From contig JAPLXL010000004.1 in assembly GCA_026396115.1 (NCBI GenBank), positions 19,805 through 83,804 of the forward strand: a stretch of 64,000 nucleotides of DNA, read 5' to 3'. How positions within the stretch are numbered: the stretch's first letter is position 1; each line of letters starts with the position of its first letter. Under the pieces are notes generated by a model that worked only from the letters and a program-made list of their open reading frames with translations, was not told the origin of the DNA and searched no databases. A program made the position numbers and the translations under genes. Below, piece by piece: positions 1-64,000 of the stretch. The DNA comes from Candidatus Nealsonbacteria bacterium. Lineage in GTDB: Bacteria > Patescibacteriota > Minisyncoccia > Minisyncoccales > RBG-13-42-11.

Positions 1-42
1 TTTGTTTTCTTCTCCACCCTCGCTTCCTTCGGAAGCTCGGTA
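1..42 (+). repeat. GCPE repeat, full form (5' part cut by window edge)
   Basis: TTCTCCACCCTC-GCTTCC-ttc-GGAAGC-TCGGTA; ends 2 nt before ATG at 44 (CTCGGTATATG). Confidence 0.8.
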
Positions 43-43
43 T

Positions 44-1735
44 ATGATTTCTAAAATATTAAAATCAATACTTCGGCATAAATTGTTAACGGGAATAATC
101 CTTTTACTGGTTATCGGGAGCATCTATTTTGGTTATCAAAAATTAGCCGGAGAGAAAAATGGGGTGCAATATGTTACGGCAGCTGTTGAAAAGGGTACGC
201 TTATTGTTTCTGTGTCGGGAAGCGGCCAGGTGTCGGTTTCTGACCAAATAGATATCAAGCCAAAGGTTTCAGGAGATGTAGTTTATGTCGGCGTAGAGAC
301 CAATCAAGAAGTAAGGCAGGGTACGCTTATTACCCAACTTGATACAAGAGACGCTGAAAAAGTGGTTCAGGATGCAGAAATTAATTTAGCAAGCGCCAGG
401 ACCGCGCTTGAAAACCTTAAAAATACCAAAAGAAAAGCAGAAGAATCGCTTACTGCAGCTTATAATGATGGATTAAATATCTTAACAAACACTTTTGAAG
501 ATTTGTCTCCGAGAATATCTGATCTGGAAAAAATGTTTACAGAGAGCAGTTATGATGGCGATGAAAATGACATTGATTATTATATACGTTTAGTGCGTGC
601 GTATAGCAAGGACTCCGAACAATTATTATCTTATTGGGATAACGGCACCGAAAAAAAATATCTTGCTGCAAAAAGCCAATTTGATAGGCTTAGATCAGAT
701 TACTTTATGCTTACTCTTAATTCTCCTCCCAAGCAAATTGAAACTATATTAAATCAAACCTATGATTTTACTCAAGTACTTTTGGATTTAGTTCGGCAGG
801 GTTATAACCTTGCGCAGAAATATCAGACAATTATTGAAACAGAAAATATAATTCCGCCCATTTCCGCAGAAACAACTAATAATCATGCCTCTCAATTGAG
901 TGAATTTACTTCTTTGCTTATTAGCCGCGTAAATTCTCTTTCGTCAGCCGAACAATCTCTTAAGGACAAAAAAGAGGCGGTGGAAAAAGCAGATTCTGAT
1001 ATTGAAGACCAAATTTATGTTATAGAACAGCGTGAAGATGCGCTATTTGATGCTGAAGAGAAATTAGCCCAACATTATATTTACGCCCCTTTTGGCGGCC
1101 TGATTGCCAAAGTAAATGTCAAAAAGGGAGATGCCGTTTCGTCCGGCACAACGCTGGCAACTTTTATTACTAAACAAAAAATAGCTGAGATTTCTCTTAA
1201 TGAGGTTGATGTGGCTAAAGTAAAAGTTGGCCAAAAAACAACCCTTACCTTCGACGCTTTTCCGGATGTAACTATTTCTGGTCGGGTTTTTGAGGTTGAC
1301 ACCTTGGGAACAGTAACTCAGGGGGTGGTAAGTTATGGAGTTAAAATTGCTTTTGATACTGAAGAGGAAAAAGTTAAGCCCGGTATGAGCGTGACAGCAG
1401 ATATTATTACTGATGCCAAACAGGATGTTTTAGTTTTGCCAAATAGCGCAATTAAGTCTCAAGGGGATTCTTATTATGTTGAATTAGTTGAAGTTCCAGA
1501 AGAAATGAAACAACAATTATTAGTTAATAAGACGGGGACAACTTTACCAAACCCGCCAAAATTGCAAGCCGTGGAAACAGGGCTTTCGAACGACCTTTCT
1601 ACTGAAATTGTCTCAGGTCTCAAAGAAGGTGATATCGTCGTTACTTCAACAATTAGTCCGAATAAGGTTCAAACTACTCAAACCCAGACTAATCAAAGTC
1701 GGGGAACTCAAGAATTTCAAATACCAGGATTATGA
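44..1735 (+). CDS. Efflux-system periplasmic adaptor (HlyD/MacA-type membrane fusion protein)
   Basis: ORF 2..1735 trimmed to first ATG after the repeat; N-terminal TM helix, long coiled-coil middle, beta-rich C-terminus; followed by MacB-like ATPase and permease. Confidence 0.8.
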   Translation: MISKILKSILRHKLLTGIILLLVIGSIYFGYQKLAGEKNGVQYVTAAVEKGTLIVSVSGSGQVSVSDQIDIKPKVSGDVVYVGVETNQEVRQGTLITQLDTRDAEKVVQDAEINLASARTALENLKNTKRKAEESLTAAYNDGLNILTNTFEDLSPRISDLEKMFTESSYDGDENDIDYYIRLVRAYSKDSEQLLSYWDNGTEKKYLAAKSQFDRLRSDYFMLTLNSPPKQIETILNQTYDFTQVLLDLVRQGYNLAQKYQTIIETENIIPPISAETTNNHASQLSEFTSLLISRVNSLSSAEQSLKDKKEAVEKADSDIEDQIYVIEQREDALFDAEEKLAQHYIYAPFGGLIAKVNVKKGDAVSSGTTLATFITKQKIAEISLNEVDVAKVKVGQKTTLTFDAFPDVTISGRVFEVDTLGTVTQGVVSYGVKIAFDTEEEKVKPGMSVTADIITDAKQDVLVLPNSAIKSQGDSYYVELVEVPEEMKQQLLVNKTGTTLPNPPKLQAVETGLSNDLSTEIVSGLKEGDIVVTSTISPNKVQTTQTQTNQSRGTQEFQIPGL

Positions 1736-2442
1736 TAGAAGCTAAGAACATTACCAAAGTTTATAGGTCGGGCGATGTTGAAACCAAAGTGTTAAAAGGC
1801 ATTTCTTTTTCTATTAAAGAAGGTGAATTTGTGGCAATTATAGGACCTTCCGGTTCAGGCAAATCAACTTTAATGCATATTTTAGGTTGCTTAGATGTTC
1901 CAACCAGCGGTCAATATTTTTTTGAAGGAAAAGACGTTTCTCAGCTTTCTGACGATGAATTGGCCGATATCCGTAAAGAGAAAATTGGCTTTGTTTTTCA
2001 GTCTTTTAACCTTTTACCCAGGACTACGGTTTTACGAAACGTGGTGTTGCCTTTAGCTTATGCTAATATCCCAAAAAGCGAACGAGAAGAAATTGCTAAG
2101 AGAGCTTTATTAAGTGCCGGTTTGGATGAAAAAACATTTTATCATCTTTCTAATCAGCTTTCGGGAGGGGAGATGCAGAGAGTGGCTATTGCCAGAGCTT
2201 TGGTGAACAATCCAACTATTATCTTGGCTGATGAACCAACCGGAAATCTTGATAGTAAAACCGGTGAAATTGTGCTTGAGACCTTCAAAAACTTAAACAA
2301 GCAGGGTCGAACAGTTATTTTGATTACTCACGAAAAATATATTGCTGAAAAAGCTGAACGAACAATTTTCCTCAAAGATGGAGAGATTATCGAGGACGTC
2401 GTCAATCATCGTTCTAAAACGGTTCAACAAATTAAAGAATAA
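1732..2442 (+). CDS. ABC transporter ATP-binding protein (MacB/LolD type)
   Basis: Walker [10 protein letters not shown], signature LSGGEMQR, Walker [12 protein letters not shown]; 4-nt overlap with adaptor gene. Confidence 0.92.
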
Positions 2443-2443
2443 A

Positions 2444-3664
2444 ATGCTTATTACTGACTTATTTGAAGAAACATATTTTGCTATTTCTGCCAATAAAACC
2501 AGGTCGGGCCTGACTATTTTGGGCATTGTCATTGGCATTGGTTCGGTTATCGCAATGATTTCAATTGGCCAGGGGTCAACCGCCTCAATTGAAACAAGTA
2601 TTCAATCAATGGGCTCAAATTTAATTACAGTGAGACCAGGATCTCAGAGAAGTTTTTCTCCGGTTTCAAGCGGAAGAGGCAGTGCTCAAACTCTGACCAT
2701 TGAAGATGCGGAAGCCATAGCCAAAGAGGTTTCATTTGTTCAGGCGGTAGCTCCGGAACTTTCCCAACGTTATCAGATTGTTGCTAAGGGGAAAAATACC
2801 AACACCCAGATTGTCGGCACAACCGCTTCATACCTTAGCGTTAAAAATATCGAAATGGACCAGAGTTCGTTTATTTCTGAACAAAACGTTATTTCGCAGT
2901 CAAAAGTGGCAATATTGGGCGCGACCACGCGCGATGATTTATTCGGTGAAGGAACAAATCCCATAGGACAGACGATAAGAATTAACGGAATAAACTTTAA
3001 AGTCATTGGTGTAACTAAATCTAAAGGCGGCACTGGTTTTGGCAGCCAAGACGATATGATATTCATTCCCATAAGTACCTGCCAGAAAATTTTAGCCGGA
3101 GCTGATTATGTTTCAACAATTAACGTCCAGGCCAACAGCCCACAAGTTATGACTCAGGTTCAGACCGATATCACCACTCTTTTAATGAGATTGCACAATA
3201 TTTCAGACCCTCAACTGGCTGATTTCAGCGTCTTAAGCCAGGAAGATATTCTTGCGTCTGTTTCTTCAATAACCGAAACAATGACTATTTTATTGGCATC
3301 AATTGCCGGAATCTCTCTGGTTGTGGGCGGTATTGGCATTATGAATATGATGATGACTACTGTCACCGAAAGAACCCGAGAAATCGGTCTTCGCAAAGCT
3401 ATTGGCGCCAAAAGATTGGACATAAATTTGCAGTTTTTAGCTGAAGCAGTAATGCTGACTTTTCTTGGCGGAATTGTCGGAATAATTCTGGGGATCGGAC
3501 TGGCTTATGGAATAACACTTTTTACCAGTACGGCGACTAAAATTTCTTTATTTTCAATTATTTTAGCTTTTAGCGTATCTGCTGTCATCGGGATTGGTTT
3601 TGGTTACTGGCCTGCTCAAAAAGCAGCCAAACTTAACCCCATTGAAGCGTTGCGGTATGAATAG
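2444..3664 (+). CDS. ABC transporter permease, MacB/FtsX family
   Basis: ATG at 2444 directly after the ATPase stop (in frame with ORF 2342..3664); N-terminal TM, large extracytoplasmic domain, C-terminal FtsX-type TM bundle. Confidence 0.85.
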   Translation: MLITDLFEETYFAISANKTRSGLTILGIVIGIGSVIAMISIGQGSTASIETSIQSMGSNLITVRPGSQRSFSPVSSGRGSAQTLTIEDAEAIAKEVSFVQAVAPELSQRYQIVAKGKNTNTQIVGTTASYLSVKNIEMDQSSFISEQNVISQSKVAILGATTRDDLFGEGTNPIGQTIRINGINFKVIGVTKSKGGTGFGSQDDMIFIPISTCQKILAGADYVSTINVQANSPQVMTQVQTDITTLLMRLHNISDPQLADFSVLSQEDILASVSSITETMTILLASIAGISLVVGGIGIMNMMMTTVTERTREIGLRKAIGAKRLDINLQFLAEAVMLTFLGGIVGIILGIGLAYGITLFTSTATKISLFSIILAFSVSAVIGIGFGYWPAQKAAKLNPIEALRYE

Positions 3665-3666
3665 TA

Positions 3667-3723
3667 GGCGAAGAGGAATTCGTCCTCTTCTTCACCTTCG
3701 TTTTTATAAATAAAAACTCGGTA
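3667..3723 (+). repeat. GCPE repeat, full two-hairpin form
   Basis: GGCGAAGAGGAattcgTCCTCTTCTTCACCTTC-GTTTTTataaatAAAAAC-TCGGTA; ends 1 nt before ATG 3725 (CTCGGTATATG). Confidence 0.9.
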
Positions 3724-3724
3724 T

Positions 3725-4141
3725 ATGAAAAAAATAATTCCAATTATTGTCATACTCATTTTAGTGGTCGGAGGTGGCGCATTCTATGGTGGAATGAAAT
3801 ATGGGCAGAGTAAAGGTCCTTCCCGTCAAGCCCCCCAAAATTTATCTCCAGAACAACGCCAACAATTTTTGCAAGGAGGAACTCAAAGAGCTGGAGCAGG
3901 TTTTCTTTCTGGTGAAGTTATTGCCAAAGATGAGCAGAGTTTAACCCTTAAAATGCCAGATGGTGGCTCAAAGATTGTCTTTTTTTCAGATTCTACCCAA
4001 ATATCCAAAACAACCGAGGGATCAATAGGTGATATTGAAGTTGGTAAGCAAATTATGGTTTCGGGTAGTCAAAACTCTGACGGGAGCTATACTGCAAAAA
4101 CAATTCAGCTTTCTCCTCGTGTTATCCAACCCGAGAAATAG
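3725..4141 (+). CDS. Hypothetical membrane-anchored/secreted protein
   Basis: 138-aa ORF with N-terminal hydrophobic helix (IIPIIVILILVVGGGAFYGG), Gln/Gly-rich linker, beta-rich C-terminal domain. Confidence 0.6.
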   Translation: MKKIIPIIVILILVVGGGAFYGGMKYGQSKGPSRQAPQNLSPEQRQQFLQGGTQRAGAGFLSGEVIAKDEQSLTLKMPDGGSKIVFFSDSTQISKTTEGSIGDIEVGKQIMVSGSQNSDGSYTAKTIQLSPRVIQPEK

Positions 4142-4340
4142 TAGCGGGGGCATATCCGAAATATCATTAGAGCATAGCTGGTTGTAATAATTTTTTTATT
4201 TGTACTAAAATTAACTCGAGACATTTTATTGAATCTATTCCTTCTATAGTTCGAAAATCGTTTCATTTAAAGATTAGTCTATGGTAGATATTACAAGAAA
4301 GATTAATTCACTAAAAAAACAAAAACATAAAAATATTTAT

Positions 4341-5351
4341 ATGAAAAAATACCTTTTTTACTTTGTAGTTTTTATTTTAGGAATTGGGCTGGGTTTTTTG
4401 ATAAACAAAACACAAAAATTGCAAAAGTCTGACTTATTGCTAGATAAAAACAAATTAATCGCAGACATGAGTGAAATTAGGGAAGGTGGATACAAGTTTA
4501 TTAATCCTCTCCTTGAATGCGAATTTGAAGAAGGGATAATTGGAAAAGAATTCATCCCCTTTAAACCCATGGTTCAAGAATACATTGACAAAAAAATCGC
4601 CCAAGGGAAAATTTCTTACGCATCGGTTTACTTTCGTGATTTGAATAATGGACCCTGGTTTGGTATTAATGAAAAAGAAAAATTCATCCCTGCAAGTCTA
4701 CTTAAGGTACCGGTAATGATGGCCCATTATAAATTTGCCGAGTTAGATCCTCAACATTTATCAAAGAAAGTTTTTTTTAATAAAAAATATGAGTTCCCGG
4801 AAAAAGTACAAACAATTGTTCCTAGTAAAGAAATAGAAGTTGGTAAGGAATACACTATCGAAGAGTTAATCGAACGAAGCATTATCTATTCCGATAATCA
4901 AGCCACTGTTCTTCTTCAGGAACAAATTGACAATAGTTTCATTCTTGATGTATATACACGCCTTGGCGTTAGTACCGACGTATTTCAGTCGGGTGGCACA
5001 TTAACAGTAAAAGAATACGCTACATTTTTTCGGATTCTTTTTAATGCTTCTTATTTAAATCAAACATTTTCAGAAAAAGCGCTTGAATTACTCAGCCAAA
5101 GCGAGTTTACAGATGGTCTAGCAGCAGGCGTACCAGTTGGTACTATTGTTTCTCATAAATTTGGAGAAAGCGGTTCTATTAAAATGTATAGACAAATTCA
5201 TGACTGTGGCATTATATACTACGCTAACCACCCATATCTTCTCTGTATTATGACTAGAGGCGAAGACTTAGGCGAACTTATAAAATCCATTCAAGAGACT
5301 TCTCGTCTTGTCTGGGAAGAAATCAACAAACAAATTTTATCTATGAGATAA
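4341..5351 (+). CDS. Class A beta-lactamase-like serine hydrolase (membrane anchored)
   Basis: S-x-x-K (SLLK), SDN (YSDN) and K/H-x-G-like (HKFGE) motifs in order; start moved to ATG 4341 (MKKYLFYFVVF.. TM). Confidence 0.6.
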   Translation: MKKYLFYFVVFILGIGLGFLINKTQKLQKSDLLLDKNKLIADMSEIREGGYKFINPLLECEFEEGIIGKEFIPFKPMVQEYIDKKIAQGKISYASVYFRDLNNGPWFGINEKEKFIPASLLKVPVMMAHYKFAELDPQHLSKKVFFNKKYEFPEKVQTIVPSKEIEVGKEYTIEELIERSIIYSDNQATVLLQEQIDNSFILDVYTRLGVSTDVFQSGGTLTVKEYATFFRILFNASYLNQTFSEKALELLSQSEFTDGLAAGVPVGTIVSHKFGESGSIKMYRQIHDCGIIYYANHPYLLCIMTRGEDLGELIKSIQETSRLVWEEINKQILSMR

Positions 5352-5649
5352 ATGTTTGGATTTCTTTCAATAAAAAGCCCATCACTGGGCAAATTTTGTT
5401 TATCACAAAAAGGCGATTTTTTGCCTGTTTGATAGTATCTAAAACTCGATACTCGAATGTCGAGTAAATGTCGAGTTTGAATTCCTTCTTAATAGAGAAT
5501 TTTCAACCTTTTTTACCCATTTTTGAATATAAAATAGAGCGAGGTCGCAAACCAAAGCGAGCGACCGAGCCCCCAAAAGAGAGAATAGAAACAACAATGA
5601 AATTGTATATAGTCGGGGGTCAGGTTTTAGTGATTTAAATTCATTTTCT

Positions 5650-5677
5650 TTGACTTATGAATTAAATTTGGTAAAAT
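5650..5677 (+). promoter_or_regulatory. Candidate sigma70-type promoter for tRNA-Ala
   Basis: TTGACT (5650-5655) - 16 nt - TAAAAT (5672-5677), about 40 nt upstream of the tRNA. Confidence 0.5.
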
Positions 5678-5718
5678 GATAGAGAAAGTTTGAGAGTAGT
5701 TAACTTTAAGCACCACAT

Positions 5719-5790
5719 GGGCCCGTAGTTCAGTGGCAGAACACCCGGTTTGCATCCGGGAGATCGCCGGTTCAAGTCCGGCCGGGTCCA
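5719..5790 (+). tRNA. tRNA-Ala (anticodon UGC)
   Basis: Hand-folded cloverleaf, 72 nt: acceptor GGGCCCG/CGGGTCC with G3:U70, anticodon loop TTTGCAT, T-loop GCCGGTTCAAGTCCGGC; CCA not encoded. Confidence 0.9.
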
Positions 5791-5898
5791 CCTCTAAAAA
5801 GTTTTCCACAGGGAAGCTTTTTTGTTTTTCTTGTAATGGTATAATATTTTAATATCTAAAAAGGTCGAACAAACCTTAAAATTTAAAAAATTAAAAAT

Positions 5899-6576
5899 AT
5901 GATTTTAGATTGGGCAGATGTTACCATACTAGCTTTTCAAAATCTTTGGCAGGGATTTTTAAATTTTATTCCGGTTTTGATCGGGGCAATTATTGTCTTT
6001 GTCATTGGTTGGTTTATTTCCGTCGGAGTAGGCAAGTTAATTACCGAAATTTTAAAGAAAGCAAAATTTAATCAAATTTTTGAAAAAGGAGGATGGAAGA
6101 CGGCTCTGGCAAAAGCAGAAATTAAAGTTGATGCTTCGGGCTTTATTGGAGCTATTGTTAAATGGATTTTGGTTATTGTTTTTCTTTTGGCAGCAGTAGA
6201 AATTTTGGGCTTACCCCAGTTTGCTGATTTTTTAAAGGGTGTTTTGGGTTATCTTCCTAATGTTGTTGTAGCTTCCTTAATTTTTGTGGTGACGGTAATT
6301 GTGGTTGATATTGTTGAAAAACTGGTCAGAGCCTCAGTTGAAGGAATTAAGGTGGGATACGGTCAAGTGGTTAGCGCCATAGTAAGATGGTCAATCTGGA
6401 TTTTTGCTATTTTGGCTATTTTACATCAGTTAGGAATTGCCAGGCCATTTATGGAAATTTTGTTTACGGGTTTGGTAGCAATGCTGGTGATTTCTTTAGG
6501 AATTGCTTTTGGTTTGGGCGGAAAAGATGTGGCGGCTGAAATTTTACAGGATTTAAAAAGAAATCTGAAAGAATAA
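5899..6576 (+). CDS. Multi-pass membrane protein, mechanosensitive-channel-like conserved-TM-helix family
   Basis: 225 aa, repeated hydrophobic helices with short amphipathic connectors; family assignment from recall only. Confidence 0.55.
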   Translation: MILDWADVTILAFQNLWQGFLNFIPVLIGAIIVFVIGWFISVGVGKLITEILKKAKFNQIFEKGGWKTALAKAEIKVDASGFIGAIVKWILVIVFLLAAVEILGLPQFADFLKGVLGYLPNVVVASLIFVVTVIVVDIVEKLVRASVEGIKVGYGQVVSAIVRWSIWIFAILAILHQLGIARPFMEILFTGLVAMLVISLGIAFGLGGKDVAAEILQDLKRNLKE

Positions 6577-6622
6577 ATTTAATAATACTGTTTTTAAGTT
6601 CAAGATCCATACGGTGGGGGGC

Positions 6623-6650
6623 TTGACATAGTTTTTTATTTTGTTAAAAT
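6623..6650 (+). promoter_or_regulatory. Candidate sigma70-type promoter for the 23S-5S unit
   Basis: TTGACA (6623-6628) - 16 nt - TAAAAT (6645-6650), about 245 nt upstream of 23S; same architecture as the tRNA-Ala promoter. Confidence 0.5.
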
Positions 6651-6732
6651 TGATTTTAGATATGAGAAAAGTTAGAACAATTTTCGATAAAGGAAGCGGT
6701 TAATAATTCTGGGCATTTTTATGTCTTAGAAG

Positions 6733-6750
6733 TCGCTTCCTTGGAAGCGA
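6733..6750. repeat. GCPE SL2-like hairpin only (in 23S leader)
   Basis: TCGCTTCC-tt-GGAAGCGA followed by TTTTT; same arms as the common SL2. Confidence 0.4.
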
Positions 6751-7411
6751 TTTTTGATTGAAAAGATTGTTTCGGAAAGTTCGTTAAAAATTGAATAATT
6801 AAAACCGTAGAAGTAGAAAATATATATACCCATATTTTGTGGTTATTAATTACTAGCTCAGTGCAAGCCGGATTAATTTTTGGCTTGACTGGGCAATCAA
6901 AAAATTTTACAGGCGGATGGTGGATGCCTTGGAAGATTGAGGCGATGAAGGACGTGGCGTGTCTGCGATAAGCCTCGGGGAGGTGGTTAGCAACCTTTGA
7001 TCCGGGGATTTCCGAATGGGGAAACCCAACGCGAATCAACAACGCGTTACCGCGCTGCGAAACAGCGTGGAGCAAACCTGGGGAAGTGAAACATCTCAGT
7101 ACCCAGAGGAAAAGAAAACGAAGTTTAATTCCCTTAGTAGCGGCGAGCGAAAAGGGAAGAGCCCAAACCTGCCAGTGCTTTGCACTCGTAGGGGTTGTAA
7201 GTTGGATATGTCCCAGAGCAATCTGGGCAGAGCTTTATAAAAATGTGATTTGGCTAGACGAAGGTTCCTGGAAAGGACAGCCAAAGAGAGTAATAGCCTC
7301 GTAGTCGAAAGTCATCACATGCTCTGAGTATCTATACTTGAGTATCCCGAGAAATGATAACCTTGGGAGAAACAAGCCGGACTAACCGGCTAAGGCTAAA
7401 TACTCAATCTT

Positions 7412-7452
<41 letters not shown>

Positions 7453-9576
7453 GGGAGGTGATCCCGGTGAAATAGAACCTGAAACCATCTCGCTTACAAA
7501 GAGTCAGAGCCGAGCACATAATTTATTATGTGCTTCGGTGATGGCGTGCTTTTTGTAGAACGAGCCAACGAGTCCTCGCTCTTTCTTTGTCTAAGCGGTT
7601 TTGCCGCGAAGGCAAAGGGAAACCAAGTCTTAATAGGGCGTCTCTCGGTTTTTCCGAGAAGAGAAAGAGCAAGGGACCCGAAGCCAAGCGAGCTTGCCAT
7701 GGCCAGGGTGAATTCCGCAGAAATGCGGGAGGAGGCCCGAACCCGTGAGCCGTTCAACACTCTGGGATGAGCTGTGGTAAGAAGTGAAAAGCTAATCGAG
7801 CTTGGTAATAGCTGGTTCTCCCCGAAATAGCTTTAGGGCTAGCCCGAGCAATTACCTACAGGGGTAGAGCACTGAATGGAATATCGTGGGTTTTACCTAG
7901 GTAATCCAATCAAACTCCGAATACTGTAGGTCAGAGCATATATTTTATGTGCTTTGATATATGCTCGGAGTTAGACTGTGGGGGCTAAGCTCCATGGTCA
8001 AAAGGGAAACAGCCCAGATCTTCATCTAAGGTCCCTAAACTAAGCTAAGTGTTTTGAAGGAAGTGAGACACCTGAGATAGTTAGGAGGTTAGCTTAGAAG
8101 CAGCTATCCTTTAAAAAGTGCGTAATAGCTTACTAACTAAGGAGTTTCGCGCCGAAGATTTATCGGGGCTAAGCTTAGTACCGAAGATAAGGGAACGTAC
8201 AATTTGCTTTGCAAATGTTACGTTCGGTAGGGGAGCGTTCTCTTCGCAGCGAAGTTAAACCGTGAGGTTTGATGGAGCGGAGAGAAGTGAGAATGTTGGC
8301 ATGAGTAACCGCAATGCCGCTGAGATAGCGGCACACCGAAAACCCAAGGTTTCCTTGGCAATGACAATCAGCCAAGGGTTAGGCGGTCCTTAGTCCAAAA
8401 CCGAAAGGTCAGGATGATGGACAGCCGGTTAATATTCCGGCCCCCGAGCACATAATCCAAAGAGGGGACGAAGTCTAGTAGTTTGGGCGAGTTATCGGAT
8501 TCTCGTTGTTAACCTAAGAATTTTCAAGGGTTAGCAAAATGCTTTGATTCTTCAAGGCAAATTCAAATAAGCAGGCTTCCCAGAAAAGCCTCAAAGGAAT
8601 TTAATTATGTGCTTGGTCCGTACCGCAAAACCGACACAGGTGGGTTGGTGTAAATGCACCAAGGTGAACGGGTGAAACCTCGTTAAGGAACTCGGCAAAA
8701 AAGTGGTCGTAAGTTCGCAATAAGACTTCTGAGCATATAAGTTTTATGTGCTCGGCGCAGCGAAAGTACCCCTGGCGACTGTTTACCAAAAACACAGGTC
8801 CCTGCTTAATTCGTAAGAAGATGTATAGGGGCTGAGGCCTGACCAGTGCTGGAACGTTAACGTCGCCGGTCTCATCGCAAGGTGAGGCTGAGTGACCGAA
8901 GCGCCAGTGAACGTCGGCGGTAACTATAACCGTCTTAAAGTACCGTAATCCCTTGCCAGGTAAGTTCTGGCCCGCAGGAAAGGTTTAACGACTGGGGGAC
9001 TGTCTCAACGAGGAGCCCGGTGAAAACGCAATACCGGTAAAGATGCCGGTTACCTACGGCTAGACGGAAAGACCCCGGGAGCTTTACTGTAGTTAAATAT
9101 TGAATTTTGGTTTTGAATGCGTAGCGTAGCGGGTAGGCTTTGAAGTGTCGTTTTCGGACGGCATGGAGCCGCCAATGAAACACCCGTCTTTTAAAATCTT
9201 TATTCTAACTCTGCTAAAAGCGGAAAACAGTGTTTAATGGGCAGTTTAAGTGGGGCGCTTGCCTCCTAAAAGGTAACGGAGGCGTTTATTAAGGTCGGCT
9301 AGGCACGGATGGAAATCGTGCTCGTCGTGTAAAGGCACAAGCCGGCTTGACTGCAAGAGGGATAACTCACGCAGGCACGAAAGTGGAACTTAGTGAACCG
9401 ACGGATTTTTGTAGAAAATCCGAAGATCATCAACTAAAAGCTACCCCGGGGATAACAGGCTAGTAGGGCCCGCGAGTTCATATCAACGGCCCTGTTCGGC
9501 ACCTTAACATATCGGGGTGCTATAGTAGTAATGCTATATCTCGCTTAAGGCGGGACGAAAAAACTGACTTATAACG

Positions 9577-9774
9577 GTGAAATCCATATGTTATAATATA
9601 TATATGGACAATACCGTGGGAAGTTTAACTCAATTTCAAAAATCGATAATCATAGGATCAATTTTAGGAGATGGGTATTTAAGAATTATTTCTGGCAGAA
9701 ATAATGCCTTTTTAGAAATAAATATTAATCCGGTGATTTTATCGATTTGGTTTATGGATGACGGAAGCAAATAA
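9577..9774 (+). pseudogene. Decayed LAGLIDADG homing endonuclease ORF inside intron 1
   Basis: 65-aa ORF keeps IIGSILGDGYL and WFMDDGSK motifs, but the sequence between them and the C-terminal half are missing. Confidence 0.7.
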
Positions 9775-9869
9775 TGAAATATAAATTGGGTTATAACCCC
9801 GTAGAGACTTGCTCAAAATGAGCAGATGAAAATAAAATTTTCATAATACGTCAGCCCCACCAAGGTTAG

Positions 9870-9924
9870 CTCGAAGAAGCTACGCTTCTTCTCGACCTTC
9901 GCTTTTGCTTCGCAAAAGCTCGGT
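9870..9924 (+). repeat. GCPE repeat, full form, inside intron 1 (P8-equivalent hairpin)
   Basis: CTCGAAGAAGCtacGCTTCTTCTCGACCTTC-GCTTTTGCttcGCAAAAGC-TCGGT between AATACGTC and GATATAGTCC; intron 2 has a plain hairpin here. Confidence 0.85.
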
Positions 9925-10068
9925 GGGTGAAGATATAGTCCGATCCTCCTTGTAAAAGGAGAAAAATACCGACAGCGATGTCGGCTCATCTCATCCTGGG
10001 GGTGAAGCAGCTCCCAAGGGTTTGGCTGTTCGCCAATTAAAGAGGTACGTGAGCTGGGTTCAAACCGT

Positions 10069-10388
10069 GGTTCCAATTTGGAACAGGCGGCCTCATTGGG
10101 CAATCAATGAGTGCAAAAACCCCGCACCAAAACTTTTAGTTTGATACGGGGTAAACCGACTAATATCGGTGAAGTCCATAGAAATTCTTTCAACCTGTAT
10201 TTCTATGGATAATACCGAGGCAAGTCCAATTTAAAAAGTTGGATGAGCCGTAGAGACTTTTCGCCGCAGAGGCGAAAGATGGAAGTTAACCTTCCATAAT
10301 ACGTCGGTCCCCTAAACCCGGTTGCTAAAAGCAACTTAGGGTCGGGTGGTGATATAGTCCATACATTTAGTAATAAGTGAAGTATATG
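10069..10388 (+). mobile_element. Group I intron 2 in 23S (approx. E. coli 2593, I-CreI-type site), ORF-less
   Basis: Splits GGGTTCAAACCGT|CGTAAGACAGGTTGG; 5' exon ends in T, insert ends in G; shares CCGTAGAGACTT..AATACGTC..GATATAGTCC core with intron 1. Confidence 0.85.
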
Positions 10389-10706
10389 CGTAAGACAGGT
10401 TGGTCCCTATCTACCGTAGGCGTTGAGTCTTGAGGGGGGTTCTCACTAGTACGAGAGGATCGTGAGGAACTGACCTCTGGTCTACCAGCTGTTCCACCAG
10501 GAGCATTGCTGGGTAGCTAAGTCGGGAACTGATAAGTGCTGAAAGCATCTAAGCGCGAAGCAGGCCCCAAGATTAGGACTCTTAGATTCCCCGCAGATTA
10601 CGGGGTTGATAGGCTGCAGGTGTAAGTGCAGTAATGCATTCAGCCGAGCAGTACTAATAAATCATTGATTTTTTGTTGCCCAATTAAACTGGGCTAGTAA
10701 TTAATG

Positions 10707-10762
10707 ACCGAGCCCCGCAATAGCGTGGCGAGGGGGAAGAAGAAAACTTTGTTTTCTTTGCC
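10707..10762 (-). repeat. GCPE repeat, variant full form, in 23S-5S spacer
   Basis: ACCGAG-CCCCGcaataCGTGG-CGAGGGGGAAGAAGAAAACtttGTTTTCTTTGCC. Confidence 0.7.
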
Positions 10763-10785
10763 CTTCACAAAAGCAAAAGGCGCTG

Positions 10786-10896
10786 AGGTGGTGGCTATGC
10801 TGACGTTGTCCCACCCGATCCCATTTCGAACTCGGAAGTGAAATACGTCAAGGCCGATGATAGTCCTTCGGGGCGAAAGTAGGTAGCTGCCACCCC
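10786..10896 (+). rRNA. rrf: 5S rRNA
   Basis: GGTGGTGGCTATGC..CCCACCCGATCCCATTTCGAACTCGGAAGTGAAA..GTAGGTAGCTGCCACC; flanked by GGCGCTGAGG/CCCCAGCGCC stem; ends approximate. Confidence 0.88.
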
Positions 10897-10911
10897 AGCG
10901 CCTTTTGAGGT

Positions 10912-10974
10912 CAAAGAGGGCAGAGCCCTCTTTTCACACCCTTTACCCCTCACCAATGGTGAGGGGCTTGGGTA
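10912..10974 (+). repeat. GCPE-like variant just after 5S (may double as terminator)
   Basis: AAGAGGGcagaGCCCTCTTTTCACACCCTTTA-CCCCTCACCaaTGGTGAGGGG-CTTGGGTA; SL1 followed by T-run. Confidence 0.6.
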
Positions 10975-10996
10975 TTTAAAAAATCACCCGTCTTTT

Positions 10997-11093
10997 ACCG
11001 AGCTTCCGAAGGAAGCGAAGGTGAAGAAGAGTGCGAAGAAAAGCGCTTCTTCTTTCGTCTCGTCTTTGACTCGACGGACGAAGTCCTCTTCGA
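10997..11093 (-). repeat. GCPE repeat, long form with ~50-bp inner module
   Basis: ACCGAGCTTCCgaaGGAAGCGAAGGTGAAGAAGAGTGCGAAGAAAAGcgcTTCTTCTTTCGTCTCGTCTTTGACTCGACGGACGAAGTCCTCTTCGAC; enclosed by 12-bp inverted repeat AAAAAATCACCC (10978-10989) / GGGTGATTTTTT (11097-11108). Confidence 0.88.
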
Positions 11094-11118
11094 CTTGGGT
11101 GATTTTTTAGATTACAAT

Positions 11119-11304
11119 TTATTCAATATCTTTACCCCAATCTTCCTCTTCTTCTTCTTCCTCCTCCTCCTCCTCTTCTTCTTCTTCTTCTTTCTCTTCC
11201 TCTTTTTCTTCATCTTCATCTGCTTCTAAGTCATCTTCAAGTCCGAAAAGCTCTTCTTCGATTTCTTGACAAACCGGGGAGACAAAAAGTTTATCTTTCG
11301 TCAT
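11119..11304 (-). CDS. Small acidic poly-Glu protein (uncertain)
   Basis: 61-aa ORF, ATG start; more than half Glu/Asp, encoded by a long GAA/GAG tract (about 11141-11225). Confidence 0.3.
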   Translation of the reverse strand: MTKDKLFVSPVCQEIEEELFGLEDDLEADEDEEKEEEKEEEEEEEEEEEEEEEEDWGKDIE

Positions 11305-11338
11305 AAGAATTTTAAAAGATAATTAAACTTTTTATAAT

Positions 11339-11409
11339 ACCGAGGCGACCTTGGCGAAAAGGGTTTTATCCTCTTCTTTACTTTCGTCCTGCTGCGTGCG
11401 GGACTCGGT
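11339..11409 (+). repeat. GCPE repeat, degenerate/composite
   Basis: Starts ACCGAG and ends CTCGGT; TTATCCTCTTCTTTACTTTC-GTCCtgctgcgtgcGGGAC-TCGGT. Confidence 0.6.
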
Positions 11410-11467
11410 TTTTAATTTCTAAGATTAGTATATTTATGTAAAAAACCTTGTCAAGTCCTTTGAAATG

Positions 11468-11521
11468 GGCGAAGAGGATAAATCCTCTTCTTTACCTTCG
11501 CTTCCTTGATGGAAGCTCGGT
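11468..11521 (+). repeat. GCPE repeat, full form
   Basis: GGGCGAAGAGGAtaaaTCCTCTTCTTTACCTTC-GCTTCCttgatGGAAGC-TCGGT. Confidence 0.9.
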
Positions 11522-11540
11522 TTGTGATAAAATTAACCCA

Positions 11541-11583
11541 GTCGAAGAGATAAATCTCTTCTTAACCCTTCATCGTCATTCGG
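11541..11583 (+). repeat. GCPE repeat, CATYGTCATTCGG-tail variant
   Basis: GTCGAAGAGATaaATCTCTTCTTAACCCTTCATCGTCATTCGG; 2 nt before mreC ATG 11586. Confidence 0.8.
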
Positions 11584-11585
11584 AT

Positions 11586-12404
11586 ATGATAATACGATTG
11601 AATACAAAATCATATCAAAATATAAAAAAAATTATTGCTGTTTTAGTTCTGCTGGCGATTGTTATCATTGTCTCAAATTTTACGGGTTTTTCAAAAAATA
11701 TTAAAAATTCTTTCTTTTTAATATCTTCGCCTATTCAAAAATCATTCTGGCAGGCAGGGAAAAATGTTTCAGTGTATTTCGCCGGAATTCTGGAAGTAAG
11801 GATTCTTAAAAAAGAATTAAACAATCTTCATCTTAAAAACCAAGAACTCCTTAGTCAGATTGTTGCGATAATCGAATTAAAAAAAGAAAATGAAGTTCTG
11901 AGAGAGGTTTTGGGTCTTGGTTTGGAAAAAGAATTTCAATTAATGCTTGCCCAGATAATAAGCAAAGATATTTCTCAGGATTCCATTTTAATTAATAAAG
12001 GAAAAAAAGACGGGGTTTTAGAGGGTTGGCCCGTAATTACCGGACAAAAAGTCCTTTTGGGAAAAATCGGTCAAATTTATGACAGGTTTTCAGAGGTTAT
12101 ATTGATTTCAAATAAGAAAAGTTCTTTTGACGCGAAAATTAGCGATACCGAAATTTATGGAATAGTAAAGGGAGAGGGAAAGTTTAAGATTTATTTTGAT
12201 TTAATTCCTAAAGATAAAGAAATTTTTGAAGGGAAAGATGTAATTATTACCTCTGCTTTGGGCGGCGTCTATCCTCAAGGGCTTTTGGTCGGAGAAATTA
12301 AAACGATAAGCAAATCGGATACAGATCCCTTTCAGAGGGCAGAAATAACACCTGTTTTTAATATTAAAGATTTGGATTATTTATTTATTATTACGGAATG
12401 GTAA
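11586..12404 (+). CDS. mreC: Rod shape-determining protein MreC
   Basis: ORF 11448..12404 trimmed to ATG 11586 (upstream part is read-through of two repeats); TM helix, coiled coil, C-terminal beta domain; followed by mreD and PBP2. Confidence 0.8.
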   Translation: MIIRLNTKSYQNIKKIIAVLVLLAIVIIVSNFTGFSKNIKNSFFLISSPIQKSFWQAGKNVSVYFAGILEVRILKKELNNLHLKNQELLSQIVAIIELKKENEVLREVLGLGLEKEFQLMLAQIISKDISQDSILINKGKKDGVLEGWPVITGQKVLLGKIGQIYDRFSEVILISNKKSSFDAKISDTEIYGIVKGEGKFKIYFDLIPKDKEIFEGKDVIITSALGGVYPQGLLVGEIKTISKSDTDPFQRAEITPVFNIKDLDYLFIITEW

Positions 12405-12766
12405 AGAAAATTATATTTTTTATTCTTATTTTTTATGTCCTAACTTTAATTCAGACCAGCTTTTTGGTTCATTTTAATGTATCAGGAGTTATTCCTAATC
12501 TTGTATTAATTACTGTAATTTTTATTAATCTTTTACCAGAGTCGCAGCGAAGGGTGAAGAACAGGATTTATTCTCTTCGACTTAGTTCTTCCTGGCTGCA
12601 GAAAATATCCTCTGCCGTTATCGGCGGATTTTATCTGGATATTTTCTCACTAAATAATATGGGGGGATTCTTTGGATTTTATACTTTAATTTTGACGGGA
12701 TTTTCCTTTTTATTAAAAACTATTTTAGAAAGATATGTTAGAATTCCTATCATTCAAAAAATTTAA
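12398..12766 (+). CDS. mreD: Rod shape-determining protein MreD (with repeat-derived insert)
   Basis: Small polytopic membrane protein between mreC and PBP2; overlaps both neighbours. Confidence 0.55.
   Translation: MVKKIIFFILIFYVLTLIQTSFLVHFNVSGVIPNLVLITVIFINLLPESQRRVKNRIYSLRLSSSWLQKISSAVIGGFYLDIFSLNNMGGFFGFYTLILTGFSFLLKTILERYVRIPIIQKI
12535..12581 (-). repeat. GCPE repeat, partial (linker+SL1), in frame in mreD
   Basis: ACCAGAGTCGCAGCGAAGGGTGAAGAACAGGAtttaTTCTCTTCGAC, read as PESQRRVKNRIYSLRL. Confidence 0.7.
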
Positions 12767-14855
12767 AAGACGAAGAGTACTTCGTCCGTCGAGTCAAATA
12801 CGAGACGAAAGAAGAAAAACTTTTCTTCGCACTCTTCTTCACATTCGCTTCCATAAATGGAAACTCGGTAACAGAAGAATTCAACTCGCTTTTAAGGAAG
12901 ACATTGAGCCTCACGAGATTCTTTTGGATTCTCTTGCCGAAAAAAAAGAAAAAGAGTTGGGCCTTTCGGAAAAGAAATTTGAAGTCCCTCTTCTAAAAAG
13001 AATTATCCAAAGTTTTTTTATTTTTTGTTTTTTTATAATATTGTTTCTTTTTTTTAAAACCTTTCAACTTCAGGTGGTTGAAGGAAAAAATTTTATCCAA
13101 CTGGCAGAGAGAAATAAATTTATCATTCACCATATTCAGGCGGAGAGAGGAGTTATTTATGATAAAAACTTAGAACAATTGGTTTTTAACAAATCAACAT
13201 TTGATTTAATTTGCGAAAAAAGTAAGATTCCTCAAGATGAAGCCGAGAAAGAAAGAATTTTACAACAAGTTTCAAAGTTTCTTGAAAAAGACGTTAAAGA
13301 GCTAAAAAAAGAAATCGACGAATCTGAATCCGATCAAGTTTTGATTGCTAAAAATCTTTCTCATCAGGAATTAATTTTATTTGAAACAAGAATTGACGAG
13401 TTCCTGGGCTTCCAAATAAAAAACAATGTTATCAGAGAATATAGAGATGGTGAAGTTTTTAGCCAGATTATCGGCTATACGGGAAAAATAAAAAGCGAAG
13501 AATTTGAGGCAGCCCCCGAATTTTATTTAATTAATGATTATGTTGGTAGAACCGGCGTAGAAAATTTTTACGAAAGATTTTTGAGAAAAAATCCTGGAAA
13601 ATTAAGAATTGAAAGAGATGTTTTTGAAAACGTAATTTCCAAAGAAGTTGTTTCTCTGCCAGAATCCGGAAAGAGTTTGGTTTTGTGGTTGGATGCCGAT
13701 TTGCAGAGAAAGACAGAAGAAGAATTGGAAAAAAAATATAAAGAAATTGGAGCCAAAGGAGCAATAGCCATAGCCATGGATCCCAAAACCGGCGGCATAT
13801 TATCTTTGGTTTCTCTACCCAGTTTTGATAATAATTTATTCCAAAAGGGAGCTGACCAAAAATCTCTTCAAGCTCTTTTGGAAGATTCTCAAAATCTTAA
13901 TTCGCTCTTCGACCGAGCGATTTCCGGAAGATATCTGACGGGTTCAACCATAAAACCCTTAATTGCTTCAGCCGCTCTTGAAGAAAAAATAATTAATCCT
14001 GATGAAAAAATTAATTGTCAGGGGCTGATAGAGGTTGAACACACCTATACATCTGAAACCACTGAATTTCTCGACTGGACAGTGCACGGCTGGACGGATT
14101 TAAGAAAAGCCATTGCTGAATCTTGTAACGTTTACTTTTATACAGTAGGAGGAGGATATAAAGAACAAGAAGGTTTGGGACCGACCAAAATTAAAGAATA
14201 CTTAGAACTTTTTGGCTGGGGGGAGAAGACCGGTATTGATCTTCCTGGCGAAATTAATGGTTTTATTCCCGATAAAGAATGGAAAAAAAGAGTTTTAGGA
14301 GAAGGTTGGTGGGATGGTAACACTTATAATCTTTCAATCGGCCAGGAATATCTTCAAATTACTCCCTTGGAAGTGGTGACTAGTTTTTCAGCCATTGCTA
14401 ATGGCGGAAAATTGCTTCAGCCTCAAGTGGTTAAAGAAATAATTACTACTTCAGGCACCTCAACTGAAGTTTCAGTAGTCGAAGAAGATTTATCTTCTTC
14501 TTCACCCTTCGCTGCGGCTCGGGTAGTTAAGGAATTTGAGCCAGAAATTATTAGAGAAAACTTTATTGATCCTGGAAATCTTCAAATTGTTAGGGAGGGA
14601 ATGAGGCAGGCAGTAACCGGACAAAATTCTCCTCTGGCCTCGTCCGTAATATTGAATTCCTTGCCCATAGCTGTTGCCGCCAAAACCGGGACAGCCGAAT
14701 TGGGAGGAGATAGATATCATAACTGGGTTACTGTTTTTGCGCCTTACGAAGATCCGGAAATTGTTTTAACGGTGATGATTGAAGATGTTAAAGGCGTTCA
14801 GGCAGCTGTCTTGCCCGTGGCCAAAGCAATTTTAGAATGGTATTTTACTAAATAA
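12735..14855 (+). CDS. mrdA: Penicillin-binding protein 2 (elongasome transpeptidase)
   Basis: 706 aa; TM helix then PBP dimerisation and transpeptidase domains (STIKP = SxxK, KTGTAE = KTG); mreCD neighbours; two repeat inserts. Confidence 0.87.
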   Translation: MLEFLSFKKFKRRRVLRPSSQIRDERRKTFLRTLLHIRFHKWKLGNRRIQLAFKEDIEPHEILLDSLAEKKEKELGLSEKKFEVPLLKRIIQSFFIFCFFIILFLFFKTFQLQVVEGKNFIQLAERNKFIIHHIQAERGVIYDKNLEQLVFNKSTFDLICEKSKIPQDEAEKERILQQVSKFLEKDVKELKKEIDESESDQVLIAKNLSHQELILFETRIDEFLGFQIKNNVIREYRDGEVFSQIIGYTGKIKSEEFEAAPEFYLINDYVGRTGVENFYERFLRKNPGKLRIERDVFENVISKEVVSLPESGKSLVLWLDADLQRKTEEELEKKYKEIGAKGAIAIAMDPKTGGILSLVSLPSFDNNLFQKGADQKSLQALLEDSQNLNSLFDRAISGRYLTGSTIKPLIASAALEEKIINPDEKINCQGLIEVEHTYTSETTEFLDWTVHGWTDLRKAIAESCNVYFYTVGGGYKEQEGLGPTKIKEYLELFGWGEKTGIDLPGEINGFIPDKEWKKRVLGEGWWDGNTYNLSIGQEYLQITPLEVVTSFSAIANGGKLLQPQVVKEIITTSGTSTEVSVVEEDLSSSSPFAAARVVKEFEPEIIRENFIDPGNLQIVREGMRQAVTGQNSPLASSVILNSLPIAVAAKTGTAELGGDRYHNWVTVFAPYEDPEIVLTVMIEDVKGVQAAVLPVAKAILEWYFTK
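12769..12870 (+). repeat. GCPE repeat, long form, in frame in the PBP2 N-terminal tail
   Basis: GACGAAGAGTACTTCGTCCGTCGAGTCAAATACGAGACGAAAGAAGAAAAACTTTTCTTCGCACTCTTCTTCACATTC-GCTTCCataaatGGAAAC-TCGGTA; near-identical to the reverse complement of 10997-11093. Confidence 0.9.
14478..14524 (+). repeat. GCPE repeat, short form, in frame in PBP2
   Basis: GTCGAAGAAGAtttaTCTTCTTCTTCACCCTTCGCTGCGGCTCGGGT, read as VEEDLSSSSPFAAARV. Confidence 0.88.
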
Positions 14856-14880
14856 AAAAAATAGGATAAACTTAAATATC

Positions 14881-16347
14881 ATGGCAACAATTGATGAAAT
14901 AAGAAAAACTCGGCTAAAAAAACTGAAGGTGATTCAAAAAGCCGGGTTTTTGGCTTATCCTTCAGAAACCAAAAGAACTTACAAAATAAAAGACGCTCTT
15001 AAAAATTTTACCAATTTTGCCCGTTTGAAAAAAGAAATAATCCTGGCAGGCAGGATTAAGTCGCAAAGAGGTCATGGTGGCTCTACTTTTTTGGATGTTG
15101 AAGACGGCACTGGGAAAATTCAAGCTTTTTTAAAGAAGAATATAATAGGAGAAGAAGGATATAAATTTTTCTTAGACAGTTTTGATATTGGTGATTTTAT
15201 TGAATTAAGAGGAACTTTATTTAAAACTCAAAAAGGAGAAAGAACAATAGAAGTTGCTGATTTTAAGATGTTGGCAAAAAGTTTGTTGCCTTTGCCAGAA
15301 AAATGGCATGGTTTAACTGATATTGAAGAAAGATTCAGAAAAAGATATCTTGATTTGATTTTTAACCTTGAAGTTAAAAAAAAGTTTGAGATGAGGACTA
15401 AAATTATAAAAGAAATCAGAGAATTTTTAGACAAAGAAGAATTTTTAGAGGTAGAAACGCCAATCTTGCAGCCAATTTACGGGGGAGCTAAAGCCAAACC
15501 CTTTAAAACTCATTTGAATGCTCAAGACCTTGATTTATATTTGAGAATTTCTTTGGAACTCTATTTAAAAAGATTGTTGGTAGGAGGTTTTGAAAAAGTT
15601 TATGAAATAGGCAAATGTTTCCGCAACGAAGGAGTAGACAGATCCCACAATCCTGATTTTACAATGCTTGAGTTTTACTGGGCTTACGCTGACTATAAAG
15701 ATTTAATGAAGTTAACCGAAAAAATGTTTGAAACTTTGCTGAAAAAGATCTTTGATAAATTAGAAATTCAGTATGAAAATAAGAAGATTAATTTTAAAAC
15801 TCCCTGGCCGAGAATAGAATTTGATCAAATTTTGAAAAAATATACCAAAATTAATTTAAAGGAAATTAATTTAGAGACTCTTAAAAGAGAAGCCCAAAAA
15901 TTAGGCATCGGAAAAGGAAAAAGCGTTAATAAAACTGAAATTGCTGACGAAATTTACAAAAAATACTGTTTGCCGAAAATTTGGCAGCCAACTTTCGTTA
16001 TTAATCATCCAACAGGTTTCTTCCCTCTTGCCAAGGCTCGAGAAAGCGATCCGGGAAAATTGTCTAATTTTCAATTAGTTGTGGCGGGCTGGGAGTTGAT
16101 TAATGCCTTTTCCGAATTGAATGACCCAATTGAACAGAGAAAAAGGTTTGAAGAACAGGAAAAACTTTTTGAAGAAGGTTTTGAAGAAGCTCAAAGAATG
16201 GATGAGGATTTCATCGAGGCCTTGGAATATGGAATGCCTCCGGCTGCCGGTTTCGGCATGGGGATAGACAGATTGGTTGCCTTATTAACAGATTCTCATA
16301 GTTTAAGAGAAGTAATATTATTCCCGACGATGAGACCAGGGCGATGA
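14881..16347 (+). CDS. lysS: Lysine--tRNA ligase (class II)
   Basis: 488 aa; OB anticodon-binding domain plus class II core (FRNEG, GMGIDRL motifs). Confidence 0.95.
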   Translation: MATIDEIRKTRLKKLKVIQKAGFLAYPSETKRTYKIKDALKNFTNFARLKKEIILAGRIKSQRGHGGSTFLDVEDGTGKIQAFLKKNIIGEEGYKFFLDSFDIGDFIELRGTLFKTQKGERTIEVADFKMLAKSLLPLPEKWHGLTDIEERFRKRYLDLIFNLEVKKKFEMRTKIIKEIREFLDKEEFLEVETPILQPIYGGAKAKPFKTHLNAQDLDLYLRISLELYLKRLLVGGFEKVYEIGKCFRNEGVDRSHNPDFTMLEFYWAYADYKDLMKLTEKMFETLLKKIFDKLEIQYENKKINFKTPWPRIEFDQILKKYTKINLKEINLETLKREAQKLGIGKGKSVNKTEIADEIYKKYCLPKIWQPTFVINHPTGFFPLAKARESDPGKLSNFQLVVAGWELINAFSELNDPIEQRKRFEEQEKLFEEGFEEAQRMDEDFIEALEYGMPPAAGFGMGIDRLVALLTDSHSLREVILFPTMRPGR

Positions 16348-16395
16348 GAACTTTGTTCTCATCTTCCACCTCGCTTTAATAAATTAAAACTCGGT
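16339..16395 (+). repeat. GCPE repeat, full form
   Basis: GGGCGATGAGAACtttGTTCTCATCTTCCACCTC-GCTTTAAtaaaTTAAAAC-TCGGTA; contains the lysS stop codon; 8 nt before serS ATG. Confidence 0.85.
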
Positions 16396-16403
16396 AAATA
16401 AAT

Positions 16404-17675
16404 ATGCTTGACATAAAATTTATTAGAGAAAATCCAAAAAAAGTTAAAGAAGGATGCCTTAAAAAAGGGGTCAAAGTTGATATTGATGAGTTTTTAGAAG
16501 TTGACAGAAGGAAGCGCGAAACACTTCAGGCCTTAGAGGATATGAGATCGCAGAAAAACAAGGCTAACAAGGAAATTCTACAAGCCAAAAATCAAAGAGA
16601 AAAAAACAAGATTATTTTGAAAATGCGAGAATTGGATAGAAATAACGATAGATTGGATAAAACCTTAAAAGAGTTAGATAGAAAATTTAATGATTTGATA
16701 CTTCAGATTCCTAATTTGCCTTTGGATGATGTGCCAATAGGAAAAGATGAAAGAGATAATGTTGTTTTAAGGGAAATGGGAGAAAAAACCAAGTTTGATT
16801 TTCGGCCAAAAGATTATATGGAAATTGCCGAAAATCTGGATTTGATCGATATTAAAAGAGCGGCAAAGGTTGCCGGCAGCCGTTTTGGCTATCTGAAAAA
16901 CGAAGCCGTTTTATTAGAATTTGCTTTAATAAATTTTGTCCTTGATATTTTAGTCAAAAAGAACTTTACTCCTGTTATTCCGCCAGTAATGCTTAAACCG
17001 GAAATGGCCAGGGGAATGGGGTATTTGGAACAAACAGACAAAGAGGAAGCTTATTTTCTTCCTCAAGATAATTTATATCTGGTAGGCACATCGGAACAAT
17101 CGGTGGGGGCAATGCATGCCGGAGAACTTTTTAAAGAAGAGGAGTTGCCGCGGCGATACGTTGGCTTTTCAACTTGTTTTCGAAGAGAAGCAGGTTCTTA
17201 TGGAAAAGATACCAAAGGAATTCTCAGGGTTCATCAATTTGACAAGGTAGAAATGTTTAGTTTCTGCAGGCCCGGAAACTCTCAAAAAGAACATCAGTTT
17301 TTATTAGAAATGGAAGAAAAATTAATGCAAATACTGAATCTTCCTTATAGAGTAATTAATATCTGCACGGGGGACTTGGGTCGGCCGGCAGCCAAAAAAT
17401 ATGATATTGAAGCCTGGATGCCCGATCAAAATCAATATCGTGAAACCCACTCAACTTCCAATTGTACCGATTTCCAGGCGAGAAGGCTGAATATTAGATA
17501 TCGCGACTCCAAGACAAAAAAATTAGAATTTGTTCATACTTTAAACGGCACCGCCTTTGCTATCGGTAGAACTTTGATAGCCATTATCGAAAACTACCAG
17601 CAAAAAGACGGAAGCGTATTGGTGCCGGAAGTTTTACAAAAATACACTGGGTTCAAAGAGATTAAGAGAAAATGA
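16404..17675 (+). CDS. serS: Serine--tRNA ligase
   Basis: 423 aa; N-terminal coiled-coil arm, class II core (FRREAGS, TLNGTAFAIGRT). Confidence 0.95.
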   Translation: MLDIKFIRENPKKVKEGCLKKGVKVDIDEFLEVDRRKRETLQALEDMRSQKNKANKEILQAKNQREKNKIILKMRELDRNNDRLDKTLKELDRKFNDLILQIPNLPLDDVPIGKDERDNVVLREMGEKTKFDFRPKDYMEIAENLDLIDIKRAAKVAGSRFGYLKNEAVLLEFALINFVLDILVKKNFTPVIPPVMLKPEMARGMGYLEQTDKEEAYFLPQDNLYLVGTSEQSVGAMHAGELFKEEELPRRYVGFSTCFRREAGSYGKDTKGILRVHQFDKVEMFSFCRPGNSQKEHQFLLEMEEKLMQILNLPYRVINICTGDLGRPAAKKYDIEAWMPDQNQYRETHSTSNCTDFQARRLNIRYRDSKTKKLEFVHTLNGTAFAIGRTLIAIIENYQQKDGSVLVPEVLQKYTGFKEIKRK

Positions 17676-18370
17676 ATATTTTAATCCTTCACGGGTGGGG
17701 GTCTTGCAACAAAAACTGGAGCCGAGTTAAAGAACTTTTAGAAAATCAAGGGTATAAAATTTATCTGCCCGATCTTCCAGGTTTTGGTCAGAACTCTTCG
17801 CTATCAAAACCTTGGTCAATCGATGATTATGTGGCGTGGGTTAAAGAATATAGCGAAAAACAAAATCTTTCGCAATTTTTTTTATTAGGTCATTCTTTTG
17901 GCGGGAGTTTGGCTATCAAGTTTTCTTTAAAATACCCGGAAAGAATAAAAAAAATGTTTCTTGTAGCCAGTGCCGGAATCAGAAAAAAAACAATCAGGAA
18001 GAAAATTCTGGGGAGAATATCCAAGTTTTTTAAAGTTTTTTCTTTTTTACCATTTTATTTTTTTGTTAGAAAAATTTTTTATAAATTTATCGTCAAAAAA
18101 AGTGATTATCCTTACCTTTCTGAGACAATGAGAGAAACTTATTTAAATATAATAAATGAAGACCTCTCAGGCCTTTTATTTCAAGTTACCGTTCCAACTA
18201 TCATTATTTGGGGCGAAAAAGACGATGTGGTCTCGCTTAAAGAAGGCCAATTCATTAATCAGAATATTAAAAATTCAAAATTATTAATTATTCCCGGCGC
18301 TAATCATGATTTAGAACGAAAAGTTCCTGAAATTTTAGTTCAAAAAATCTTAAATTCCATTAATTTATGA
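17672..18370 (+). CDS. Alpha/beta-fold hydrolase
   Basis: HGWG oxyanion motif, nucleophile elbow GHSFGG, C-terminal GANHD. Confidence 0.75.
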   Translation: MNILILHGWGSCNKNWSRVKELLENQGYKIYLPDLPGFGQNSSLSKPWSIDDYVAWVKEYSEKQNLSQFFLLGHSFGGSLAIKFSLKYPERIKKMFLVASAGIRKKTIRKKILGRISKFFKVFSFLPFYFFVRKIFYKFIVKKSDYPYLSETMRETYLNIINEDLSGLLFQVTVPTIIIWGEKDDVVSLKEGQFINQNIKNSKLLIIPGANHDLERKVPEILVQKILNSINL

Positions 18371-19869
18371 TTTATTTTATTTTAATTTTTTGGTTTTTAA
18401 TTTTTATTAAACTTTTGTTTTTTTGGCTTTGGATTTGGCAACTGAAAGAATATCATATTGGCCGTTTTCTGGCTCATTTTGAAACCCAGGCAGCCAAAAA
18501 AATTCTTTCCAGTTTTTGGCGATTAAAATACCCAAAATTTACCAAAAAAATTATAGTTATCTCATTTACTAGCGTTCTTTTGGCAGCTTTATTGTCGTTT
18601 TTTCTTTCTGCATCTCTTGTTCTTTTTTTTATTGTTTTAGCTCCTTTGATTTTTTCTTTAATTGTTTTGATTTTTCAGATACCAACTCTTATTTGGCGAA
18701 AAAGATTATTGAAAAAAGCCAGAGAAAAACGGCAAAGCTTTAAAAATCTTTTGGTTATCGGCATTACTGGTTCTTATGGCAAAAGCTCAACCAAGGAATT
18801 TTTAGCCACAATTCTGTCTGAAAAGTATAAAGTTTTGAAAACGAAAAAAAATCAAAATTCGGAAGTAGGAATTTCCCAATGTATTTTAAATGATTTAAAA
18901 CCTGAGCATGAAATTTTTGTTTGCGAGATGGGTGCTTACAATAGAGGAGGGATAAAACTATTGTGCGACATTGCCAGACCCAAAATTGGAATTTTAACCG
19001 GGATAAGCGAACAGCATATGTCAACCTTCGGCTCGCAAGAAAATATTATTAAGACAAAATATGAATTAATTGAAAGTCTGCCGCAAGATGGTTTGGCTAT
19101 TTTAAATGGCGATAATGACTATTGTTATGAACTTTTCAAAAAAACCATCAATTCAAAAAGGATTTATAGTTCCCAGCCCACCATTGCTAATTTCCCTACC
19201 GATATTTACACGAGCAGTGTAGCCGTAAACAGAGAGTTTTTGAGTTTCAAAGTTTTAGATAAAAGCGGGGAATCAGCGATTTTTAAAGTAAGCCTTTCGG
19301 GAGGTCATAATGTTTTAAATATTTTAGCTGCTGTTTGTTGTGCCAGAGAATTAGGAATGACCCTTGAAGAAATTGCCCTGGCTTCGCAAAAAATCGAAAG
19401 CTGGCAATCGGGAATGCAACTCAAAAAAGGGATAAATGGTTTAAATATCATTGATGCTACTTATTCAGCCAATCCTGACGGAGTTTTATCGCATTTAGAA
19501 TATTTAAAAATCTGGCCTGGGAAAAGAATAATTATTATGCCTTGTTTAATTGAATTAGGTGATGCGACAATCGAAGTTCATAAAAGAATAGGGGAAAAGA
19601 TTGGCGAAATTTGTGACTTGTCTATAATTACTACCCGGGAGCGATTTCAAGAAATAGGAGAGGGAGCGATAGAAAAAGGAATGAAAGGAGAAAACATTTT
19701 ATTTATTGAAAACCCAAAAGAAATTTTTGAAAAAGTTAGAAGTTTTTGCCGCGAGAGCGAAGAGGATAAATCCTCTTCTTCCCCCTTTGCTGTCGCTCGG
19801 AAGGGCGATGTAATTCTTTTGGAGAGCAGAGTGCCGAAAGAAGTCATTGAGTCATTGAGTCTATGTTAA
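18367..19869 (+). CDS. murF: UDP-MurNAc-tripeptide--D-Ala-D-Ala ligase (MurF) with N-terminal membrane extension
   Basis: Mur ligase P-loop GITGSYGKSST, central and C-terminal Mur ligase domains; about 115 aa of TM helices at N-terminus; one repeat insert near C-terminus. Confidence 0.8.
   Translation: MIYFILIFWFLIFIKLLFFWLWIWQLKEYHIGRFLAHFETQAAKKILSSFWRLKYPKFTKKIIVISFTSVLLAALLSFFLSASLVLFFIVLAPLIFSLIVLIFQIPTLIWRKRLLKKAREKRQSFKNLLVIGITGSYGKSSTKEFLATILSEKYKVLKTKKNQNSEVGISQCILNDLKPEHEIFVCEMGAYNRGGIKLLCDIARPKIGILTGISEQHMSTFGSQENIIKTKYELIESLPQDGLAILNGDNDYCYELFKKTINSKRIYSSQPTIANFPTDIYTSSVAVNREFLSFKVLDKSGESAIFKVSLSGGHNVLNILAAVCCARELGMTLEEIALASQKIESWQSGMQLKKGINGLNIIDATYSANPDGVLSHLEYLKIWPGKRIIIMPCLIELGDATIEVHKRIGEKIGEICDLSIITTRERFQEIGEGAIEKGMKGENILFIENPKEIFEKVRSFCRESEEDKSSSSPFAVARKGDVILLESRVPKEVIESLSLC
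19755..19800 (+). repeat. GCPE repeat, short form, in frame in murF
   Basis: GAGCGAAGAGGAtaaaTCCTCTTCTTCCCCCTTTGCTGTCGCTCGG, read as SEEDKSSSSPFAVAR. Confidence 0.88.
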
Positions 19870-21269
19870 AGCCGATTTCAATATCTTTATCGCCCAATAC
19901 GGAAAAAGACGATATTCTTTTAACTTTTAAATTACTTTTCCAGCCTTGGCGCTGGAAAAAAGAACGCAACGAGAACAATTCTCGTTGTATTGAATTGGAA
20001 GAAGAATTTAAAAAATATTTAAGCGCAAAATACGCAATTGCGTTTAACAGCGGCCGGTCGGCGCTGATGGCGATTTTGAATTCGTTGGAGTTAAACCAAG
20101 ACGACGAAATTTTGCTGCAGGCATTTACCTGCAATGCAACAGCTAATCCAATTATTTGGTCCGGCTTAAAGCCGGTTTATGTAGATTGCGATGAAAGGAC
20201 TTTCAATATTGATATTGAAGATTTAAAAAGAAAAATTACGCCAAAGAGTAGAGCGGTGATGGTTCAACACACTTTTGGATTAGCAGTAAATTTAGACGAA
20301 ATTTTAGAAATTTGCCGTCAGGGCGAAGAAGATAAATCTTCTTCTTCCACCGAGCTTCCGCAAGAAGCGAAGGTAAAGAAGAAGGCGGAGCCTTCTTCGC
20401 CACACAACGCTAAAGCTCGGGAAAACAATTTAATTTTAATTGAAGACTGTGCTCACTCGCTTGGCGCCGAATACAAGGGCAGAAAAGTGGGGACTTTTGG
20501 CAGAGCAGCTTTTTTTAGTTTTTCAAGGGATAAAGTTATTTCTTCTGTTTATGGCGGAATGGCTGTAACCAACGATGATGAAGTAGCGAAAAAACTTCGA
20601 GAATATCAAGAAAAAATAGGTTTTCCCTCTTACTGCTGGATTTTTCAGCAATTGTTGCATCCGGTTTTAATGAATTGGTTGATTTTACCCACTTATAAGA
20701 TTTTCGGGAAATATCTTTTAATTTTATTTCAACGGCTTCAGATTTTATCAAAAGCAGTTCACTGGAGAGAGAAAAGGGGATTAAGACCAGGTTATTTTCC
20801 AAAAGGTCTTTGCAATGCTTTAGCGGTTTTGGCCCTTAATCAATTTAAAAAATTAGAAAGATTTAATAATCACCGGAAAGAAATTGCTGAAATTTACCGT
20901 AAAGAATTAAAAGAGGAGGCAAAGCCTTCTTCGCTCACCCGAGCGACAGCGAAGGGGGAAGAAGAGGATTTATCCTCTTTGCTCGAATTGCCTCAAGAAA
21001 AAGAACAAATTTATTTAAGGTTTGCAGTAAAACATCCAAAAGCTCATGAGATTATCAAAAAAGCTTGGCAGAAAAATATTTTAATAGGAGATTGGTATAC
21101 AAGCCCGATTGCTCCTCACGATACGAAACTAAATAAGCTTCAATATCAGTTGGGAAGTTGCCCAAAAGCTGAAAAGCTTTCAAGAGAAACCTTTAATCTG
21201 CCGACCCACATAAACATTTCTCAAAGAGAAGCCAAAAAAATTATTGGTTTTTTAGAATCATGGAAGTAA
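19863..21269 (+). CDS. DegT/DnrJ/EryC1/StrS-family aminotransferase (two repeat inserts)
   Basis: Family-typical blocks (AFNSGRSAL, VMVQHTFG, SFSRDK with PLP Lys); about 100 aa longer than usual because of two repeat clusters. Confidence 0.8.
   Translation: MLKPISISLSPNTEKDDILLTFKLLFQPWRWKKERNENNSRCIELEEEFKKYLSAKYAIAFNSGRSALMAILNSLELNQDDEILLQAFTCNATANPIIWSGLKPVYVDCDERTFNIDIEDLKRKITPKSRAVMVQHTFGLAVNLDEILEICRQGEEDKSSSSTELPQEAKVKKKAEPSSPHNAKARENNLILIEDCAHSLGAEYKGRKVGTFGRAAFFSFSRDKVISSVYGGMAVTNDDEVAKKLREYQEKIGFPSYCWIFQQLLHPVLMNWLILPTYKIFGKYLLILFQRLQILSKAVHWREKRGLRPGYFPKGLCNALAVLALNQFKKLERFNNHRKEIAEIYRKELKEEAKPSSLTRATAKGEEEDLSSLLELPQEKEQIYLRFAVKHPKAHEIIKKAWQKNILIGDWYTSPIAPHDTKLNKLQYQLGSCPKAEKLSRETFNLPTHINISQREAKKIIGFLESWK
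20321..20422 (+). repeat. GCPE nested composite, in frame in DegT gene
   Basis: Forward SL1 GGCGAAGAAGAtaaaTCTTCTTCTTCC, then a reverse full copy ACCGAGCTTCCgcaaGAAGCGAAGGTAAAGAAGAAGGCggaGCCTTCTTCGCC, then forward tail ACACAACGCTAAAGCTCGGGA. Confidence 0.8.
20912..20982 (-). repeat. GCPE repeat, short form (reverse) plus extra SL1-like hairpin, in frame in DegT gene
   Basis: AGAGGAGGCaaaGCCTTCTTCGCTCACCCGAGCGACAGCGAAGGGGGAAGAAGAGGAtttaTCCTCTTTGC, read as TRATAKGEEEDLSS. Confidence 0.8.
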
Positions 21270-22294
21270 AGAAAATTAAAGATAAAAAAATTTGGGAAGA
21301 TTTTCTTTTAAAATGTAAGGAGAAAACATTTTTGCAGTCTTGGAATTGGGGGGAGTTTCAAGAAAAGATGGAAAATAAAATTTGGCGATTAGGTATATAT
21401 GATAACGGAGAACTAGTATCTCTTATTTTAGTGTCAAAGATTTTCGCCAAACGAGGAACTTTTATTTTAATTCAGCACGGCCCAAACATCAATGAACAAG
21501 GAACAAAGAACAGGGAACAAATTTTAGCAACACTATTAGATAAGCTTAAAAAAATTGCCAAAAAAGAAAAAGTAAGCTTCATTAGAATGGTTTCTTTATG
21601 GAAGAGAAATGAAGAAAATGAAGAAATTTTTAAGAATTTGGGATTTAGGCCGGCTCCGATGCACGCCAGCGCCTATGAGGCAACCTTGAAGCTTGATCTC
21701 TCGCCATCAGAAGAAGAGCTTTTGAAGAATATGCGAAAAACCACCCGTTATCTTATTCGCCAGGCTTTAAAAGATGCCGGTCTTGAAATTTTAAAGAGCG
21801 ACAGAATAGAAGATGTGGAACTTTATAATAAACTTAATCAGGAGGTTGCCGGCTACCAGCAATTTGTTCCTTTTTCTTTGCAATTTGTCAAAAATGAATT
21901 TAATGTTTTGGCAAAAGACAATCAGGCTTTATTATTTTTTGGAAAATATCAGGAAAAGATTATTGCTTCAGCCTTGGTTGTTTTTTGGTCTAACATCGGT
22001 TTTTATCACCAGGCTGCCTTATCTCCAAAATACCATAAGATTCCAATCGCTTACCTTTTACAATGGGAAGCAATAAAAGAAGCAAAAAAGCGAGGATGTA
22101 TTTTATACGACTTTTGGGGATATGTTAACCCAAAAGAGAACGCCGAGCATCCTTGGGCAGGCCCCACCTTATTTAAGATGGGTTTTGGCGGGAAACCTTA
22201 TGAGTATGTTAAAACCCAAGATTTTCCTTTGTCAAAAAAATATTGGCTAACTTTTATTTTTGAAAAATTAAGAAAAATCAAAAGAGGACTTTAG
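21260..22294 (+). CDS. FemAB-family peptidoglycan peptide-bridge aminoacyltransferase
   Basis: 344 aa; FLQSWNWGEF N-terminal block and twin GNAT-like halves typical of FemX/FemAB (recall). Confidence 0.72.
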   Translation: MEVKKIKDKKIWEDFLLKCKEKTFLQSWNWGEFQEKMENKIWRLGIYDNGELVSLILVSKIFAKRGTFILIQHGPNINEQGTKNREQILATLLDKLKKIAKKEKVSFIRMVSLWKRNEENEEIFKNLGFRPAPMHASAYEATLKLDLSPSEEELLKNMRKTTRYLIRQALKDAGLEILKSDRIEDVELYNKLNQEVAGYQQFVPFSLQFVKNEFNVLAKDNQALLFFGKYQEKIIASALVVFWSNIGFYHQAALSPKYHKIPIAYLLQWEAIKEAKKRGCILYDFWGYVNPKENAEHPWAGPTLFKMGFGGKPYEYVKTQDFPLSKKYWLTFIFEKLRKIKRGL

Positions 22295-22332
22295 TACTGT
22301 AGACCGCTCTATGGTACTGTTTTAAAATTTTC

Positions 22333-23238
22333 ATGGTTAGAGGATATAGAAAACCCCATAGATTTAAAAAAAGAAAACCGATTTATCGCAATCGTTTTTT
22401 TTGGTCGGCGATTTTAATTTTAATTTTTTTCTCCTCTTTTTTTTATTTTCTGTTTTTCACGGAGTTTTTTCAGGTTGAAAAAATCAACATTGTCGGCCTG
22501 GAGCAGGTTTCGGAAGAGCAATTAAATTTATCAATTAAAGACAAATTGGGAAATAGAATTTTATTTTTTCCTACCAGAAATATTTTTTTGCTGGATTTGA
22601 ATAAAATAAAAGAAGATATTTTGGAAAAAATCCACCGCATAGCCAAAATTGAAATTCGCCGTAATTTTCCAGATAGTTTAAATGTTTTAGTTACGGAAAG
22701 GAAAATTATAGCAACCTTTTGCCAGGAGGGCGAAGAAGATAAATCTTCTTCTTTACCCTTCGTTGCGACTCGGGAGGTCAATTGTTTTGCCTTAGACAAG
22801 GAAGGTATTGTTTTTGAAGAAAAACCAATCGATCGTACCATTCAGCCGTTGATAAAGGCTTTAATTTCTGCCGATGAAATAAGCCTGGGGAAAAAAGTAA
22901 TTGAAAAAGAGGACTTAATTTCGATATTAGAAATAAATTCTCAGCTTAAGGAAGATTTAAATATTCCGGTCAAAGAATTTATCATTTCCTCCAAAACCGA
23001 GCTTCCGTTTACGGAAGCGAATGTAGATAAGAGAACTTCATTCTCTTCGATAGAAAAATTAATAGCTGTAACTCAAGATGGTTGGGAGCTTTATTTTGAT
23101 CTTCAAGAGGACGTAAAATGGCAATTAACAAAACTAAAAGCGCTTTTGGAAGAAAAAATCTCGGAGGAGCAAAGAAAGGATTTGGAGTACATTGAGCTAA
23201 GGTTTGGCAATTTTGCCAACCCAAAATATAAAGATTAA
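22333..23238 (+). CDS. ftsQ: Cell division protein FtsQ/DivIB-like (POTRA domain)
   Basis: N-terminal TM helix, POTRA-like block (VEKINIVGLEQVSEEQL..VLVTERK); two repeat inserts. Confidence 0.68.
   Translation: MVRGYRKPHRFKKRKPIYRNRFFWSAILILIFFSSFFYFLFFTEFFQVEKINIVGLEQVSEEQLNLSIKDKLGNRILFFPTRNIFLLDLNKIKEDILEKIHRIAKIEIRRNFPDSLNVLVTERKIIATFCQEGEEDKSSSLPFVATREVNCFALDKEGIVFEEKPIDRTIQPLIKALISADEISLGKKVIEKEDLISILEINSQLKEDLNIPVKEFIISSKTELPFTEANVDKRTSFSSIEKLIAVTQDGWELYFDLQEDVKWQLTKLKALLEEKISEEQRKDLEYIELRFGNFANPKYKD
22728..22775 (+). repeat. GCPE repeat, short form, in frame in ftsQ
   Basis: GGGCGAAGAAGAtaaaTCTTCTTCTTTACCCTTCGTTGCGACTCGGGA, read as GEEDKSSSLPFVATRE. Confidence 0.88.
22996..23050 (-). 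repeat. GCPE repeat, full form, in frame in ftsQ
   Basis: ACCGAGCTTCCgtttaCGGAAGCGAATGTAGATAAGAGAACttcaTTCTCTTCGA. Confidence 0.8.
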
Positions 23239-23273
23239 CTCCACACCACTTTTACTATAATTGGTTGTTAGTA

Positions 23274-23324
23274 GTCGAAGAGATAAATCTCTTCTTCATC
23301 TTCGCTTCCTTCGGAAGCTCGATA
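23274..23324 (+). repeat. GCPE repeat, full form (first of head-to-tail pair)
   Basis: GTCGAAGAGATaaATCTCTTCTTCATCTTC-GCTTCCttcGGAAGC-TCGATA. Confidence 0.9.
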
Positions 23325-23370
23325 GTCGAAGAGATAAATTTCTTCTCTACCCTTCATTGTCATTCGGGTA
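23325..23370 (+). repeat. GCPE repeat, CATTGTCATTCGG-tail variant (second of pair)
   Basis: GTCGAAGAGATAAATTTCTTCTCTACCCTTCATTGTCATTCGGGTA. Confidence 0.8.
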
Positions 23371-23378
23371 AAAAAAGA

Positions 23379-23408
23379 GGGTGTCAAAGTACATTTGACA
23401 CCTTTTTT
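23379..23408. terminator. Bidirectional intrinsic terminator between ftsQ (+) and lipoprotein gene (-)
   Basis: GGTGTCAAAgtacaTTTGACACC flanked by A-run upstream and TTTTTT downstream. Confidence 0.7.
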
Positions 23409-23428
23409 AAATTTTTTTTACCACCAAT

Positions 23429-23950
23429 TTACCACCCCAAATACTTTTTCCACAGAACCATGACTGATTTTGTTGGAGCATCATTAGAAGCGGCACAAAA
23501 CCACATTTCCACTTCTCCCATGTCGTTCTGTTCTTCGCCAAGCCAGTAAACCATAGAATAACAGTCGCCATGTGGATCATAATCGCGCCAACGCGGTGGC
23601 CCCAGAACTTGTTCAATTTCATCAAAACTCATACCAACTTGAACTCCTAGAACCTTTCCACCCGGAAATAGCTCTAGGTTGTTAACCACCTTTTCATCTC
23701 CGGCGAAAATGAAAGAAATGTTTTTCTCGCGATAATACAGAAATTCGCCGCCTGGACCGGGGATCGTGCCACGAATATCCGGCTCCCCGTATAGTTCCAT
23801 GATATCTTCCAATTGCTTCCCCAAGTACTGTAACACCTGATCGTCGTAGAAGGAAGCGTCTTTCTCAATTGGACCGCAACCCAAAAAGGAACTCAGTAGC
23901 AAAAACACAAGCACAATTGCCAAAAGCACAATTGCCAAACTTGATTTCAT
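23429..23950 (-). CDS. Putative lipoprotein
   Basis: Signal peptide ending in lipobox-like FLGC; GGAGAGG Shine-Dalgarno-like motif upstream of ATG; 173 aa. Confidence 0.6.
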   Translation of the reverse strand: MKSSLAIVLLAIVLVFLLLSSFLGCGPIEKDASFYDDQVLQYLGKQLEDIMELYGEPDIRGTIPGPGGEFLYYREKNISFIFAGDEKVVNNLELFPGGKVLGVQVGMSFDEIEQVLGPPRWRDYDPHGDCYSMVYWLGEEQNDMGEVEMWFCAASNDAPTKSVMVLWKKYLGW

Positions 23951-24096
23951 TCTTCTTCACCTCTCCCTATATAATTTTAAAAAAACTATCTTTATAGTCT
24001 TTATAGAATAGAATAAGTTTAGTAATATTTCTCTAAAGAGTCAAGCTTTTTCAGAATGTGTCTGAACATATACGTTTGTTTTAAATACAAACAAAA

Positions 24097-25581
24097 TTAT
24101 TGAACTTGGTATTCGGTAACAATAATCCAACCCCGATAGTCATAAACATCCTGAAAGCCTTTCTCTCTTAGTTTTAGCCAATTTCCAGGCACCGCCGGCT
24201 GATAATTCCCAAAACCAGTGGTATTAATTAACCAAACTGTCTCACCTATTTTAACTTCTTGATTAAAATCTTTAATTAAATCTGCCGGAGAAAGTAAAGC
24301 CGTACCAGAAAAATGGGGGAGATCGCCAGTAACATAAAGTTTTGGTTCAATTCCAGTTTGGTTATAGTATTTAAAAGTAAAATAAACAAAGGAAGAGCCA
24401 ACATAAATTTTTTCTCCTGTGCTGACTATCTGATTTAGATAATTAGTTGTTTCGGCCATGCCGGGTTTTTTTTCAACTTTTAAATTTGACCAACGAATCG
24501 GAAAAGAAATTAAACTGCCAAAAATAGCAATTAAAATTAAAATATTTCTCAACTTTTTATTTTGAATTCCTAAAATGGCCCCCGCCATTAAGGTTAAATA
24601 AAAGGGGAGAGCAAAAATAAAATAACGGTCAAGATAAATTGAGGTCTTAAAAGAAAAAGCGGTAGCGCCCAAAAAGGGAACAATAAGCATTAAAAAAATT
24701 AACCATTTAGCAGACCCCCCTAGTTTTTTAAGAGAGAAAAATAAGGCAAGAACAATGCCAATCATTAAAATAATCAGCAGATAACCAAATCTTACCGTAT
24801 CAATCGCGTCGCCAGTGGTTAATTTCAAAAAAGTGGCTGGCACTGACCAAATATTTAATGGCGGGATCCAATAACTTTCCTGGACTTGTCTCATCTGACT
24901 TAAAAAGGTTTTTAACCAGGGAAGATAAGAAATGACGACTAAAATATAGCTTGCTAATCCCAATTGGAAATTTCTGTTTTTCAACCAGTTAGCAAAATTA
25001 AATTTCGCCTCTCTAAATACCCAAAAAACGAGAAATAACGCCTGAGCCAGAATTGAAAAGAAAATATAATAATGCGTGTAAAGGCCGAAGCTTACCGAGA
25101 GAGCATAAAGGAGCCACCAACTCCATTTTTTATTTTTCAAGGCTTTGAGAAGGAAAAAGCTAGAAAGGACAACTAGAAAAATTCCCAAAGTGAACATTCT
25201 AGCCTCAATAACAAACTGGATAAAAAAGGAATTAAAAGCAAGCAAAATTGAAGAAAAGAGAGCCAGTTTCTGATTTTTGAAGACCTCTTTCAAAAACAAA
25301 TAGAGGACAATTACCGTTGAAACGCCAAAGAAAACACTGAATAGTCTCAGTGTAAATAAAGTATTACCTAAAATCATCGCCCAGCCCTTCAAAAGAAGGT
25401 AATAAAGCGGAGGATGAACATCTAAACCTATTCGATACATCATTTCTTTTAAATTATATTGTGGCAAAAGACCAGAAAAGGCCTCGTCATGCCACAAAGC
25501 CATATCGGTGAGAATAGAAATTTCGTAAGCGGTAATTACTAATAAAACTAAAAATAGTAAAATTGAATTTTTATTTTTCAT
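24097..25581 (-). CDS. Polytopic glycosyltransferase, GT39/ArnT-PMT-like
   Basis: 494 aa, more than 10 TM helices, WHDEAF loop motif near N-terminus, soluble C-terminal domain; paralog upstream. Confidence 0.72.
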   Translation of the reverse strand: MKNKNSILLFLVLLVITAYEISILTDMALWHDEAFSGLLPQYNLKEMMYRIGLDVHPPLYYLLLKGWAMILGNTLFTLRLFSVFFGVSTVIVLYLFLKEVFKNQKLALFSSILLAFNSFFIQFVIEARMFTLGIFLVVLSSFFLLKALKNKKWSWWLLYALSVSFGLYTHYYIFFSILAQALFLVFWVFREAKFNFANWLKNRNFQLGLASYILVVISYLPWLKTFLSQMRQVQESYWIPPLNIWSVPATFLKLTTGDAIDTVRFGYLLIILMIGIVLALFFSLKKLGGSAKWLIFLMLIVPFLGATAFSFKTSIYLDRYFIFALPFYLTLMAGAILGIQNKKLRNILILIAIFGSLISFPIRWSNLKVEKKPGMAETTNYLNQIVSTGEKIYVGSSFVYFTFKYYNQTGIEPKLYVTGDLPHFSGTALLSPADLIKDFNQEVKIGETVWLINTTGFGNYQPAVPGNWLKLREKGFQDVYDYRGWIIVTEYQVQ

Positions 25582-27121
25582 AAATCCTCATTATTTCTTG
25601 ATTAAATTGATTAAATTCTTTTTTAATAAGTTTGGTTTCCGGATGATAGAGCTCGAATTTTTTAGTATCAAAAATGGTCGATTGGGTGAAAACAATTTGA
25701 TCACCCAGTTTTAATTGAGTTTGATAACTAGTAGCTGGATCAACTAAAATATAAGGTTGCTGATATCTGGCAGTTAAAAATTCCGGCGTCTGGACCGAAT
25801 ATTTATCTAAAACCAAATAAGTTTTTTCTTTAAGATCTCTTTCATTAAGATAATTACTTACCACTGTTAAGTCCGAACGATAAGCATAATAAAAATCTGG
25901 AGAATTAGCACTAATGCCGAAATAAAGATAAAAATCATAAAGCAAACCAGTTAATAAAATCAACCCTAAAAATACGCTCCAAAAGATTTTCAAATTCATT
26001 TTTCGCCAAGAATAATCAATCATTAGAGCTGGAAAGAAAAAGACCACCGGCATTGCTCCGATCGCTCTTAAACCATGGGGAATGGCTTCGGCGCTCATTA
26101 ATTCTGGCCCCAGCATTCCCAAAAACCAAATAATTAAAACTAAATATTTTAAATAATCTTGGCAATTCGATTGTTTTAAAAATCTTTTCAAAATAATCAA
26201 AAGAGAATAAAGAAAGCCAAAAGCGAAAAAAGTAGCCACCCAGGGATTGAGCATACCAAAACCAGAAACATTGTGTCGCCAATTAAGGTCTCCCTCGGTA
26301 AAAAACATCAAAAAAGTTTTCTTTGAAACTTCTAAAAAAGTACCAAATAAATCTCCTTTATTTTGATCGGGATTAAAAATAGAGACATAACCAGCTCGAC
26401 CAATAAAAGAATCGGGATGATTGATAAAATAAATAATTAAAGGAAGCAAAATTAAAATCATCACGACAAAGCCAATTACCATTTCACGCCAGAATAATTT
26501 AAAAAGATGGCGTTTCCAAAGGGCTATCAAAATTAAAATTAAGAGCAAAATTGGCACCATTGCTCGGAAAGAAATATAAGTATAAAATCCTAATCCTAAA
26601 CTCAGACCGGCTAAAACCGTAAATAATTTCCGTTTTTTCTCAGAATTTTCTTTTAAGACAAGATAGGCAAAATAAAAAAACAAAGTGGCAAAAAGAGGCA
26701 CTAAAATTGCCCGAAAACCGGTGCGAGAAAGAGTGGTATGCCAGGTCGAGGTAGCTAAGAAAAAAGCAGTAAAAAAAGCCACCCGCTGATTAAATAAATT
26801 TTTCGCTAAAAAATAGGTGGTTAAAACCGTAGCGATACCGATTAAAGCCGAAACTAAATGCATCTGCCAAACACCAATTCCGAAAAGAAAAACACTTAAG
26901 GCTTGTAAATAAAAAAACAAAGCCTCTCGGCCTAAACCTCTTTCAAAAAAAGGACTATGCTGGCCCTGGAATATTGAAAGAATATCCAAACCATTAGCTG
27001 CTTCATCAGGGAAAAGCCCGGCTGGAAGACTATCTAATTGCCATAATCTAAAGAAAGAAGCTATTGTTAAAATGATTAATAAAAATAAAAGATTTTTGTT
27101 TTTTCCCAGAAAATTAGCCAT
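25571..27121 (-). CDS. Polytopic glycosyltransferase, GT39/ArnT-PMT-like
   Basis: 516 aa, more than 10 TM helices, FPDEAANG loop motif; 11-nt overlap with the downstream paralog. Confidence 0.72.
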   Translation of the reverse strand: MANFLGKNKNLLFLLIILTIASFFRLWQLDSLPAGLFPDEAANGLDILSIFQGQHSPFFERGLGREALFFYLQALSVFLFGIGVWQMHLVSALIGIATVLTTYFLAKNLFNQRVAFFTAFFLATSTWHTTLSRTGFRAILVPLFATLFFYFAYLVLKENSEKKRKLFTVLAGLSLGLGFYTYISFRAMVPILLLILILIALWKRHLFKLFWREMVIGFVVMILILLPLIIYFINHPDSFIGRAGYVSIFNPDQNKGDLFGTFLEVSKKTFLMFFTEGDLNWRHNVSGFGMLNPWVATFFAFGFLYSLLIILKRFLKQSNCQDYLKYLVLIIWFLGMLGPELMSAEAIPHGLRAIGAMPVVFFFPALMIDYSWRKMNLKIFWSVFLGLILLTGLLYDFYLYFGISANSPDFYYAYRSDLTVVSNYLNERDLKEKTYLVLDKYSVQTPEFLTARYQQPYILVDPATSYQTQLKLGDQIVFTQSTIFDTKKFELYHPETKLIKKEFNQFNQEIMRIYEK

Positions 27122-27216
27122 TAAAATATTTTAGCATATATAGATAAAAAACAAGACTACAACCCGCCCGAAGCTGGCTCCCGCTCGCTTCGCTCGCGGG
27201 GCCCCTATTACTTTGG

Positions 27217-27243
27217 TTATCACTCGAAGGTCTTGACTGCTAA
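27217..27243 (+). promoter_or_regulatory. CIRCE-like HrcA operator
   Basis: TTATCACTC-gaaggtctt-GACTGCTAA versus consensus TTAGCACTC-N9-GAGTGCTAA; overlaps the -35 box. Confidence 0.75.
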
Positions 27244-27261
27244 TTTTGGTCTTGCTATAAT
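27233..27261 (+). promoter_or_regulatory. Sigma70-type promoter of hrcA-grpE-dnaK-dnaJ
   Basis: TTGACT (27233-27238) - 17 nt - TATAAT (27256-27261), 8 nt before the hrcA ATG region. Confidence 0.75.
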
Positions 27262-27269
27262 GAATATTG

Positions 27270-27980
27270 ATGAAGATAACCGAACGCCAGGAAAAAATAT
27301 TAAATACCATAGTTCAGGAGTATATTATTTCAGCTCAGCCAGTAAGTTCCCAATTACTTGAAAAAAGGCACAATTTTGGAATTTGCCCGGCCACCATCAG
27401 AATTGAGATGCAAAGACTGACCGACGGAGACTTTATTTTTCAGCCTCACACCTCGGCTGGAAGAGTGCCCACCGACAAAGGTTATAGGTTTTTTGTTGAC
27501 AATTTATTAGAGAAAGGGGTTTCAGAATTTGAAGATGTTTTTGAAATAGAAGACATTTTTCATGGAGCGAAAAAAGATATCTTTAAGCTGGCAAGTCGTT
27601 TAACAAAATTTTTGGCCGAGGAATCTTCAAACTTTACAATTTTAAATCTTTTAGAGAGAGATTTTTTTTGGAAAGAGGGTTGGGAAGAAATATTGCGAGA
27701 GCCCGAATTTGAAGAAAAAGATTTAATTCCTAATTTCACTGAACTTTTAGAAAGCTTTGAAGAAAACATTGAAAATTTGAAAATAAATTCTGGAATTAAG
27801 ATTTACATTGGTAAAGAAAATCCATTTTCAAAAACAAAAGATTTTAGTATAATATCTTCTAAGTGTTATTTACCCGATGATGAAACAGCTGTTTTAGCTC
27901 TTTTGGGACCAAAGAGAATGGACTATGATAGAAATATTAGTTTGATCAATTACTTAGTAAGGGCGTTGGAAAATTTTTAA
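27270..27980 (+). CDS. hrcA: Heat-inducible transcription repressor HrcA (short form)
   Basis: N-terminal winged-helix block ERQEKILNTIVQEYI..PVSS..; first gene of the chaperone operon; ATG 27270 preferred over TTG 27267. Confidence 0.85.
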   Translation: MKITERQEKILNTIVQEYIISAQPVSSQLLEKRHNFGICPATIRIEMQRLTDGDFIFQPHTSAGRVPTDKGYRFFVDNLLEKGVSEFEDVFEIEDIFHGAKKDIFKLASRLTKFLAEESSNFTILNLLERDFFWKEGWEEILREPEFEEKDLIPNFTELLESFEENIENLKINSGIKIYIGKENPFSKTKDFSIISSKCYLPDDETAVLALLGPKRMDYDRNISLINYLVRALENF

Positions 27981-27997
27981 TACCGCGGAAAATAAAA

Positions 27998-28546
27998 ATG
28001 GAAGAAAAAAAAGAGGAAATTAAAAAAGAACTAAATATCGAGGAATTGAAAAAGAAATTAGAGGAGTGTCAGAAGTTAAAGGAAGAGTATTTGGCTGGTT
28101 GGCAGAGAGCCAGAGCAGACCTCTTGAATTATAAAAAAGAAGAAATAGAAAGAATAGAGGAGATTTTAAAGTATGGCGGGGAAGAGTTTATTTTGAAAAT
28201 TCTGCCAATTTTGGATAATTTTGATTTGGCAGAAAAAAAACTGCCAGAAGATTTAAAAAACAACGATAGCATAAAAGGATTATTACAGATTAAAACTCAG
28301 ATTTTAGATTTTTTAAGAATCCAAGGGGTTGAAGAAATAAAAACAATAGGAGAAAAATTTGATCCAAATTTTCACGAGGCGGTAGAGCAGGTCGAAGAAA
28401 GCAAGCTTTCTTCTTCCCCCTCAGCTTTCGCTCGGGAGATTGAAGCAAAAGACAAGGACTCGGGCATTATTGTTGAAGAAGTCCAAAAAGGATATAAAAT
28501 TAACGGCAGGCTCTTGAAGCCCGCCAAAGTCAAAGTCGTAAAATAA
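27998..28546 (+). CDS. grpE: Nucleotide exchange factor GrpE (with repeat insert)
   Basis: RARADLLNYKKE, ILPILDNFD, FDPNFHEAV blocks; insert between HEAV..Q and the C-terminal beta domain. Confidence 0.9.
   Translation: MEEKKEEIKKELNIEELKKKLEECQKLKEEYLAGWQRARADLLNYKKEEIERIEEILKYGGEEFILKILPILDNFDLAEKKLPEDLKNNDSIKGLLQIKTQILDFLRIQGVEEIKTIGEKFDPNFHEAVEQVEESKLSSSPSAFAREIEAKDKDSGIIVEEVQKGYKINGRLLKPAKVKVVK
28391..28437 (+). repeat. GCPE repeat, short form, in frame in grpE
   Basis: GTCGAAGAAAGCaaGCTTTCTTCTTCCCCCTCAGCTTTCGCTCGGGA, read as VEESKLSSSPSAFARE. Confidence 0.85.
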
Positions 28547-28554
28547 TCTTAATT

Positions 28555-28607
28555 ACCGAGCTTTCGCACAGCGAAAGCGAAGGTAGAGAAGAAGGAATCT
28601 TCTTCGA
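28555..28607 (-). repeat. GCPE repeat, full form (grpE-dnaK spacer)
   Basis: ACCGAGCTTTCGCacaGCGAAAGCGAAGGTAGAGAAGAAGGAatCTTCTTCGA. Confidence 0.9.
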
Positions 28608-28613
28608 TTAACA

Positions 28614-28634
28614 ATTAACTATTAACTATTAACT
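28614..28634 (+). repeat. Tandem heptamer ATTAACT x3 abutting the dnaK start
   Basis: ATTAACT ATTAACT ATTAACT ATG. Confidence 0.9.
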
Positions 28635-30515
28635 ATGTCAAAAATTATCGGTATTGATTTGGGAACCACCTTTTCAGTTATGGCTGTGATAGAAGGTGGA
28701 GAACCAAAAATTATTGAAAATAAAGAAGGGGGGAGAATCACTCCTTCGGTTGTGGCTATTACCAAAAGCGGAGAAAGGTTGGTTGGTATTTTAGCCAGAA
28801 GGCAGCAGATAACAAACCACCAAAATACTATTTTTTCAATCAAAAGATTGATGGGTCGTCGTTATTCTGCCCCCGAAGTTCAAAGAGATAAAAAACTTTT
28901 GCCTTACCAAATTAAAGAATCTTCTGATGGGGGAATAGAAGTAAAAATTGGAGATAAATGGTATAAACCCCCAGAAATTTCAGCTATGATTTTGCGAAAA
29001 CTAAAACAGGATGCCGAAGAAAAATTGGGAGAAAAAATTGATGAAGCTATTATTACTTGTCCTGCTTATTTTGATGATTCTCAGAGGAAGGCTACCAAGG
29101 TAGCTGGTGAGGTAGCTGGTTTTAAGGTGAGGAGAATTATTAACGAACCGACCGCTGCTGCTTTAGCTTATGGTTTAACTAAAAAGAAAGACCATCAGAT
29201 TATTGTTTACGATTTTGGTGGCGGAACTTTTGATATTTCTGTTTTGAACATTGGAAAGGATACAGGAGAGGATACAATTGAAGTTAAAGCCACCGGAGGA
29301 AACACTCATCTTGGGGGCGATGATTTTGACCAGAGGATAATGGATTGGCTGGTTGCGGAATTTAAGAAAGACCAGGGAATTGATTTGTCAAAAGACCAAT
29401 TGGCCCTGCAAAGATTAAAGGAAGCTGCTGAAAAAGCAAAGATGGAATTGTCCTCTGTTTTGGAGGCCGAAATTAATCTGCCTTTTATTTCAGCTGATTC
29501 TTCCGGGCCAAAACATTTGCTTTATAAATTAACCAGAGCTCAGTTGGAAAATATGGTTTCCGATTATATCGAAGAATCGATTGGCTTGCTGAAAAAGACC
29601 CTTAAGGAGGCGAATTTAAAGCCGGGAGATATTGAAGAAATAGTTTTGGTTGGCGGCCAGACCAGAATGCCTAAGATTCAACAAGAAATTAAAAAATTCT
29701 TCGGTAAAGAACCTTATAAAGAAATAAACCCCGATGAAGTGGTGGCAATTGGAGCGGCAGTTGAAGCCGGAATTTTGCAGGGAGAAATGAAAGAAGTTTT
29801 ACTGTTGGATGTTACTCCTCTTTCTCTGGGAATTGAAACCTTAGGCGGAGTAAGCACTGTTTTAATTCCAAAAAATACAACCGTTCCTACTGCCAAGACT
29901 CAGGTCTTTTCTACGGCTGCCGATAATCAGACATCGGTGGAAATTCACGTTTTACAAGGAGAACGGCCAATGGCTCAAGATAATAAAAGCTTGGGCAGAT
30001 TTATGCTGGACGGCATTCCTCCTTCACCCAGAGGAGTTCCTCAAATTGAAGTAACTTTTGACATTGATGCTAACGGCATTTTAAATGTTACGGCCAAGGA
30101 CAAGGCCACTGCTAAATCGCAATCAATTAGAATAGAAGGGTCTACCGGCATAACAAAAGAGGAGGTAGAAAGAATGAAAAAGGAAGCAGAAATGCACTCA
30201 GCCGAAGACAAAAAGAAACAAGAATTGATTGAGGCTAAAAACACGGCAGATAATCTTGTTTATACAACAGAGAAAACTTTAAAAGAATCTGGAGATAAAG
30301 TGTCAGCCGAAATTAAAAAAGAAATTGAAGAAAAGGTTGAAGCTTTGAAAAAAGTAAAAGATAGTGATAATATAGAAAACATTAAGCAAAATAGCGCAGA
30401 GTTATCTCAAACTATTCAGAAAATCGGAGCAGAATTGTATAAAGCCAGCCAGGAGAAAAAACCTGGTGAGGGCGAAGAACCAAAAGCCGAAGAAGGAGAA
30501 TACAAAACTCAATGA
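28635..30515 (+). CDS. dnaK: Chaperone DnaK (Hsp70)
   Basis: [26 protein letters not shown] signatures; 626 aa. Confidence 0.98.
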
Positions 30516-30564
30516 ATCTTCGATTCATTTCGTACTTTCAATGAATTTTCAATTCATCTCGGTG
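30511..30564 (+). repeat. GCPE-architecture variant with TGAAT arms (dnaK-dnaJ spacer)
   Basis: ATGAATCttcGATTCAT-TTCGTACTTTC-AATGAATTttcAATTCAT-CTCGGTG. Confidence 0.6.
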
Positions 30565-30591
30565 AGAAATAACATACAGTGTTTTTAATAT

Positions 30592-31674
30592 ATGGCAAAG
30601 GATTATTATCAAATTTTAGGCGTTTCTCGGAATTCTTCCCCGGAAGATATAAAAAAGGCCTATTATAAACTGGCTCACAAATATCATCCTGACAAAGGCG
30701 GAGATGAGAAGAAATTTAAGGAAATAAACGAGGCTTATCAAACTCTTTCAAATAAAGAGAAAAAAGCCCAGTATGATAAGTTTGGCAGAATATTTGAAGA
30801 AGGGGCCGGTTTTGAGCCGGGATTTGACTTTGGTTCTGCCTGGGGGAGGCAGGGCATGGATTTTGAATTTGATTTTGGGGATTTAAGCGATTTAATGGAA
30901 GATTTTTTTGGATTCGGAGCTGGCAAACAAAAAAAAGATTTTAAACGAGGAAAAGATATTGAAATTGAGATGGAGCTTCCCCTAGAGGACGTTCTTAAGG
31001 ATAGAGAAAAAAAGATTGTTTTACAAAAATTCATTTCTTGTTCCAGATGTCAGGGAGTTGGAGCAGAGCCAGGAACCAATATTAAAGAATGTTTTTCCTG
31101 CCGGGGAACGGGTTGGGTCCAGCAAATTAAAAGAACACCCTTCGGTTCTTTCACCAGAAGCATGACTTGTCCTGAATGCGGCGGGGAAGGATTTAGGCCG
31201 GAAAAAATTTGTAATGTTTGTAAGGGAGAAGGGAGAATAAAAGGACAAGAAGAGATTAAAATTTTCATCCCGGCCGGAGTAGATACAAATCAAGTAATTA
31301 AAGTTGAGGGCAAGGGAGAAGCCGGCAGGAGAGCGGGAAAACCGGGCAATTTATATATTAGAATTTTTGTCAAACCTGATCCAATTTTTCAAAGAAAAGG
31401 AGATGATTTATATGTTAAAACTCCAATTTCTCTTACTCTGGCTGTTTTGGGTGGCGAGGTAGAAATGTCAATTTTAGACGAAACAAAAATTTTAGTTAAT
31501 ATTTCGGCAGGCACAGAGTCGGGAAAGATATTAAAAATTTCAGGAAAAGGCATTCCTCGATTTTCAGGTTTTGGCAGAGGAAATATGTATGTTGAATTGA
31601 TTGTAAAAATACCGGGAAAACTGACGAAAAAACAAAAAGAACTATTAGAGCAATTAAGAGAAGAAGGTATTTAA
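30592..31674 (+). CDS. dnaJ: Co-chaperone DnaJ
   Basis: J domain with HPD, G/F region, four CxxCxGxG zinc motifs. Confidence 0.96.
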
Positions 31675-31683
31675 ATGGCGCGT

Positions 31684-31755
31684 GCCCCCGTAGCTCAATG
31701 GTAGAGCAGCACCCTTTTAAGGTGATGGTTTCCCGTTCGAGTCGGGATGGGGGCA
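31684..31755 (+). tRNA. tRNA-Lys (anticodon UUU)
   Basis: Hand-folded cloverleaf, 72 nt: acceptor GCCCCCG/TGGGGGC, anticodon loop CTTTTAA, T-arm TCCCGTTCGAGTCGGGA. Confidence 0.88.
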
Positions 31756-31767
31756 TAAAATAAAAAA

Positions 31768-31793
31768 TACCCTTATGGGTAATTTTGATTTTT
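31768..31793 (+). terminator. Candidate intrinsic terminator after tRNA-Lys
   Basis: TACCCttaTGGGTA followed by ATTTTGATTTTT. Confidence 0.5.
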
Positions 31794-31829
31794 CTTGTTT
31801 TAAATATTTAATTATGGTAAATTAAGATA

Positions 31830-33062
31830 ATGTTTTTTAAATACCGACTGAAAAGAGGTGAAGAAGAGAACAAAGTTCTCTTCGCCCTAAAACAGAATTT
31901 TGTTTTAGTTTTTTTGATTTCAACTATATTGGTTGCTTTTATTTTCGGTTTTTGGTTTGGAAAATCCCAGGTTGTTTGTCAGTTTTGTTCTCCAGAAGAT
32001 GTAGATTTTTCACTTTTTTGGGAGGCCTGGAAAACCATTGAAGAGAAATACGTAGATAAGGAAAAAATTAATATTCAGGAAATGATTTACGGAGCAATCT
32101 CGGGTATGATAAAATCTTTAAATGACCCCTATACCGTGTTTTTAAAACCGGAAGACACCAAACGCTTTATGGAAGATGTGAAAGGAATGTTTGAGGGCGT
32201 GGGGATGGAAATTGATATTAGAGACGGGCAACTTCAAGTGATAGCTCCTTTGGAAGGAACGCCGGCCCAAGAAGCGGGATTGCGGTCCGGCGATATAATT
32301 CTCAAAGTTGATGGATACTCAACAATTGATATAACTGTAGATGAGGCCGTTGATTTAATTCGCGGCCCAAAAGGAACAGAGGTTATTTTAACGATTTACC
32401 GGGAAGAGTGGAAAGAATCAAAAGATATTAAAATAATAAGAAGAGTAATTGATATTCCTTCGTTAAAACTAGAAATTAGGGATGACCATATCGCTTATTT
32501 AAAACTTTATAATTTTTCTGAAAAAGCGGCTTATGATTTTAGCGATGCGGCAATTAAAATTTTGAACAGTACTTCTCAAAAAATAATTTTAGACCTTAGA
32601 AATAATCCCGGCGGTTATTTGGAGGTGGCTCAGGAAATTACGGGTTGGTTTTTGGAAAAAGGACAGATAGTGGTTATTGAAGATTTTGGCGAAGATAAAG
32701 AACAAAACAATTATTTGGCCGAGGGCAACGCCAAATTGGTTACTTATCCAATAGTGATATTGATTAACAAAGGGTCGGCTTCCGCTTCTGAAATTTTGGC
32801 AGGAGCTCTTAGAGACAATAGGGGAGTAAAAATAATCGGTGAAACCTCTTTTGGGAAAGGATCGGTTCAGGAATTAACCAAATTAAAAGGGAGTTCTTCT
32901 TTGAAAATAACTATTGCCAAATGGTTAACGCCAAATGGCGAGTTTATTACCGGTAAGGGATTGGAGCCGGACATAAAAGTAGAGATGACAACAGAAGATT
33001 ATGATGCAGGTCTGGATCCTCAAATGGATAAAGCTGTTGAAATAATAAAAGAAATAAATTAA
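31830..33062 (+). CDS. ctpA: Carboxy-terminal processing peptidase (S41 family)
   Basis: PDZ block ([20 protein letters not shown]), catalytic GSASASEI Ser and downstream Lys region; start uncertain because a repeat lies in codons 5-19. Confidence 0.85.
31843..31886 (-). repeat. GCPE repeat, partial (degenerate SL2, intact SL1) at the ctpA 5' end
   Basis: ACCGACTGAAAAGAGGTGAAGAAGAGAACaaaGTTCTCTTCGCC. Confidence 0.7.
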
Positions 33063-33069
33063 AATAGAA

Positions 33070-33123
33070 GTCGAAGAGAACAAAGTTCTCATCGACACCT
33101 TCGCTTCCTTCGGAAGCTCGGTA
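33070..33123 (+). repeat. GCPE repeat, full form (first of head-to-tail pair)
   Basis: GTCGAAGAGAACaaaGTTCTCATCGACACCTTC-GCTTCCttcGGAAGC-TCGGTA. Confidence 0.9.
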
Positions 33124-33180
33124 GGCGAAGAGGACAAAATCCTCTTCTTCCACCTCACTTCCATAAATGGAAGCTCGGTA
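33124..33180 (+). repeat. GCPE repeat, full form (second of pair)
   Basis: GGCGAAGAGGAcaaaaTCCTCTTCTTCCACCTCA-CTTCCataaatGGAAG-CTCGGTA; 6 nt before rplI ATG. Confidence 0.9.
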
Positions 33181-33186
33181 ACTGAT

Positions 33187-33639
33187 ATGCGAGTCATACT
33201 CCTTAAAGACGTTGAAAAAGTGGGGAAGAAGTTTGAAATTAAAGAAGTTAAAAATGGCTATGCCAGGAATTTTTTGATTCCCAAAGGTTTGGCAAAACTA
33301 GCTACCAAAGAAGTTTTAGAGTGGCTTGAGATTCAAAAAGAAATTCAAGAAAAAAAAGCAGAACAAGACCTTAAGAAAATTCAAGAATTTGCTTCAACCA
33401 TTGATGATTTGGAGATTGCTATTTCGGTAAGGACCGGAGAAGAGGGTCAACTTTTTGAATCAATTAATGCGCAAAAAATTTCTGAAAAATTAAAAGAAAT
33501 GGGTTTTGATATTAAAAAGACCCAGATTGAATTACCAGAACCCATTAAGGAAATTGGTGAATTCCCAATAAAAATTAAGCTCGAACATAATTTAGAGGTT
33601 GAAACCAGAGTAATAGTTGCTAAATTAGAAGAGGAATAA
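33187..33639 (+). CDS. rplI: 50S ribosomal protein L9
   Basis: [37 protein letters not shown]-terminal signature. Confidence 0.92.
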
Positions 33640-33649
33640 ACAAATATTT

Positions 33650-35308
33650 ATGGCACGATTTATTTTCGTTGCGGGCGGTGTGATGTCCGGCATTGGCAAA
33701 GGGGTGGCCACAGCTTCAATTGGAAAAATTTTGCAAAGTAAAGGCTTTAAAGTGACTGCCATTAAGATTGACCCTTATATTAATGTTGATGCCGGAACAA
33801 TGAATCCCATTGAACACGGAGAGGTTTTTGTGACCAAGGATGGAGTGGAGTGCGATCAGGATGTAGGAAATTATGAAAGGTTTTTAAACGAGGAATTAAC
33901 CACAGAAAATTATATTACCACCGGCCGCGTTTATGAGACGGTAATTCGTAAAGAGAGGAATTTAGAATACGGAGGTAAGTGCGTAGAAGTCGTTCCTCAT
34001 ATTCCTGATGAAGTAATCTCCAGAATTCAAAAAGCGGCAAGGAAAACTAAGGCCGATTTTGTTTTAATAGAAATTGGCGGGACGGTAGGAGAATATCAAA
34101 ATCTTTTATTTTTAGAGGCTGGTAGAATGATGAAACTTCAACATCCAAAAGATGTTCTTTTTATTTTAGTAAGTTATTTGCCGGTTCCTCGAATAATCGG
34201 AGAGATGAAAACAAAACCTACTCAATATGCTGTCAGAACTTTGAATTCGGCCGGCATTCAACCCGATATAATTATTGCTCGCTCCGAGATGCCGCTGGAT
34301 CAGCCGAGAAAAAATAAAATATCTATTTTTTGCAACGTTCAAGAAAAAGACGTTATTTCGGCTCCGGACGCTGAATCAATTTACGAAGTTCCAATCAATT
34401 TTGAAAAAGATAATTTAGGAAAACTAATTTTAAAGAAATTTGGAATTAGGACAAAGAAAGAAAATCTGAAAGATTGGCAAAGATTAGTTAAAATCATCAA
34501 GAACGCAAAGAAAAAAGTAAAAATTGGTATTGTCGGCAAATATTTTAAAACCGGTGATTTCACTTTAACTGATTCTTATATTTCTGTTATTGAAGCTGTA
34601 AAGCATTCTGCCTGGTTTTACAAAACAAAGCCGGAATTAACTTGGCTATCAAGCGAAGTTTACGAAAAAAACGCAACAGCATTGAAAGAATTAAAAAATT
34701 TTGATGGTATAATTGTGCCGGGCGGTTTTGGCAATAGGGGAGTAGAGGGAAAGATAAAGGTGATTGAATATTGCCGAAAGAATAAAATTCCTTATTTGGG
34801 ACTTTGCTTAGGAATGCAGCTGGCAGTTGTTGAATTTGCCAGAAATATCTGTCAAATGAAAGACGCTCACACAACCGAGATTGTTGAACATTGTAAGTAT
34901 CCGGTAATTGATACTCTTTCTGAACAAAAAACATTGATTCGGGAAAAGAAATATGGGGGAACGATGAGGTTGGGCGAGTATCCTTGTCTGATTAAAAAAG
35001 GCAGCCGCGCTCATTTGGCTTACTTGAAATCTCGTCAAGGGGAACAAAACAAAAAAGGCGATATTCTAGTACAAGAACGACATCGCCATAGATATGAGTT
35101 AAATAACGAATTTAGAAAAAATTTAGAAGATAAGGGATTAATAATGTCGGGAATAAACCCGGAAAGAGATTTAGTAGAGATTATTGAAATTTCTCAGCAT
35201 CCCTTTTTTGTCGCTGTTCAGTTTCATCCTGAATTTAAATCAAAACCCTTAAGTCCCTCCCCTTTATTTAGAGAATTTATTAGAGCGGCTATTCACCGGA
35301 GCACATAA
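33650..35308 (+). CDS. pyrG: CTP synthase
   Basis: FVAGGVMSGIGKG N-terminus, GATase domain with GLCLGMQ and HRHRYE. Confidence 0.96.
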   Translation: MARFIFVAGGVMSGIGKGVATASIGKILQSKGFKVTAIKIDPYINVDAGTMNPIEHGEVFVTKDGVECDQDVGNYERFLNEELTTENYITTGRVYETVIRKERNLEYGGKCVEVVPHIPDEVISRIQKAARKTKADFVLIEIGGTVGEYQNLLFLEAGRMMKLQHPKDVLFILVSYLPVPRIIGEMKTKPTQYAVRTLNSAGIQPDIIIARSEMPLDQPRKNKISIFCNVQEKDVISAPDAESIYEVPINFEKDNLGKLILKKFGIRTKKENLKDWQRLVKIIKNAKKKVKIGIVGKYFKTGDFTLTDSYISVIEAVKHSAWFYKTKPELTWLSSEVYEKNATALKELKNFDGIIVPGGFGNRGVEGKIKVIEYCRKNKIPYLGLCLGMQLAVVEFARNICQMKDAHTTEIVEHCKYPVIDTLSEQKTLIREKKYGGTMRLGEYPCLIKKGSRAHLAYLKSRQGEQNKKGDILVQERHRHRYELNNEFRKNLEDKGLIMSGINPERDLVEIIEISQHPFFVAVQFHPEFKSKPLSPSPLFREFIRAAIHRST

Positions 35309-35322
35309 TTTATGTGCTCGGT
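35296..35322. terminator. Shared palindromic hairpin at convergent pyrG/rpmA ends
   Basis: CCGGAGCACATAAtttATGTGCTCGG; both stop codons lie in it and both proteins end in ..ST. Confidence 0.6.
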
Positions 35323-35591
35323 TCCACATTAACAATTTTCACTTTTCTTTTGGAGTTATCAAAACCAATTTTTCTTTTTGTGGTAAAACGAACGACCCCT
35401 TCTTTTAAAGCATAAAGAGTATCGTCTTTGCCGCGTTTGACATTTTTTCCGGGAAAAAACTTAGTGCCTCTTTGCCGAACAACAATGCTGCCAATTTTAG
35501 CTCGTTGGCCTTCAAAAAGTTTAACTCCCAAGTATTGAGGATGCGAATCCCTTCCTAATTTAGTTGCTCCTGCAGCTTTTGTCTTTGCCAT
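35310..35591 (-). CDS. rpmA: 50S ribosomal protein L27
   Basis: [34 protein letters not shown] signature. Confidence 0.94.
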
Positions 35592-35596
35592 AGTGA

Positions 35597-35866
35597 TTGC
35601 TTATGTTAACAAAAATAAAACAGTTTGTCAAAACTTATCAAACCGACATCATTTTAGTGATTGGCGTTGTTTTAATTTCTTTGCTTTCTTTTGCCATGGG
35701 TTATATTGTAGCAAAACAGCAAGAAAAGGAACCCATTAAAATTGAAAAAGGAGTTGAAGAAGAGTCCTTCTTCTCCACCTTCGCTTTCGCTACGCGAAAG
35801 CTCGATAGTCGAAGAGAGCTTCGCTCTCTTCTTTACCTTCGCTTCCTGCGGAAGCTCGGTGTATGA
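35597..35866 (+). CDS. Small membrane protein; C-terminal half is read-through of two repeats
   Basis: TM helix [22 protein letters not shown]; from about residue 52 the frame runs through repeats 35753-35861 with no stop until 35866. Confidence 0.4.
35753..35807 (+). repeat. GCPE repeat, full form (first of head-to-tail pair)
   Basis: GTTGAAGAAGAGtcCTTCTTCTCCACCTTC-GCTTTCGCtaCGCGAAAGC-TCGATA. Confidence 0.9.
35808..35861 (+). repeat. GCPE repeat, full form (second of pair)
   Basis: GTCGAAGAGAGCttcGCTCTCTTCTTTACCTTC-GCTTCCtgcGGAAGC-TCGGTG; 1 nt before ATG 35863. Confidence 0.9.
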
Positions 35867-36840
35867 AGATAGCAATAATTGGAGCAGGGATAAACGGGCT
35901 TTATCTGGCTTGGAAATTGGCTGAAAGGGGAGAGGAAGTAATTGTTTTTGAAAAGAGAGAAAAAATCGGCAAAGAGGCCTGTTCGGGACTGTTTTCAGAA
36001 AGAATTTTAGAATTTATTCCTCCCTCGTCGAGTCAAAGACGAGACGAAAGAAGAAAAACTTTTCTTCGCACCGAAATACAAAAATTAATTCAAAACCAGA
36101 TAAATTCCACTTTAATTCACTTTCCAGGGCGGACTTTTAAAATTAGATTTTCGAAAAAATTTTTTGTAATGGACCATTTTAAGTTAGATAATTTAGTTGC
36201 CGAATTAGCTCAAAAAGCGGGAGTAAAAATTATTTTAAATAATCATATAAATTTTTTGCCCGTAGGTTTTGATAGAATTATTGGTTGCGATGGTGCGGTA
36301 TCCCTTGTTAGAAAAATTCTAGGTCTAAAGGAACCGAATTATCGTTTGGCTATTCAAGGAGTTATTTCTAAAAGAGATTATTCCGATTTCGTTGAGACTT
36401 GGCCGGTAGACCAGGGGTTTATCTGGAAAATTCCGCGAGGGAAAGAAACAGAATATGGAATAATCGCCAGCCCCAAAGAGGCAAAGAAGGTATTTCAAGA
36501 TTTTTTAGCAAAAAACAAAATTTTTATAGAAAAAATATCTTCGGCACTGGTTCCTCGAGGGTTTTTAGCCCCTTTGAACAATCGGATTACTCTTTGTGGC
36601 GATGCTGTAGGTTTAACCAAACCTTGGTCAGGCGGAGGAGTTATATGGGGATTGATAGCTGCTGATTTACTCTTGAAAAATTTTCCAGATTTTTTAAAAT
36701 ATCAGAAAGAAATAAAAAGGTTTTTTTTACCAAAAATTATTTTTTCCAAAATCGCGACGAAAATGGTTTATTTTTTCGGATTTAATATTCCTTGGTTAAT
36801 ACCAAAAAATGTCAGAATTAAAAGCGATTTTTTAATCTAA
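35863..36840 (+). CDS. FAD-dependent oxidoreductase (geranylgeranyl reductase-like)
   Basis: Rossmann GxGxxG (IAIIGAGINGLYLA), GDA(A/V)G-like CGDAVGL; contains a fragment of the long repeat module. Confidence 0.7.
   Translation: MKIAIIGAGINGLYLAWKLAERGEEVIVFEKREKIGKEACSGLFSERILEFIPPSSSQRRDERRKTFLRTEIQKLIQNQINSTLIHFPGRTFKIRFSKKFFVMDHFKLDNLVAELAQKAGVKIILNNHINFLPVGFDRIIGCDGAVSLVRKILGLKEPNYRLAIQGVISKRDYSDFVETWPVDQGFIWKIPRGKETEYGIIASPKEAKKVFQDFLAKNKIFIEKISSALVPRGFLAPLNNRITLCGDAVGLTKPWSGGGVIWGLIAADLLLKNFPDFLKYQKEIKRFFLPKIIFSKIATKMVYFFGFNIPWLIPKNVRIKSDFLI
36024..36071 (+). repeat. Fragment of GCPE long-form inner module, in frame in oxidoreductase gene
   Basis: CTCGTCGAGTCAAAGACGAGACGAAAGAAGAAAAACTTTTCTTCGCAC (compare 12790-12832), read as SSSQRRDERRKTFLRT. 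Confidence 0.8.
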
Positions 36841-36860
36841 ATTATAATAATGTCTCACGG

Positions 36861-36915
36861 GGCGGAGAGAACTTCGTTCTCTTCTTCCACTTCGTTCCCA
36901 TAAATGGAAACTCAG
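36861..36915 (+). repeat. GCPE repeat, full form; uppS ATG lies in the SL2 loop
   Basis: GGCGGAGAGAACttcGTTCTCTTCTTCCACTTC-GTTCCCataaATGGAAAC-TCAGC. Confidence 0.85.
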
Positions 36916-37629
36916 CAAACAAATACCATTCCCAAGCATATAGCTATTATTCCCGATGGCAATCGGCGTTGGGCTAAAAAACGAAAGCTTCAACCCTGGA
37001 TTGGCCATCGAGTAGGAGTAAAAGCTTTTGAGAAAATTTTAGAAAAAAGCCGAGAATTAAAAATTCCTTATATTACTTTTTGGGGAGGATCTTGGGATAA
37101 TTTAACTAAAAGATCAAAAACGGAACTTAGTTTTTTATTTAAGATATATACCGAACAATTTAAAAGAATAGTAAAAGATAAAAGAATTCATCAAGATAAA
37201 GTCAAGATTAGTGTTTTGGGACGCTGGAAGGAAGTTTTGCCAAAAATAACGAAAGTCGCAGTTAAAAAAGCCATTGAGGCAACAAAAAATTATAACAATT
37301 ATTTTTTAACCTTTCTTTTGGCTTATAATGGTACGGACGAGATGTTGGATTGCGTCCAAAAAATCGCGGAAATTACACAAGATAAAAAAATAAAAATTAC
37401 CAAAAATTTAATTAAAGAAAATCTTTGGACAAAAGATTTACCGCCTGTTGATCTCGTGATTAGAACCGGCTGCAACCAAGATCCTCACCTTTCAGCTGGC
37501 TTTATGATGTGGGACACAACCTATTCCCAGTTCTATTTTAGCGAAACTTTTTTTCCCGTTTTTGGCCCAAAAGAATTTGAAAAAATCATTGAAGATTTTT
37601 CGGAGAGGGAAAGAAGATTGGGTAGGTAA
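36904..37629 (+). CDS. uppS: Undecaprenyl-diphosphate synthase
   Basis: HIAIIPDGNRRWA, cis-prenyltransferase fold blocks, C-terminal ERRLGR. Confidence 0.93.
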   Translation: METQQTNTIPKHIAIIPDGNRRWAKKRKLQPWIGHRVGVKAFEKILEKSRELKIPYITFWGGSWDNLTKRSKTELSFLFKIYTEQFKRIVKDKRIHQDKVKISVLGRWKEVLPKITKVAVKKAIEATKNYNNYFLTFLLAYNGTDEMLDCVQKIAEITQDKKIKITKNLIKENLWTKDLPPVDLVIRTGCNQDPHLSAGFMMWDTTYSQFYFSETFFPVFGPKEFEKIIEDFSERERRLGR

Positions 37630-37686
37630 GACGAAGAGGGCTTTGCCCTCTTCTTTACCTTCGTTTTCATAAATGAAAACTCGGTG
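37630..37686 (+). repeat. GCPE repeat, full form
   Basis: GACGAAGAGGGCtttGCCCTCTTCTTTACCTTC-GTTTTCataaatGAAAAC-TCGGTG. Confidence 0.9.
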
Positions 37687-37705
37687 AAAGAAGATTAGGC
37701 ACTTA

Positions 37706-37760
37706 GGCGAAGAATATTCATTCTTCTTCATTTTCGCTTTTATTACATAAAAGCTCAATA
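37706..37760 (+). repeat. GCPE repeat, full form (AT-shifted)
   Basis: GGCGAAGAATAttcATTCTTCTTCATTTTC-GCTTTTATtacATAAAAGC-TCAATA. Confidence 0.75.
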
Positions 37761-37773
37761 ATAAAATAAAAAA

Positions 37774-37791
37774 TCCCGCGTTACCGCGGGA
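37774..37791. terminator. GC-rich hairpin, candidate bidirectional terminator at the strand-switch point
   Basis: AAAAAA-TCCCGCGttaCCGCGGGA-ACAAAAGGTTTTT. Confidence 0.55.
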
Positions 37792-38055
37792 ACAAAAGGT
37801 TTTTATCTTTTAGTTTTTTTCCTCTTAATATTATGACGGTTTTATTAACTATTTATTACACAAATAAATTGAAGATAAGTCAAGCATAATTTTCATTTAA
37901 TACCCTCGCCATATTTATTGTGCGACAGATATATGGAAAAGAACTTTGTGGGCTAGGGGAAGGTAATTTTATACTTATTCAGGAGGAAAACAGTTCAGAA
38001 GGGCTTCTAGGGCCTAAAAATAAGGCAAAAAAAGAATTTATCCCAAAATTTCAGC

Positions 38056-38135
38056 GCTCAATGAATATAAAATTCATTTCGCCTTTGAGCTCAATGAATA
38101 TAAAATTCATTTCGCCTTCGATATTGATTCGGCTA
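38056..38135 (+). repeat. GCPE-architecture variant with TGAAT arms, SL1 unit duplicated in tandem
   Basis: GCTCAATGAATATAAAATTCATTTCGCCT occurs twice (38056-38084, 38088-38116), then TCGATATTGATTCGGCTA tail; overlaps the 3' end of gene 38107..38625. Confidence 0.65.
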
Positions 38136-38625
38136 TAGAAAGCCATTTTTGGCCCTGAATCTTCTTAATTTTGTATTTTTGCATTATTTTCTGTATTTCT
38201 ATTAATTGCAGAAAATCTTCTTTTTTCCATTCTTTAATTGCTTTTCCTTTGTTTTGAAAAAGGATTTCGATGGCTTTGCTCCACCATTCAGAATTCTGTT
38301 TTCTGTTTCCGGACAAGTCATATTCCTTGAAAAAGGGAATTACTTTATTGTAAAGATCGTCAATGCTTTGAACGGAATATCTGATTTTGTTTTCACCGAC
38401 AAAATGAAGCAGGCCGCAATTAAGAGAATTTTGGATTTTTCTTAATAAATCTTCATCTTTATATTTTCCCATAACCACAAACTGAGCTTTCCATCCATAA
38501 TAAACGGGACGATTGGTTCTTTTATATTTAACATCCCTTCTAAACTGCAAGTCAAAACAACCTTGACTATTTATAAAATCAATAATTTGTTTTTTTGATG
38601 ATATTTTTTCTTTTGCTTTGTTCAT
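38107..38625 (-). CDS. Free-standing LAGLIDADG-type endonuclease-like protein
   Basis: IIDFINSQGCF (compare GFxDxEGCF), later VIPFFKEYDLSGNRKQNSEWWSKAI (compare IPFFxKYxLxGxKxxDF); the acidic residue before G is Gln. Confidence 0.6.
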   Translation of the reverse strand: MNKAKEKISSKKQIIDFINSQGCFDLQFRRDVKYKRTNRPVYYGWKAQFVVMGKYKDEDLLRKIQNSLNCGLLHFVGENKIRYSVQSIDDLYNKVIPFFKEYDLSGNRKQNSEWWSKAIEILFQNKGKAIKEWKKEDFLQLIEIQKIMQKYKIKKIQGQKWLSIAESISKAK

Positions 38626-38633
38626 GTGATTGA

Positions 38634-39581
38634 TTATTCCTTTAGGCTGTGGAATTTTCGATGAATATCTCGAAGTTGTTTGCTGGTAACATGAGCATAA
38701 ATTTGAGTGGCAGCAATACTTTTGTGGCCTAGAAACTCTTGGATGGTTCTTAAATCTACTCCTTGGTTAAGTAAATCGGTAGCGAAACTATGCCTCATCA
38801 CATGGGGAGTGGTTGTCAGTGGTAATCCAGCTAAAATGGCGCATTTTTTAATTATTTTTTCAATTGAACGAGGAGTTAATCTCCGGGGAGCCCTAATTTT
38901 GGAGCGATAATTAATAAATAAAGCTTTCTCTTTATCTTTACGCGTTTCAAGATATTTTTTTAACCAAAATAAAGCTCTTTGAGAGAAATAAACCGTTCGA
39001 ATTCTCCCTCCTTTACCAACGATTGAGAGTTCCAATTCTTCCATTCCTAGCTTTATTTTAATTTGCTCCCGGTTTAATGCTGTAAGTTCGGCTATTCTCG
39101 TACCCGTTGAAAACAAGGTTTCTAAAATAGCGCGGTCCCTTAAACCTTGAATTTTAGAAACATCGGGAGTTAAAAATAGTTTTTCTAATTGTTCTAAATT
39201 TAAAAAACGAACTTGTCTTTCACCTTTATCTTTGGCTAATTTTATTTTTTCTGCTGGTAGAGAGAGAATGTCGCGGTCGGCAAAATAGTTTAGGAGGGAC
39301 CTGAGGGCTATTAAATAATAATTCTGAGTTGACTTTTTGAGGGGTTGCTTGGTTTTAGGGAGATATTGGCGAGAAAGGAAGAGGCGGTATTTCCAGATGT
39401 GTTCGGGAGTTAATTCGTGCGGCTTCAAATTTTCTAAGCTACTTATTTCTAGCCAATCAAAAAATCTTTTCAGAAATCTTGCATAATTTTCTTGAGATTT
39501 TGATGATAAACCTTTCTCAATCTCAAGCCAGTCCAGAAAATCTGATAGATGGTGGGGGATTGGTTTTGGGCTTTTCTCCAT
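38634..39581 (-). CDS. Tyrosine recombinase (XerC/XerD-like integrase)
   Basis: SAM-like N-domain; catalytic blocks GTRIAEL, HVMRHSFATDLL, LGHKSIAATQIYAHV. Confidence 0.87.
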   Translation of the reverse strand: MEKSPKPIPHHLSDFLDWLEIEKGLSSKSQENYARFLKRFFDWLEISSLENLKPHELTPEHIWKYRLFLSRQYLPKTKQPLKKSTQNYYLIALRSLLNYFADRDILSLPAEKIKLAKDKGERQVRFLNLEQLEKLFLTPDVSKIQGLRDRAILETLFSTGTRIAELTALNREQIKIKLGMEELELSIVGKGGRIRTVYFSQRALFWLKKYLETRKDKEKALFINYRSKIRAPRRLTPRSIEKIIKKCAILAGLPLTTTPHVMRHSFATDLLNQGVDLRTIQEFLGHKSIAATQIYAHVTSKQLRDIHRKFHSLKE

Positions 39582-39921
39582 AGTCTCTATATTAATAAAC
39601 GCTTAAGTATAATTATGCGAATCTTACTTTAATAATAAAATAGTTCAAAGACCCTTGTCAAGGGGAAAAATCTCTATCCCCTGACAGTATAGAGGTAATA
39701 AAAAAGGGAAAGAGTGCCGAGAAGCACAAGGTGACCATTCATGGAGGATTTTGAGCCCAACCCCTCTCTCCACTTTTATAATAAAATACTCTTCCTTACC
39801 TTATCTAACGATAGAAATCCACAACAGAAGTCAACACAAAACAAAAAAACGTTAAATTCCCTACCTTAATGTTTTCTAACGTTTTATTTTGTTTTAGATA
39901 TGTCGCACAATATTATCTTTA

Positions 39922-40278
39922 TTACTTTATCAATTCTTTAAATTTTTCCCACAAAGATTTACCGGTTTTCGGTACTTCTGTTTTTAATTCTTCTTTCATT
40001 TCTTCTTTTTCCCCTTCAAACCCTTCTTTTAAAATATCTTTTCTTTTTTCAATTTCCGGCCTTATCCAGTTTTCAACTCTGGACCAAATATTTACTTTGA
40101 ACCAATCCCACATTTTCTGCCAAATTGGCAGGATTTCTTCTTTCACGAACTTTCGCACAGCGAAAGCGAAGGTGGAGAAGAAGGAATCTTCTTCGACCCA
40201 GGTTTCTTCGACTTGGCCAAAAGAAAAATTAGGCAACAAAACACCAACCATTATTGAAATTACTATTATGTTCTTCAT
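39922..40278 (-). CDS. Small secreted Trp/Lys/Glu-rich protein with repeat-derived segment
   Basis: Signal-like N-terminus MKNIIVISIMVGVLLPNFSFG; residues about 28-45 ([17 protein letters not shown]) encoded by repeat 40145-40197. Confidence 0.5.
   Translation of the reverse strand: MKNIIVISIMVGVLLPNFSFGQVEETWVEEDSFFSTFAFAVRKFVKEEILPIWQKMWDWFKVNIWSRVENWIRPEIEKRKDILKEGFEGEKEEMKEELKTEVPKTGKSLWEKFKELIK
40145..40197 (-). repeat. GCPE repeat, full form, in frame in small ORF
   Basis: ACGAACTTTCGCacaGCGAAAGCGAAGGTGGAGAAGAAGGAatCTTCTTCGAC. Confidence 0.88.
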
Positions 40279-40280
40279 AT

Positions 40281-40337
40281 ACCGAACTTTCGCGCAGTGA
40301 AAGCGAAGGTGAAGAAGAAAACGAAGTTTTCTTCGCC
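40281..40337 (-). repeat. GCPE repeat, full form
   Basis: ACCGAACTTTCGCgcaGTGAAAGCGAAGGTGAAGAAGAAAACgaaGTTTTCTTCGCC; 2 nt from ATG at 40278 (GTTCGGTATATG on gene strand). Confidence 0.9.
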
Positions 40338-40338
40338 T

Positions 40339-41916
40339 TTAAAGCAGTTTTTTTGCTTCTTTTATTCTTTTTAATGTTTTTTCTTTGGCCAAAATTTCTG
40401 CAATTTCAAAAGGGCTGGCCGATGCTTGTTTTCCGGTTAAGGCAACCCTAAGAGGCCAAAGAAGGTATCCCCTATCCTTTTGTGCTGCGGGGTCCATTTT
40501 TTCTGCTTCTGGCAGCAAAACGCTCTCTAAATTTTCCTTATTCCAATTTTCTATTTTTATTTTAGATAAAAGTTTTTTTAATCTGTCAAGAGAATTTTTT
40601 ATTTCTTTATCTGACATTTCTTTCCATTTTAACAGATCTTTATTATAGACGAGTTTTTCTTTAAAGAAAAAATCAGTTAATTCAACAATTTCTGATAATT
40701 TTTTTAATCTTTCTTGATAGATTGAGACAATTTTTTGAATAGTTTCCAAATATATCTCTTCTCCCGTTTCAGAAATTTTATATTTTTGAATTATTTCTTT
40801 AGCTCCGTAAGCTGGCGGATATTGGACTTCTTTAAAGAAAGGCGAAATTAATCCTTCTTCAATTAGATATGGCAAGCAAAGTTCGGTTAATTTCTCTATT
40901 GATTTCTGTCGAATATAAAATCCATTTAAAAAATCTAATTTTTTAATATTAAAAACAGCGCCCGATTTTTGAACTTTTTCTAAAGAAAATTCCTTAACTA
41001 GAGAACTCATTGAATATATTTCTCTTTCATCTCCGGGATTCCATCCCAAAAAGGCCATAAAGTTAATTATGGCTTCGGGCAAATAGCCTTGTTTTTTAAA
41101 TTCTAAAACAGAGGTTGCTCCGTGTCTTTTGCTTAGTTTTGTTTTGTCTGGCCCTAAAATTAAAGGCAGATGGGCGTATGATGGCTTCGAAAAACCCAGA
41201 GCTTCCTGCATTAGAATTTGTTTCGGGGTGTTGGGAATGTGTTCTTCTCCTCTGATTACATGAGAAATTTTCATTTCAAAATCATCAACTACAGCTGCAA
41301 AATTATATAAAGGGCTTTTCAGGTCTTTAGCAATAATTATGTCTCCCATTAGGCCGGCATCAAACTCTAATTTTCCCCGGATTAAATCATCAAAACTTAC
41401 TTTTTTTGCCGGAACTCTGAATCTTATTATTGTTGCTTTTCCTTCGGCTAAATATTTTTTTACGGTTTCTTTGTCCAAATTTGCGCATTTCCCGGAATAA
41501 CGGGGAGCCAAACCTTGAGACATCTGATATTGTCTTTGGGCCTCTAATTCTTGTTGCGAACAAAAGCAATAATAAGCCTTATCTTCGGCTATCAACTTCT
41601 CTATATATTTTTTATAGATATCTGTTCTTTGGCTTTGGCGATAGGGGCCGTATTTTCCTTCGATATCCGGGCCTTCATCCCACTCAATCCCCAGCCACTT
41701 AAAACTTTCTAAAATATTTTTCTCAAACTCCGGTAAAGATCTTTCTAAGTCCGTGTCTTCAATCCTTAAAACAAAACTCCCTTCATTTTTTTTAGCAAAA
41801 AGATAGTTAAAGAGAGCGGCTCTGGCTCCGCCAATATGAAGTAGGCCGGTGGGAGATGGGGCCATTCTCGTTCTTACTTCTCCGGGTTTAATAAATTTAA
41901 ATTCTTCGGCTAACAT
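40339..41916 (-). CDS. gltX: Glutamate--tRNA ligase
   Basis: RMAPSPTGLLHIGGAR (HIGH), KLSKRHG (KMSKS); 525 aa. Confidence 0.94.
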   Translation of the reverse strand: MLAEEFKFIKPGEVRTRMAPSPTGLLHIGGARAALFNYLFAKKNEGSFVLRIEDTDLERSLPEFEKNILESFKWLGIEWDEGPDIEGKYGPYRQSQRTDIYKKYIEKLIAEDKAYYCFCSQQELEAQRQYQMSQGLAPRYSGKCANLDKETVKKYLAEGKATIIRFRVPAKKVSFDDLIRGKLEFDAGLMGDIIIAKDLKSPLYNFAAVVDDFEMKISHVIRGEEHIPNTPKQILMQEALGFSKPSYAHLPLILGPDKTKLSKRHGATSVLEFKKQGYLPEAIINFMAFLGWNPGDEREIYSMSSLVKEFSLEKVQKSGAVFNIKKLDFLNGFYIRQKSIEKLTELCLPYLIEEGLISPFFKEVQYPPAYGAKEIIQKYKISETGEEIYLETIQKIVSIYQERLKKLSEIVELTDFFFKEKLVYNKDLLKWKEMSDKEIKNSLDRLKKLLSKIKIENWNKENLESVLLPEAEKMDPAAQKDRGYLLWPLRVALTGKQASASPFEIAEILAKEKTLKRIKEAKKLL

Positions 41917-41931
41917 TTTTTTATATTTTCT

Positions 41932-42672
41932 TCATCTAGTTAAATATGCCACAAGATAATTGGCAATTATCCAGCCGGCTTCAGGCCTGGAAAATCCTTT
42001 TGCTTCTTCGGACATTTTTTTGAGTGCTTCAGGATCAGTAAAAAGAGATTTTAATTTTTCTAAGAAAAAATGAGAAGTAAAATTATTTTCTTCCATTACT
42101 AAACAAGCGCCGGACTCTTGGTAAGTATAAGCGTTTTTCACCTGATGGTTTTGAGCGGATTCTGATAAAGGAATTAAAACAGAAGGTTTGCCGGCGGCCG
42201 CAATTTCAAAAATACTTCCAGATCCTGCCCGGCTGACAATTAAGTCAGCAGCTGCATAAGCTTGGCGAAGTTCTGGCTCTTTCAAAAAAGGATAAAGATG
42301 ATAAAAGGGTTCCAAATCTTTATTTATTATTAGTTTTAATTCTGCTTTTATTGTTGCATAGTTATTTTTTCCGCATTGATGGATTACTTCAAAGTTTTCC
42401 AAAAGTCGCGGCAGGATTTCTAAAATTTCGTCATTAATTCTCTGGGCTCCTTGCGATCCACCCAGAATTAAAATAACGGGTTTGACTAAGGGCGAAGAAG
42501 ATTTATCTTCTTCTTTACCCTTCGCTGCGGCTCGGGTGGGCGAGGAAATTAAATATTTCACATTGGAAGGGTTTGATGGGGTAAAACCGCTTTTAACCGA
42601 GAGCGAAGAAGATAAATCTTCTTCTTCCCCCTTCGCTACCGCTCGGGAGGGCGAATCTCCTTCTCCGCCCAT
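41932..42672 (-). CDS. murG: MurG C-terminal (UDP-GlcNAc-binding) domain only, fused to about 60 repeat-derived residues; truncated or split gene
   Basis: ILGGSQGAQ..., SRAGSGSIFEIAAAGKPSVLIP, NHQVKNA blocks match the MurG C-domain; no N-domain ORF upstream on this strand. Confidence 0.6.
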   Translation of the reverse strand: MGGEGDSPSRAVAKGEEEDLSSSLSVKSGFTPSNPSNVKYLISSPTRAAAKGKEEDKSSSPLVKPVILILGGSQGAQRINDEILEILPRLLENFEVIHQCGKNNYATIKAELKLIINKDLEPFYHLYPFLKEPELRQAYAAADLIVSRAGSGSIFEIAAAGKPSVLIPLSESAQNHQVKNAYTYQESGACLVMEENNFTSHFFLEKLKSLFTDPEALKKMSEEAKGFSRPEAGWIIANYLVAYLTR

Positions 42673-43279
42673 TGAAAATATTGTTATTTATCAACAAATT
42701 GATAATGATATCTATTATTTAGATAATTTTGGTCATCTTTTTAAAAACGGGGCAAGAATTACCGCCATGCCCTTCCCAATAAAACAAGAAACTGGATATG
42801 TTTTAGAAATTTTTCAAGGTTTTATCTTTTTACGAGAATTAAATGGTGACTTGTATAAATTTAATCCCGATCTAAAAGTTTTTGAGAATTTTTTTGAAAG
42901 AATCAATTCTTTGAAAATTTCTCCGGATAATAAAAAACTGGCGTATTTCTCAAATCATGAAATCTGGATTCTTTTTTTAAGCGATAAAAACGATCCGCCG
43001 CAAAAAAAAACAGGAGAAAAACTTTTTTTAATTCGTTTATCAGAAGCAATAACCGATGTTTTTTGGATAAACTCTGACTATTTAATCTTTATTGCCGGAG
43101 ACAAGATTAAAATTAGCGAAATAGACGACAGAGACAAACTAAATATTATAGATATTTTTGAAACAAAAAAACTTCCGCAAAACGGAAGCTCCTTGGAAAT
43201 GTTTTGGAATCAATTTGATAAAAAGTTATATCTCTTGAGCGGAAACAATTTATACGGTTCTGGCGCTCTTCTCCCTTAA
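42482..43279 (+). CDS. Hypothetical protein (possible C-terminal beta-propeller-like fragment); N-terminus read from repeats
   Basis: ISPDNKKLAYFSNHEIWIL and DVFWINSDYLIFIAGDKI resemble TolB/PD40-type blade repeats; TTG start; first about 60 aa are GCPE-encoded. Confidence 0.4.
   Translation: MTKGEEDLSSSLPFAAARVGEEIKYFTLEGFDGVKPLLTESEEDKSSSSPFATAREGESPSPPIENIVIYQQIDNDIYYLDNFGHLFKNGARITAMPFPIKQETGYVLEIFQGFIFLRELNGDLYKFNPDLKVFENFFERINSLKISPDNKKLAYFSNHEIWILFLSDKNDPPQKKTGEKLFLIRLSEAITDVFWINSDYLIFIAGDKIKISEIDDRDKLNIIDIFETKKLPQNGSSLEMFWNQFDKKLYLLSGNNLYGSGALLP
42490..42537 (+). repeat. GCPE repeat, short form
   Basis: GGGCGAAGAAGAtttaTCTTCTTCTTTACCCTTCGCTGCGGCTCGGGT. Confidence 0.88.
42601..42648 (+). 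repeat. GCPE repeat, short form
   Basis: GAGCGAAGAAGAtaaaTCTTCTTCTTCCCCCTTCGCTACCGCTCGGGA. Confidence 0.88.
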
Positions 43280-43284
43280 TTCAA

Positions 43285-44055
43285 CTACCAAGCTTCCGAA
43301 GGAAGCGAAGTAGAAGAAGATTTCTTCTTCTCCACCTCAGCTGAAGCTTCGGTAGTTGAAGAAGAGGATTTATCCTCTTCGACTTTCTTTTTAAAATCAT
43401 TCCAATTAATCTCTCCGGCATTAGCTATAGGGCAAACTTCTTTAAATTGGCAATATCTACATTGCCAGTTTTTAGGGTAATCTGGCAATCTATCGGGAAT
43501 AATGTTTTTATCAATCTTTTTTTTAACATCATTTAAGGCGTCCAAGAGAGAAAGGACGCGTTTTTTATCATAATTTACTATAAAATCCTTTAATTGCTGG
43601 TTGTCTTTATTAACGTAAAGCAGTATTCCTCTGGGAATTTTAAAATAATGCAAATAAAGCTGGATTTGATCAATGTTTTCTTCTTTTGGTTCAATCAAGT
43701 TTTTAAAAATCATGCTGTTCATACTCTTGATATCTAAGACATATAAATTCTTTCCGTTACTGATTATGGCATCGGCCCTGCCCGAAATCAATTCCTGAGG
43801 AGGAATGTTTACTTCGGCAGCAACCACATGGATTTCTCTAATGCTTAAAAGAGGTTTCATAATAAGCTGATGAATGTGGTCGCCGTGATCGAATAATCTT
43901 AAAATATTTGCTTCCATTTCTTTCCGGGGCACATTTTTGAATTTAAAAAATATTGCCCTGGCGCATTTGCCGGCATCGGTAATGTAAAAGTGATGCTGTT
44001 CTTTGTCCTTTTGCCTATCCAAATAAAATTTATCAATGAGTTCTCTAAGAAACAT
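43285..44055 (-). CDS. PD-(D/E)XK nuclease, Cas4/RecB-like with Cys cluster; repeat-derived C-terminal tail
   Basis: GRADAI, VLDIKS (D-x-K), QIQLYLHY; one N-terminal Cys (GKCARA) plus CRYCQFKEVC; last about 35 aa encoded by repeat 43287-43383. Confidence 0.62.
   Translation of the reverse strand: MFLRELIDKFYLDRQKDKEQHHFYITDAGKCARAIFFKFKNVPRKEMEANILRLFDHGDHIHQLIMKPLLSIREIHVVAAEVNIPPQELISGRADAIISNGKNLYVLDIKSMNSMIFKNLIEPKEENIDQIQLYLHYFKIPRGILLYVNKDNQQLKDFIVNYDKKRVLSLLDALNDVKKKIDKNIIPDRLPDYPKNWQCRYCQFKEVCPIANAGEINWNDFKKKVEEDKSSSSTTEASAEVEKKKSSSTSLPSEAW
43287..43383 (-). repeat. GCPE triple composite unit
   Basis: ACCAAGCTTCCgaaGGAAGCGAAGTAGAAGAAGAtttCTTCTTC-TCCACCTCAGCTGAAGCTTCGGTAG-TTGAAGAAGAGGAtttaTCCTCTTCGAC. 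Confidence 0.88.
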
Positions 44056-44062
44056 AAATTTT

Positions 44063-44118
44063 TATCTCTTCGACCGCCGAACCGCAGTGAGGCTGAAGAA
44101 GAGATTTATCTCTTCGAC
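44063..44118 (-). repeat. GCPE repeat, variant
   Basis: TATCTCTTCGACCGCCGAACCGCAGTGAGGCTGAAGAAGAGATttATCTCTTCGAC; its SL1 arm supplies the rpsI ..SKR-stop codons. Confidence 0.7.
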
Positions 44119-44636
44119 CACTGAGGGGCTCTTCTGGCTCTTTTTAAGCCGAATTTCTTTCTTTCCCGCATTCTCGGATCTCTTTTTAAATAACCTGCCT
44201 TTTTTAGTTTTTTTCTAAAGTCGGGGTTAAACAAAACCAAAGCTCTGGCCACTCCGTGCCTAACAGCTTCAGCTTGTGAAACCGTCCCCCCTCCCTTTAC
44301 TTTTACTGAAACTTTAAATTGTTCCAGGCAATCCATTAAATTTAAGGGAGCATAAACTGCTTGCTGAAGTTCTATCGTTGGAAAATATTCTTCTAAAGGT
44401 TTTTCGTTAACCACCGAGCTTTCGCGAAGCGAAAGCGAAGGTAAAGAAGAGGACGAAGTCCTCTTCGACGAACCCCCTTCTTTCCGGGAAAAAAGGCGAA
44501 CCCTGGCAACGGCTGTTTTTCTTCTTCCCACGCCTTCAAAATATTTTTCTTTTTTTGTCTTCAAGGGCTCTTTGGTTTTTTTAGCGATAACGGTTTTTTT
44601 CGTTTTTTTTGTCATTGTTTTTTTCATAAATCGCAT
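44106..44636 (-). CDS. rpsI: 30S ribosomal protein S9 with in-frame repeat insertion
   Basis: GRRKTAVARVRL, VKGGGTVSQAEAVRHG, C-terminal RRAPQWSKR; Lys-rich N-terminal extension; 19-codon insert. Confidence 0.93.
   Translation of the reverse strand: MRFMKKTMTKKTKKTVIAKKTKEPLKTKKEKYFEGVGRRKTAVARVRLFSRKEGGSSKRTSSSSLPSLSLRESSVVNEKPLEEYFPTIELQQAVYAPLNLMDCLEQFKVSVKVKGGGTVSQAEAVRHGVARALVLFNPDFRKKLKKAGYLKRDPRMRERKKFGLKRARRAPQWSKR
44413..44469 (-). repeat. GCPE repeat, full form, in frame in rpsI (57 bp)
   Basis: ACCGAGCTTTCGCgaaGCGAAAGCGAAGGTAAAGAAGAGGAcgaagTCCTCTTCGAC, read as [19 protein letters not shown]. Confidence 0.92.
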
Positions 44637-44983
44637 TATTCAAATTTTAATCTTTTTATCATTTTTGCTCTTAGTTTATTGTTTGGCAGCATTCCGAAAA
44701 CTGCTTTTTTAAAAACTTCGCTTGGATTTTTTTCAAATAGTTTCTTTAAAGATATCTCTTTTAATCCGCCTAAGTATCCCGAATGGCGATAGTATTTTTT
44801 TTGCTCCATTTTTTTTCCGGTAAATTTCAATCGAGCAACATTCTTAACAATAACAACATCGCCTATGTCTTTGTATGGCGCGAAATCTGATTTATGTTTT
44901 CCGCGCAAAAGCACGGCTATTTCAGCCGCTAATCTACCCAGAACTTTTTCCGCAGCATCAATTGTATGAATTTCTCTTTGCAT
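44636..44983 (-). CDS. rplM: 50S ribosomal protein L13
   Basis: Start moved to ATG 44983 (MQREIHTIDAAEKVLGRLA..); upstream ORF extension is repeat read-through; TAATG overlap with rpsI. Confidence 0.93.
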   Translation of the reverse strand: MQREIHTIDAAEKVLGRLAAEIAVLLRGKHKSDFAPYKDIGDVVIVKNVARLKFTGKKMEQKKYYRHSGYLGGLKEISLKKLFEKNPSEVFKKAVFGMLPNNKLRAKMIKRLKFE

Positions 44984-45083
44984 ACCAAGCCCCGCGCAGC
45001 GGGGCGAATTCGAAGAAGATTCCTTCTTCTCCACCTCAGTTGAAGCTTCGGTAGGTGAAGATGAGAACGAATTTCTCATCGCC
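44984..45083 (-). repeat. GCPE triple composite unit
   Basis: ACCAAGCCCCGCgcaGCGGGGCGAATTCGAAGAAGAttcCTTCTTC-TCCACCTCAGTTGAAGCTTCGGTAG-GTGAAGATGAGAACgaattTCTCATCGCC; abuts rplM ATG. Confidence 0.88.
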
Positions 45084-45086
45084 TTG

Positions 45087-45437
45087 TTATTTTACTAACT
45101 CTATAATAGCCATTTTTGCTCCATTTGATTTTCTCGGCCCCAACTTTACAATCCTAGTATATCCTCCTTTTCTTTCTTTATATCTCGGAGCAATTTCATC
45201 AACTAATTTTTTAACTATTTTTGGAGGGAAAAACCTTGCCAATAATCTTCGGGAATGCAAACTGCCAATCTTGGCTCGAGTTATCTGTTTTTCAACAAAA
45301 CCAGAAAATTCTTTCGCTTTTGCTTCGGTAGTTCTAATTTTTTCTTTCAATAATAAAGCTGCGGCCAAGGACCTCAAAAGAGCTTTCCTCTGATCTTTTT
45401 CCCTACTTAGTTTTCTTCCTTTTTTTCTTTTTCTCAT
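45087..45437 (-). CDS. rplQ: 50S ribosomal protein L17
   Basis: RKLSREKDQRKALLRSLA.., GGYTRIVKLGPR signature. Confidence 0.94.
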   Translation of the reverse strand: MRKRKKGRKLSREKDQRKALLRSLAAALLLKEKIRTTEAKAKEFSGFVEKQITRAKIGSLHSRRLLARFFPPKIVKKLVDEIAPRYKERKGGYTRIVKLGPRKSNGAKMAIIELVK

Positions 45438-46182
45438 GCTTTGTTTTGATTGATGTCTTTTTCTTTTCTCGCACCTTCACTTCTGAAGAAACAATGTCAG
45501 GTTTGAAAGCATCAAGGAGAAGCGAAAAATGCTTAACTAAAATTTCGGAAGCCTGCCAAAGAGCTTGTTCGGGAGCTATAATTCCATCTGTTTCAATCTC
45601 TAAAAATACCCTGTCATAATCTGTTCTTTCGCCAACTCTCATATTTTCAATCCTATAACTCACCCTTTTTACCGGTGTAAAAATGGCGTCAACCGGGATA
45701 GCTCCAATTTCTAATTTTTCCTTTTGCCTGGTTTCGCGAGAAGAATAACCAATCCCCTTTTCAATTTTAATTTCCATTTCTAATTCGGCAGATTTTGAAG
45801 TTAAAGTGGCAAGGTGGCAATTTTTATTCGCCAGCTCTACCTGAGCCGGCAGGATAAAGTCAGAACCCTTTATCTCTTTCTCCCCTTTTACTTTAAGAAC
45901 TGCTTTTTGGGGTTCTGCGGCAAATAATCTAAATCTTAATTGTTTTAGATTTAGCATAATTGTAATTACATCTTCTAAAACTCCGGGCACTGTTGAAAAC
46001 TCATGAGAAACACCTCTAATTTTCATTTGAGTAACGGCAGCTCCTTCTAACGAAGATAATAAAACTCGCCTTAATGAATTTCCTATGGTTACACCGTAAC
46101 CCGGATGCAAGGCTTCTATTTCAAAAATGGCTTTATTGCCTTCTTTTTTAACGATTTTTGGCGGATGGGGTAAATTAATCAT
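45403..46182 (-). CDS. rpoA: RNA polymerase alpha subunit, N-terminal domain only plus Lys-rich tail
   Basis: 259 aa; GNSLRRVLLSSL and VDAIFTPVKRVSY blocks; no C-terminal HhH domain; ends KKKKRKKTK; overlaps rplQ by 35 nt. Confidence 0.9.
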   Translation of the reverse strand: MINLPHPPKIVKKEGNKAIFEIEALHPGYGVTIGNSLRRVLLSSLEGAAVTQMKIRGVSHEFSTVPGVLEDVITIMLNLKQLRFRLFAAEPQKAVLKVKGEKEIKGSDFILPAQVELANKNCHLATLTSKSAELEMEIKIEKGIGYSSRETRQKEKLEIGAIPVDAIFTPVKRVSYRIENMRVGERTDYDRVFLEIETDGIIAPEQALWQASEILVKHFSLLLDAFKPDIVSSEVKVREKKKTSIKTKHEKKKKRKKTK

Positions 46183-46200
46183 AATGGTATAAGAACATTA

Positions 46201-46830
46201 CTACTTTGAATAAAATGCAAAAATTGACGAGAGTTCTGCTGGAGAGGCAGCCTCTTCTAAATTTGGTGAAATTGTGACCTTTCCCTCTAAGTTCTTGATA
46301 TCTAATTCTAGCCAAGATGGAAGATTATGTTTTTTTAAAAGGGTGGGCAATTTTTGAAAGATGGTTTTTTTTGCGGAACCGGGGTTAATACTAATTTTGT
46401 CGCCTTTTTTAACCAAATAACCGGGGATATTAATTGGTTCATTATTTATCATAAAATGGCGATGGGAAACCATTTGACGGGCAGCAGTTCTAGAGGGAGC
46501 AAATCCAAATCTAAAAACTACATTATCTAAACGACTCTCTAATATCTTAATCAAAGCTGCTTCGGCATCCACGACTTTACCTCGCGCTTTTAAGATTTCT
46601 TTTACATATTTCCGCAATTGTCTTTCTTCTAAATTATACCAATTTTTTAATTTCTGCTTTTCTCTTAACTCTTTACCATATTCAGAAAGAGCCCTTGCTC
46701 TTCTTTTTGCTTTGGGACCGGGCGGATAAGGTTTTCTTATCATCGGACATTTCTGCGATAAGCACTTCTCTCCTCGCAAAAAAAGCTTTATTCCTAATCG
46801 ACGACAAATTTTACATTTAGAATCTTTCAT
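46201..46830 (-). CDS. rpsD: 30S ribosomal protein S4
   Basis: Start moved to ATG 46830 (MKDSKCKICRRLG..); Zn-ribbon Cys, S4 domain. Confidence 0.94.
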   Translation of the reverse strand: MKDSKCKICRRLGIKLFLRGEKCLSQKCPMIRKPYPPGPKAKRRARALSEYGKELREKQKLKNWYNLEERQLRKYVKEILKARGKVVDAEAALIKILESRLDNVVFRFGFAPSRTAARQMVSHRHFMINNEPINIPGYLVKKGDKISINPGSAKKTIFQKLPTLLKKHNLPSWLELDIKNLEGKVTISPNLEEAASPAELSSIFAFYSK

Positions 46831-46832
46831 AT

Positions 46833-46888
46833 ACCGAGCTTCCATTTATGGAAGCGAAGGTGAAGAAGAGGACGAAGTCCTCTTCGCC
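46833..46888 (-). repeat. GCPE repeat, full form (rpsK-rpsD spacer)
   Basis: ACCGAGCTTCCatttatGGAAGCGAAGGTGAAGAAGAGGAcgaagTCCTCTTCGCC; CTCGGTATATG junction with rpsD. Confidence 0.93.
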
Positions 46889-46891
46889 AAT

Positions 46892-47341
46892 TTAGAGTCG
46901 TCTTACCTTTGGTGGTCTGCAACCATTGTGAGGGATTGGAGTTGTGTCTTTAATTGAAACGATTTCCAGTCCCCTGGTAGCTAATGATCTAATCGCCGAT
47001 TCTCTTCCTGAGCCAATTCCTTTCACCAAGACCTCTATTTTCTCAATTCCAATCTTATGGACAATCTGAGTAATGGCTTCAGCCACCCTGGAAGCGGCAA
47101 ATGGCGTTGCTTTTTTTGCTCCTTTAAAACCAATGCTTCCGGCGCTTACCCAACCCAAAACATTTCCTTCTAGATCGGTTAAAGTAATAATGGTGTTATT
47201 ATACGAAGAAAAAATATAAACTCTCCCCTTTTTAATTTTTTTTAGAGTTTCTTTGACCTCTTTTTTTACTTTCGCTTCTACTTTTTCTCTTTCTTTTAAT
47301 AATTCCTCTTCGCTTTGTTTAATGATACGTTTCTTTCCCAT
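46892..47341 (-). CDS. rpsK: 30S ribosomal protein S11
   Basis: [41 protein letters not shown]. Confidence 0.95.
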
Positions 47342-47351
47342 AGTGGTAATA

Positions 47352-47741
47352 TTATGTTGGGGTGGCGGCCAGCTTTCTTCCCGACCCTACGGTTTTTCTT
47401 ACATTTCCCCTTACGGTCCTGGTGTTAGTTCTTGTTCTTTGCCCTCTGGCTGGCAATCCTTTTATATGACGAATCCCCCTCCAAGTTCCTACATCTTTCA
47501 ATCTTTTGATATTCGTCATTATTTCTCTCCTAAGTTCACCTTCTACTTTATAGTCTTTTTCAATAATGTCTTTAAGTTTGGCAACTTCTTGAGAAGTTAA
47601 TTCCGATGCTTTTTTTGTCGGTTCAATTCCAGCTGTTATTAAAATTTTTCTAGTCAAAGAACGACCTATTCCATAAATATAAGTTAAAGCAATTTCTATT
47701 TGTTTATTTTCTGGTATGTTAACACCTGCTATACGTGGCAT
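47352..47741 (-). CDS. rpsM: 30S ribosomal protein S13
   Basis: [26 protein letters not shown].. Confidence 0.95.
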
Positions 47742-47744
47742 AAT

Positions 47745-47861
47745 TTATCCTTGTCTTTGTTTATGTTTTGGGTTTTTTTTGCAAATAACATAAATTCGTC
47801 CCCTTCTGCGGACGATTTTACAATTTTTACAAATTTTCTTTATCGATGACCTAACTTTCAT
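47745..47861 (-). CDS. rpmJ: 50S ribosomal protein L36
   Basis: Not in ORF track (38 aa); hand translation [38 protein letters not shown]. Confidence 0.92.
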
Positions 47862-47863
47862 AT

Positions 47864-47920
47864 ACCGAGCTTTCGCGCAGCGAAAGCGAAGGTGAAGAAG
47901 AAAACGAAGTTTTCTTCGCC
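47864..47920 (-). repeat. GCPE repeat, full form (infA-rpmJ spacer)
   Basis: ACCGAGCTTTCGCgcaGCGAAAGCGAAGGTGAAGAAGAAAACgaaGTTTTCTTCGCC; CTCGGTATATG junction with rpmJ; extra half-site ATCGAGCTTT at 47922-47931. Confidence 0.93.
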
Positions 47921-47941
47921 TATCGAGCTTTATTTCTTTGA

Positions 47942-48157
47942 CTATTTTCCGCGGTATACTATTCTTCCTCTTTTTTCATCATAGGGACTTAATTCTACGC
48001 TAACATTGTCTCCGGGTAAAATTTTAATTCGGAACATTCTTAATTTTCCTGCTAAATAACAGAGAATTTCTCCTCCCTGATCTAACTTCACCTTAAAATG
48101 CGTACTGGGTAAAGCTTCTATAACAGTTCCGGTTTTTCTTAAATTTTTTTTATCCAT
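47942..48157 (-). CDS. infA: Translation initiation factor IF-1
   Basis: 71 aa S1-like OB fold; [31 protein letters not shown]. Confidence 0.94.
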
Positions 48158-48161
48158 TAAT

Positions 48162-48359
48162 TACCAAACTTCCATTACCGAGCTTCCGAAGGAAGTGAAG
48201 GTGAGAAAGAGTGCGAAGAAAGTAAGATTTCTTCTTCCCCCTTCGCTGTCGCTCGGGAGTGCGAAGAAAAGTTTTTCTTCTTTCGTTTCGTCTTTGACTC
48301 GACGAATGAAATTCTCTTTCGACTATGGAAGTGAAGTCGAAGAAGATTCCTTCTTCGAC
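48162..48359 (-). repeat. GCPE long form carrying a nested short-form copy, plus flanking partial copies
   Basis: ACCGAGCTTCCgaaGGAAGTGAAGGTGAGAAAG[AGTGCGAAGAAA]gtaagatTTCTTCTTCCCCCTTCGCTGTCGCTCGGG[AGTGCGAAGAAA]AGTTTTTCTTCTTTCGTTTCGTCTTTGACTCGACG..; bracketed 12-mers at 48210-48221 and 48258-48269. Confidence 0.85.
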
Positions 48360-48403
48360 CAGACAATTTCTTAGTTTATCAAAATTTATTAAATTAGTCA
48401 ATC

Positions 48404-48460
48404 ACCGAACCCCGCCCACAGCGGGGCGAAGGTTAAGAAGAGAACAAAGTTCTCTTCGCC
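48404..48460 (-). repeat. GCPE repeat, full form
   Basis: ACCGAACCCCGCccacaGCGGGGCGAAGGTTAAGAAGAGAACaaaGTTCTCTTCGCC. Confidence 0.88.
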
Positions 48461-48461
48461 T

Positions 48462-48483
48462 ACCGAGTCCCGCGTAGCTGGAC
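48462..48483 (-). repeat. GCPE half copy (tail+SL2)
   Basis: ACCGAGTCCCGCGTAGCTGGAC. Confidence 0.55.
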
Positions 48484-48487
48484 AAGA

Positions 48488-49783
48488 TCAAAAAACTAAA
48501 TTAATTTTAATTTTATTTAAATCTTCCGGTACTTTTCTTACCCAAAACGGCCAAGGGGAAACTGTGACTTTGGTAATTTTGGGTTGATTCTCTAAAAATA
48601 ACTTAGTTTCAAGCAATGACTTCCCCGAAAGAGCATTTTTAAAATTATAAACATCGACTTCTGAATAAATTTTGGCTGAGATACTTAAAGAAAGAATAAT
48701 TTTACCGGAATCCAAATCAACGCTCTCGGGAAAGTAATCTATTTTTAAACTTTCTTCATAAATCTTTTCTCCTTGGGGAATTTGATAAATAATTGATTCT
48801 TTGGCAAAACTCTTAAGATATTCTTTTTGAAATAGCAAAGTTTCGCATTTTGCCTTAACTTGAAATTTAAATTCTTTTGTTTCTTCTTCCGGAACAGCCA
48901 AAGAAAATTTTTCAACAATTTCGCTCCGAAATTCCTCTAAAAAATAATTAAATTTTGAAGAAATTTCCTCTGATTGCAGCTCATTCTTTAACAATTCTTC
49001 GCATTCTTTTTTGGCTTGTTTTGTTAAAGAATCTTCGGCCAGAGCCAGGTCTTCTTTTGTTACTTTAGAAACTTCCTCTTGAAAACCGCCCGCCATTGGT
49101 TGAAAAGATTTGCCATAAAATTTAGTATATCTGTCGGTGCCGGCAAACCCGGGAATAGAAAAAGTTGTGGGGCCAATATTATACTCGGGTCCCGGCTGGT
49201 CTGCTATTACTTTAATATCTATTTCTCCGGGAACAAGCTTTCCTTTTTCATAACTGCCACCGGGAATAGTAACTTTAACCGAAGTTCGAAACACTTTTCC
49301 ATCAGACGAAACAAAACGAGTGGCGGCAATCAAAACCTGAGGAGAGATAGAATAATTATTATAGACACTTATGATGCCTTCTGCTTTTTCTTCTTTCAAA
49401 ATCTTACCGGAAGATTGGAAAATTTCAGCCAGAGTTCTTTCTTTTTGAAAAATTTCTGCAGGGATAATTTTTGCCGGAATATTGGGTTCTTTTGTTTCTT
49501 TATCAACGGTCAACTTTGTTTCTAAATTTAAAGTTTCGGTTTCCGGCCAAATTTCTATCTCAACTTTTGGTAAAGCAAAATAACAAAACGCTCCTAATAA
49601 AATTAAAAAAAATAAAGAAAAAATTAAGCCTTTTTTAAGGGGTGAAGTTGGAACTTGGGTTGAGAAAGTTTTAAGACTTGAGGAAGATTCTTTTTCTATC
49701 TTAATTTCTTTTTCTATCTTAATTTCTTTTTCTTTTTCTGTTTTTTTTGGGGGAAAAATATCTGTTACTTTTTTGATTGCCAT
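48488..49783 (-). CDS. Hypothetical membrane-anchored extracytoplasmic protein
   Basis: 431 aa; Lys/Glu-rich N-terminus with tandem EKEIKI repeat, one TM helix (LIFSLFFLILLGAFCYFAL), large beta-rich ectodomain; no family recognised. Confidence 0.6.
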   Translation of the reverse strand: MAIKKVTDIFPPKKTEKEKEIKIEKEIKIEKESSSSLKTFSTQVPTSPLKKGLIFSLFFLILLGAFCYFALPKVEIEIWPETETLNLETKLTVDKETKEPNIPAKIIPAEIFQKERTLAEIFQSSGKILKEEKAEGIISVYNNYSISPQVLIAATRFVSSDGKVFRTSVKVTIPGGSYEKGKLVPGEIDIKVIADQPGPEYNIGPTTFSIPGFAGTDRYTKFYGKSFQPMAGGFQEEVSKVTKEDLALAEDSLTKQAKKECEELLKNELQSEEISSKFNYFLEEFRSEIVEKFSLAVPEEETKEFKFQVKAKCETLLFQKEYLKSFAKESIIYQIPQGEKIYEESLKIDYFPESVDLDSGKIILSLSISAKIYSEVDVYNFKNALSGKSLLETKLFLENQPKITKVTVSPWPFWVRKVPEDLNKIKINLVF

Positions 49784-49840
49784 AATATAATTTTATCAAA
49801 AATTTATTTATTGTAAAGTTGCTCGGATTCTTCTAATTCT

Positions 49841-49872
49841 TAAGCGACAGCGAAGAGGTAAGAAGAATTCGG
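49841..49872 (-). repeat. Degenerate GCPE-like fragment
   Basis: AAGCGACAGCGAAGAGGTAAGAAGAATTCGGG (compare GAGCGACAGCGAAGGGGGAAGAAGAGG at 20941). Confidence 0.35.
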
Positions 49873-49879
49873 GTTATTT

Positions 49880-51628
49880 TTATTCTAAAATAGCCTGAAT
49901 TCTTCGCACTCCGGCACCAGAACTTTCTTCTTTTATAATTTTAAATAAGCCCAATTCTGAAGTTCTTTTAATGTGGGGACCGGCACAAATTTCTTTCGAG
50001 AAGTCTTCGATTAAAAAAACTGTTACGATTTCGGGATATTTTTCTTTAAAAACCGAGTTTCCGCGAAAAGGAAACGAAGGTGAAAAAGAGGATTTATCCT
50101 CTTTGCCCAAAGCTAAAGCCCCGCTTTTTATTGCAGCCTTATAATTCATCTCTTCTTTTTTTACCTCCAAATCTTCTTTGATTTTCTGATTAACAAGACT
50201 TTGAACTTTTTTAATTTCATTTTCTGTCATCTTTTGATGATGAGAAAAATCAAATCTTAATCTTTGAGAAGTAATATCTGAACCCATTTGTTTAACATGC
50301 TCCCCTAAGATTTTTCTTAAGGCAGCCTGAAGCAAATGAGTGGCGGTATGAAGTTTTGTTGTCTCATAAGTCACTTCCTTTCCTACTCCGCCAAATTTAC
50401 TTTCTACCCCGGCTCTGGAAATCTCTTGATGTTTTTTAAAAGCCTCTTCAAATCCTTTTTGATCAATATTTAAATTTCTTTCTTTAGCAAGTTCAATTGT
50501 TAGTTCTAAAGGGAAACCATAGGTATCATACAGATGAAAAGCATCAACCCCAGAAATATTCCCTTTTTTGGAAATGTTCTCAAACTGCTTTAATCCTTCA
50601 TGGAGAGTTCTTTCAAATTTTTCTTCCTCTTGTTGAATTACGGTTAGAATCTCTTCTTCTTTTGATTTAATTTCCGGATAAACATTTTTGTAGATTTCAA
50701 TTACTTTTTGAGCCAGAAGAATTAAGAAATTAGCAGGTAAATTAAGCAATTTGCCGTATCTGATTGCTCTCCTTAGAATTCTTCTCAGAACGTATCCCTT
50801 CTCAACATTGGAAGGCAAAATCCCATCCGAAATCAAAAAAACTGCACTCTTCACATGATCAGCAATAATCCTTCCCCCTTTTAAATTTGCAGGGGTCCGA
50901 CCCGTGTATTTTTGAAGCTCGCCGATAATTGACTCGAATAAATCGGTCTCAAAGACGCTGGATTTATTTTGAACAATCATTGCTAATCTCTCTAATCCCA
51001 TGCCAGTGTCAACGCCCTTTTGTACCAATGGAGTAAGTTGCTTATTTTTATCTTGATAATATTCATTAAAAACCAGATTCCAAACTTCGATGCCCTTAAT
51101 ATGAATTTCGGTTGTTGGGCCGCAGGGGCCTTCTTGACCGGTCGGACCCCAAAAATTATCTGCTCTTCCGCATTTTTTTATTTTATTTTTATGAACTCCT
51201 AATTCTTTCCAAATTTCAACCGATTCTTCGTCTTCCGGCACATCTTTATCACCCTCAAAAACTGTAAAAATTGTTTCCTTCAGGGGCAATTTTAATTCTT
51301 TAAAAATAAACTCGTAAGCCCAACTTATCGCTTCCTTTTTGAAATATCCCCCAAAAGAAAAATTACCCAACATTTCAAGAAAAGTTAAATGGCTTTCATC
51401 TCCCACTTCTTCAATATCAGAAGTTCTAAAACATTTCTGGCAAGAACAGACATTCTGACCATAAGGGGATTTTTCTACCAGATAATAAGGCTTAAATTGC
51501 TGCATTCCGGCCGTGGTAAAAAGAACCGAGGGGTCGGTCGGAATAAGCGAGATGGGGGGCACTATTTTATGCCTCTTTTTTTCAAAGAATTTCAAAAATT
51601 GTTCTCTTAATTTTCTCGAGGTCATCAA
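49880..51628 (-). CDS. alaS: Alanine--tRNA ligase, compact form (no C-Ala domain) with repeat insert
   Basis: FTTAGMQQFKP catalytic block, editing-domain HTATHLL and CAGPHI motifs; 582 aa versus about 870 in model bacteria. Confidence 0.9.
   Translation of the reverse strand: MMTSRKLREQFLKFFEKKRHKIVPPISLIPTDPSVLFTTAGMQQFKPYYLVEKSPYGQNVCSCQKCFRTSDIEEVGDESHLTFLEMLGNFSFGGYFKKEAISWAYEFIFKELKLPLKETIFTVFEGDKDVPEDEESVEIWKELGVHKNKIKKCGRADNFWGPTGQEGPCGPTTEIHIKGIEVWNLVFNEYYQDKNKQLTPLVQKGVDTGMGLERLAMIVQNKSSVFETDLFESIIGELQKYTGRTPANLKGGRIIADHVKSAVFLISDGILPSNVEKGYVLRRILRRAIRYGKLLNLPANFLILLAQKVIEIYKNVYPEIKSKEEEILTVIQQEEEKFERTLHEGLKQFENISKKGNISGVDAFHLYDTYGFPLELTIELAKERNLNIDQKGFEEAFKKHQEISRAGVESKFGGVGKEVTYETTKLHTATHLLQAALRKILGEHVKQMGSDITSQRLRFDFSHHQKMTENEIKKVQSLVNQKIKEDLEVKKEEMNYKAAIKSGALALGKEDKSSFSPSFPFRGNSVFKEKYPEIVTVFLIEDFSKEICAGPHIKRTSELGLFKIIKEESSGAGVRRIQAILE
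50052..50106 (-). repeat. GCPE repeat, full form, in frame in the alaS editing domain
   Basis: ACCGAGTTTCCgcgaaaaGGAAACGAAGGTGAAAAAGAGGAtttaTCCTCTTTGCC, read as GKEDKSSFSPSFPFRGNSV. Confidence 0.88.
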
Positions 51629-51644
51629 AATGCTTTGAAATTTT

Positions 51645-52163
51645 TTAGGAGTATCTATCAGCTACGATTGAAGCAACAAAAGCTTCCGGTTTTATCTTTG
51701 GCTCAAATCCGTTTCCCTTAATTAAACCCGTAACCTCCTTAATCATATCTTTTGTTTGGCCCTTTTCTCCAACGTCAGCGTGAATATAACGGAATTGATA
51801 ATGCAGGCTTTCCTTTCTTAAATCTTTAATTCCCTTTTCAAAATTTTCTTTAAGATATAAAGCCATTTGACAAGAAAGCAAAACTTCTTCTAAAACTCTT
51901 TGTTTCCAATTGAAAAAACGCCTTCCTTTATAGGCAATTCTTTTAAGAAAAAACCTGCCGCCCTCGCCCACCCTTAAAACAACTAAGGCTACCGGAAAAT
52001 GTGGTTCTTCTTCAGAAGACGAATCGCAACCGACAATAATATCATAAAATTTCTCCGGTTTTTCAGAGATATAATTGATTAGTTCTTCAATCACCCCATC
52101 AATCTTCAGGTTTCCTTTTGTCGGGTTAAAAAAATAACCGTTCAATATTTTCTCCATAATCAA
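51645..52163 (-). CDS. DUF458/YkuK-like (RNase H-fold) protein
   Basis: IVGCDSS.., VALVVLRVGEGGRFF, IHADVGEKGQT, ASIVADRYS blocks as recalled for the YkuK family. Confidence 0.55.
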   Translation of the reverse strand: MIMEKILNGYFFNPTKGNLKIDGVIEELINYISEKPEKFYDIIVGCDSSSEEEPHFPVALVVLRVGEGGRFFLKRIAYKGRRFFNWKQRVLEEVLLSCQMALYLKENFEKGIKDLRKESLHYQFRYIHADVGEKGQTKDMIKEVTGLIKGNGFEPKIKPEAFVASIVADRYS

Positions 52164-52181
52164 ATTATTTTATCAGATATT

Positions 52182-52934
52182 TCAGTTTAAATCAATATCT
52201 TTTACTATTTTAATAAACTCCTTCGCGTTTAAAGATATACCACCGATTAAAAGTCCTTGGAAACCCCCTTTTTTGATGTAATCTCCGGCATTTTGAAAAT
52301 TAACGCTGCCTCCATAAAGGATGGGAATTTTTTTATTTAATACTTCCTTTTTAATTAATATTCTCATTTTATTGGCTTTTTCGACACTACAAGGTTTACC
52401 CGTGCCAACAGCAAAAATGGGCTCATAGGCGATTATCAAATTCGATAATTCTTTTTTGACAAGACCGCTTAAATCTTTTTTAAGGCGAAGAGGGCTTCGG
52501 CCTCTTCTTCCACCTCGTTTCCTTAAGAAGCTCGGTATTTGAGAAATATTATCAATACATAAAATTACTTTTAACCCCGTCTTCAAAGCGGCTTTTAATT
52601 TTTTGTTTATCATTTCATCGGTCTCTTTCTGATATTTTCTTCTTTCGGAATGGCCGATAATTACATATTTTATGCCCGTATTTTTTAACATTAAAGGTGA
52701 AATCTCGCCGGTAAAAGCGCCCTTTTCTTCCCAAAAACAACTTTGCCCTCCAAAGCTTACAACGGAAGATGGCTCCTGACTGACAAGCAAAGAAAGATAA
52801 ACAAATGGCGGACAAATTACCACCTCTGAATTTTTTACATTTTTTATCCCTTTTCTTATTGAATCAAAAAGCTTCTCAGCTTCCCGTAAAGTTATTGGAT
52901 TACATTTCCAATTAGCGACAATTAATAGTTTCAT
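52182..52934 (-). CDS. tpiA: Triosephosphate isomerase with in-frame repeat insertion
   Basis: ANWKCN, IIGHSERR, AYEPIFAVGTG, YGGSV motifs. Confidence 0.93.
   Translation of the reverse strand: MKLLIVANWKCNPITLREAEKLFDSIRKGIKNVKNSEVVICPPFVYLSLLVSQEPSSVVSFGGQSCFWEEKGAFTGEISPLMLKNTGIKYVIIGHSERRKYQKETDEMINKKLKAALKTGLKVILCIDNISQIPSFLRKRGGRRGRSPLRLKKDLSGLVKKELSNLIIAYEPIFAVGTGKPCSVEKANKMRILIKKEVLNKKIPILYGGSVNFQNAGDYIKKGGFQGLLIGGISLNAKEFIKIVKDIDLN
52484..52537 (+). repeat. GCPE repeat, full form, in frame (antisense reading) in tpiA (54 bp)
   Basis: GGCGAAGAGGGCttcGGCCTCTTCTTCCACCTC-GTTTCCTTaaGAAGC-TCGGTA, read on the gene strand as PSFLRKRGGRRGRSPLRL. Confidence 0.9.
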
Positions 52935-52958
52935 TGTTTAGCGAGTTTTAATTTATTA

Positions 52959-53036
52959 GGGCGAAGAAATAAATCTCTTCTTCCGCCTCAGCTTACACTT
53001 CGGCAATCGAAGCTGGAGATGAATCTTTAGATTCAT
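52959..53036 (+). repeat. GCPE variant plus TGAAT-arm hairpin (galT-tpiA spacer)
   Basis: GGGCGAAGAAATaaATCTCTTCTTCCGCCTCAGCTTACACTTCGGCA then ATCGAAGCTGGAG-ATGAATCtttaGATTCAT. Confidence 0.7.
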
Positions 53037-54064
53037 TGACTCCTTAAATAGGCGGCGGCTTTTTCGGGCTCAATGGTGGAAATTTCCATTCTGGTGCCTA
53101 TTTCAAAACCGGCCCAAGTTGAAGTTTTGGGCAATATCGTCCAATGCCAATGATAATAAGGATATTTTTTTCCGTCGCAGGGAGCAGTATGTAAATAAAA
53201 ATTATAGGCAGGGTCGGATAGCCCTTTATAAAGCTTGCTTAGGACTTTCTGAAAGACCTCTGCCAAATGCCATTTTTCTTCTTCCGTAACTTTTTCAAAA
53301 TAAGGAAGGTGAACTTTGGGCGAAACAATAACCTGAAAAGCAGATTTGGAAGCAAAAGGGCAAAAAGCCAAAAAATACTTATTTTCAAAAACAATTCTTT
53401 TCTTCATTTTTCTCTCCCAATCATTCATCTGACAATAAATACATTTTTTTGTTTTTCTGTAATATTTTTCTGAATTATTGAGGGCTTTGCTTAAATCAAT
53501 ATCAATTAAAGGAGTGGTGATTATTTGAGAATGGGGGTGAGAAATGGAAGCTCCAGCTTCCAATCCATGATTATGAAAAATTGAAATATAATTAACAAAA
53601 TTTTTATCCATTAAATTTTGATATCTTTTCTGGTAAACATCGAAAACTTCTTTCACTTCCTCAATTTTAAATTGGCCCAAAAATTTCCAATGATCCCGAG
53701 TAACAACTACTTCATGAAAACCGACAGCATTCATTTTTTCATAAAAAGGCCCCTCTTTTCTTTCTTCTAATTTGGGGTAAGGAATAAAAGCCGGGTACTT
53801 GTTGGGAACGACAATGGTGGTCCATTCTTTAGGGATTTTATTGGCAGAAAACTTTTTCCCCTGAACAAAAATAAGAGTTGGTTTTTTTTGGGTGTCAATT
53901 TTACAAAAAGGACACTGCTCTTGCACTAACTTTTCTTTCGCTCTTCTTTCTTTTTTAAAAGTTTCCGGTCTTCTGGCACGACCCGTAGCAATTACCACCC
54001 AATCTTTAGATAACGAATCAAAACGCAGCTCGGAGGGAAATTTCTTTTTGGAATTTTTAGACAT
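53033..54064 (-). CDS. galT: Galactose-1-phosphate uridylyltransferase-like (HIT superfamily)
   Basis: CPFC zinc motif, active-site HPHSQI, second half-barrel. Confidence 0.85.
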   Translation of the reverse strand: MSKNSKKKFPSELRFDSLSKDWVVIATGRARRPETFKKERRAKEKLVQEQCPFCKIDTQKKPTLIFVQGKKFSANKIPKEWTTIVVPNKYPAFIPYPKLEERKEGPFYEKMNAVGFHEVVVTRDHWKFLGQFKIEEVKEVFDVYQKRYQNLMDKNFVNYISIFHNHGLEAGASISHPHSQIITTPLIDIDLSKALNNSEKYYRKTKKCIYCQMNDWERKMKKRIVFENKYFLAFCPFASKSAFQVIVSPKVHLPYFEKVTEEEKWHLAEVFQKVLSKLYKGLSDPAYNFYLHTAPCDGKKYPYYHWHWTILPKTSTWAGFEIGTRMEISTIEPEKAAAYLRSQ

Positions 54065-54082
54065 TGAAATAAATCTTTGATT

Positions 54083-54131
54083 ATCGAGCTTCCGAAGGAA
54101 GCGAAGATGAAGAAGAGATTTATCTCTTCAA
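54083..54131 (-). repeat. GCPE repeat, full form (GT2-galT spacer)
   Basis: ATCGAGCTTCCgaaGGAAGCGAAGATGAAGAAGAGATttATCTCTTCAA; supplies the last codons and stop of the GT2 gene. Confidence 0.9.
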
Positions 54132-54860
54132 CTCATTTCGGTCTTTGATTAAATTTAATCTTATCTTAATTAAATCAATAGCCATTTTAATTATGCTTTT
54201 TAAATTAACCTTGCTTTCGGGATCATTTTTCCAATAAACCGGAATTTCTTTAATTTTATATCCTAACGATTTCCCAATAATTAAAACCTCGGCGTCAAAA
54301 GCAAAATGATTAATTTTGCATCTGGGAAAAATCTCTTCTGTCGCTTTTTTGGTAAAGCATTTAAATCCGCATTGAGTGTCTTGAATTCCCCAAAGACCCA
54401 AAATTATCTTTCTGTATAATTTAAATCCTTTTCCTAAAATTTTATCTCTTATCCATGGCTGAGGGGGATCCAAAACCGCTCCCTCAGCATCTCTTGAACC
54501 GATTACAACATCATAATTTTTTTTAAACTCCGGCCACATTTTTTCAATCTGATCAATTGAAGTGGAGTTATCGGCATCAACAAAAATCCGGAAATCTCCT
54601 TTGGCCATCAACATGCCTTTTTTTACGGCAAAACCCTTACCTCGACCGCCCAATCCCTCAATTAGTTTTAATTCTTTAATCTGACCTGCCAAATTTCTAG
54701 CGATTTGGGCGGTTTTATCCGTTGAACCATTGTCCACAACTAAAATTTCATAATCGTAAGATTGCCGAGACAAATAATCATTGATTGATTGCAAAGTTCC
54801 TGTAAGCCTTTTTTCCTCATTGTAAGTTGGAATAATCACCGAAAGATAAATTTCTGACAT
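54120..54860 (-). CDS. Family 2 glycosyltransferase (polyprenyl-phosphate glycosyltransferase-like)
   Basis: LSVIIPTYNE, VVDNGSTD, FVDADNS (DxD) motifs. Confidence 0.85.
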   Translation of the reverse strand: MSEIYLSVIIPTYNEEKRLTGTLQSINDYLSRQSYDYEILVVDNGSTDKTAQIARNLAGQIKELKLIEGLGGRGKGFAVKKGMLMAKGDFRIFVDADNSTSIDQIEKMWPEFKKNYDVVIGSRDAEGAVLDPPQPWIRDKILGKGFKLYRKIILGLWGIQDTQCGFKCFTKKATEEIFPRCKINHFAFDAEVLIIGKSLGYKIKEIPVYWKNDPESKVNLKSIIKMAIDLIKIRLNLIKDRNELKR

Positions 54861-54864
54861 TGGG

Positions 54865-55626
54865 TTATTTTAGCATAGTTAAAATTTTTGCTCCACCCTT
54901 TATAACAGCAATTGTATGTTCAAAATGGCAAGATAAAGAGCCATCTTGGGTTTCAAAACCATGGCCATCTTTCGATTTTTTTATTCCCCAATCACCTATT
55001 GTCACCATGGGCTCTAAACACAAAACCATGCCTTCTTTAATTTCAAAACCCTTATGTCTTTTTCCATAATTCAAAATTTGAGGTTCTTCGTGAATCTCTT
55101 TTCCTATGCCGTGACCGCAAAGTTCGCGAACGACATTAAAACCCTGCGATTCAACATATCTTTGAATAGTATTGCCAATGTCGCCAATTTTATTTCCCGG
55201 CCTTATTTTTTTAATTCCTCTTTTTAAGGCCTTCTTGGTTGCCCGAATCAATCTCAAAACTTCAGGCTTTACTTTTCCTACGGCTAAGGTAACTGCCATA
55301 TCGGTGTGATATCCTTTATAAAAAAGCCCTAAATCAAGGGAAATAATATCTCCTTCGATTATCATTCTGCTTGAGGGCACAGCATGAACAATTTCTTCAT
55401 TAATTGAAGTGCAAAGACAAGCCGGAAAACCTTCGTATCCCTTAAAAGAACATTTTCCTCCAGATTTTAAAATCAGGCTCTCGGCAAGCCTGTCTAATTC
55501 CTTAGTGGTGATTCCCGGCCTTACTTTTTTTTCCAATTCTTTTATAATTTTCGCCAGAATTCTGCCACCCTCTGCTATTATCTCAATTTCCCTTTCTGTT
55601 TTTATCGTAATCATCTCATAGTACAT
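54865..55626 (-). CDS. map: Methionine aminopeptidase type I
   Basis: Pita-bread metal ligands (DLG..YHTDM, GHGIG, EPM, EHT). Confidence 0.94.
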   Translation of the reverse strand: MYYEMITIKTEREIEIIAEGGRILAKIIKELEKKVRPGITTKELDRLAESLILKSGGKCSFKGYEGFPACLCTSINEEIVHAVPSSRMIIEGDIISLDLGLFYKGYHTDMAVTLAVGKVKPEVLRLIRATKKALKRGIKKIRPGNKIGDIGNTIQRYVESQGFNVVRELCGHGIGKEIHEEPQILNYGKRHKGFEIKEGMVLCLEPMVTIGDWGIKKSKDGHGFETQDGSLSCHFEHTIAVIKGGAKILTMLK

Positions 55627-55647
55627 TTTCCACGGCCGTGGAAAATG
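55624..55647. other. Perfect 24-bp palindrome containing the map start codon
   Basis: CATTTTCCACGGCCGTGGAAAATG is its own reverse complement. Confidence 0.9.
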
Positions 55648-55660
55648 TGGAATAATCTAT

Positions 55661-56242
55661 TTATGAGGATTTTAGAATTTGGGATAAAATTTCCCTTGTT
55701 TTTTTCTTTACTTCGTCAATCGTGCCAGTATTAACAATTGTAAAATCTGCCATAACAATAGGACCACCTTTTTCTAAATTTTCGATTTCCGCGTAGTCGC
55801 GTGCTTTTGCCTCTTCTTCTGTAAAATTTCTGAATCGCTGATTTTGATCATTTTCAACACTCCTGTTTTTCAGTCTTGAATATCTTAACGTTGGCGGAGT
55901 ATAAACCGCTACCACATACATTGCGTCTCCGTATCTTTCTTTAAGAATTTTATACTCTGACCAACTATATAGTCCGTCGCCAACTACATTAGATTTTTTT
56001 ATTAATTCATCTATTTTAGGAATATTCAGTACGGCAAATGCCCCCATGCCGTATTTTTTTCTTAAGCCCTCTCTTATCTTTCTTTCGTTGGCTTCGTTAA
56101 CTTCAAGATTCTTTTCCTTGACCATATCAAGAGTAATTTGTCCGAACCTAAAAAAAGCAAAACCACTTTTCACCAGCTCATCAGAAACCACGCTCTTGCC
56201 TGCACCGGCCATTCCCACAACACAAACAATTTTATTTGGCAT
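55661..56242 (-). CDS. P-loop nucleotide kinase-like protein (dephospho-CoA kinase/UPF0200-like) inserted between adk and map
   Basis: Walker A GMAGAGKS; 193 aa; specific substrate not assignable. Confidence 0.6.
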   Translation of the reverse strand: MPNKIVCVVGMAGAGKSVVSDELVKSGFAFFRFGQITLDMVKEKNLEVNEANERKIREGLRKKYGMGAFAVLNIPKIDELIKKSNVVGDGLYSWSEYKILKERYGDAMYVVAVYTPPTLRYSRLKNRSVENDQNQRFRNFTEEEAKARDYAEIENLEKGGPIVMADFTIVNTGTIDEVKKKTREILSQILKSS

Positions 56243-56249
56243 AAAAAAA

Positions 56250-56924
56250 TTATTTAATATTTTTCAAAATATCTTTGAAAACGTCTTCAATAGATTGTTC
56301 GCCATTTACCTTAACTAATCTTCCCGCTTTACGATAATAATTTACTATTAGTTGAACATCTGTTCTGAACCATTTCAAGCGATTTTTAACCGACCCAATA
56401 GTATCGTCGCTTCTCTGAACCAATCTGCCTCCGCACTTTGGACATCTTTTAATTTTTCTGAAATGACCAACAAAAGAAATAATTTCTTTACATTTTTGGC
56501 AGATTCTTCTTTTGGTCAATCTCCAAATCGCTTCTTTATTAGAAATATCAATTAAAATAATTTTGACGTTTTTATCCCACCCATAAAACTCAAAAGCTTC
56601 GTCTATTAAATAAGCTTCTAAAATCTTTCTTGGGTTACCATCCATTATAAGACCTTTAAAATTATCTTTTGTTTTTAACTCCTCAACTCTATCAAGCCAG
56701 AGTTTAAAAATAGCCGGCGTAGGAATTAATCCTCCAACAGCCAATATTCTAGCAATTTTTTTTCCTGTAAAATCTTTTTTCTTAGCTCTAGCCCTTAATA
56801 AATCACCGCTACCAATATAATCTAATCCAAATTTTTCTCTCACAAAATCAGCCTGGGTCCCCTTACCAGAACCAGATTTACCAAGTAAAATAATAACTCT
56901 TGGATTTTTAGAAAGTCTATTCAT
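56250..56924 (-). CDS. adk: Adenylate kinase (zinc-lid type)
   Basis: GKSGSGKGTQ P-loop; lid CQKC..CPKCGG. Confidence 0.92.
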   Translation of the reverse strand: MNRLSKNPRVIILLGKSGSGKGTQADFVREKFGLDYIGSGDLLRARAKKKDFTGKKIARILAVGGLIPTPAIFKLWLDRVEELKTKDNFKGLIMDGNPRKILEAYLIDEAFEFYGWDKNVKIILIDISNKEAIWRLTKRRICQKCKEIISFVGHFRKIKRCPKCGGRLVQRSDDTIGSVKNRLKWFRTDVQLIVNYYRKAGRLVKVNGEQSIEDVFKDILKNIK

Positions 56925-56936
56925 GCTAATGGAAAA

Positions 56937-58214
56937 TTAAAATGTCTCATATTCCCGCATTTGTAATTGGGCATTGATTTGACGCATTACGTCCAAAACC
57001 ACAGAAACCACGATTAATAAAGCAGTTCCTCCGATTAAAAACTTAAAAACCATAACCCCGGTTATTGCCCCAATAATTGAAGGCATTATGGCAATCGTGC
57101 CCAAAAACAAAGCACCAACCAACAAGACCCTATTTAGGATATAATACATAAAATTGGCGGTACTTTCTCCCGGTCTGATACCCGGAATAAATCCGCCCAT
57201 TTTCTGCAAGTTGCTCGAGACGGCCTTGGGGTCAAAGGTAACTGCAGTATAAAAATAAGTAAAAAGAACAACCAGAATAAAATATAAGATGCTGTAAAAC
57301 CACATATTCTCAAAGGCCCTGCCCACACCTTGAGCAATTGAACCCACTATTCCGCCAACCCCTCCCAAAAAATTAGCAATCATACTGGGAAAAAGCATAA
57401 TTGATAAAGCAAAAATAATTGGAATTACTCCGGCCGGGTTAATATTTAATGGCAAATAAGTGGACGCCCCCCCATACATTTTGTTACCTCTTACTCTTTT
57501 GGCGTAAGAAACCGGGATGTTCCGACGACCCTCGTTAATCAAAACCACGCCGGCTATAATAATCAAAGCCATAGCGAAGAAAAATAAATAAGAAGGAATT
57601 TTGGCAGGGTCCCAGGTAAGCAGCATTTGTCTGATGTTATTTGGAATATCGGAAATAATTCCGGCAAAAATTAATAATGATACGCCGTTGCCAATTCCTT
57701 TTTCAGAAATTAGTTCTCCCAGCCACATCAAAAATATGGTTCCGGCAGTAATAGTTAAAATTGAAGTGATAATTAAACCAAGGGGAAGCGTCTCAATTAT
57801 TCCTTGACGCTGAAAAAGAGTAAGCATGGCGTAGCCCTGGAGAAATCCCAAGGGGATCGCTAAAATTCTTCCGTATTGATTAAATTTTTCCCTTCCCTCT
57901 TCTCCCTCTTCTTTATATATCTTTTCCAGGGCTGGAAATATCATTGTTAACAATTGTATAATAATCGTGGCAGTTATATATGGTCCCAATCCCAACATTA
58001 TAATTGAAAGTTTATCTAAGGCTCCGCCAGTAAACAAATTTAAAAGTCCAAAAATCTGATTGGCTTCAAAAAATTCTCGCATTTTTTCTGCTGAAATTCC
58101 CGGCATGGGAATATTAGCCATCAATCTAAAAACAATGAAAATGCCAAGAACAAAAAGAATCTTATTTCTCAAATCAGGGGTCTTAAATATTTGAATGATT
58201 TTTTGATACCACAT
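56937..58214 (-). CDS. secY: Preprotein translocase subunit SecY
   Basis: 425 aa, 10 TM; conserved GISPYITA-like (GLGPYITATII) and GTALLI blocks. Confidence 0.95.
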   Translation of the reverse strand: MWYQKIIQIFKTPDLRNKILFVLGIFIVFRLMANIPMPGISAEKMREFFEANQIFGLLNLFTGGALDKLSIIMLGLGPYITATIIIQLLTMIFPALEKIYKEEGEEGREKFNQYGRILAIPLGFLQGYAMLTLFQRQGIIETLPLGLIITSILTITAGTIFLMWLGELISEKGIGNGVSLLIFAGIISDIPNNIRQMLLTWDPAKIPSYLFFFAMALIIIAGVVLINEGRRNIPVSYAKRVRGNKMYGGASTYLPLNINPAGVIPIIFALSIMLFPSMIANFLGGVGGIVGSIAQGVGRAFENMWFYSILYFILVVLFTYFYTAVTFDPKAVSSNLQKMGGFIPGIRPGESTANFMYYILNRVLLVGALFLGTIAIMPSIIGAITGVMVFKFLIGGTALLIVVSVVLDVMRQINAQLQMREYETF

Positions 58215-58650
58215 GTTTTACGGTGCCACCGGCTTTTTCAATTTTTTCTTTAGCTGATTTTGAAACTTCACAGTTTTCAACGGTCAAATTTTTAGTTATT
58301 TTTCCTCTGCCCAAAATTTTAACTTTTGGTGTTCTTCCTAATATTTTAGAAACTAAACCGTATTTTTGCAATATTTCGGGGGAAACTTTTTGCCCGGACT
58401 CAAGTTTTTTCTCTAATATTTCCAGATTCACCACTACCTCAATTTTTGGTGCATGGGTTGATTTTTGTCTGTATCCTCTTAACTTCGGATATCTTTTAAT
58501 CAATTCTCGAATTATCGGCTTAAATTTCCCTCCGGCTCGGGACTTTTGTCCTTTCATCCCGCGACCGGAATAAGTACCCTTTTTACCACCTCTTCCTACC
58601 AGCCTCCGATGTTTTTTGCGATGAATTGGTTTTATTTCGTATAATTGCAT
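58183..58650 (-). CDS. rplO: 50S ribosomal protein L15
   Basis: RLVGRGGKKGTYSGRGMKGQKSR signature; directly follows rpsE with no L30 gene between. Confidence 0.93.
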   Translation of the reverse strand: MQLYEIKPIHRKKHRRLVGRGGKKGTYSGRGMKGQKSRAGGKFKPIIRELIKRYPKLRGYRQKSTHAPKIEVVVNLEILEKKLESGQKVSPEILQKYGLVSKILGRTPKVKILGRGKITKNLTVENCEVSKSAKEKIEKAGGTVKHVVSKNHSNI

Positions 58651-58661
58651 GTTATTAAAAA

Positions 58662-59138
58662 TTAGGATTTTGGATTTTGGATTTTAAGGCTCTTTAGAGC
58701 TTTTATGGTGGCTTGAGCATTATTTAATTTGTTTCCGGTTCTACCCAAAATTTTAGAAGAAATATTTCTTATTCCCGCCAAAGTACAAATAACTCTAACT
58801 ACTCCGCCTGCCACCAGACCTCTTCCTTTTCTTTGAGGTTTTAAAATGACTTCAGCTGCCCCGAATTTAGCAAAAACTTCATGGGGAATTGTATCTTCCT
58901 TTATAGGAACTACAATTAAATTTTTCTTAGCCATTCTTGTGGCTTTTTCTACTGCCTGAGCCACATCTAAACCTTTTGATACCCCGACTCCCACTTTTCC
59001 TTGTTTGTTTCCAATAATAACTACTGCCCGAAACCTAAGACGCTTTCCACCACCCGTAACTCGCGTCACTCTCGCCAAATCCAAAAGCTTAGATTCAAAC
59101 TCATCTTTTATTTTTTCTTTAAAAAATTCTCTTCTCAT
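58662..59138 (-). CDS. rpsE: 30S ribosomal protein S5
   Basis: VTRVTGGGKRLRFRAVVIIGN, GRGLVAGGVVR. Confidence 0.95.
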   Translation of the reverse strand: MRREFFKEKIKDEFESKLLDLARVTRVTGGGKRLRFRAVVIIGNKQGKVGVGVSKGLDVAQAVEKATRMAKKNLIVVPIKEDTIPHEVFAKFGAAEVILKPQRKGRGLVAGGVVRVICTLAGIRNISSKILGRTGNKLNNAQATIKALKSLKIQNPKS

Positions 59139-59240
59139 ATCGAGCTTTCGCGTAGCGAAAGCGAAGTCGAAGAAGATTTCTTCTTCTCCACCTCAGCTGA
59201 AGCTTCGGTAGATGAAGAAGAGGACGACGTCCTCTTCGCC
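59139..59240 (-). repeat. GCPE triple composite unit (rplR-rpsE spacer)
   Basis: ATCGAGCTTTCGCgtaGCGAAAGCGAAGTCGAAGAAGAtttCTTCTTC-TCCACCTCAGCTGAAGCTTCGGTAG-ATGAAGAAGAGGAcgacgTCCTCTTCGCC; abuts rpsE ATG. Confidence 0.92.
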
Positions 59241-59255
59241 TTTAATAATTTAAAA

Positions 59256-59624
59256 TTAAAATTTTAGACCTCCTTCCCTCGCTCCCTCAGCCACAGCTCT
59301 CACCCGACCATGATATTTATATCCTCCCCTATCAAAAACAACTCTTTCAATCTTTAAATCTTTAGCTTTTTTTGCAATTAACTTTCCAACCTCTTTAGCT
59401 TTTTCAATTTTGGTTCCACGGTTTTTTTTAAATTCTAAATCACTGGCCTCGATAATAGTTTTAGCTTTCTCGTCGTCAATCAATTGAGCATAAATATGTT
59501 TTTCTGATCTAAAAACACAAAGTCGAGACTTATCGGCCGTTCCAAAAACTTTTGCTCTAATTCTTTTATGGCGTCTATGTCTTTTTTCTTGTTTTTCTAA
59601 CATATTATTTTTATTTGCCTCCAA
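59256..59624 (-). CDS. rplR: 50S ribosomal protein L18
   Basis: [18 protein letters not shown].., [24 protein letters not shown]. Confidence 0.95.
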
Positions 59625-60192
59625 CTGTTGCTGCCTTCTTTCCGACTTTTCTTCTGATTATTTCTCCTGCATACTTTATTCCCTTCCCTTTATAAGGTTC
59701 AGCCGGCTTTACTTTTCTTATGACCGAAGCAAATTGGCCAACTAATTCTTTATCAATTCCAGATACAGTAATAACATTTTTATCTACTGAAATTTTTATT
59801 ACTTGGGGAATTTTTAGCTTTATTGGATGGCTGAAACCAGCGTATAACACAAGTTCTTCTCCTGAAACCTCTGCCTTGAATCCAATTCCTTCTATTTCCA
59901 ACTTTTTTTCAAAACCGGCAGTAACTCCTTCTATCATATTAGCAACCAACATTCTAGTTAATCCCCAAAAAGACTTAATTTTTTTTTGCTGCAAACCTTG
60001 CAATTTTTTCTTTTCCTGCATTTTTTGCTGTGGAAAGACAAAGATTTTATCATCTTTTGTCTCAATCTTAATTTCTGGTCGAAATTCTTTTGAAATTTCG
60101 CCTTTGGGACCCTTCGCTGTCACTTTCTGGTTATCTATTTTCACTTCAACTCCTGACGATATTATAATTGGTTTTTTGCCTATACGGGACAT
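59611..60192 (-). CDS. rplF: 50S ribosomal protein L6
   Basis: MSRIGKKPI.., [10 protein letters not shown]. Confidence 0.95.
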
Positions 60193-60207
60193 ATAAATAA
60201 ACGACGA

Positions 60208-60600
60208 TTACCATATCTCACATAATACTTCGCCCCCCAATCTTTGTTTTCTTGCTTCTTTATCTATCATCAGTCCTCCTTTTGAAGTAGATATTATCGC
60301 CATTCCGTAACCTCCTTTAACCCTTTTTATTTGAGTTGAATCAAGATAAATCCTTTGACCGGGCTTTGAAACTCTTTTTAATCCTGAAATTGCCGGAGTT
60401 TTATCACGGTATTTTAAGGTAATGACAATAGCTCTTTTCACTTTTCTGCCTTTTTTCTCAACTTTTTCAATAAAACCATGTTTTTTTAAAATTTTAGCAA
60501 TTTCATATTTGAAATTAGAAAACGGCACTTCAACCGTTGGATGGCTAACAGCTTGAGCATTTTTTATTCTATTTAACATGTCGGCAATTGGATCGGTCAT
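60208..60600 (-). CDS. rpsH: 30S ribosomal protein S8
   Basis: ATG 60600 (MTDPIADMLNRIKNA) preferred over upstream TTG of ORF 60208..60615. Confidence 0.94.
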   Translation of the reverse strand: MTDPIADMLNRIKNAQAVSHPTVEVPFSNFKYEIAKILKKHGFIEKVEKKGRKVKRAIVITLKYRDKTPAISGLKRVSKPGQRIYLDSTQIKRVKGGYGMAIISTSKGGLMIDKEARKQRLGGEVLCEIW

Positions 60601-60608
60601 ATGTTTTT

Positions 60609-60794
60609 TTACCAACTAGATTTCTTAATTCCCGGTATTAACCCTTGATTTGCCATTTCTCGAAAACAGATACGACATAATCCGAATTTACGCATATATC
60701 CTCTCTTTCTTCCACATCTAAAACAACGCCTTACTACTCGACTTTTGTACTTTGGTTTTTTTAAAGATTTAGCTATCTGCGCTTTTGTTGCCAT
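60609..60794 (-). CDS. rpsN: 30S ribosomal protein S14, short zinc-binding type
   Basis: 61 aa; CFRCGR..GLCRIC. Confidence 0.94.
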
Positions 60795-60795
60795 G

Positions 60796-61347
60796 TTATT
60801 TAATGGGAAATCCTAACAATCTAAATAATTCCAATGCTTCTTCTTGATTTTTAGCGGTGGTAACAATAATTACTTCTAATCCAAAAATGTTTTTTACTTT
60901 TTCCGGCAAAATTTCAGGAAAAGCAATGTGTTCTTTAATGGCGATAGTTAAATTGCCTTGTTTGTCGACGGATTCAGAAGGAATTCCTTTAAAATCTCTT
61001 GTTCGAGGAAGAGTAAGATGAATAAGTCTTTCTAAAAAATCTGTCATCTTCTTGCCATTTAAATTAACCTTTACTCCAATCGGCATGCCTTGGCGAATTT
61101 TAAAACTTGAAATTGCTTTCTTGGCGTATGTTTTTACGGCTCTCTGTCCGCATATTATACCAATATCCTCCAAAATAAAATCTATAATCTTTTTTTGTTC
61201 ATCGTTTGTTTTGCCGGCCACCTGTCTACCACAGCCAGTATTAATCACCACCTTTTCGATTTTAGGCACATTCATAGTGTTCTTATAGCCAAATTTTTCC
61301 ATCATTTTGGCAACTACTTCTTTTTGATATTTTTCTTTTAATCGCAT
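60796..61347 (-). CDS. rplE: 50S ribosomal protein L5
   Basis: ATG 61347 ([11 protein letters not shown]..) preferred over upstream GTG of ORF 60796..61368. Confidence 0.94.
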
Positions 61348-61351
61348 TGTT

Positions 61352-61657
61352 TTAGGTTTCCTGACCACATTTTTTACAAATTCTATATTTTTTATTTTCC
61401 ATGATTTTATACCCTATCCTGGTTGGTTTTCCGCATTTAGAACAAATTAGTTTTACATTAGAAATAGAAATGGAACCGGGGAGCTTGATAATTTGCCCTT
61501 TTTCTCCTGAATTTTTTGGTTTACGATGTTTTTTTCTTAAATTAACTCCCTCTACCATCACTCTATTTTCTTTCGGAAAAACCTGCAAAATTTTACTTTT
61601 TTTCCACCGGTCTTTTCCAGAAATTACTAAAACTGTGTCACCTTTTTTTACCTTCAT
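61352..61657 (-). CDS. rplX: 50S ribosomal protein L24
   Basis: MKVKKGDTVLVISGKDR KOW motif; C-terminal Cys pairs. Confidence 0.94.
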   Translation of the reverse strand: MKVKKGDTVLVISGKDRWKKSKILQVFPKENRVMVEGVNLRKKHRKPKNSGEKGQIIKLPGSISISNVKLICSKCGKPTRIGYKIMENKKYRICKKCGQET

Positions 61658-62025
61658 ATTGTTTCTGTCGCTAAATTTGCTATTTTGCTAAAACCTTTTT
61701 CTTTAATTTCTTTTGGCAAAGGACCAATAACTCTTCCCCCTTTTGGATCTTTAGTTTTGCCCTCTAAAATTACGGCCGCGTTGTCATCAAATCGAATATA
61801 GGTGCCGTCTTTTCTCCGAAAATTCTTTTTTTGACGAACTATTACTGCCCTGACCACATCGTGTTTTTTAACAATTCTTCTCGGCTCAGCTTCTTTAACG
61901 GTGCCCACAATAACATCACCAATTTGAGCAAAATGCTTTCTCGTTCCACCCAAAACACAGAAACATTGAATAATTTTTGCTCCGGTATTATCTACAACTT
62001 TTAACATTGTACGTGGCTGTATCAT
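61654..62025 (-). CDS. rplN: 50S ribosomal protein L14
   Basis: MIQPRTMLKVVDNTGAK.. Confidence 0.96.
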   Translation of the reverse strand: MIQPRTMLKVVDNTGAKIIQCFCVLGGTRKHFAQIGDVIVGTVKEAEPRRIVKKHDVVRAVIVRQKKNFRRKDGTYIRFDDNAAVILEGKTKDPKGGRVIGPLPKEIKEKGFSKIANLATETI

Positions 62026-62029
62026 AAAA

Positions 62030-62266
62030 TTAAATCTTTTTTATTACTCTCCATTTTTTATCTTTACTAACAGGTCGGCATTCTTCAATTACCACTTTAT
62101 CGCCAACTTTATAATCTCCTTCTTCTTCAATATGGGCTTTGTAATTTTTATGAACCTTAAATCTTCTTTTGTATTTTTTATGTTCTTTCAGTCGTTCAAC
62201 TCTAACTACAATCGTCTTTTGCATTTTATTTGAAATAATATTTCCTATTAATTGTTTTTTGGACAT
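62030..62266 (-). CDS. rpsQ: 30S ribosomal protein S17
   Basis: KMQKTIVVRVERLKEHKKYKR..; 78 aa. Confidence 0.94.
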   Translation of the reverse strand: MSKKQLIGNIISNKMQKTIVVRVERLKEHKKYKRRFKVHKNYKAHIEEEGDYKVGDKVVIEECRPVSKDKKWRVIKKI

Positions 62267-62270
62267 ACGA

Positions 62271-62507
62271 TTATCCTTGAGGCGAAGAGGACTTCGTCCT
62301 CTTCTTCACCTTCGCTCCGCTGCCGTGGAGCTCGGTTAATAAAGTTAATATTTGGGCGATTTCTTTTTTAACCTTGCGGATTTCTCTGACATTTTTTACT
62401 TTTCCTGTTATCAAATCAAATCTAAGCTGTCTTAATTTTTCTCGATCATCTCTTAAGATCTTTTGAATTTCTTCTTTAGATTTTCTGCGCAATTCGTCAA
62501 TTTTCAT
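62271..62507 (-). CDS. rpmC: 50S ribosomal protein L29 with repeat-derived C-terminal extension
   Basis: L29 helical hairpin (ELRRKSKEEI..LRQLRFDL..); last about 19 aa (LHGSGAKVKKRTKSSSPQG) encoded by repeat 62281-62336. Confidence 0.9.
   Translation of the reverse strand: MKIDELRRKSKEEIQKILRDDREKLRQLRFDLITGKVKNVREIRKVKKEIAQILTLLTELHGSGAKVKKRTKSSSPQG
62281..62336 (+). repeat. GCPE repeat, full form, forming the rpmC 3' end
   Basis: GGCGAAGAGGActtcgTCCTCTTCTTCACCTTC-GCTCCgctgccgtGGAGC-TCGGT. Confidence 0.9.
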
Positions 62508-62509
62508 AA

Positions 62510-62563
62510 ACCGAGTCCCGTTTACGGGACGAAGGTGAAGAAGAGAACGAAGTCCTCTTCGCC
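62510..62563 (-). repeat. GCPE repeat, full form (rplP-rpmC spacer)
   Basis: ACCGAGTCCCGtttaCGGGACGAAGGTGAAGAAGAGAACGAAGTCCTCTTCGCC; CTCGGTTTATG junction with rpmC. Confidence 0.9.
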
Positions 62564-62575
62564 TTATAACTTATT

Positions 62576-62980
62576 TTATCTTTTAACAAATTTTGTCTTT
62601 ATTGGCAATTTATCTGCTGCTTTTTTAAAAGCCTCCTCGGCCATTTCTTTTTTTATTCCATCTAATTCAAAAATAATTCTGCCGGGCTTTATTGGAAAAA
62701 CATAATGGTCTACACTTCCCTTGCCACCTCCCATTGGAACTTCTGTCCCTTTTTTTGTTATCGGTTTGTCCGGAAAAACTCTAATCCAAAGTTTTCCTCC
62801 TTTTTTAAGATACCTGAGAATAGCACGACGGGCTGATTCGATTTGTCTTGCCGAAATCCAAAGGGTGCTTAAAGACATTAAACCAAAAGAGCCAAAAGCC
62901 AGTGCGACTCCCCGAGACGCTTTACCTTTTGACCTTCCTTTTTGCCATTTTCGGTGTTTAACTTTTTTAGGATATAACAT
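62576..62980 (-). CDS. rplP: 50S ribosomal protein L16
   Basis: ATG 62980 ([11 protein letters not shown]..) preferred over upstream TTG. Confidence 0.95.
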
Positions 62981-62983
62981 AAT

Positions 62984-63027
62984 CAAAGAAATAAATCTCT
63001 TCTTCAGCCTTCATTGCGATTCGGCTA
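62984..63027 (+). repeat. GCPE repeat, CATTGCGATTCGG-tail variant (rpsC-rplP spacer)
   Basis: CAAAGAAATaaATCTCTTCTTCAGCCTTCATTGCGATTCGGCTA; contains the rpsC stop. Confidence 0.75.
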
Positions 63028-63672
63028 GTCAAAGCGTTCTCCTTTATATATCCAAACCTTTATTCCTATTGTTCCATAGGTACAATAAGCTTGTTCTTCA
63101 GCAAAATCAATATCAGCTCTTAAAGTTTGGCGCGGCAATCTTCCTTTTTGCAACCATTCTCGTCTGGCAATTTCTGCTCCGTTCAATCTGCCAGCCACCT
63201 CAATTCTCGCCCCTTTTACTTGCCTGGATAAAGTAATTTTACTTAAAGCTTGTTTTAAAACCCTTCTGAAATGAACTCTTTTTTCAATTTGTTGCGCGAT
63301 ATATTGAGCGGACAAGGCCGCAGACGACCAAATATCTTTAACCTCTCTGATTTCAAGCCTAACCTCTTTTTTAGATTCATTGTTTTTAAAAACTTTGGCC
63401 TCCAATTCTTTCTTTAATTCTTCAACTCCGCTCCCTCCCCGACCAATAATCAAACCAGGTCTGGCACTGAAAATAATTATATTTAATTTACCAGAAAATC
63501 TTTCAATTTCGATTTTTTCTACCCCCAATTTACCAATTTTCTTTTTAAATAACTCTCTAATTTTAAAATCCTCCTCTAAATATTTAGGGAACTTTTTTAT
63601 ATCAAACCAGCGAGAGTTCCAATCAGCTAATTTTCCTAATCTGAATGCTTTTGGGTGAACTTTATGCGACAT
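63025..63672 (-). CDS. rpsC: 30S ribosomal protein S3
   Basis: MSHKVHPKAFRLG.., KH domain, GAEIARREW. Confidence 0.95.
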   Translation of the reverse strand: MSHKVHPKAFRLGKLADWNSRWFDIKKFPKYLEEDFKIRELFKKKIGKLGVEKIEIERFSGKLNIIIFSARPGLIIGRGGSGVEELKKELEAKVFKNNESKKEVRLEIREVKDIWSSAALSAQYIAQQIEKRVHFRRVLKQALSKITLSRQVKGARIEVAGRLNGAEIARREWLQKGRLPRQTLRADIDFAEEQAYCTYGTIGIKVWIYKGERFD

Positions 63673-63675
63673 ATT

Positions 63676-64000
63676 CTAAAACGACTTTCGTCTAAATATT
63701 CTTTTTATTACTCCTTTTTCGATTTTTGGCTTAGTTATCTCAATTTTTGGTTTAGGTTTAGGAGTTTTCAGTTTAGTAATTTTTTCTTTCGCTTCTTCAA
63801 ACATCGTTTCTTTTGGTCTTTTAATTTTTTTAACTTTTTTCTTGGTTTTTACTTTTTCATCAAGAATAATAGTAATATGGGAAGTTTTTTTCTGAATTTC
63901 GTAAGTCTGACCTCGGGCACGAGGCCGCCATCTTTTATATTTTGGTCCCTCGTCTACAGTAATTTTGGAAATATATAAATTATCTGGGTTTAACTGAAAA
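63676..64000 (-). CDS. rplV: 50S ribosomal protein L22 (5' part beyond window), with long Lys-rich C-terminal tail
   Basis: Hand translation of minus strand: ..ITVDEGPKYKRWRPRARGQTYEIQKKTSHITIILDEK.. then about 55-aa basic tail; the + strand ORF 63655..63978 is its antisense. Confidence 0.85.
   Translation of the reverse strand, partial: FQLNPDNLYISKITVDEGPKYKRWRPRARGQTYEIQKKTSHITIILDEKVKTKKKVKKIKRPKETMFEEAKEKITKLKTPKPKPKIEITKPKIEKGVIKRIFRRKSF

Follow-up and report, generated by a model that had tools for sequence, protein, structure and literature searches.

The window, by which we mean the whole stretch of 64,000 nucleotides analysed here, belongs to a metagenome-assembled genome of Candidatus Nealsonbacteria, a member of the candidate phyla radiation with a tiny genome. 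The open reading frames scanned, all before ~54.1 kb, are housekeeping genes, with two exceptions, a Xer-like tyrosine recombinase and a LAGLIDADG endonuclease, and no transposase or dedicated mobilising gene was found among them. Dispersed between and within the genes of the window are copies of a hairpin-forming repeat of 45-61 bases (Table 1).

The window holds nine exact matches to GAAGAGGA-loop-TCCTCTTC (0 expected) and nine to the CTTC..CTCGGTA pattern (0.12 expected), and a repeat finder returned many direct-repeat families matching the described consensus and its sub-forms. A covariance model, the check proposed in the earlier note, was built from 18 full copies and, when the window was scanned without filters, gave approximately 58 matches at E<1e-4. 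These resolve into 55 non-overlapping copies, the first at 6-44 and the last at 62981-63028, which together make up 4.76% of the window, at 3,046 bp (the TGAAT-arm copies at 38050-38118 were left out of this count), close to the approximately 56 copies and 3.4 kb previously claimed. The sub-forms described at that time were also recovered, although the long and triple composites are elements nested within elements. The same family is found in approximately 25 other species-level metagenome-assembled genomes; CP179888.1, a complete genome, is rich in copies. No Rfam family matched at gathering score, nor at E<=1 over the copy-bearing regions, and no description of this hairpin repeat family was found in the literature searched, so that the family does seem to be unnamed, as had been suggested.

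Table 1. Element copies in the window, in order of position (CM, covariance model; scores in bits)
Copy and setting	Position	Strand	Evidence and remarks
Copy clipped by window edge; tail CTCGGTAT adjoins ATG (44) of HlyD-like gene	6-44	+	CM 27.3; Pfam
Full two-hairpin copy forming spacer between MacB/FtsX permease gene and next gene	3666-3725	+	CM 81.2; DNA fold z=-3.5
Full copy in 23S rRNA group I intron 1 (9495-9962)	9869-9927	+	CM 49.9; Intron_gpI match; 23S alignment
23S-5S spacer	10704-10763	-	CM 48.4
Degenerate copy directly 3' of 5S rRNA	10909-10976	+	CM 19.3
5S-mreC repeat cluster	10994-11054	-	CM 46.3
5S-mreC repeat cluster	11352-11412	+	CM 40.2
Repeat cluster upstream of mreC	11467-11524	+	CM 60.5
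CATTCGG-tail form, upstream of and adjoining probable mreC start	11540-11587	+	CM 25; repeat family D14
Between mreD-like and PBP2 genes (intergenic or N-terminal extension)	12809-12872	+	CM 44.8
Short form in PBP2 transpeptidase domain	14477-14526	+	In frame, aa 581-598, VVEEDLSSSSPFAAARVV; CM 34.5, Pfam, translation
Full copy, spacer between class II aaRS gene and serS	16339-16398	+	CM 70; also in independent Logan assembly
Short form near Mur ligase C-terminus	19755-19804	+	In frame, aa 463-480; CM, Pfam, translation
Short form in DegT-type aminotransferase, interrupted by copy 20346-20402	20321-20424	+	In frame; CM half-matches 20321-20364, 20376-20424; homologues empty, single or nested (alignment)
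Full form within DegT short form	20346-20402	-	Nested, in frame; CM 69, translation, homologue alignment
Short form in DegT, reverse orientation	20935-20984	-	In frame; CM, translation, homologue alignment; empty in most homologues, another form in P0126
Short form in FtsQ	22728-22777	+	In frame, aa 132-149; CM, Pfam, translation
Full form in FtsQ	22993-23052	-	In frame, aa 221-240; CM 63.9, translation
Tandem pair after ftsQ: full (23273-23326), then CATTGTCATTCGG-tail copy	23273-23371	+	CM 59.3, 10.4; D12, D14
Short form in GrpE	28390-28439	+	In frame, aa 131-148; CM, Pfam, translation
grpE-dnaK spacer, opposite to transcription	28552-28609	-	CM 64.7
TGAAT-arm sub-form, dnaK-dnaJ spacer	30507-30566	+	CM 15.8
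Between tRNA-Lys and S41 peptidase gene	31840-31887	-	CM 44.9
Head-to-tail tandem of two full copies before rplI	33069-33182	+	33069-33122, 33123-33182; CM 60.4, 69
Head-to-tail tandem adjoining ATG at 35863	35752-35863	+	35752-35806, 35807-35863; CM 55.4, 75.2
Copy in FAD-dependent oxidoreductase	36024-36071	-	In frame, aa 54-70; CM, Pfam, translation
Full copy upstream of uppS	36860-36919	+	CM 66.3; Pfam
Two copies after uppS, strand-switch region	37629-37762	+	37629-37688, 37705-37762; CM 79.5, 53.5
Two tandem TGAAT-arm hairpins (CAATGAATATAAAATTCATTTCGCC), related sub-form	38050-38118	.	Read by eye; unscored by model
Downstream of gltX	40141-40198	-	CM 57.5
Full copy directly after gltX	40278-40338	-	CM 73.4
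Short form between MurG C-domain ORF (-) and (+) ORF	42490-42539	+	Coding status ambiguous; in 4/4 compared genomes
Short form, 48-nt insertion	42601-42650	+	Window genome only; site empty in L066-L068
Composite forming C-terminus of Cas4-like nuclease	43284-43384	-	CM matches; 45-nt module nested in older copy's linker, absent in relatives
Copy whose first bases give last codons and stop of rpsI (W-S-K-R-stop)	44073-44119	-	Absent in L066
Full copy in ribosomal protein S9	44410-44470	-	In frame, aa 56-76; CM 76.1; site empty in close homologues
Composite upstream of rplM	44981-45084	-	45-nt module nested in full copy's linker
Full copy forming rpsK-rpsD spacer	46830-46889	-	CM 86.1 (top score); site empty in L066
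Full copy between infA and rpmJ	47861-47921	-	CM 80.5; empty in L066, doubled in L067
Four-copy cluster upstream of infA	48174-48461	.	48174-48248 -, 48259-48306 +, 48315-48360 -, 48401-48461 -; CM; variable among relatives
Full copy in alanyl-tRNA synthetase (AlaRS)	50049-50108	-	In frame, aa 507-527; CM, Pfam, genome comparison; 57-nt insertion, only in window genome among four
Full copy in triosephosphate isomerase (TIM), reverse to gene	52483-52539	+	In frame, aa 132-151; CM, Pfam; 54-nt insertion common to window genome and L066, absent in L067
galT-tpiA spacer	52959-53007	+	CM, genome comparison; window genome only
Spacer upstream of galT	54080-54133	-	CM 55.2
Two-copy composite between ribosomal-protein-cluster ORFs	59136-59241	-	59136-59190, 59193-59241; CM; D13
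Full copy, reverse to gene, C-terminus of ORF upstream of putative rpsQ	62280-62339	+	CM 76.5, translation; ORF probably rpmC (L29), by position
Full copy adjoining start codon of probable rpmC ORF	62507-62564	-	CM 67.1
Weak CATTGCGATTCGG-tail copy	62981-63028	+	CM 13.1; D14

Structure of the element

A full unit spans approximately 54-61 nt. Its short, unpaired head (RGGC or AGTC) is followed by hairpin 1, in which the base of the stem (GAAGA/TCTTC) is invariant, the distal 3-4 base pairs are free and the loop has 3-5 nt. After TTC comes an interrupted second hairpin, whose variable inner stem is enclosed by pairing of the "linker" ACC with the "tail" GGT. Both the short (48 nt) and the 45-nt variants retain hairpin 1 and the ACC..GGT frame. 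No terminal inverted repeats were seen, nor any target duplication at the junctions read, and copies are usually open in 4-5 of the six reading frames. The differing stems listed in the earlier note are indeed present in the window and complementary, and its claim that a fold is maintained stands as far as covariation is concerned: pairing held in 97.8% of stem cells over 150 copies taken from other genomes, whereas shuffles gave 78.6% and slid controls 50-62%; both sides had changed in 429 cells. For the third helix (ACC/GGT) the paired share was 88%, and double changes numbered 18 where 2.9 were expected. A strand-specific RNA fold, however, is not what is maintained. Because G-T mismatches in the stems are as common as A-C mismatches (31 vs 30), and because orthologous copies are conserved no better than synonymous sites, and less well than third codon positions (0.84 vs 0.92, 0.67 vs 0.79, and 0.86 vs 0.96), the symmetry of the stems belongs to the DNA level.

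Copies within genes and among relatives

Twelve copies occupy in-frame positions within conserved genes, namely those for S9, AlaRS, TIM, GrpE, PBP2, Mur ligase, DegT, FtsQ and the FAD oxidoreductase, and four more supply a protein C-terminus or stop codon; the earlier note had not remarked on in-frame copies. Pfam domains flank the copies on both sides in PBP2, DegT, GrpE, S9, AlaRS and TIM, and, judging from the intact frames, the coding copies are presumably translated. AlphaFold places the S9 insert in a loop (pLDDT<50) joining two strands of a confidently modelled core. The identities of S17 and L29 near 62280 rest on reading by eye and on position.

Synteny was compared across four genomes, that of the window and those designated L066, L067 and L068. 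By eye, most of the indels of at least 21 nt read among them are element sequence, with presence patterns of 1000, 0010, 010., 1011, 110. and 1111. Although third codon positions of L067 and L068 agree at 95.6%, six copies separate the two genomes within 6.4 kb, and L067 gained three copies as one block in one spacer. Between close relatives, copies come and go at orthologous sites; spacers, a group I intron and protein-coding genes are all targets of insertion, and tandems and nested composites arise as copies insert beside and into each other. Clean junctions add 57, 54, 48, 45 and 93 nt, all multiples of three, with a microhomology of 0-3 nt and no duplication at the six junctions read by hand. 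At some protein sites (S9, DegT) different relatives carry different forms; this might reflect hotspots, or conversion from copy to copy, rather than independent transposition. The three-copy block in L067 resembles recombination more than single insertions. In the rpsM-rpsK spacer, a cluster of segments limited to L066 and L067 is unlike the element.

Discussion

It is very probable, in our opinion, that these copies are a family of non-autonomous, selfish, mobile DNA palindromes in the Candidatus Nealsonbacteria genome. Short-read assemblies do break at repeats, and one Logan contig ends within the copy at 14477-14526, but an assembly or binning artefact can be set aside with near certainty, because a Logan contig from an independent assembly (SRR20698646) matches window positions 14496-17417 at 100% identity and contains the copy at 16339-16398, and because orthologous copies were found in three other assemblies and, across ENA, JGI and NCBI assemblies, in a closed genome too. 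It is also very hard to believe that a peptide module (e.g. xEEDKSSSSPFAxAR) was selected and added to many proteins, with the likeness in DNA being secondary. The short form is read mostly in one frame so that its peptides in PBP2, Mur ligase, FtsQ, GrpE and DegT resemble one another; the palindrome, however, encodes EEDKSSS from either strand by construction, the remaining coding copies are read in other frames and lie in either orientation, the same DNA occupies spacers, rRNA spacers and an intron, close orthologues lack the inserts, and that of S9 is predicted to be disordered. More could be said for a host regulatory RNA, such as a stabiliser of mRNA, a processing site, a terminator or a translational-coupling module, selected for its RNA fold, given the two stable hairpins with strong covariation, a tail that in many spacers ends only 0-8 nt before the next start codon, and the orientation of the intergenic copies, of which 65 follow transcription and 31 oppose it (p=7e-4). 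This bias is limited to intergenic copies (18 coding copies share the orientation of the gene and 26 oppose it), and shows, against the selfish reading, that some copies are not neutral. We nonetheless regard an RNA motif as improbable: as G-T wobbles are no commoner than A-C mismatches, pairing is not kept on one strand, coding sequences hold copies in both orientations, third codon positions evolve no faster than orthologous copies, the spacers of close relatives function without copies, and Rfam offers no match even at E<=1.

How such palindromes would move is a separate matter. A DDE transposase is disfavoured because the ends are hairpins and neither terminal inverted repeats nor target duplications were seen. 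An origin of the REP/RAYT or IS200/IS605 type, with a single-copy Y1 HUH transposase encoded elsewhere moving single-stranded hairpins, would agree with the subterminal hairpins at both ends, with a conserved stem base and flanking motifs that suit a protein reading structure plus a few bases, and with head-to-tail tandems arising beside the tails of existing copies. We consider it unlikely, as a phmmer search with Y1/RAYT sequences had no match across 587 kb of element-bearing DNA sampled as 8-kb loci (a weak negative), the head of the element differs from REP tags, six clean junctions share no conserved target tetranucleotide, and the coding copies lack the strand bias that a preference for lagging-strand insertion would predict. 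Spread with no dedicated enzyme, by replication template switching or gene conversion between copies, seeded at GAAGA-rich or CTCGG-like short homologies, is a possibility we hold with considerable doubt. In its favour, the native rpsI gene end TGGTCGAAGAGATAA equals the element head and is present on both flanks of the insert at the stop codon, the 42601 insert adjoins a pre-existing CTCGGT, nested inserts lie in GAAGA or linker sequence of their host copies, relatives differ in the forms at shared protein sites, the L067 block was gained whole, and the scanned ORFs hold no transposase; but the microhomology at the six clean events barely exceeds chance, the AlaRS, TIM and RpoA targets are unlike the element, and such a mechanism is not known to produce dozens of dispersed new sites.

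If the copies are selfish mobile palindromes, as we favour, they might be mobilised in trans by a hairpin-recognising enzyme (HUH/Y1-type or a tyrosine recombinase), or by copy-choice or recombination between copies at short homologies. Insertions of 3n length could then survive inside genes because most frames of the element are poor in stop codons, and would be translated as disordered surface loops of 15-20 residues, while disruptive or out-of-frame insertions would be purged. In this genome, whose spacers are very short, the copy would become practically the entire spacer. Because orientation matters only in spacers, a cost or benefit at the transcript level would be indicated.

The modular two-hairpin reading of the earlier note, with Rickettsia palindromic elements and REP, BIME or MITE sequences as nearest concept and a Patescibacteria host, is supported by these results, and our best reading is that of a new, very dense palindromic family, similar in behaviour to Rickettsia palindromic elements and REPs, in a phylum from which none had been described before. 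Palindromic repeats in frame within genes are best known from Rickettsia, and the comparison is apt because the 12 Nealsonbacteria copies likewise sit in frame within conserved protein genes. In this member of the candidate phyla radiation, with its tiny genome, the hairpin repeats fill intergenic gaps and occur in frame in essential genes as well. Described REPs carry a GTAG or CGTC tag (PMC3733652), whereas the Nealsonbacteria element has neither, its head being RGGC or AGTC.

Results

The exact hairpin GAAGAGGA-loop-TCCTCTTC occurs nine times in the window and never in dinucleotide shuffles, and CTTC..CTCGGTA is found nine times against 0.12 expected occurrences. A repeat finder run on the window returned more than 12 overlapping direct-repeat families, among which the consensus and sub-forms proposed in an earlier note, made from the sequence alone, could be recovered. 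We aligned 18 full copies (A1), for which RNAalifold gave two hairpins with compensatory changes at 9 of the 15 pairs, and this alignment became the basis of a covariance model, R1. An unfiltered R1 scan of the window yielded ~58 matches at E<1e-4; after overlaps and reverse-strand echoes of the palindromes were dropped, 55 copies were left, a count somewhat below the real total because a few hairpins of the TGAAT-arm form are not caught by the model. These copies sum to 3,046 bp, or 4.76% of the window, at a density of ~1 copy per 1.2 kb, very close to the ~56 copies and ~5% that the earlier note had tallied. An assembly artefact is ruled out by an independently assembled Logan contig from SRR20698646 (L069), which is 100% identical to the window where the two overlap and holds a complete copy. 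The end of this contig falls within another copy, as expected from a repeat-induced break, and such elements probably fragment assemblies of the Nealsonbacteria lineage.

The note had known of no named family with this sequence, and the searches performed here agree. At gathering score, Rfam matched only rRNA and tRNA in the whole window, and at E<=1 no family over 9400-11700 and 33000-37800 fits the element consensus. The sub-threshold Rfam matches over the repeat cluster after the 5S rRNA, to ilvH (29.1 bits, cutoff 55.1) and to TLS-PK3 (21.3, cutoff 80), are probably chance matches to unrelated families. In the literature searched for such repeats in CPR bacteria, Nealsonbacteria and Parcubacteria, we found no description in Patescibacteria, and a strict 27-nt pattern gave 0 matches in IMG/VR viral contigs, hence no sign of a phage vector.

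Pairing of the stems is also evident in other genomes. In an alignment of 150 copies from these (A4), Watson-Crick or wobble pairing holds in 97.8% of stem cells, compared to 78.6% in shuffles and 50-62% in slid controls, a margin that is very large even though the alignment was fitted to R1 and thus favours structure. Both partners have changed in 429 cells, and a single position can show as many as six pair types, which bears out the compensatory variation of the stems described in the note. A further helix, which lay outside R1, joins ACC of the supposed linker to GGT of the supposed tail; 88% of the cells are paired and double changes number 18, where 2.9 would be expected, so the unit should be read as a head, hairpin 1, TTC, and a second, interrupted hairpin. 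Hairpin 1 has an invariant base, GAAGA/TCTTC, and a free distal part and loop. The heads listed for 155 copies with a perfect hairpin 1 are AGGC (62), AGTC (23), GGGC (20), TGGC (15) and TGTC (3); CGTC is not among them and is seen once in 48 window copies in the model alignment. The GTAG/CGTC tag of REPs is thus absent as the characteristic head, which is RGGC or AGTC.

As for the proposal in the note that the fold is what is maintained, the pairing stands, and its extension to a strand-specific RNA fold does not. G-T and A-C stem mismatches are equally common (31 and 30 in other genomes, 12 and 15 in the window), ORF translations place coding copies in both orientations, and in each genome pair conservation is lower in orthologous element columns than at third codon positions (0.84 vs 0.92, 0.67 vs 0.79, 0.86 vs 0.96), a deficit that non-orthologous replacement at these sites may exaggerate in part. 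These findings argue against a strand-specific RNA fold, and the palindromes are a property of the DNA element.

Twelve of the 55 copies reside in frame inside conserved ORFs, and four others form a C-terminus or stop (two in a Cas4-like nuclease, one in a probable-L29 ORF, and one at the rpsI stop), for a total of 16 copies within or terminating coding sequence, which supports the choice of Rickettsia palindromic elements (RPE) as the closest concept in the note. A Pfam domain is found on both sides of the copy in the PBP2 transpeptidase, a DegT-type aminotransferase, GrpE, ribosomal protein S9, alanyl-tRNA synthetase (AlaRS) and triosephosphate isomerase (TIM); the DegT match is broken into three stretches, and the GrpE and S9 matches run ~16 and ~19 residues, respectively, over profile length. 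In a Mur ligase, FtsQ and an FAD oxidoreductase the copy is located beyond the matched domains, still within one uninterrupted ORF. Stop codons are scarce in the element, as most copies, whether coding or non-coding, leave 4-5 of the 6 frames open, compared to ~2 by our estimate for random sequence of the same composition. AlphaFold2, given a 23-sequence alignment, models the window S9 with a confident core (pLDDT ~85-94), and the element-encoded residues 53-71 fall below a pLDDT of 50 between two beta strands; the insert is hence predicted to be a disordered loop outside the structural core. Its site is presumably the turn of the N-terminal beta hairpin known from E. coli S9.

The site is empty (FPQKEKSF-LINGK) in several of the S9 homologues that share 78-87% identity with the window protein, and others carry the window-type insert, a short form in the opposite orientation, or two inserts. 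Similarly, site 1 of the DegT homologues is either empty, or occupied by a 16-residue short form, or, in the window and P0122, by a full form nested in the short form, and site 2 holds different forms in different relatives. Two more distant DegT relatives in the same alignment (A5), P0127 and P0129, have other inserted peptides (PTSSLGRVRKNFNSFDF; PSTRAKLGAGLVPHRNKVSGAG) at the same or new sites, which might derive from other repeat families unrelated to this one.

Three syntenic loci (L066, L067 and L068) could be aligned to the window over ~12.5 kb. Indels of at least 21 nt in this four-genome alignment are mostly element sequence, as judged by reading the listing with the fraction uncounted; segments found only in L066/L067 and clustered in the rpsM-rpsK spacer are unlike the element. 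The aligned loci contain ~25 element sites, with presence (1) and absence (0) across the four genomes following the patterns 1000, 0010, 010., 1011, 110. and 1111. In spite of 95.6% identity at third codon positions, L067 and L068 are six copies apart in 6.4 kb, and the L067-only copies, including one within rpoA, are most simply explained as gains that followed the split of these two genomes.

The clean inserts (see table) all have lengths that are multiples of three. Hand reading of six clean empty/filled junctions showed an ambiguity of 0-3 nt and no target-site duplication, and no tetranucleotide target motif is common to the clean junctions. Terminal inverted repeats are absent, as the ends GGCGAAGA... 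and ...CTCGGTA are not complementary. We considered the ATG that follows CTCGGTAT as a part of the element and rejected it: because empty sites already carry this ATG, the start codon in CTCGGTAT-ATG belongs to the host gene. The 100-bp triple composite of the earlier note does exist as a form, and is reinterpreted here as a 45-nt module inserted in the linker of an older copy. Both at the C-terminus of the Cas4-like protein and upstream of rplM, relatives have the older copy but no module, and the module is the same as the rpoA insert of L067. Head-to-tail tandems form beside the tail of a pre-existing copy.

The strict 27-nt pattern, which recovers only 6 of the 55 window copies, matched 65 stretches in GTDB from ~25 species-level genomes, and R1 confirmed 165 copies in the loci found this way. 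Carriers include several Nealsonbacteria, among them the closed genome CP179888.1 (639,534 bp), Parcubacteria CG1_02_39_15 and CG2_30_36_38, one Minisyncoccales MAG, Candidatus Paceibacter normanii, and many MAGs labelled "uncultured Candidatus Saccharibacteria". Some taxon labels or bins look wrong. At least one locus with the latter label (L033) is 80-88% identical to the window at the DNA level, which makes the label unreliable, and a locus labelled Aenigmatarchaeota (L047), which has a full copy, matches a CPR contig (L004) in translated sequence and was probably mis-binned. Density ranges from 5 copies in 20 kb in L066 to ~25 in L067 and to that of the window.

In the window, 40 copies are oriented with local transcription and 15 against it (p=0.001). 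When window and fetched loci were pooled into simple ORF-based classes, coding-internal copies were unbiased (18:26), whereas intergenic and start-proximal copies were biased (65:31, p=7e-4), and the two classes differ (Fisher p=0.003). Such a difference indicates that the bias is not a simple insertion-strand effect, and points to transcript-level selection in very short spacers. A lagging-strand (single-strand) insertion bias was set aside as the cause only provisionally: the coding copies are unbiased, but gene direction and GC skew co-vary in the window. From its sequence, the forward linker (TTCACCTTC, TCCACCTC) may be a look-alike of the anti-Shine-Dalgarno sequence, and a reversed copy would then expose the Shine-Dalgarno-like GAAGGTGAA or GAGGTGGA in the mRNA.

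The window carries a 23S-5S rRNA unit, tRNA-Ala and tRNA-Lys, cell-envelope and division genes, chaperones, aminoacyl-tRNA synthetases, and a ribosomal-protein cluster. The S9 protein of the window is identical to one annotated on a contig of 112 kb in a Candidatus Nealsonbacteria MAG. Its CTP synthase had no exact-protein record match. Gene direction and GC skew both flip near 37.7 kb, where the LAGLIDADG endonuclease and Xer-like recombinase genes are located with copies on either side; possible readings of this region are a replication terminus with Xer and a mobile segment, and the endonuclease might serve the ORF-less rRNA introns. The oddity at the MurG-like ORF could reflect either gene calls in relatives that read through stop-poor repeats, or a rearrangement in this genome. 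The window contains the Cas4-like gene but no CRISPR array.

Features of the window and inserts encoded by or consisting of the element
Feature	Position (nt)	Strand	Remarks
First of the 55 copies	6-44
23S rRNA gene	6898-10677		~855 nt beyond model length
Group I intron in 23S gene	9495-9962		ORF-less; near peptidyl-transferase region; Rfam Intron_gpI 43.6 bits (E ~3e-9), slightly under gathering score 50
Repeat copy	9869-9927		inside first 23S intron
Group I intron in 23S gene	10051-10380		as above, 43.2 bits
Region from 23S/5S rRNA to mreC	10700-11600	both	nearly all repeat; at least 7 copies in 900 nt
Rfam ilvH match	10922-10988		E=0.003; on repeat hairpins; probably chance
Repeat copy	14477-14526		contains the end of L069
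Overlap with Logan contig L069	14496-17417		100% identity
Repeat copy	16339-16398		included in L069
Repeat copies	37629-37762	+	flank LAGLIDADG/Xer-like pair
TGAAT-arm hairpins	38050-38118		example not caught by R1
LAGLIDADG/Xer-like pair	38107-39581	-	free-standing endonuclease ORF (172 aa) adjoins tyrosine recombinase (315 aa)
Repeat copies	40141-40338	-	flank LAGLIDADG/Xer-like pair
MurG C-terminal-domain ORF	within 41932-43279	-	Glyco_tran_28_C at aa 66-228; no N-terminal domain
ORF opposite MurG-like ORF	42482-43279	opposite	covers just the C-terminal 265 aa of a gene that is called at 445-446 aa in relatives
Two repeat copies	42490-42650		at junction of the two preceding ORFs; coding status ambiguous
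Clean insert	42601		48 nt
Cas4-like PD-(D/E)XK nuclease gene	43285-44055	-	directly downstream of rpsI in 4/4 genomes (window, L066-L068); C-terminus element-encoded in all four
Ribosomal-protein cluster and neighbours	~44-64 kb		minus strand; 44-55 kb part identified via syntenic relatives
rpmJ (L36) gene	47741-47860	-	short; begins directly after a copy; under the ORF length thresholds used, so cluster spacers are smaller than the ORF list implies
Repeat copy	47861-47921		precedes rpmJ
Last of the 55 copies	62981-63028
Clean insert, AlaRS			57 nt
Clean insert, TIM			54 nt
Clean insert, rpoA of L067			45 nt
Clean insert, TIM of L067			93 nt; double
Element-encoded segment, PBP2			VVEEDLSSSSPFAAARVV (ORF translation)
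Element-encoded segment, Mur ligase			ESEEDKSSSSPFAVARKG (ORF translation)
Element-encoded segment, GrpE			QVEESKLSSSPSAFAREI (ORF translation)
Element-encoded segment, S9			21 residues (ORF translation); insert junction ...GGSSKRTSSSSLPSLSLR...
Element-encoded segment, AlaRS			LGKEDKSSFSPSFPFRGNSVF (ORF translation)
Element-encoded segment, TIM			reverse orientation; QIPSFLRKRGGRRGRSPLRL (ORF translation)

Discussion

The family consists of dispersed palindromic DNA with fast turnover, which inserts in spacers, an intron, genes, and its own copies. The copies would be non-autonomous, and selection would act differently on them by location, purging from genes all but stop-free inserts of 3n length in tolerant protein loops, and favouring one orientation in spacers. 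It is possible that the mobiliser is a hairpin-recognising enzyme encoded elsewhere in the genome. Pfam and NCBIfam searches on ~40 window ORFs, dominated by housekeeping genes, found no transposase, and the only recombination or nuclease genes among them encode the Xer-like tyrosine recombinase (213 bits to XerC, under the equivalog cutoff), the LAGLIDADG endonuclease and the Cas4-like nuclease. Likewise, phmmer searches for Y1/RAYT proteins in the stop-to-stop ORFs of 587 kb of element-bearing DNA gave no match, a weak negative given that the IS608 TnpA and E. coli RAYT queries were approximate.

Alternatively, there are hints that copies spread by copy-choice or conversion between copies: the end of rpsI, where the stop-codon copy sits, is identical to the head of the element, one and the same site can hold different forms in different relatives, and L067 gained three copies as one block. 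However, microhomology at clean junctions (0-3 nt) barely exceeds chance. A broader version of this idea, in which hairpin-stalled replication followed by copy-choice or conversion spreads the family with no dedicated transposase, providing a standing source of new surface loops in essential proteins of episymbiotic CPR bacteria (S9, RNA polymerase alpha, aminoacyl-tRNA synthetases, cell-wall enzymes), with intergenic copies co-opted as orientation-dependent transcript elements, appears rather improbable to us. It is also unlikely that coding copies are a novel type of mini-intervening sequence that is cut out of the RNA, because their 3n length is universal and the frames are open.

Protein-coding palindromic selfish DNA has so far been treated as a peculiarity of Rickettsia, and here an apparently unrelated family does likewise in Patescibacteria, in a lineage for which the sole closed genome found (CP179888.1) measures 0.64 Mb. 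With ~5% of the window made of such sequence, with copies in S9, AlaRS, TIM, GrpE and cell-division genes, and with fast turnover among close relatives, the family offers a second, probably independent system in which to study by what means such elements move and what lets reduced genomes tolerate them, and accounts for part of the unusual insertions and length variation in the affected proteins. It is also a practical hazard, as stop-poor repeats lengthen ORF calls, move predicted starts, yield small ORFs that are spurious, and fragment assemblies made from short reads. Insertion polymorphisms, on the other hand, could become fine-scale strain markers for Nealsonbacteria populations.

Palindrome-associated elements of the IS200/IS605 type carry a subterminal hairpin at each end, lack terminal inverted repeats and leave the target unduplicated; they insert 3' of a fixed tetra- or pentanucleotide, with a replication-linked strand bias, and have a TnpA partner. 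The family described here shares the subterminal hairpins and the lack of terminal inverted repeats and target duplication, but no conserved target tetranucleotide is seen at its junctions, its hairpins are perfect and variable in sequence, and no TnpA was matched in the 587 kb with the approximate queries. As for strand bias, coding copies are split 18:26, in a window where replication and gene direction are inseparable. Like PARCELs, the element is coding DNA with dyad symmetry that yields similar peptides from either strand; PARCELs, however, are 25-residue units in long tandem arrays within ORFs of surface or unknown function, whereas the element is found as single dispersed inserts in housekeeping genes and spacers. 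Similarity to MITEs is limited to small size, non-autonomy, dispersal, and the occasional in-frame ORF fusions that MITEs show. What defines classical MITEs (Correia, ERIC, RUP, BOX) is the presence of terminal inverted repeats together with target-site duplications (PMC10969869), and neither is seen here.

REPs resemble the element in their short tail, their unpaired and likewise short head, a stem of 8-9 bp with a loop of 3-5 nt, and their many clustered copies; some are found inside genes and some families lack a known transposase, and the CGTC-type REPs include CGTC-1, which is RPE-6, and CGTC-4, which is RPE-4 (PMC3733652). The element nonetheless differs from REPs in its RGGC or AGTC head (CGTC <=1%, TGTC ~2%), in its first stem pair (G-C rather than A-T), and in having two unlike hairpins arranged head-to-tail rather than a single 20-40 nt hairpin in head-to-head dimers. 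Moreover, REPs are mostly extragenic, as opposed to 16 of 55 copies in or terminating coding sequence here, and no RAYT was matched in the 587 kb with the approximate queries.

RPEs, described by Ogata et al. (2000, 2002), are 100-150 bp palindromes that abound in spacers as well as in genes, where they are often in frame, and their proliferation is lineage-specific (PMC1779305, PMC10969869); their families (RPE-1 to RPE-10) are compatible with protein folding and have no known cognate transposase (PMC10969869, PMC1779305). The element is similarly palindromic and interspersed in both spacers and protein-coding genes, it inserts in frame and keeps the host ORF (45, 48, 54, 57 and 93 nt), and in S9, the sole protein modelled, its insert is predicted to lie outside the structural core. 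In contrast to RPEs, which are hosted by Rickettsiales, it resides in Patescibacteria, is about half as long at 45-61 nt, and consists of two different short hairpins in series, often nested, at ~1 copy per 1.2 kb. Host and unit length set it apart from RPEs and make common descent unlikely; judged against the published RPE descriptions, the element would work in an RPE-like manner and belong to none of the RPE families. The family, compared by description with those known, is a real, new and unusually dense REP/RPE-like family of selfish palindromes in Candidatus Nealsonbacteria and relatives, notable for how often its copies lie in frame within essential genes and for how fast they turn over.

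Follow-up and report, generated by a model that had tools for sequence, protein, structure and literature searches.

The window, which is the whole 64-kb stretch of DNA analysed here, is gene-dense bacterial sequence of 33-45% GC with dense bacterial ORFs and two tRNAs only. It carries a 23S rRNA gene that contains two group I introns and is followed downstream by a 5S rRNA gene, with no 16S rRNA found nearby by Rfam. Group I introns with LAGLIDADG ORFs are common in the rRNA genes of CPR bacteria, where they are IA-type, often carry such ORFs and cluster around the 23S peptidyl-transferase centre (PMC11270868, PMC13011429). Both introns of the window fit this description (IA-type, peptidyl-transferase-centre cluster). 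Among the matches listed from our GTDB and metagenome scans, the relatives recovered were exclusively Patescibacteria/CPR MAGs or metagenome contigs. A green-algal chloroplast origin, which introns at L2500 and L2593 could suggest, was rejected on the grounds of the dense bacterial ORFs, the two tRNAs and these CPR relatives. The features of the 23S rRNA gene are as follows.

6898 to 10677, plus strand: 23S rRNA gene with two group I introns (Rfam RF02541, 2184 bits)
9505 to 9975, plus strand: intron 1, group IA, inserted after E. coli U2500 (RF00028, exon alignment, U and omega-G splice sites)
9604 to 9774, plus strand: LAGLIDADG homing-endonuclease ORF in the P6 loop, reduced to a 56-aa remnant (by comparison with the intact 201-aa ORF in the same intron of L125)
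9856 to 9861, plus strand: P8 5' strand CCCACC (Rfam alignment, MFE fold, pair counts)
9862 to 9868, plus strand: linker AAGGTTA(GC), conserved in intron-borne class A cassettes (cassette alignment, MFE fold, pair counts)
9869 to 9924 (start 9869 or 9871), plus strand: element copy in P8 (nhmmer; termini from filled versus empty sites)
9922 to 9927, plus strand: P8 3' strand GGTGGG (Rfam alignment, MFE fold, pair counts)
9928 to 9941, plus strand: J8/7 and 3' strand of P7 (TGAAGATATAGTCC), intact (Rfam alignment)
10069 to 10388, plus strand: intron 2, at L2593, without an ORF (exon alignment, splice sites, RF00028)

Intron 1 matched RF00028 over the full model (positions 1-253) with 43.6 bits (E 1.4e-9, span 9495-9962). 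The gathering score is 50, and the shortfall is attributable to the long P6 and P8 inserts. Excising 9505-9975 in silico restored the conserved 23S sequence. The 5' exon ends in U and the last intron base is G, in the context GGCACCU/UAAC...GGGGUGC at the 5' splice site and ...GACAG/CGAUGUCGGC at the 3' splice site (slashes mark the sites), so that the exon-end U, the guide-sequence G and the terminal G are all in place. P7.1 and P7.2, GCUCAAAAUGAGC and GAAAAUAAAAUUUUC, lie between AGACUU and AAUACGUC, as in group IA introns. The MFE fold of the full 471-nt intron contained P2, P2.1, P3, P4-P6, P7.1, P7.2 and P9.

Intron 2 scored 43.2 bits against the same model (E 1.8e-9, span 10051-10380; gathering score 50). 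As originally predicted, the two introns share their core, with CCGTAGAGACTT, CATAATACGTC and GATATAGTCC common to both, and P8 of intron 2 (10309-10346) is a simple stem-loop. This intron is missing from the contigs L121 and L125, which represent a sister genome with syntenic flanks and a 23S rRNA 95% identical to that of the window; it was therefore gained or lost very recently.

A two-hairpin element in P8 of intron 1

The hairpin that holds the insert had been proposed to be P8. The Rfam alignment agreed, placing the insert between P3' (ACGUCAG) and GAAGAUAUAGUC, outside the catalytic core, with P3, J8/7, P7 and the basal P8 stem untouched. The inserted copy consists of hairpin 1 (9873-9891, GAAGAAGC-TAC-GCTTCTTC), the conserved linker ACCTTCGC (9895-9902), hairpin 2 (9901-9919, GCTTTTGC-TTC-GCAAAAGC) and the 3' end GCTCGGT. 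An nhmmer profile built from 18 other copies of a repeat dispersed through the window recognised it with 44.8 bits (E 4.4e-13, profile positions 5-65), in keeping with the claim that the element is complete. Its exact 54-mer is unique in the window, where 0 matches are expected by chance. The original prediction also described the element as enclosed by the stem CCCACC/GGTGGG. The stem is real, but GGT at 9922-9924 belongs both to the element and to the P8 3' strand. With the P8 stem and the linker AAGGTTAGC, the two hairpins form a unit of 73 nt, hereafter the P8 cassette.

Folded alone, the P8 region reached -33.9 kcal/mol (z -4.3) and formed the basal stem with a Y-shaped extension. In this predicted structure, AAGGUU/GACCUU closes hairpin 1 and is followed by hairpin 2; the AAGGTT of the linker would thus pair with bases 9894-9899 (GACCTT). 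The same Y-shaped extension was present in the MFE structure when the intron was folded in full.

In homologous U2500 introns, the distance from P3' to J8/7 ranges from 24 to 104 nt (a motif-anchored measure, among the matches listed). The length of P8 is therefore free to vary, as expected from the proposal that this helix tolerates insertions. In group I introns, terminal loops such as that of P8 accept large inserts with splicing kept, as exemplified by the ORF of the omega intron in L8. Whereas those peripheral-loop inserts are ORFs, the insert described here is a non-coding dispersed repeat, and the endonuclease ORF remnant of the same intron lies in the P6 loop. In about half of the U2500 IA introns listed (L001-L120), P8 is long (59-104 nt), branched and conserved, of a TCTTG...CAAGA type; this second kind of P8 elaboration is unrelated to the cassette.

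The dispersed two-hairpin family

A search with nhmmer yielded 50 non-overlapping family matches (E<=1e-3) in the 64-kb window. This corresponds to about one copy per 1.3 kb, including copies within genes and the one in the rRNA intron. The 18 aligned copies follow the pattern (G/T)CGAAGAG..-loop-..CTCTTC-TTYACCTTCGC-(variable hairpin)-GCTCGGT. The P8 copy has every part of it, namely hairpin 1 (GAAGA.../...TCTTC), the linker ACCTTCGC, a variable hairpin 2 and GCTCGGT, and is thus a full-length member. Comparison of filled sites in the window with empty sites in L125 set the termini of the family as G(G/T)CGAAG...CTCGGT. The copies to which the text refers are listed below.

10703 to 10762, minus strand: element copy in the 23S-5S spacer, common to L125 (nhmmer, L125 comparison)
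10909 to 10973, plus strand: diverged element copy directly after the 5S rRNA; the L125 site is empty (L125 comparison)
10997 to 11094, minus strand: composite 98-nt element copy in the loop of the hairpin AAAAAATCACCC/GGGTGATTTTTT, 3' of the 5S rRNA (L125 comparison)
11352 to 11409, plus strand: element copy without target-site duplication; the L125 site is empty (L125 comparison)
14476 to 14516, plus strand: short-form element copy in frame in the PBP2-like ORF 12735-14855, aa 581-594, VVEEDLSSSSPFAA (tblastn)

Three window copies (10909-10973, 10997-11094 and 11352-11409) are precisely missing from L125, and none of these filled versus empty sites showed a target-site duplication of 2 nt or more. 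The terminator-like hairpin AAAAAATCACCC/GGGTGATTTTTT, whose loop holds the composite copy in the window, is empty and intact in L125. The spacer at 3665-3723 consists of the element from end to end, and L125 has an unrelated spacer at the same place. Within the PBP2-like ORF, tblastn showed that the short-form copy corresponds to an insertion of 13-21 aa relative to the orthologues in L128 and L134, and the reading frame is kept. The PBP2 orthologue in L122 carries an independent copy on the opposite strand (L122 1931-1988) only a few residues away, where it encodes ASEGSEGEDENEVL. The three filled and empty sites and the in-frame PBP2 insertion bear out the view that the family is inserted DNA. 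Within the approximately 12 kb that could be compared, five window copies are missing from L125, and the compared stretch holds two dispersed copies in L125 versus about seven in the window. The family thus appears to have been recently active in the window lineage.

We rejected a MITE model, as the two ends of the element, GGCGAAG... and ...GCTCGGT, do not form inverted repeats and the three filled and empty sites lack target-site duplications. A Pfam scan of 10 small ORFs of the 64-kb window detected no transposase, including no Y1_Tnp domain, and no viral contig matched the element or the P8 pattern.

Many copies are followed by a start codon (ATG, GTG or TTG) exactly 3 nt after the terminal CTCGGT; in the window, these include the copies at 3665-3723, 35806-35866, 40276-40338, 46827-46890, 47858-47922 and 62505-62565. 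Several intergenic spacers consist of the element alone. The element may supply or replace 5' UTRs.

The P8 cassette in other introns

We scanned GTDB for U2500 introns and obtained at least 120 loci. Among these, L034, a GTDB MAG, has an intron core about 64% identical to that of the window and carries the element in P8 with the same flanks. Metagenomes were searched with a pattern in which ACCTTCGC is followed by TGAAGATATAGTCC 15-45 nt further on, so that ACCTTCGC, spacing, orientation and J8/7 were fixed. The search returned 17 contigs; in all but one (16/17), the element lay in P8 of a group I intron, and these introns comprised at least 10 distinct variants. The uniform orientation and junction among these matches are partly built in, because the pattern fixed both.

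The cassette of the window is identical in L121/L125 and similar in L137 (97%), L127 (90%), L133 (84%), L122 (82%) and L034 (77%). Across other CPR U2500 introns, cassette identity is 76-97%, against 50-84% for the remaining intron sequence. Between the window and L127, the cassette is 90% identical and the core 61-63%, whereas between L034 and L127 the cassette is 73% and the core 83-87% identical. Within the same introns, the cassette is more conserved than P2, P7.1, P7.2 and P9. Cassettes differ mainly by compensatory changes: among seven of class A, 97.4% of cells form pairs, and four pairs (10 cells) have changed on both sides. Shuffling never reached these values (0/500 shuffles), and sliding the partners reduced pairing to 36-59%.

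In neighbour-joining trees of these short alignments, class-A intron copies formed a group that excluded every dispersed copy, even the ones from the same hosts. The hairpin-1 types of L034 and L123/L124 grouped with dispersed copies in the same analysis. Some re-insertion or gene conversion is therefore indicated as well, and inheritance would not be the whole story. A related cassette also occurs outside the 23S rRNA gene: L123 and L135 have a group I intron (RF00028, 47 bits) close to the 16S rRNA 3' end, and its P8 holds a class-B element copy. In L135 (1632-2852, also in L123), this 3' end carries a compound insertion with matches resembling group II D1-D4, a LAGLIDADG ORF and the group I intron.

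Dispersed copies were absent, even at E<=1, from the flanks of about 5-11 kb around the introns of L034, L127, L134 and L132, and none was found at E<=1e-3 in the other 119 GTDB loci listed. Within the few kb sampled per host, some cassette-bearing introns thus have few or no dispersed copies around them. In the window lineage, the P8 copy appears older than most dispersed copies, because it is kept in L125, where most window copies of the compared stretch are missing. The U2500 intron of L125 combines the cassette with an intact 201-aa LAGLIDADG ORF.

A relative without the element was found in L076, a Ca. Nealsonbacteria MAG whose 23S rRNA is 77% identical to that of the window. Its U2500 intron (6366-6851), which contains a run of N, matches the window intron essentially base for base except in the ORF remnant and P8. 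The two introns share an ORF-deletion junction, AAATAAAT/ATTAATCC, and one P7.2 variant, both missing in L125, and both lack the homing endonuclease. An already degenerate intron was apparently transferred horizontally between hosts with 77% 23S identity. The P8 of L076 (6790-6825) is simple, CCCCTAACCATATTGCAAAGGCAATGTAGGGAGGG, and unrelated to the cassette. In a manual alignment, it is about 79% identical to P8 of the L2593 intron of the window (10309-10346), and no other similar P8 was found among the 137 loci listed. This suggests a P8 swap between neighbouring introns at conserved flanks. Since the window and L076 share the derived ORF-deletion junction, the L076 intron descends from the window-type lineage. 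With the cassette present in both the window and L125, the simple P8 of L076 is then most parsimoniously a replacement or loss rather than an ancestral empty site. The same intron without the element, which the original prediction had proposed to look for in relatives, therefore does exist, but its polarity points to loss.

We considered whether L076 might be an assembly chimera and rejected this, as both intron halves are joined to L076-type exons that differ from those of the window. The resemblance of GGTTAG in the window to an inverted CTAACC in L076 is a 6-mer coincidence.

The original prediction that the element invaded the intron at this locus was not supported. The cassette is identical in L121/L125, 97% identical in L137 and represented by a related copy in the 16S intron; the hairpin is ancestral for this intron lineage, though not for all U2500 introns. 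The P8 segment is a true copy of the dispersed repeat, and we consider it probable, while short of certain, that it is an old cassette inherited with the homing intron and probably exchanged between introns. Long ago, a family member may have entered or converted the P8 loop of some U2500 intron. The cassette would then have been inherited as the intron homed between CPR lineages, and it was probably also swapped by recombination at its flanks, AATACGYC on the 5' side and GAAGATATAGTCC on the 3' side. In the RNA, the basal P8 stem would be retained and the insert is predicted to fold on itself as a Y of two hairpins and a short closing stem. P3, J8/7 and P7 would stay free, so that the ribozyme should still be able to fold, and the insert would be excised from the rRNA along with the intron. 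That intron 1 is competent to splice, and that the cassette would be neutral, we infer solely from conservation and from the location of the insertion site at an essential point of the peptidyl-transferase centre.

The conservation of the cassette complicates this last point. Because it exceeds that of P2, P7.1, P7.2 and P9, a purely neutral passenger is an inadequate description, leaving selection or very recent spread. The original view that an extra hairpin in P8 is harmless is doubtful for the same reason, since no other peripheral part of the intron is as well conserved as the cassette. The P8 extension could instead be functional, as a folding aid or a protein platform that also recognises the dispersed copies, or the dispersed family could have been seeded from the intron cassette, with the intron as vehicle. 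Such a role would agree with the single-stranded linkers AAGGTTAGC, ACCTTCGC and GCTCGGT, which are nearly invariant while the stems vary by compensation. It would also agree with the presence of the cassette in hosts with no dispersed copies seen nearby, with the P8 copy of the window lineage predating most dispersed copies and with the existence of cassette-bearing introns that have intact LAGLIDADG ORFs. However, most U2500 introns listed have a simple P8, and L076 appears to have lost the cassette. Both hairpin loops are unconserved, making a tetraloop-receptor role unlikely, and the dispersed family is the more diverse, with the intron copies lying off its centre (few kb per host sampled). 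We regard a functional or seeding role as unlikely. It is likewise unlikely, in our judgement, that the cassette is a selected RNA module carried by homing introns and bound by a dispersed-copy factor, with the intron as vehicle or source; if it were, a self-splicing intron and a genome-wide repeat like the Rickettsia palindromic elements (RPE) would be linked in one mobile system.

The shared cassettes could also be convergent, if site-specific insertion recurred in IA introns, either in the loop of P8 or where P8 meets J8/7, through a cue such as GGGUGAAGAU, which resembles GGCGAAGAG, the 5' end of the element, or the flank that the element prefers. P8 holds at least three hairpin-1 types (class A, L034 and L123/L124), and the 3' junction GCTCGGT/GGRTGAAG is common to the types, the 16S intron included. 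The 3' flanks of dispersed copies have the consensus NNN-TGAAG in the same register, and another copy occupies the loop of the hairpin after the 5S rRNA. Against this, the cassettes have in common the linker CCAYCRAKGTTAGC on the 5' side, beyond the element boundary that the filled and empty sites define; the TGAAG motif is missing from the three polymorphic sites; the TGAAG enrichment comes largely from tandem neighbours and from start codons followed by AAR; and the junction was partly imposed by the search pattern. Convergence by site-specific insertion is, in our assessment, quite unlikely. Target mimicry, in which GGGUGAAGAU of J8/7 would look like the 5' end or the 3' flank of the element, is a minor possibility, as the TGAAG enrichment is mostly explained otherwise and three sites lack the motif.

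A recent jump of a dispersed copy into P8 in the window genome, with the intron as one more random landing site, appears very unlikely. The recent activity of the family, with five window copies missing from L125 in about 12 kb, and the element-free intron of L076 both speak for such a jump. Against it, L121/L125 have the P8 copy in identical form and L137 has it at 97% identity; the copy is among the few common to the sister genome and groups with other intron copies. Moreover, it has no close match among the window copies, its hairpin 2 (GCTTTTGC/GCAAAAGC) is found nowhere else in the window, and the polarity of L076 suggests loss. Finally, that an ordinary long P8 merely resembles the repeat by chance has a negligible probability: the low complexity of the GAAGA/TCTTC arms is all that speaks for it, and the match at E 4.4e-13 extends over the full profile with both conserved linkers and the two-hairpin order present.

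Comparison with known systems

Hairpin repeats of mitochondria include the fungal double-hairpin elements and the mobile GC clusters, the latter found in var1 and rRNAs (PMC2800124), as well as repetitive hairpin-forming elements in sponges (see also PMC4478555). Like the element here, they are short, self-folding and palindromic, lie between genes and are tolerated in rRNA genes, introns and ORFs. They also occupy unimportant structural positions, with stems kept by compensation and loops free. The host here is a CPR bacterium rather than an organelle, and the likeness is one of description. With this qualification, the phenomenon can be regarded as a bacterial counterpart of mitochondrial hairpin elements in introns, rRNAs and ORFs. 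Its added feature is the conserved, probably exchangeable P8 cassette; a conserved cassette common to many introns and hosts is something for which we found no description among the mitochondrial elements.

Among bacterial repeats, RPE are interspersed palindromic repeats of a reduced genome with intergenic and in-frame protein-coding copies (PMC1779305). The PBP2 copy is likewise an in-frame insertion in a gene. RPE measure 100-150 bp, whereas the element here has about 55-60 nt and two hairpins, and their host is unrelated, so the comparison is again by description. REP/BIME sequences, which are mobilised by RAYT and tagged by GTAG, resemble the family in being short palindromes that are often in tandem and mostly extragenic (compare PMC3733652). 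The motif (A/G)TAG precedes many copies here, yet it lies outside the 5' boundary G(G/T)CGAAG set by the filled and empty sites. To our knowledge, no REPs lie in frame within ORFs. A search by term found no mention of repeats or palindromes in the CPR intron surveys (PMC11270868, PMC13011429), and our literature search found no paper linking CPR/Patescibacteria with palindromic or dispersed repeats.

CPR genomes are very small and streamlined, yet a selfish-looking hairpin repeat is abundant in this one. A bacterial group I intron can evidently hold a dispersed repeat as a stable, structured peripheral domain, and this P8 domain would be exchangeable or losable as a unit between near-identical introns of hosts whose 23S rRNAs are only 77% identical. 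The sharing of one sequence between the intron periphery and genome-wide repeats across many lineages provides a natural experiment on the tolerance or recruitment of extra domains by ribozymes, and small repeats might pass from genome to genome in this way. In CPR metagenomes, both the cassette and the repeat will also mislead binning and the annotation of rRNAs and introns.

Elsewhere in the window, the minus strand has a free-standing ORF of 172 aa at 38107-38625, outside the rRNA genes, in which a LAGLIDADG_1 domain was recognised (E 4.6e-13). A CT-rich tract (CTTCTTCCTCC...) at about 11150-11260 differs in length between the window and L125; read on the minus strand, it probably codes for a low-complexity acidic tail.

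Follow-up and report, generated by a model that had tools for sequence, protein, structure and literature searches.

How does one short DNA repeat come to lie in frame inside unrelated housekeeping genes while leaving their ORFs unbroken? The question arose in a 64-kb stretch of a Candidatus Nealsonbacteria MAG (the window, meaning the whole of the DNA analysed), which the initial annotation had correctly placed in the CPR; the lineage is within Parcubacteria. Repeat regions, merged from repeat finding and nhmmer, numbered 51 and formed one modular family totaling 3,065 nt, or 4.8% of the window. A 19-nt core of the family was matched 8 times at ≤3 mismatches, where shuffled sequence gave an expectation of 0.01. 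Each unit measures 45–65 nt and has two hairpins, in the order 5'-(A/G)G(G/T)CGAAGAG-hairpin A-TTCACCTTCGC-hairpin B-GCTCGGTA-3', so that TTCACCTTCGC links the hairpins and GCTCGGTA follows hairpin B. Hairpin A is CGAAGARRA-loop-TYYTCTTCG, preceded by four bases of the form (T/A/G)AG(G/T), which are GTAG in about 5 of 42 units. The stem of hairpin B varies among long-form units and is absent from the short form. The family also includes an extra module, module C, and head-to-tail or nested composites are frequent. Both hairpins are supported by compensatory changes, at 9 of 12 pairs, and DNA folds reach −14.5 kcal/mol (z −5.3) in the best-scoring unit, 46826..46888. Rfam yielded no family and no intron model matching the units. 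In our view the units probably form a family of structured mobile DNA repeats, very small and non-autonomous, of the REP/RPE type.

Twelve sites lie deep within ORFs, in ten genes (mreD-like, PBP2, murF, DegT, ftsQ, grpE, FAD oxidoreductase, uS9, alaS and tpiA), and all are stop-free. The initial annotation had claimed copies within unbroken ORFs, and every location that it gave overlaps a copy and lies in an uninterrupted ORF; unit boundaries taken from empty-site comparisons are a few bases off its coordinates. Its host names are backed by Pfam for nine hosts (PBP2, MurF, DegT, FtsQ-POTRA, GrpE, FAD oxidoreductase, uS9, AlaRS and TIM). The tenth, mreD, had no match in a Pfam search of its ORF and has gene order (mreC-mreD-mrdA) in favour of its name; its insert-free ortholog in L165 gave a weak MreD match (E 7e-4, 20.2 bits, cut-off 24).

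Two close relatives, L161 (96.0% DNA identity) and L165 (95.7%), were compared with the window. The mreD-like ORF (12398-12766) holds a 48-nt short-form unit (12534..12581, minus strand) at aa 46-62, LPESQRRVKNRIYSLRL; it is missing in L165, where the empty site is seamless (cttt|ttag), and the element peptide occurs in 0 of 44 loci spanning the site. PBP2 (ORF 12735-14855) has two sites. The first (12768..12869, plus; aa 12-45) is a 102-nt composite of module C and a long form, present as a block in the window only relative to L165 and 92% complementary to 11011-11096. Its coding status hinges on the start codon, because the N-terminus is poorly conserved; coding would agree with the 102-nt length and with the L165 ORF, which is called in the same way. 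The second, a short-form unit in the transpeptidase domain (14478..14525, plus; VEEDLSSSSPFAAARV), amounts to a net +54 nt over L165 and L166, and solved PBP2 structures give no alignment for the stretch in which it falls. Close to the MurF C-terminus is a 48-nt short-form unit (19755..19802, plus; ESEEDKSSSSPFAVAR) missing in L165 and L166.

DegT site 1 (20321..20422, plus) shows nested insertion: a short form contains a reverse long form at 20349-20402, adding 102 nt or 34 aa in total, and in L165 and L008 the short form stands alone and unbroken, so that the nested 54 nt are window-only. DegT site 2 (20915..20982, minus; ...LTRATAKGEEEDLSSLL) is a short form with an extra small hairpin, +60 nt, window-only relative to L165; L166 and L167 have a different unit there, a reverse long form. 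FtsQ site 1 is a 48-nt short-form unit (22728..22775, plus; EGEEDKSSSLPFVATRE), for which L165 has a unit with a different 3' half and L166 has none. FtsQ site 2, a 57-nt long-form unit (22995..23051, minus; TELPFTEANVDKRTSFSSI), is window-only relative to L165, the junction ccaa|agaaaa being seamless, and the closest orthologs show a clean 19-aa gap. The 48-nt short-form unit of GrpE (28391..28438, plus; VEESKLSSSPSAFARE) is common to the window and L165. The FAD-dependent oxidoreductase (ORF 35863-36840) carries a module C unit of +51 nt (36021..36071, plus; SSSQRRDERRKTFLRT) that is 98% complementary to 48259-48305; the site is empty in L032, the sole ortholog recovered. In uS9 a long-form unit encoding a 19-residue peptide (44411..44470, minus) occupies the loop following VARVRLF; the site is empty in L081 and L162, and in L161 the loop holds a different unit in reverse orientation. 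A 57-nt long-form unit in AlaRS (50053..50109, minus; GKEDKSSFSPSFPFRGNSV) interrupts the conserved GALAF|FKEKYP motif and is missing in L161, L162 and L081, leaving a seamless empty site. Finally, a 54-nt long-form unit (52484..52537, plus; IPSFLRKRGGRRGRSPLRL) lies antisense to tpiA, past beta-strand 5.

Ortholog alignments drew on as many as 85 related loci for a gene, and counts were taken over all loci spanning each site. Every in-ORF insert was a clean indel relative to orthologs, with a length of 3n (45–102 nt). Gaps opposite the insert were found in 44/49 loci for PBP2, 53/58 for murF, 44/46 for DegT-1, 38/44 for ftsQ-1, 32/34 for uS9 and 76/81 for alaS. The gapped fraction was smaller for mreD (14/41), DegT-2 (26/43), ftsQ-2 (32/44), grpE (17/21) and tpiA (14/47), sites at which the surrounding loop itself varies in length; many non-gapped tpiA loci have a matching insert or the canonical longer helix 5. 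That PBP2, mreD and DegT site 2 sit in loops of varying length would suit a view that the segments are not inserted repeats but ordinary variable protein loops or artefacts of assembly. We regard this as extremely improbable: a single 48–60-nt DNA recurs in ten unrelated genes and dozens of spacers, empty sites in 96%-identical relatives are seamless, and filled alleles recur across independent assemblies from different samples. Moreover, orthologs without the DNA motif carry no homologous peptide segments; had they carried them, this would have told against the in-frame elements proposed in the initial annotation.

The four peptides quoted in the initial annotation are exact (EEDLSSSSPFAAARV, EEDKSSSSPFAVAR, EEDKSSSLPFVATRE, EESKLSSSPSAFARE). 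Its view that they represent one peptide type needs tempering, as the likeness is partly forced: TAA in the common ATAAAT loop blocks one of the three sense frames. The insertion points, which it proposed to map, lie in permissive loops or termini. Against solved structures the uS9 insert is a clean indel and the GrpE insert a clean 16-aa insertion (4ani, 1dkg). The AF2 model of TpiA, with a mean pLDDT of 86, is a confident TIM barrel except at residues 142-154 (pLDDT <50), so that in the model the insert is a low-confidence surface loop. From the 3n, stop-free filter and the structure model we infer that in-ORF copies are translated, as 15–20-residue hydrophilic and probably disordered peptides. 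A very improbable alternative is that host proteins stay unaltered because RNA-level excision, translational bypass or protein splicing takes the inserts out beforehand. The hairpins might in principle be processing signals, but removal would not require 3n, stop-free inserts, and in-ORF units favour particular hydrophilic reading frames. At 45–60 nt the units are also far below the size of known self-splicing introns and inteins, and they match no Rfam intron model.

Comparison of near-identical genomes bears directly on mobility. Between the window and L161/L165 we counted ~40 unit-sized indels, in both directions, against ~1,500 substitutions, and about half of the window's copies are not common to these 96%-identical relatives. 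Indels within ORFs are all 3n, whereas those between genes vary in length. The initial annotation had proposed a test of whether the segments are clean lineage-specific indels, and this was borne out: in addition to being gapped in most spanning loci, eight in-ORF units are window-only relative to L161/L165. Three in-ORF inserts, in PBP2, uL18 and tpiA, are relative-only. Precise loss is seen at tpiA, where the insert is found in L118 and the outgroups L081, L162 and P0003 and is cleanly gone from L161 and P0007; in alaS, L092 retains a footprint of the 5' junction, GCTTTAGTCAAAGAAAAA. Unit boundaries in the L161/L165 comparison are seamless, with no target duplication or terminal inverted repeats. 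Most clean in-ORF events leave 1 nt of ambiguity at the junction and two leave 2–5 nt, which therefore indicates no TSD. Nor was a fixed 4–5-nt target seen at the left flank of units in this comparison, the flank being merely A/T-rich. Units thus go in and out of the chromosome as exact blocks. As near-identical relatives differ cleanly in the copies they carry, the element is still moving, and paralogous unit pairs of 95–98% identity indicate recent copying.

Copies also lie at ORF ends, in RNA genes and in spacers. Composite units (43280..43384, minus) code the C-terminal tail of a Cas4-like PD-(D/E)XK ORF (43285-44055), in which an internal 45-nt module, 43312-43356, is window-only relative to L161. 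A long-form unit (62280..62343, plus) codes the C-terminal tail of uL29 (ORF 62271-62507, minus strand), whose Pfam domain stops at aa 59 of 78 and whose L162 ortholog is 60 aa. The called uL13 ORF (44636-45079) is inflated by ~32 aa by composite units directly upstream of its conserved part (44985..45084, minus): the domain begins at aa 35 and the L081 alignment at aa 33, and the 45-nt module 45009-45053 is window-only. Three sense units (11353-11408, 11467-11527 and 11541-11583, plus) lie upstream of mreC or in its called N-terminus, the product being 318 aa in the window and 273 aa in L165. The MurG-C ORF on the minus strand and ORF 42482-43279 on the plus strand each stay open through two short-form units in a divergent region (42486..42650, plus). 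Units flank the 5S rRNA gene at 10701-10763 (minus) and 10909-10973 (plus), with a composite at 10991-11094 (minus); relative to L165, 10909-10973 and 10996-11094 are window-only. Another unit (9872..9931, plus) lies within a group-I-intron-like insert of the 23S rRNA gene.

Intergenic units occupy tiny spacers, often adjoining the next start codon. A long-form unit (3666..3729, plus) fills its spacer and stops at the ATG of ORF 3725-4141, two head-to-tail long-form units fill the spacer before the uL9 gene (33069..33185, plus), and another such pair (35753..35867, plus) stops at the oxidoreductase ATG. Further plus-strand copies are a long-form unit between the class II aaRS gene 14881-16347 (tRNA-synt_2) and serS (16340..16401; window-only relative to L165), two units downstream of ftsQ (23270..23369; window-only relative to L165, and 95% complementary to 54074-54133), three sense units around the prenyltransferase gene (36861-36922, 37629-37692 and 37705-37761) and an antisense unit upstream of tpiA (52959..53004; window-only relative to L161). 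On the minus strand are an antisense unit in the grpE/dnaK spacer (28549..28607), two units downstream of gltX (40142-40198 and 40274-40338), one in the uS9/Cas4-like gene spacer (44077..44119), which is only 10 nt in L081, the best-scoring long-form unit, in the uS11/uS4 gene spacer and missing in L081, at the 3' end of alaS a 72-nt block that is window-only and contains a degenerate unit (49835..49906), a long-form unit at 54066..54132 (window-only relative to L161 and L081) and two units in the uL18/uS5 gene spacer (59133..59241). An intergenic cluster entered under the minus strand (47857-47921, 48170-48305, 48316-48359 and 48423-48461) comprises six or more units facing both ways, several of its blocks being window-only or L161-only, and ribosomal-protein operon spacers hold units at 62503-62564 (minus) and 62984-63024 (plus). 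Intergenic copies are sense in 30 cases and antisense in 8, a bias that hints at selection or strand-specific insertion.

Distant genomes sometimes carry inserts at the same site. The alaS insert occurs at the identical codon in L087, L095, L102 and L130 and is 89–98% identical there, between genomes whose flanking gene DNA is 65–72% identical; the murF site is also filled in distant L013, with 90% identity for the insert and 71% for the flanks. Such inserts share private variants unseen elsewhere in the DNA of related loci examined, and one loop may be filled by differing forms or orientations in different genomes. A selfish, decaying element alone does not explain this combination of insert identity, flank divergence and shared private variants, and simple decay likewise does not explain compensatory stem changes within ORF copies (tpiA). 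Some in-ORF copies could be site-specific homing insertions, a target-matched variant re-invading empty alleles within or between species and excising seamlessly, which would explain the patchy phylogenetic distribution. The alaS insert, in its conserved motif, indeed falls in five scattered branches of the AlaRS NJ tree whose nearest relatives are empty. Yet that tree is star-like and weakly resolved, flanks diverge right to the junction and therefore show no visible co-conversion tract, no endonuclease is linked to the units, and repeated insertion in a few permissive loops with frequent precise loss can give the same pattern. We find homing unlikely.

The same nucleotide conservation, far exceeding that of the host gene, could also mean that the units are host-selected cis-acting nucleic-acid signals, with ORF copies reflecting selection for a signal at ~1/kb. 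Candidates may include a protein-binding or RNA-processing/stabilising hairpin, a chromosome-organising site or an uptake-type signal. The maintained stem pairing, in ORF copies too, the sense bias in spacers, a density of 0.8 regions/kb and linker motifs common to many Parcubacteria genomes all fit such a role. Against it, stem mismatches are balanced (11 G.T and 11 A.C), therefore giving no sign of RNA-strand selection; about half of the copies, as noted, are unshared with near-identical relatives; and no Rfam family matches. Moreover, uptake sequences (DUS/USS) arise through point mutation, not through 48–60-nt insertions. Density in related loci (160 loci, 2.06 Mb) is only 0.035/kb, and between related genomes it differs >20-fold, most having almost none. 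A signal role is, in our view, unlikely. The repeat expansion is specific to one Candidatus Nealsonbacteria lineage. Of the 129 repeat regions in related loci, 34 are likewise deep within long ORFs.

As mobile repeats, the units invite comparison with known families. The initial annotation had likened them to Rickettsia palindromic elements (RPEs), and the likeness holds, down to a modelled insert in a surface loop: both are palindromic repeats lying in frame in unrelated housekeeping proteins of a small, reduced genome, leave host ORFs unbroken, encode a recurring peptide, occur in RNA genes or spacers as well and come with no recognisable transposase. They differ in host (Rickettsia versus CPR), in sequence and in size, RPEs being ~100–150 bp according to summaries of Ogata et al. 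2000/2002 (PMC10969869, PMC3733652), with ~150 bp given in PMC10969869, and thus much longer than the present units. An RPE is one long palindrome rather than two hairpins and a linker; in the present family copies lie mostly between genes and in sense orientation, genomes of 96% identity show clearly ongoing gain and loss, and density is far higher, 64 kb containing 12 internal sites where 44 copies are summarised for the whole R. conorii genome (PMC10969869).

REP-type repeats within genes are known from several phyla (Di Nocera et al. 2013, PMC3733652) and resemble the units no less closely than RPEs do. Like the present units, REP/BIME and GTAG-/CGTC-tagged REPs are short hairpin repeats of high copy number, mostly extragenic, with mosaic clusters, alternative complementary stem variants, some copies in frame in known proteins (tRNA synthetases included) and presumed mobilisation in trans. 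Here, however, units lack a conserved unpaired GTAG or CGTC tag and consist of two parts with conserved linkers, arrays are mainly head-to-tail rather than the HH or TT dimers typical of REPs, and no RAYT was found among window ORFs or by tblastn of 2.2 Mb with an IS608 TnpA query. IS200/IS605 elements, their miniature derivatives (PATEs) and REP-RAYT systems share subterminal hairpins, seamless excision and the lack of TIR and TSD. The IS200/IS605 family also shows strand and orientation bias, to which that of the repeat can be likened. It differs in having a fixed 4–5-nt left-flank target and a TnpA or RAYT gene, neither detected here, and known PATEs are much larger than our unit. MITEs (Correia/NEMIS, ERIC, RUP, Nezha) are likewise small and non-autonomous, are transcribed with neighbour genes and occasionally form in-frame ORF fusions (PMC10969869), but they have 15–30-bp TIRs and TSDs and measure 70–300 bp.

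A Pfam search of 35 ORFs in the window found no transposase of any kind, and the tblastn query with IS608 TnpA, a weak test, had no match in the 2.2 Mb; we therefore infer the mobilising mechanism by analogy. A trans-acting enzyme recognising the hairpins would move the units. Units that come and go seamlessly, with neither TSD nor TIR, would best fit a 'peel-and-paste' transposase that acts on single strands, an HUH/Y1 enzyme like those of RAYT or IS200/IS605. Units persist in tiny intergenic spacers, mostly in sense orientation, and inside genes as stop-free 3n blocks in a permissive loop or terminus. What is new in this family is its very high density, its ongoing gain and loss, the reuse of the same sites and insert identity exceeding flank identity.

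Repeat searching of the window reported dozens of direct and inverted repeat families, and a 19-nt core occurred eight times at ≤3 mismatches, against 0.01 expected. Using three nhmmer profiles (the long form, with both hairpins; the short form, without the stem of hairpin B; and the extra module C), we mapped 51 merged regions that together cover 4.8% of the window (3,065 nt). The family is genuine, with copies far more frequent than chance allows. Aligned copies share a bipartite unit, 5'-(A/G)G(G/T)CGAAGAG..loop..CTCTTC-TTCACCTTCGC-[stem B]-loop-[stem B']-GCTCGGTA-3'. Both hairpins were recovered by RNAalifold, with nine of 12 pairs kept paired by changes on both sides, and the best unit folded as single-stranded DNA at -14.5 kcal/mol (z -5.3). 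Stem mismatches were balanced between G.T (11) and A.C (11) and so offer nothing specific for RNA-level structure; the units matched no Rfam family, either at gathering thresholds or at E≤1. The short form measures 48 nt; module C combines CGTCGAGTCAAAGACGAGACG with a GAAGAA hairpin, and there is also a CTTCAGCTGAAG variant. Units are arranged in head-to-tail arrays and nested composites, and some paralogs are nearly identical (36025-36071 and 48259-48305, 98%; 23273-23332 and 54074-54133, 95%).

The window is AT-rich (33–45% GC) and contains a 23S-5S rRNA region, two tRNAs, a cell-wall/division cluster, chaperone genes and ribosomal-protein operons. Its SerRS (MCX6759245.1) is 62–78% identical to those of species-level GTDB relatives, and lineage-level names among the SerRS relatives in GTDB are mostly Nealsonbacteria or Parcubacteria. 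An exact-protein look-up with the window's TpiA gave no match. Exact matches to the uL9 and prenyltransferase proteins came only from short Logan contigs, probably from the same population, which added nothing on presence or absence at the oxidoreductase site. Genes lie on the plus strand up to ~38 kb and then on the minus strand, a change that coincides with a switch in GC skew. Exactly at this switch (~36–38 kb), which may be a replication terminus, a free-standing LAGLIDADG endonuclease ORF (38107-38625, minus strand) adjoins an Xer-like tyrosine recombinase (38634-39581, minus strand).

About three quarters of the 51 regions lie outside ORF interiors, in spacers or at gene termini. Spacer units typically occupy the entire spacer of this compact genome, often with CTCGGTAT directly 5' of the ATG. 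By count, 30 units outside ORF interiors were co-oriented with local genes and eight were opposite; inside ORFs, eight were sense and five antisense. Gene strand is confounded with GC skew, so that transcription and replication are not separable as the cause. Twelve deep in-ORF sites were found in 10 genes, exactly those where the initial annotation had placed in-frame elements, and all were multiples of three and free of stop codons: one each in the mreD-like gene, murF, grpE, the FAD oxidoreductase gene, uS9, alaS and tpiA, one in PBP2 (which has an additional N-terminal site), and two each in DegT and ftsQ. Insert-spanning tryptic peptides would include ...VEESKLSSSPSAFAR for GrpE, ...ESEEDKSSSSPFAVAR for MurF and ...TSSSSLPSLSLR for uS9.

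Gene ends are also affected. The C-termini of a Cas4-like nuclease and of uL29 are repeat-encoded, as is the N-terminus of a MurG C-domain-only ORF, and N-terminal ORF calls for mreC and uL13 are inflated by repeat copies. In this region (41932-43279) the MurG-like ORF has solely the C-terminal glycosyltransferase-28 domain (aa 66–228 of 246), and it overlaps, head-to-head, an opposite-strand ORF of 265 aa whose frame also stays open through these repeat units. One copy lies in the 23S rRNA gene, within an insert that resembles a group I intron. That gene (6898-10677) measures 3,780 nt as against a 2,925-nt model; the insert (especially 9495-9962) scored 43.6 bits to RF00028, below the gathering value of 50 (E 1e-9), and it contains a decayed LAGLIDADG-like reading frame where L165, a close relative of the window, has an intact LAGLIDADG_2 ORF. 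At least one further insertion in the 23S rRNA gene was noted at about 10080.

The initial annotation had suggested testing whether the in-ORF segments are clean lineage-specific indels, and alignment to orthologs from 160 syntenic loci around SerRS and AlaRS bore this out: the most similar orthologs show a clean gap at each insert. Among loci spanning the site, the gap was present in 44 of 49 for PBP2, 53 of 58 for murF, 44 of 46 for the first DegT site, 38 of 44 for the first ftsQ site, 32 of 34 for uS9 and 76 of 81 for alaS. Fractions were lower where the loop is itself length-variable (mreD 14/41, second DegT site 26/43, second ftsQ site 32/44, grpE 17/21). Net DNA additions were 48 nt for the short form, 51–60 nt for the long form or module C, and 102 nt for the DegT composite, all multiples of three.

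Placement of the inserts on protein structures, another suggestion of that annotation, gave a divided picture. Compared with solved structures, uS9 is longer by ~18 residues at the loop that follows VARVRLF, and GrpE by exactly 16 residues. An AlphaFold2 model of TpiA was a confident TIM barrel (mean pLDDT 86, pTM 0.86) in which residues 142–154, within and just after the insert in the loop following beta-5, fell below pLDDT 50. The AlaRS insert is the exception in that it splits a conserved motif, GALAF|FKEKYP; the alignment to archaeal AlaRS structures was too poor to place it on a solved structure. The PBP2 insert is located in a stretch not alignable to solved PBP2 structures. A PDB alignment had suggested that the TpiA insert replaces part of helix 5, which we rejected because close relatives in the clade already lack that segment; with the shortened loop (ILCIDKISQI-KKDL) already in the clade, the tpiA element is a clean 54-nt insertion. 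Repeat insert aside, TpiA of this clade (52182-52934 in the window) is shorter by ~14 residues where helix 5 begins, the usual GE(T/S) after beta-5 being among those missing (compare ILCIGETEKERRKGKT...).

Two relatives allowed filled and empty sites to be compared directly: L161 covers window 42.6–63.0 kb at 96.0% identity over aligned columns, and L165 covers 10.4–28.6 kb at 95.7%. Over the ~36.5 kb compared there were ~1,500 substitutions and ~40 unit-sized indels, in both directions. In-ORF units present only in the window were those of mreD (48 nt), PBP2 (net 54 nt), murF (48 nt), DegT (a nested reverse long form of 54 nt, and 60 nt at site 2), ftsQ site 2 (57 nt), tpiA (54 nt) and alaS (57 nt). 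Only L165 had a 45-nt unit in PBP2, and only L161 had units in uL18 (48 nt) and at a second tpiA site (93 nt). Shared with a close relative were ftsQ site 1, grpE and the DegT short form. The window and L161 each have a unit in the uS9 loop, but the two differ and run in opposite orientations. All in-ORF indels were multiples of three, whereas intergenic indels measured 46, 56, 58, 64, 65, 106 nt and so on, a signature of selection on translated sequence.

Junctions were seamless; for example, tctcaaa|ttaaaaaag corresponds to tctcaaa-[54 nt]-ttaaaaaag, with one ambiguous base. Most clean in-ORF events left a single nucleotide of ambiguity; the exceptions, both in L161, were the second tpiA site (2 nt) and uL18 (5 nt). 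Ambiguity of about one base means that there is no target-site duplication (TSD). Precise loss was seen as well. L161 and P0007 cleanly lack the tpiA insert, which the outgroups L081, L162 and P0003 have, and alaS of another related locus, L092, reads GCTTTAGTCAAAGAAAAA, the filled-allele 5' junction fused at AAAGA microhomology. The elements are mobile at present. Hairpin units are gained and lost discretely, seamlessly and irrespective of orientation, and they survive only where reading frames stay intact. A candidate TSD or target motif, raised by the resemblance of 3' flanks to RGGCGAAGA, the 5' end of the unit (Mann-Whitney p 1.6e-11), was dropped, as empty sites show no TSD; the resemblance is due largely to head-to-tail arrays and ATGAAGA-type gene starts.

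Some differences from the 96%-identical relatives lie outside the repeat family. Length polymorphism was found in a (TCT/TCC)n tract (11162-11185) in a 61-aa acidic ORF, and in an 18-nt tandem duplication (49716-49733) within ORF 48488-49783. Between its uS13 and uS11 genes L161 carries an insert of 166 nt (its 15411-15576, at window ~47352), GC-rich and apparently structured, which the window lacks and which is unrelated to the repeats. The window in turn has a 49-nt block (55617-55665) not found in L161; it includes a perfect hairpin (TTTTCCACGGCCGTGGAAAA), resembles a terminator and does not belong to the family.

Known systems resemble the family in part. The initial annotation had likened the elements to Rickettsia palindromic elements (RPEs), the classic in-frame palindromic repeats, of ~150 bp (PMC10969869), and the likeness holds for ORF-preserving in-frame insertion into unrelated conserved proteins, here at 12 sites in 10 genes. 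Size sets the two apart (45–65 nt here, ~100–150 bp for RPEs). Intragenic GTAG- and CGTC-tagged REPs occur in several phyla, tRNA synthetases included, and RPE-4 and RPE-6 have been equated with CGTC REPs (Di Nocera et al., PMC3733652). REPs share with the present family short stem-loops, alternative complementary stem variants, high copy number and a mostly extragenic location. They differ in carrying an unpaired GTAG or CGTC at one end in >90% of units; here GTAG precedes hairpin A in ~5 of 42 units, and the CGTC of module C is stem-paired. A RAYT (Y1) gene flanked by REPs is a further REP feature, and Pfam found none in the window. From both RPEs and REPs the present family is also distinguished by being bipartite, by its 45–65-nt length and by its lineage. 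MITEs have 15–30-bp terminal inverted repeats (TIRs) and flanking TSDs, whereas here CGA is all that the 5' end, GGCGAAGAG, has in common with the reverse-complemented 3' end, TACCGAGC, and filled-versus-empty junctions have no TSD. DUS/USS are 10–30-nt motifs that accumulate by substitution and leave protein length unchanged, whereas the present ORF copies are discrete insertions of 45–102 nt. The literature searched contained no report of such elements in CPR/Patescibacteria.

Single-strand HUH/Y1 transposition (IS200/IS605, REP-RAYT) offers a mechanistic parallel, in which elements have subterminal hairpins, lack TIRs and TSDs, and are excised exactly. IS200/IS605-derived PATE/HUH elements resemble our units in subterminal hairpins, lack of TIR and TSD, and seamless excision, but they require a fixed 4–5-nt target immediately upstream of their left end, together with a cognate TnpA; neither was found here. 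Left flanks are A/T-rich (TAA, AAA, CTT, TCT, AGA) with no single motif; Pfam showed no HUH/Y1 (TnpA/RAYT) transposase in the window; and tblastn with a possibly inexact IS608 TnpA query, a weak test, had no match in 2.2 Mb from incomplete genomes of relatives. The units would be mobilised in trans, and the inserts inside ORFs are presumably translated. The window does encode the Xer-like tyrosine recombinase, the LAGLIDADG protein and the Cas4-like nuclease, with no link of any of them to the repeats.

The family is sparse elsewhere: 71 regions in 30 of the 160 related loci (2.06 Mb), or 0.035 per kb, against 0.8 per kb in the window. When the loci added later are counted as well, there are 129 regions, of which 34 occupy the deep interior of ORFs of ≥150 aa, spread over many genomes. 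L081, the closest syntenic genome in a metagenome scan, has only two of ~14 sites in common with the window. Despite this turnover, some inserts recur at the identical codon in distant genomes with their DNA nearly unchanged. The alaS insert matches those of four loci (L087, L095, L102, L130) at 89–98%, with 300-nt flanks at 65–72% (80% for one pair); corresponding values were 90% and 71% for murF (L013), and 94% and 68% for tpiA (L118). The alaS copies are closer to each other than to any window paralog and have private variants in common, a CAAAGAGG/CCTCTTT stem and a GTTTCC..GGAAAC hairpin B, found nowhere else in the fetched DNA. The five carriers are scattered on a star-like neighbor-joining tree of AlaRS, and the nearest relatives of the window are empty. 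A second AlaRS hot spot, after TVYSI, holds different forms in L118, L146, L109 and L126. Loop 5 of tpiA holds two very different unit classes across genomes, and stems within a class differ by compensatory pairs.

The recurrent same-site copies reflect either nucleotide-level constraint with many precise losses, or a site-matched variant that re-inserts. A stronger proposal, which we think improbable, is that in-ORF copies are not passive: seamless hairpin-guided insertion and excision, possibly with homing-like re-invasion, would hold specific units at essential-gene codons across deeply diverged Parcubacteria, under nucleotide-level constraint exceeding that of the host gene. If true, either the hairpin would have a function, as DNA or RNA, within coding regions, or these copies would represent a new kind of homing micro-element.

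The initial observation of in-frame elements in conserved proteins was thus confirmed, and its interpretation is supported and extended. There are practical consequences. The repeats inflate ORF calls at N- and C-termini and produce lineage-specific indels in phylogenetic marker proteins. They probably also fragment short-read assemblies: L168 and L169, loci from Logan SRR20698646 and apparently of the same population, are only 2–2.7 kb long, and one ends in the oxidoreductase gene ~130 nt from a unit.

Genomes of CPR bacteria (Patescibacteria) are seen as streamlined, with little mobile DNA. Here a tiny repeat makes up ~5% of the window, and about one in seven window genes has a copy inside its reading frame, affecting uS9, AlaRS, GrpE, TIM, and cell-wall and division proteins. 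What stands out is this density, the presence in essential and ribosomal proteins of a streamlined CPR genome, the ongoing mobility, and a same-site conservation without explanation. The ~96%-identical genomes, with their clean filled and empty alleles, are natural with/without pairs for each insert. They make questions posed by RPE-like elements (translation, movement without TIR or TSD, and the seeding of new protein loops) directly open to test with the metagenomic, metatranscriptomic and metaproteomic data already available.
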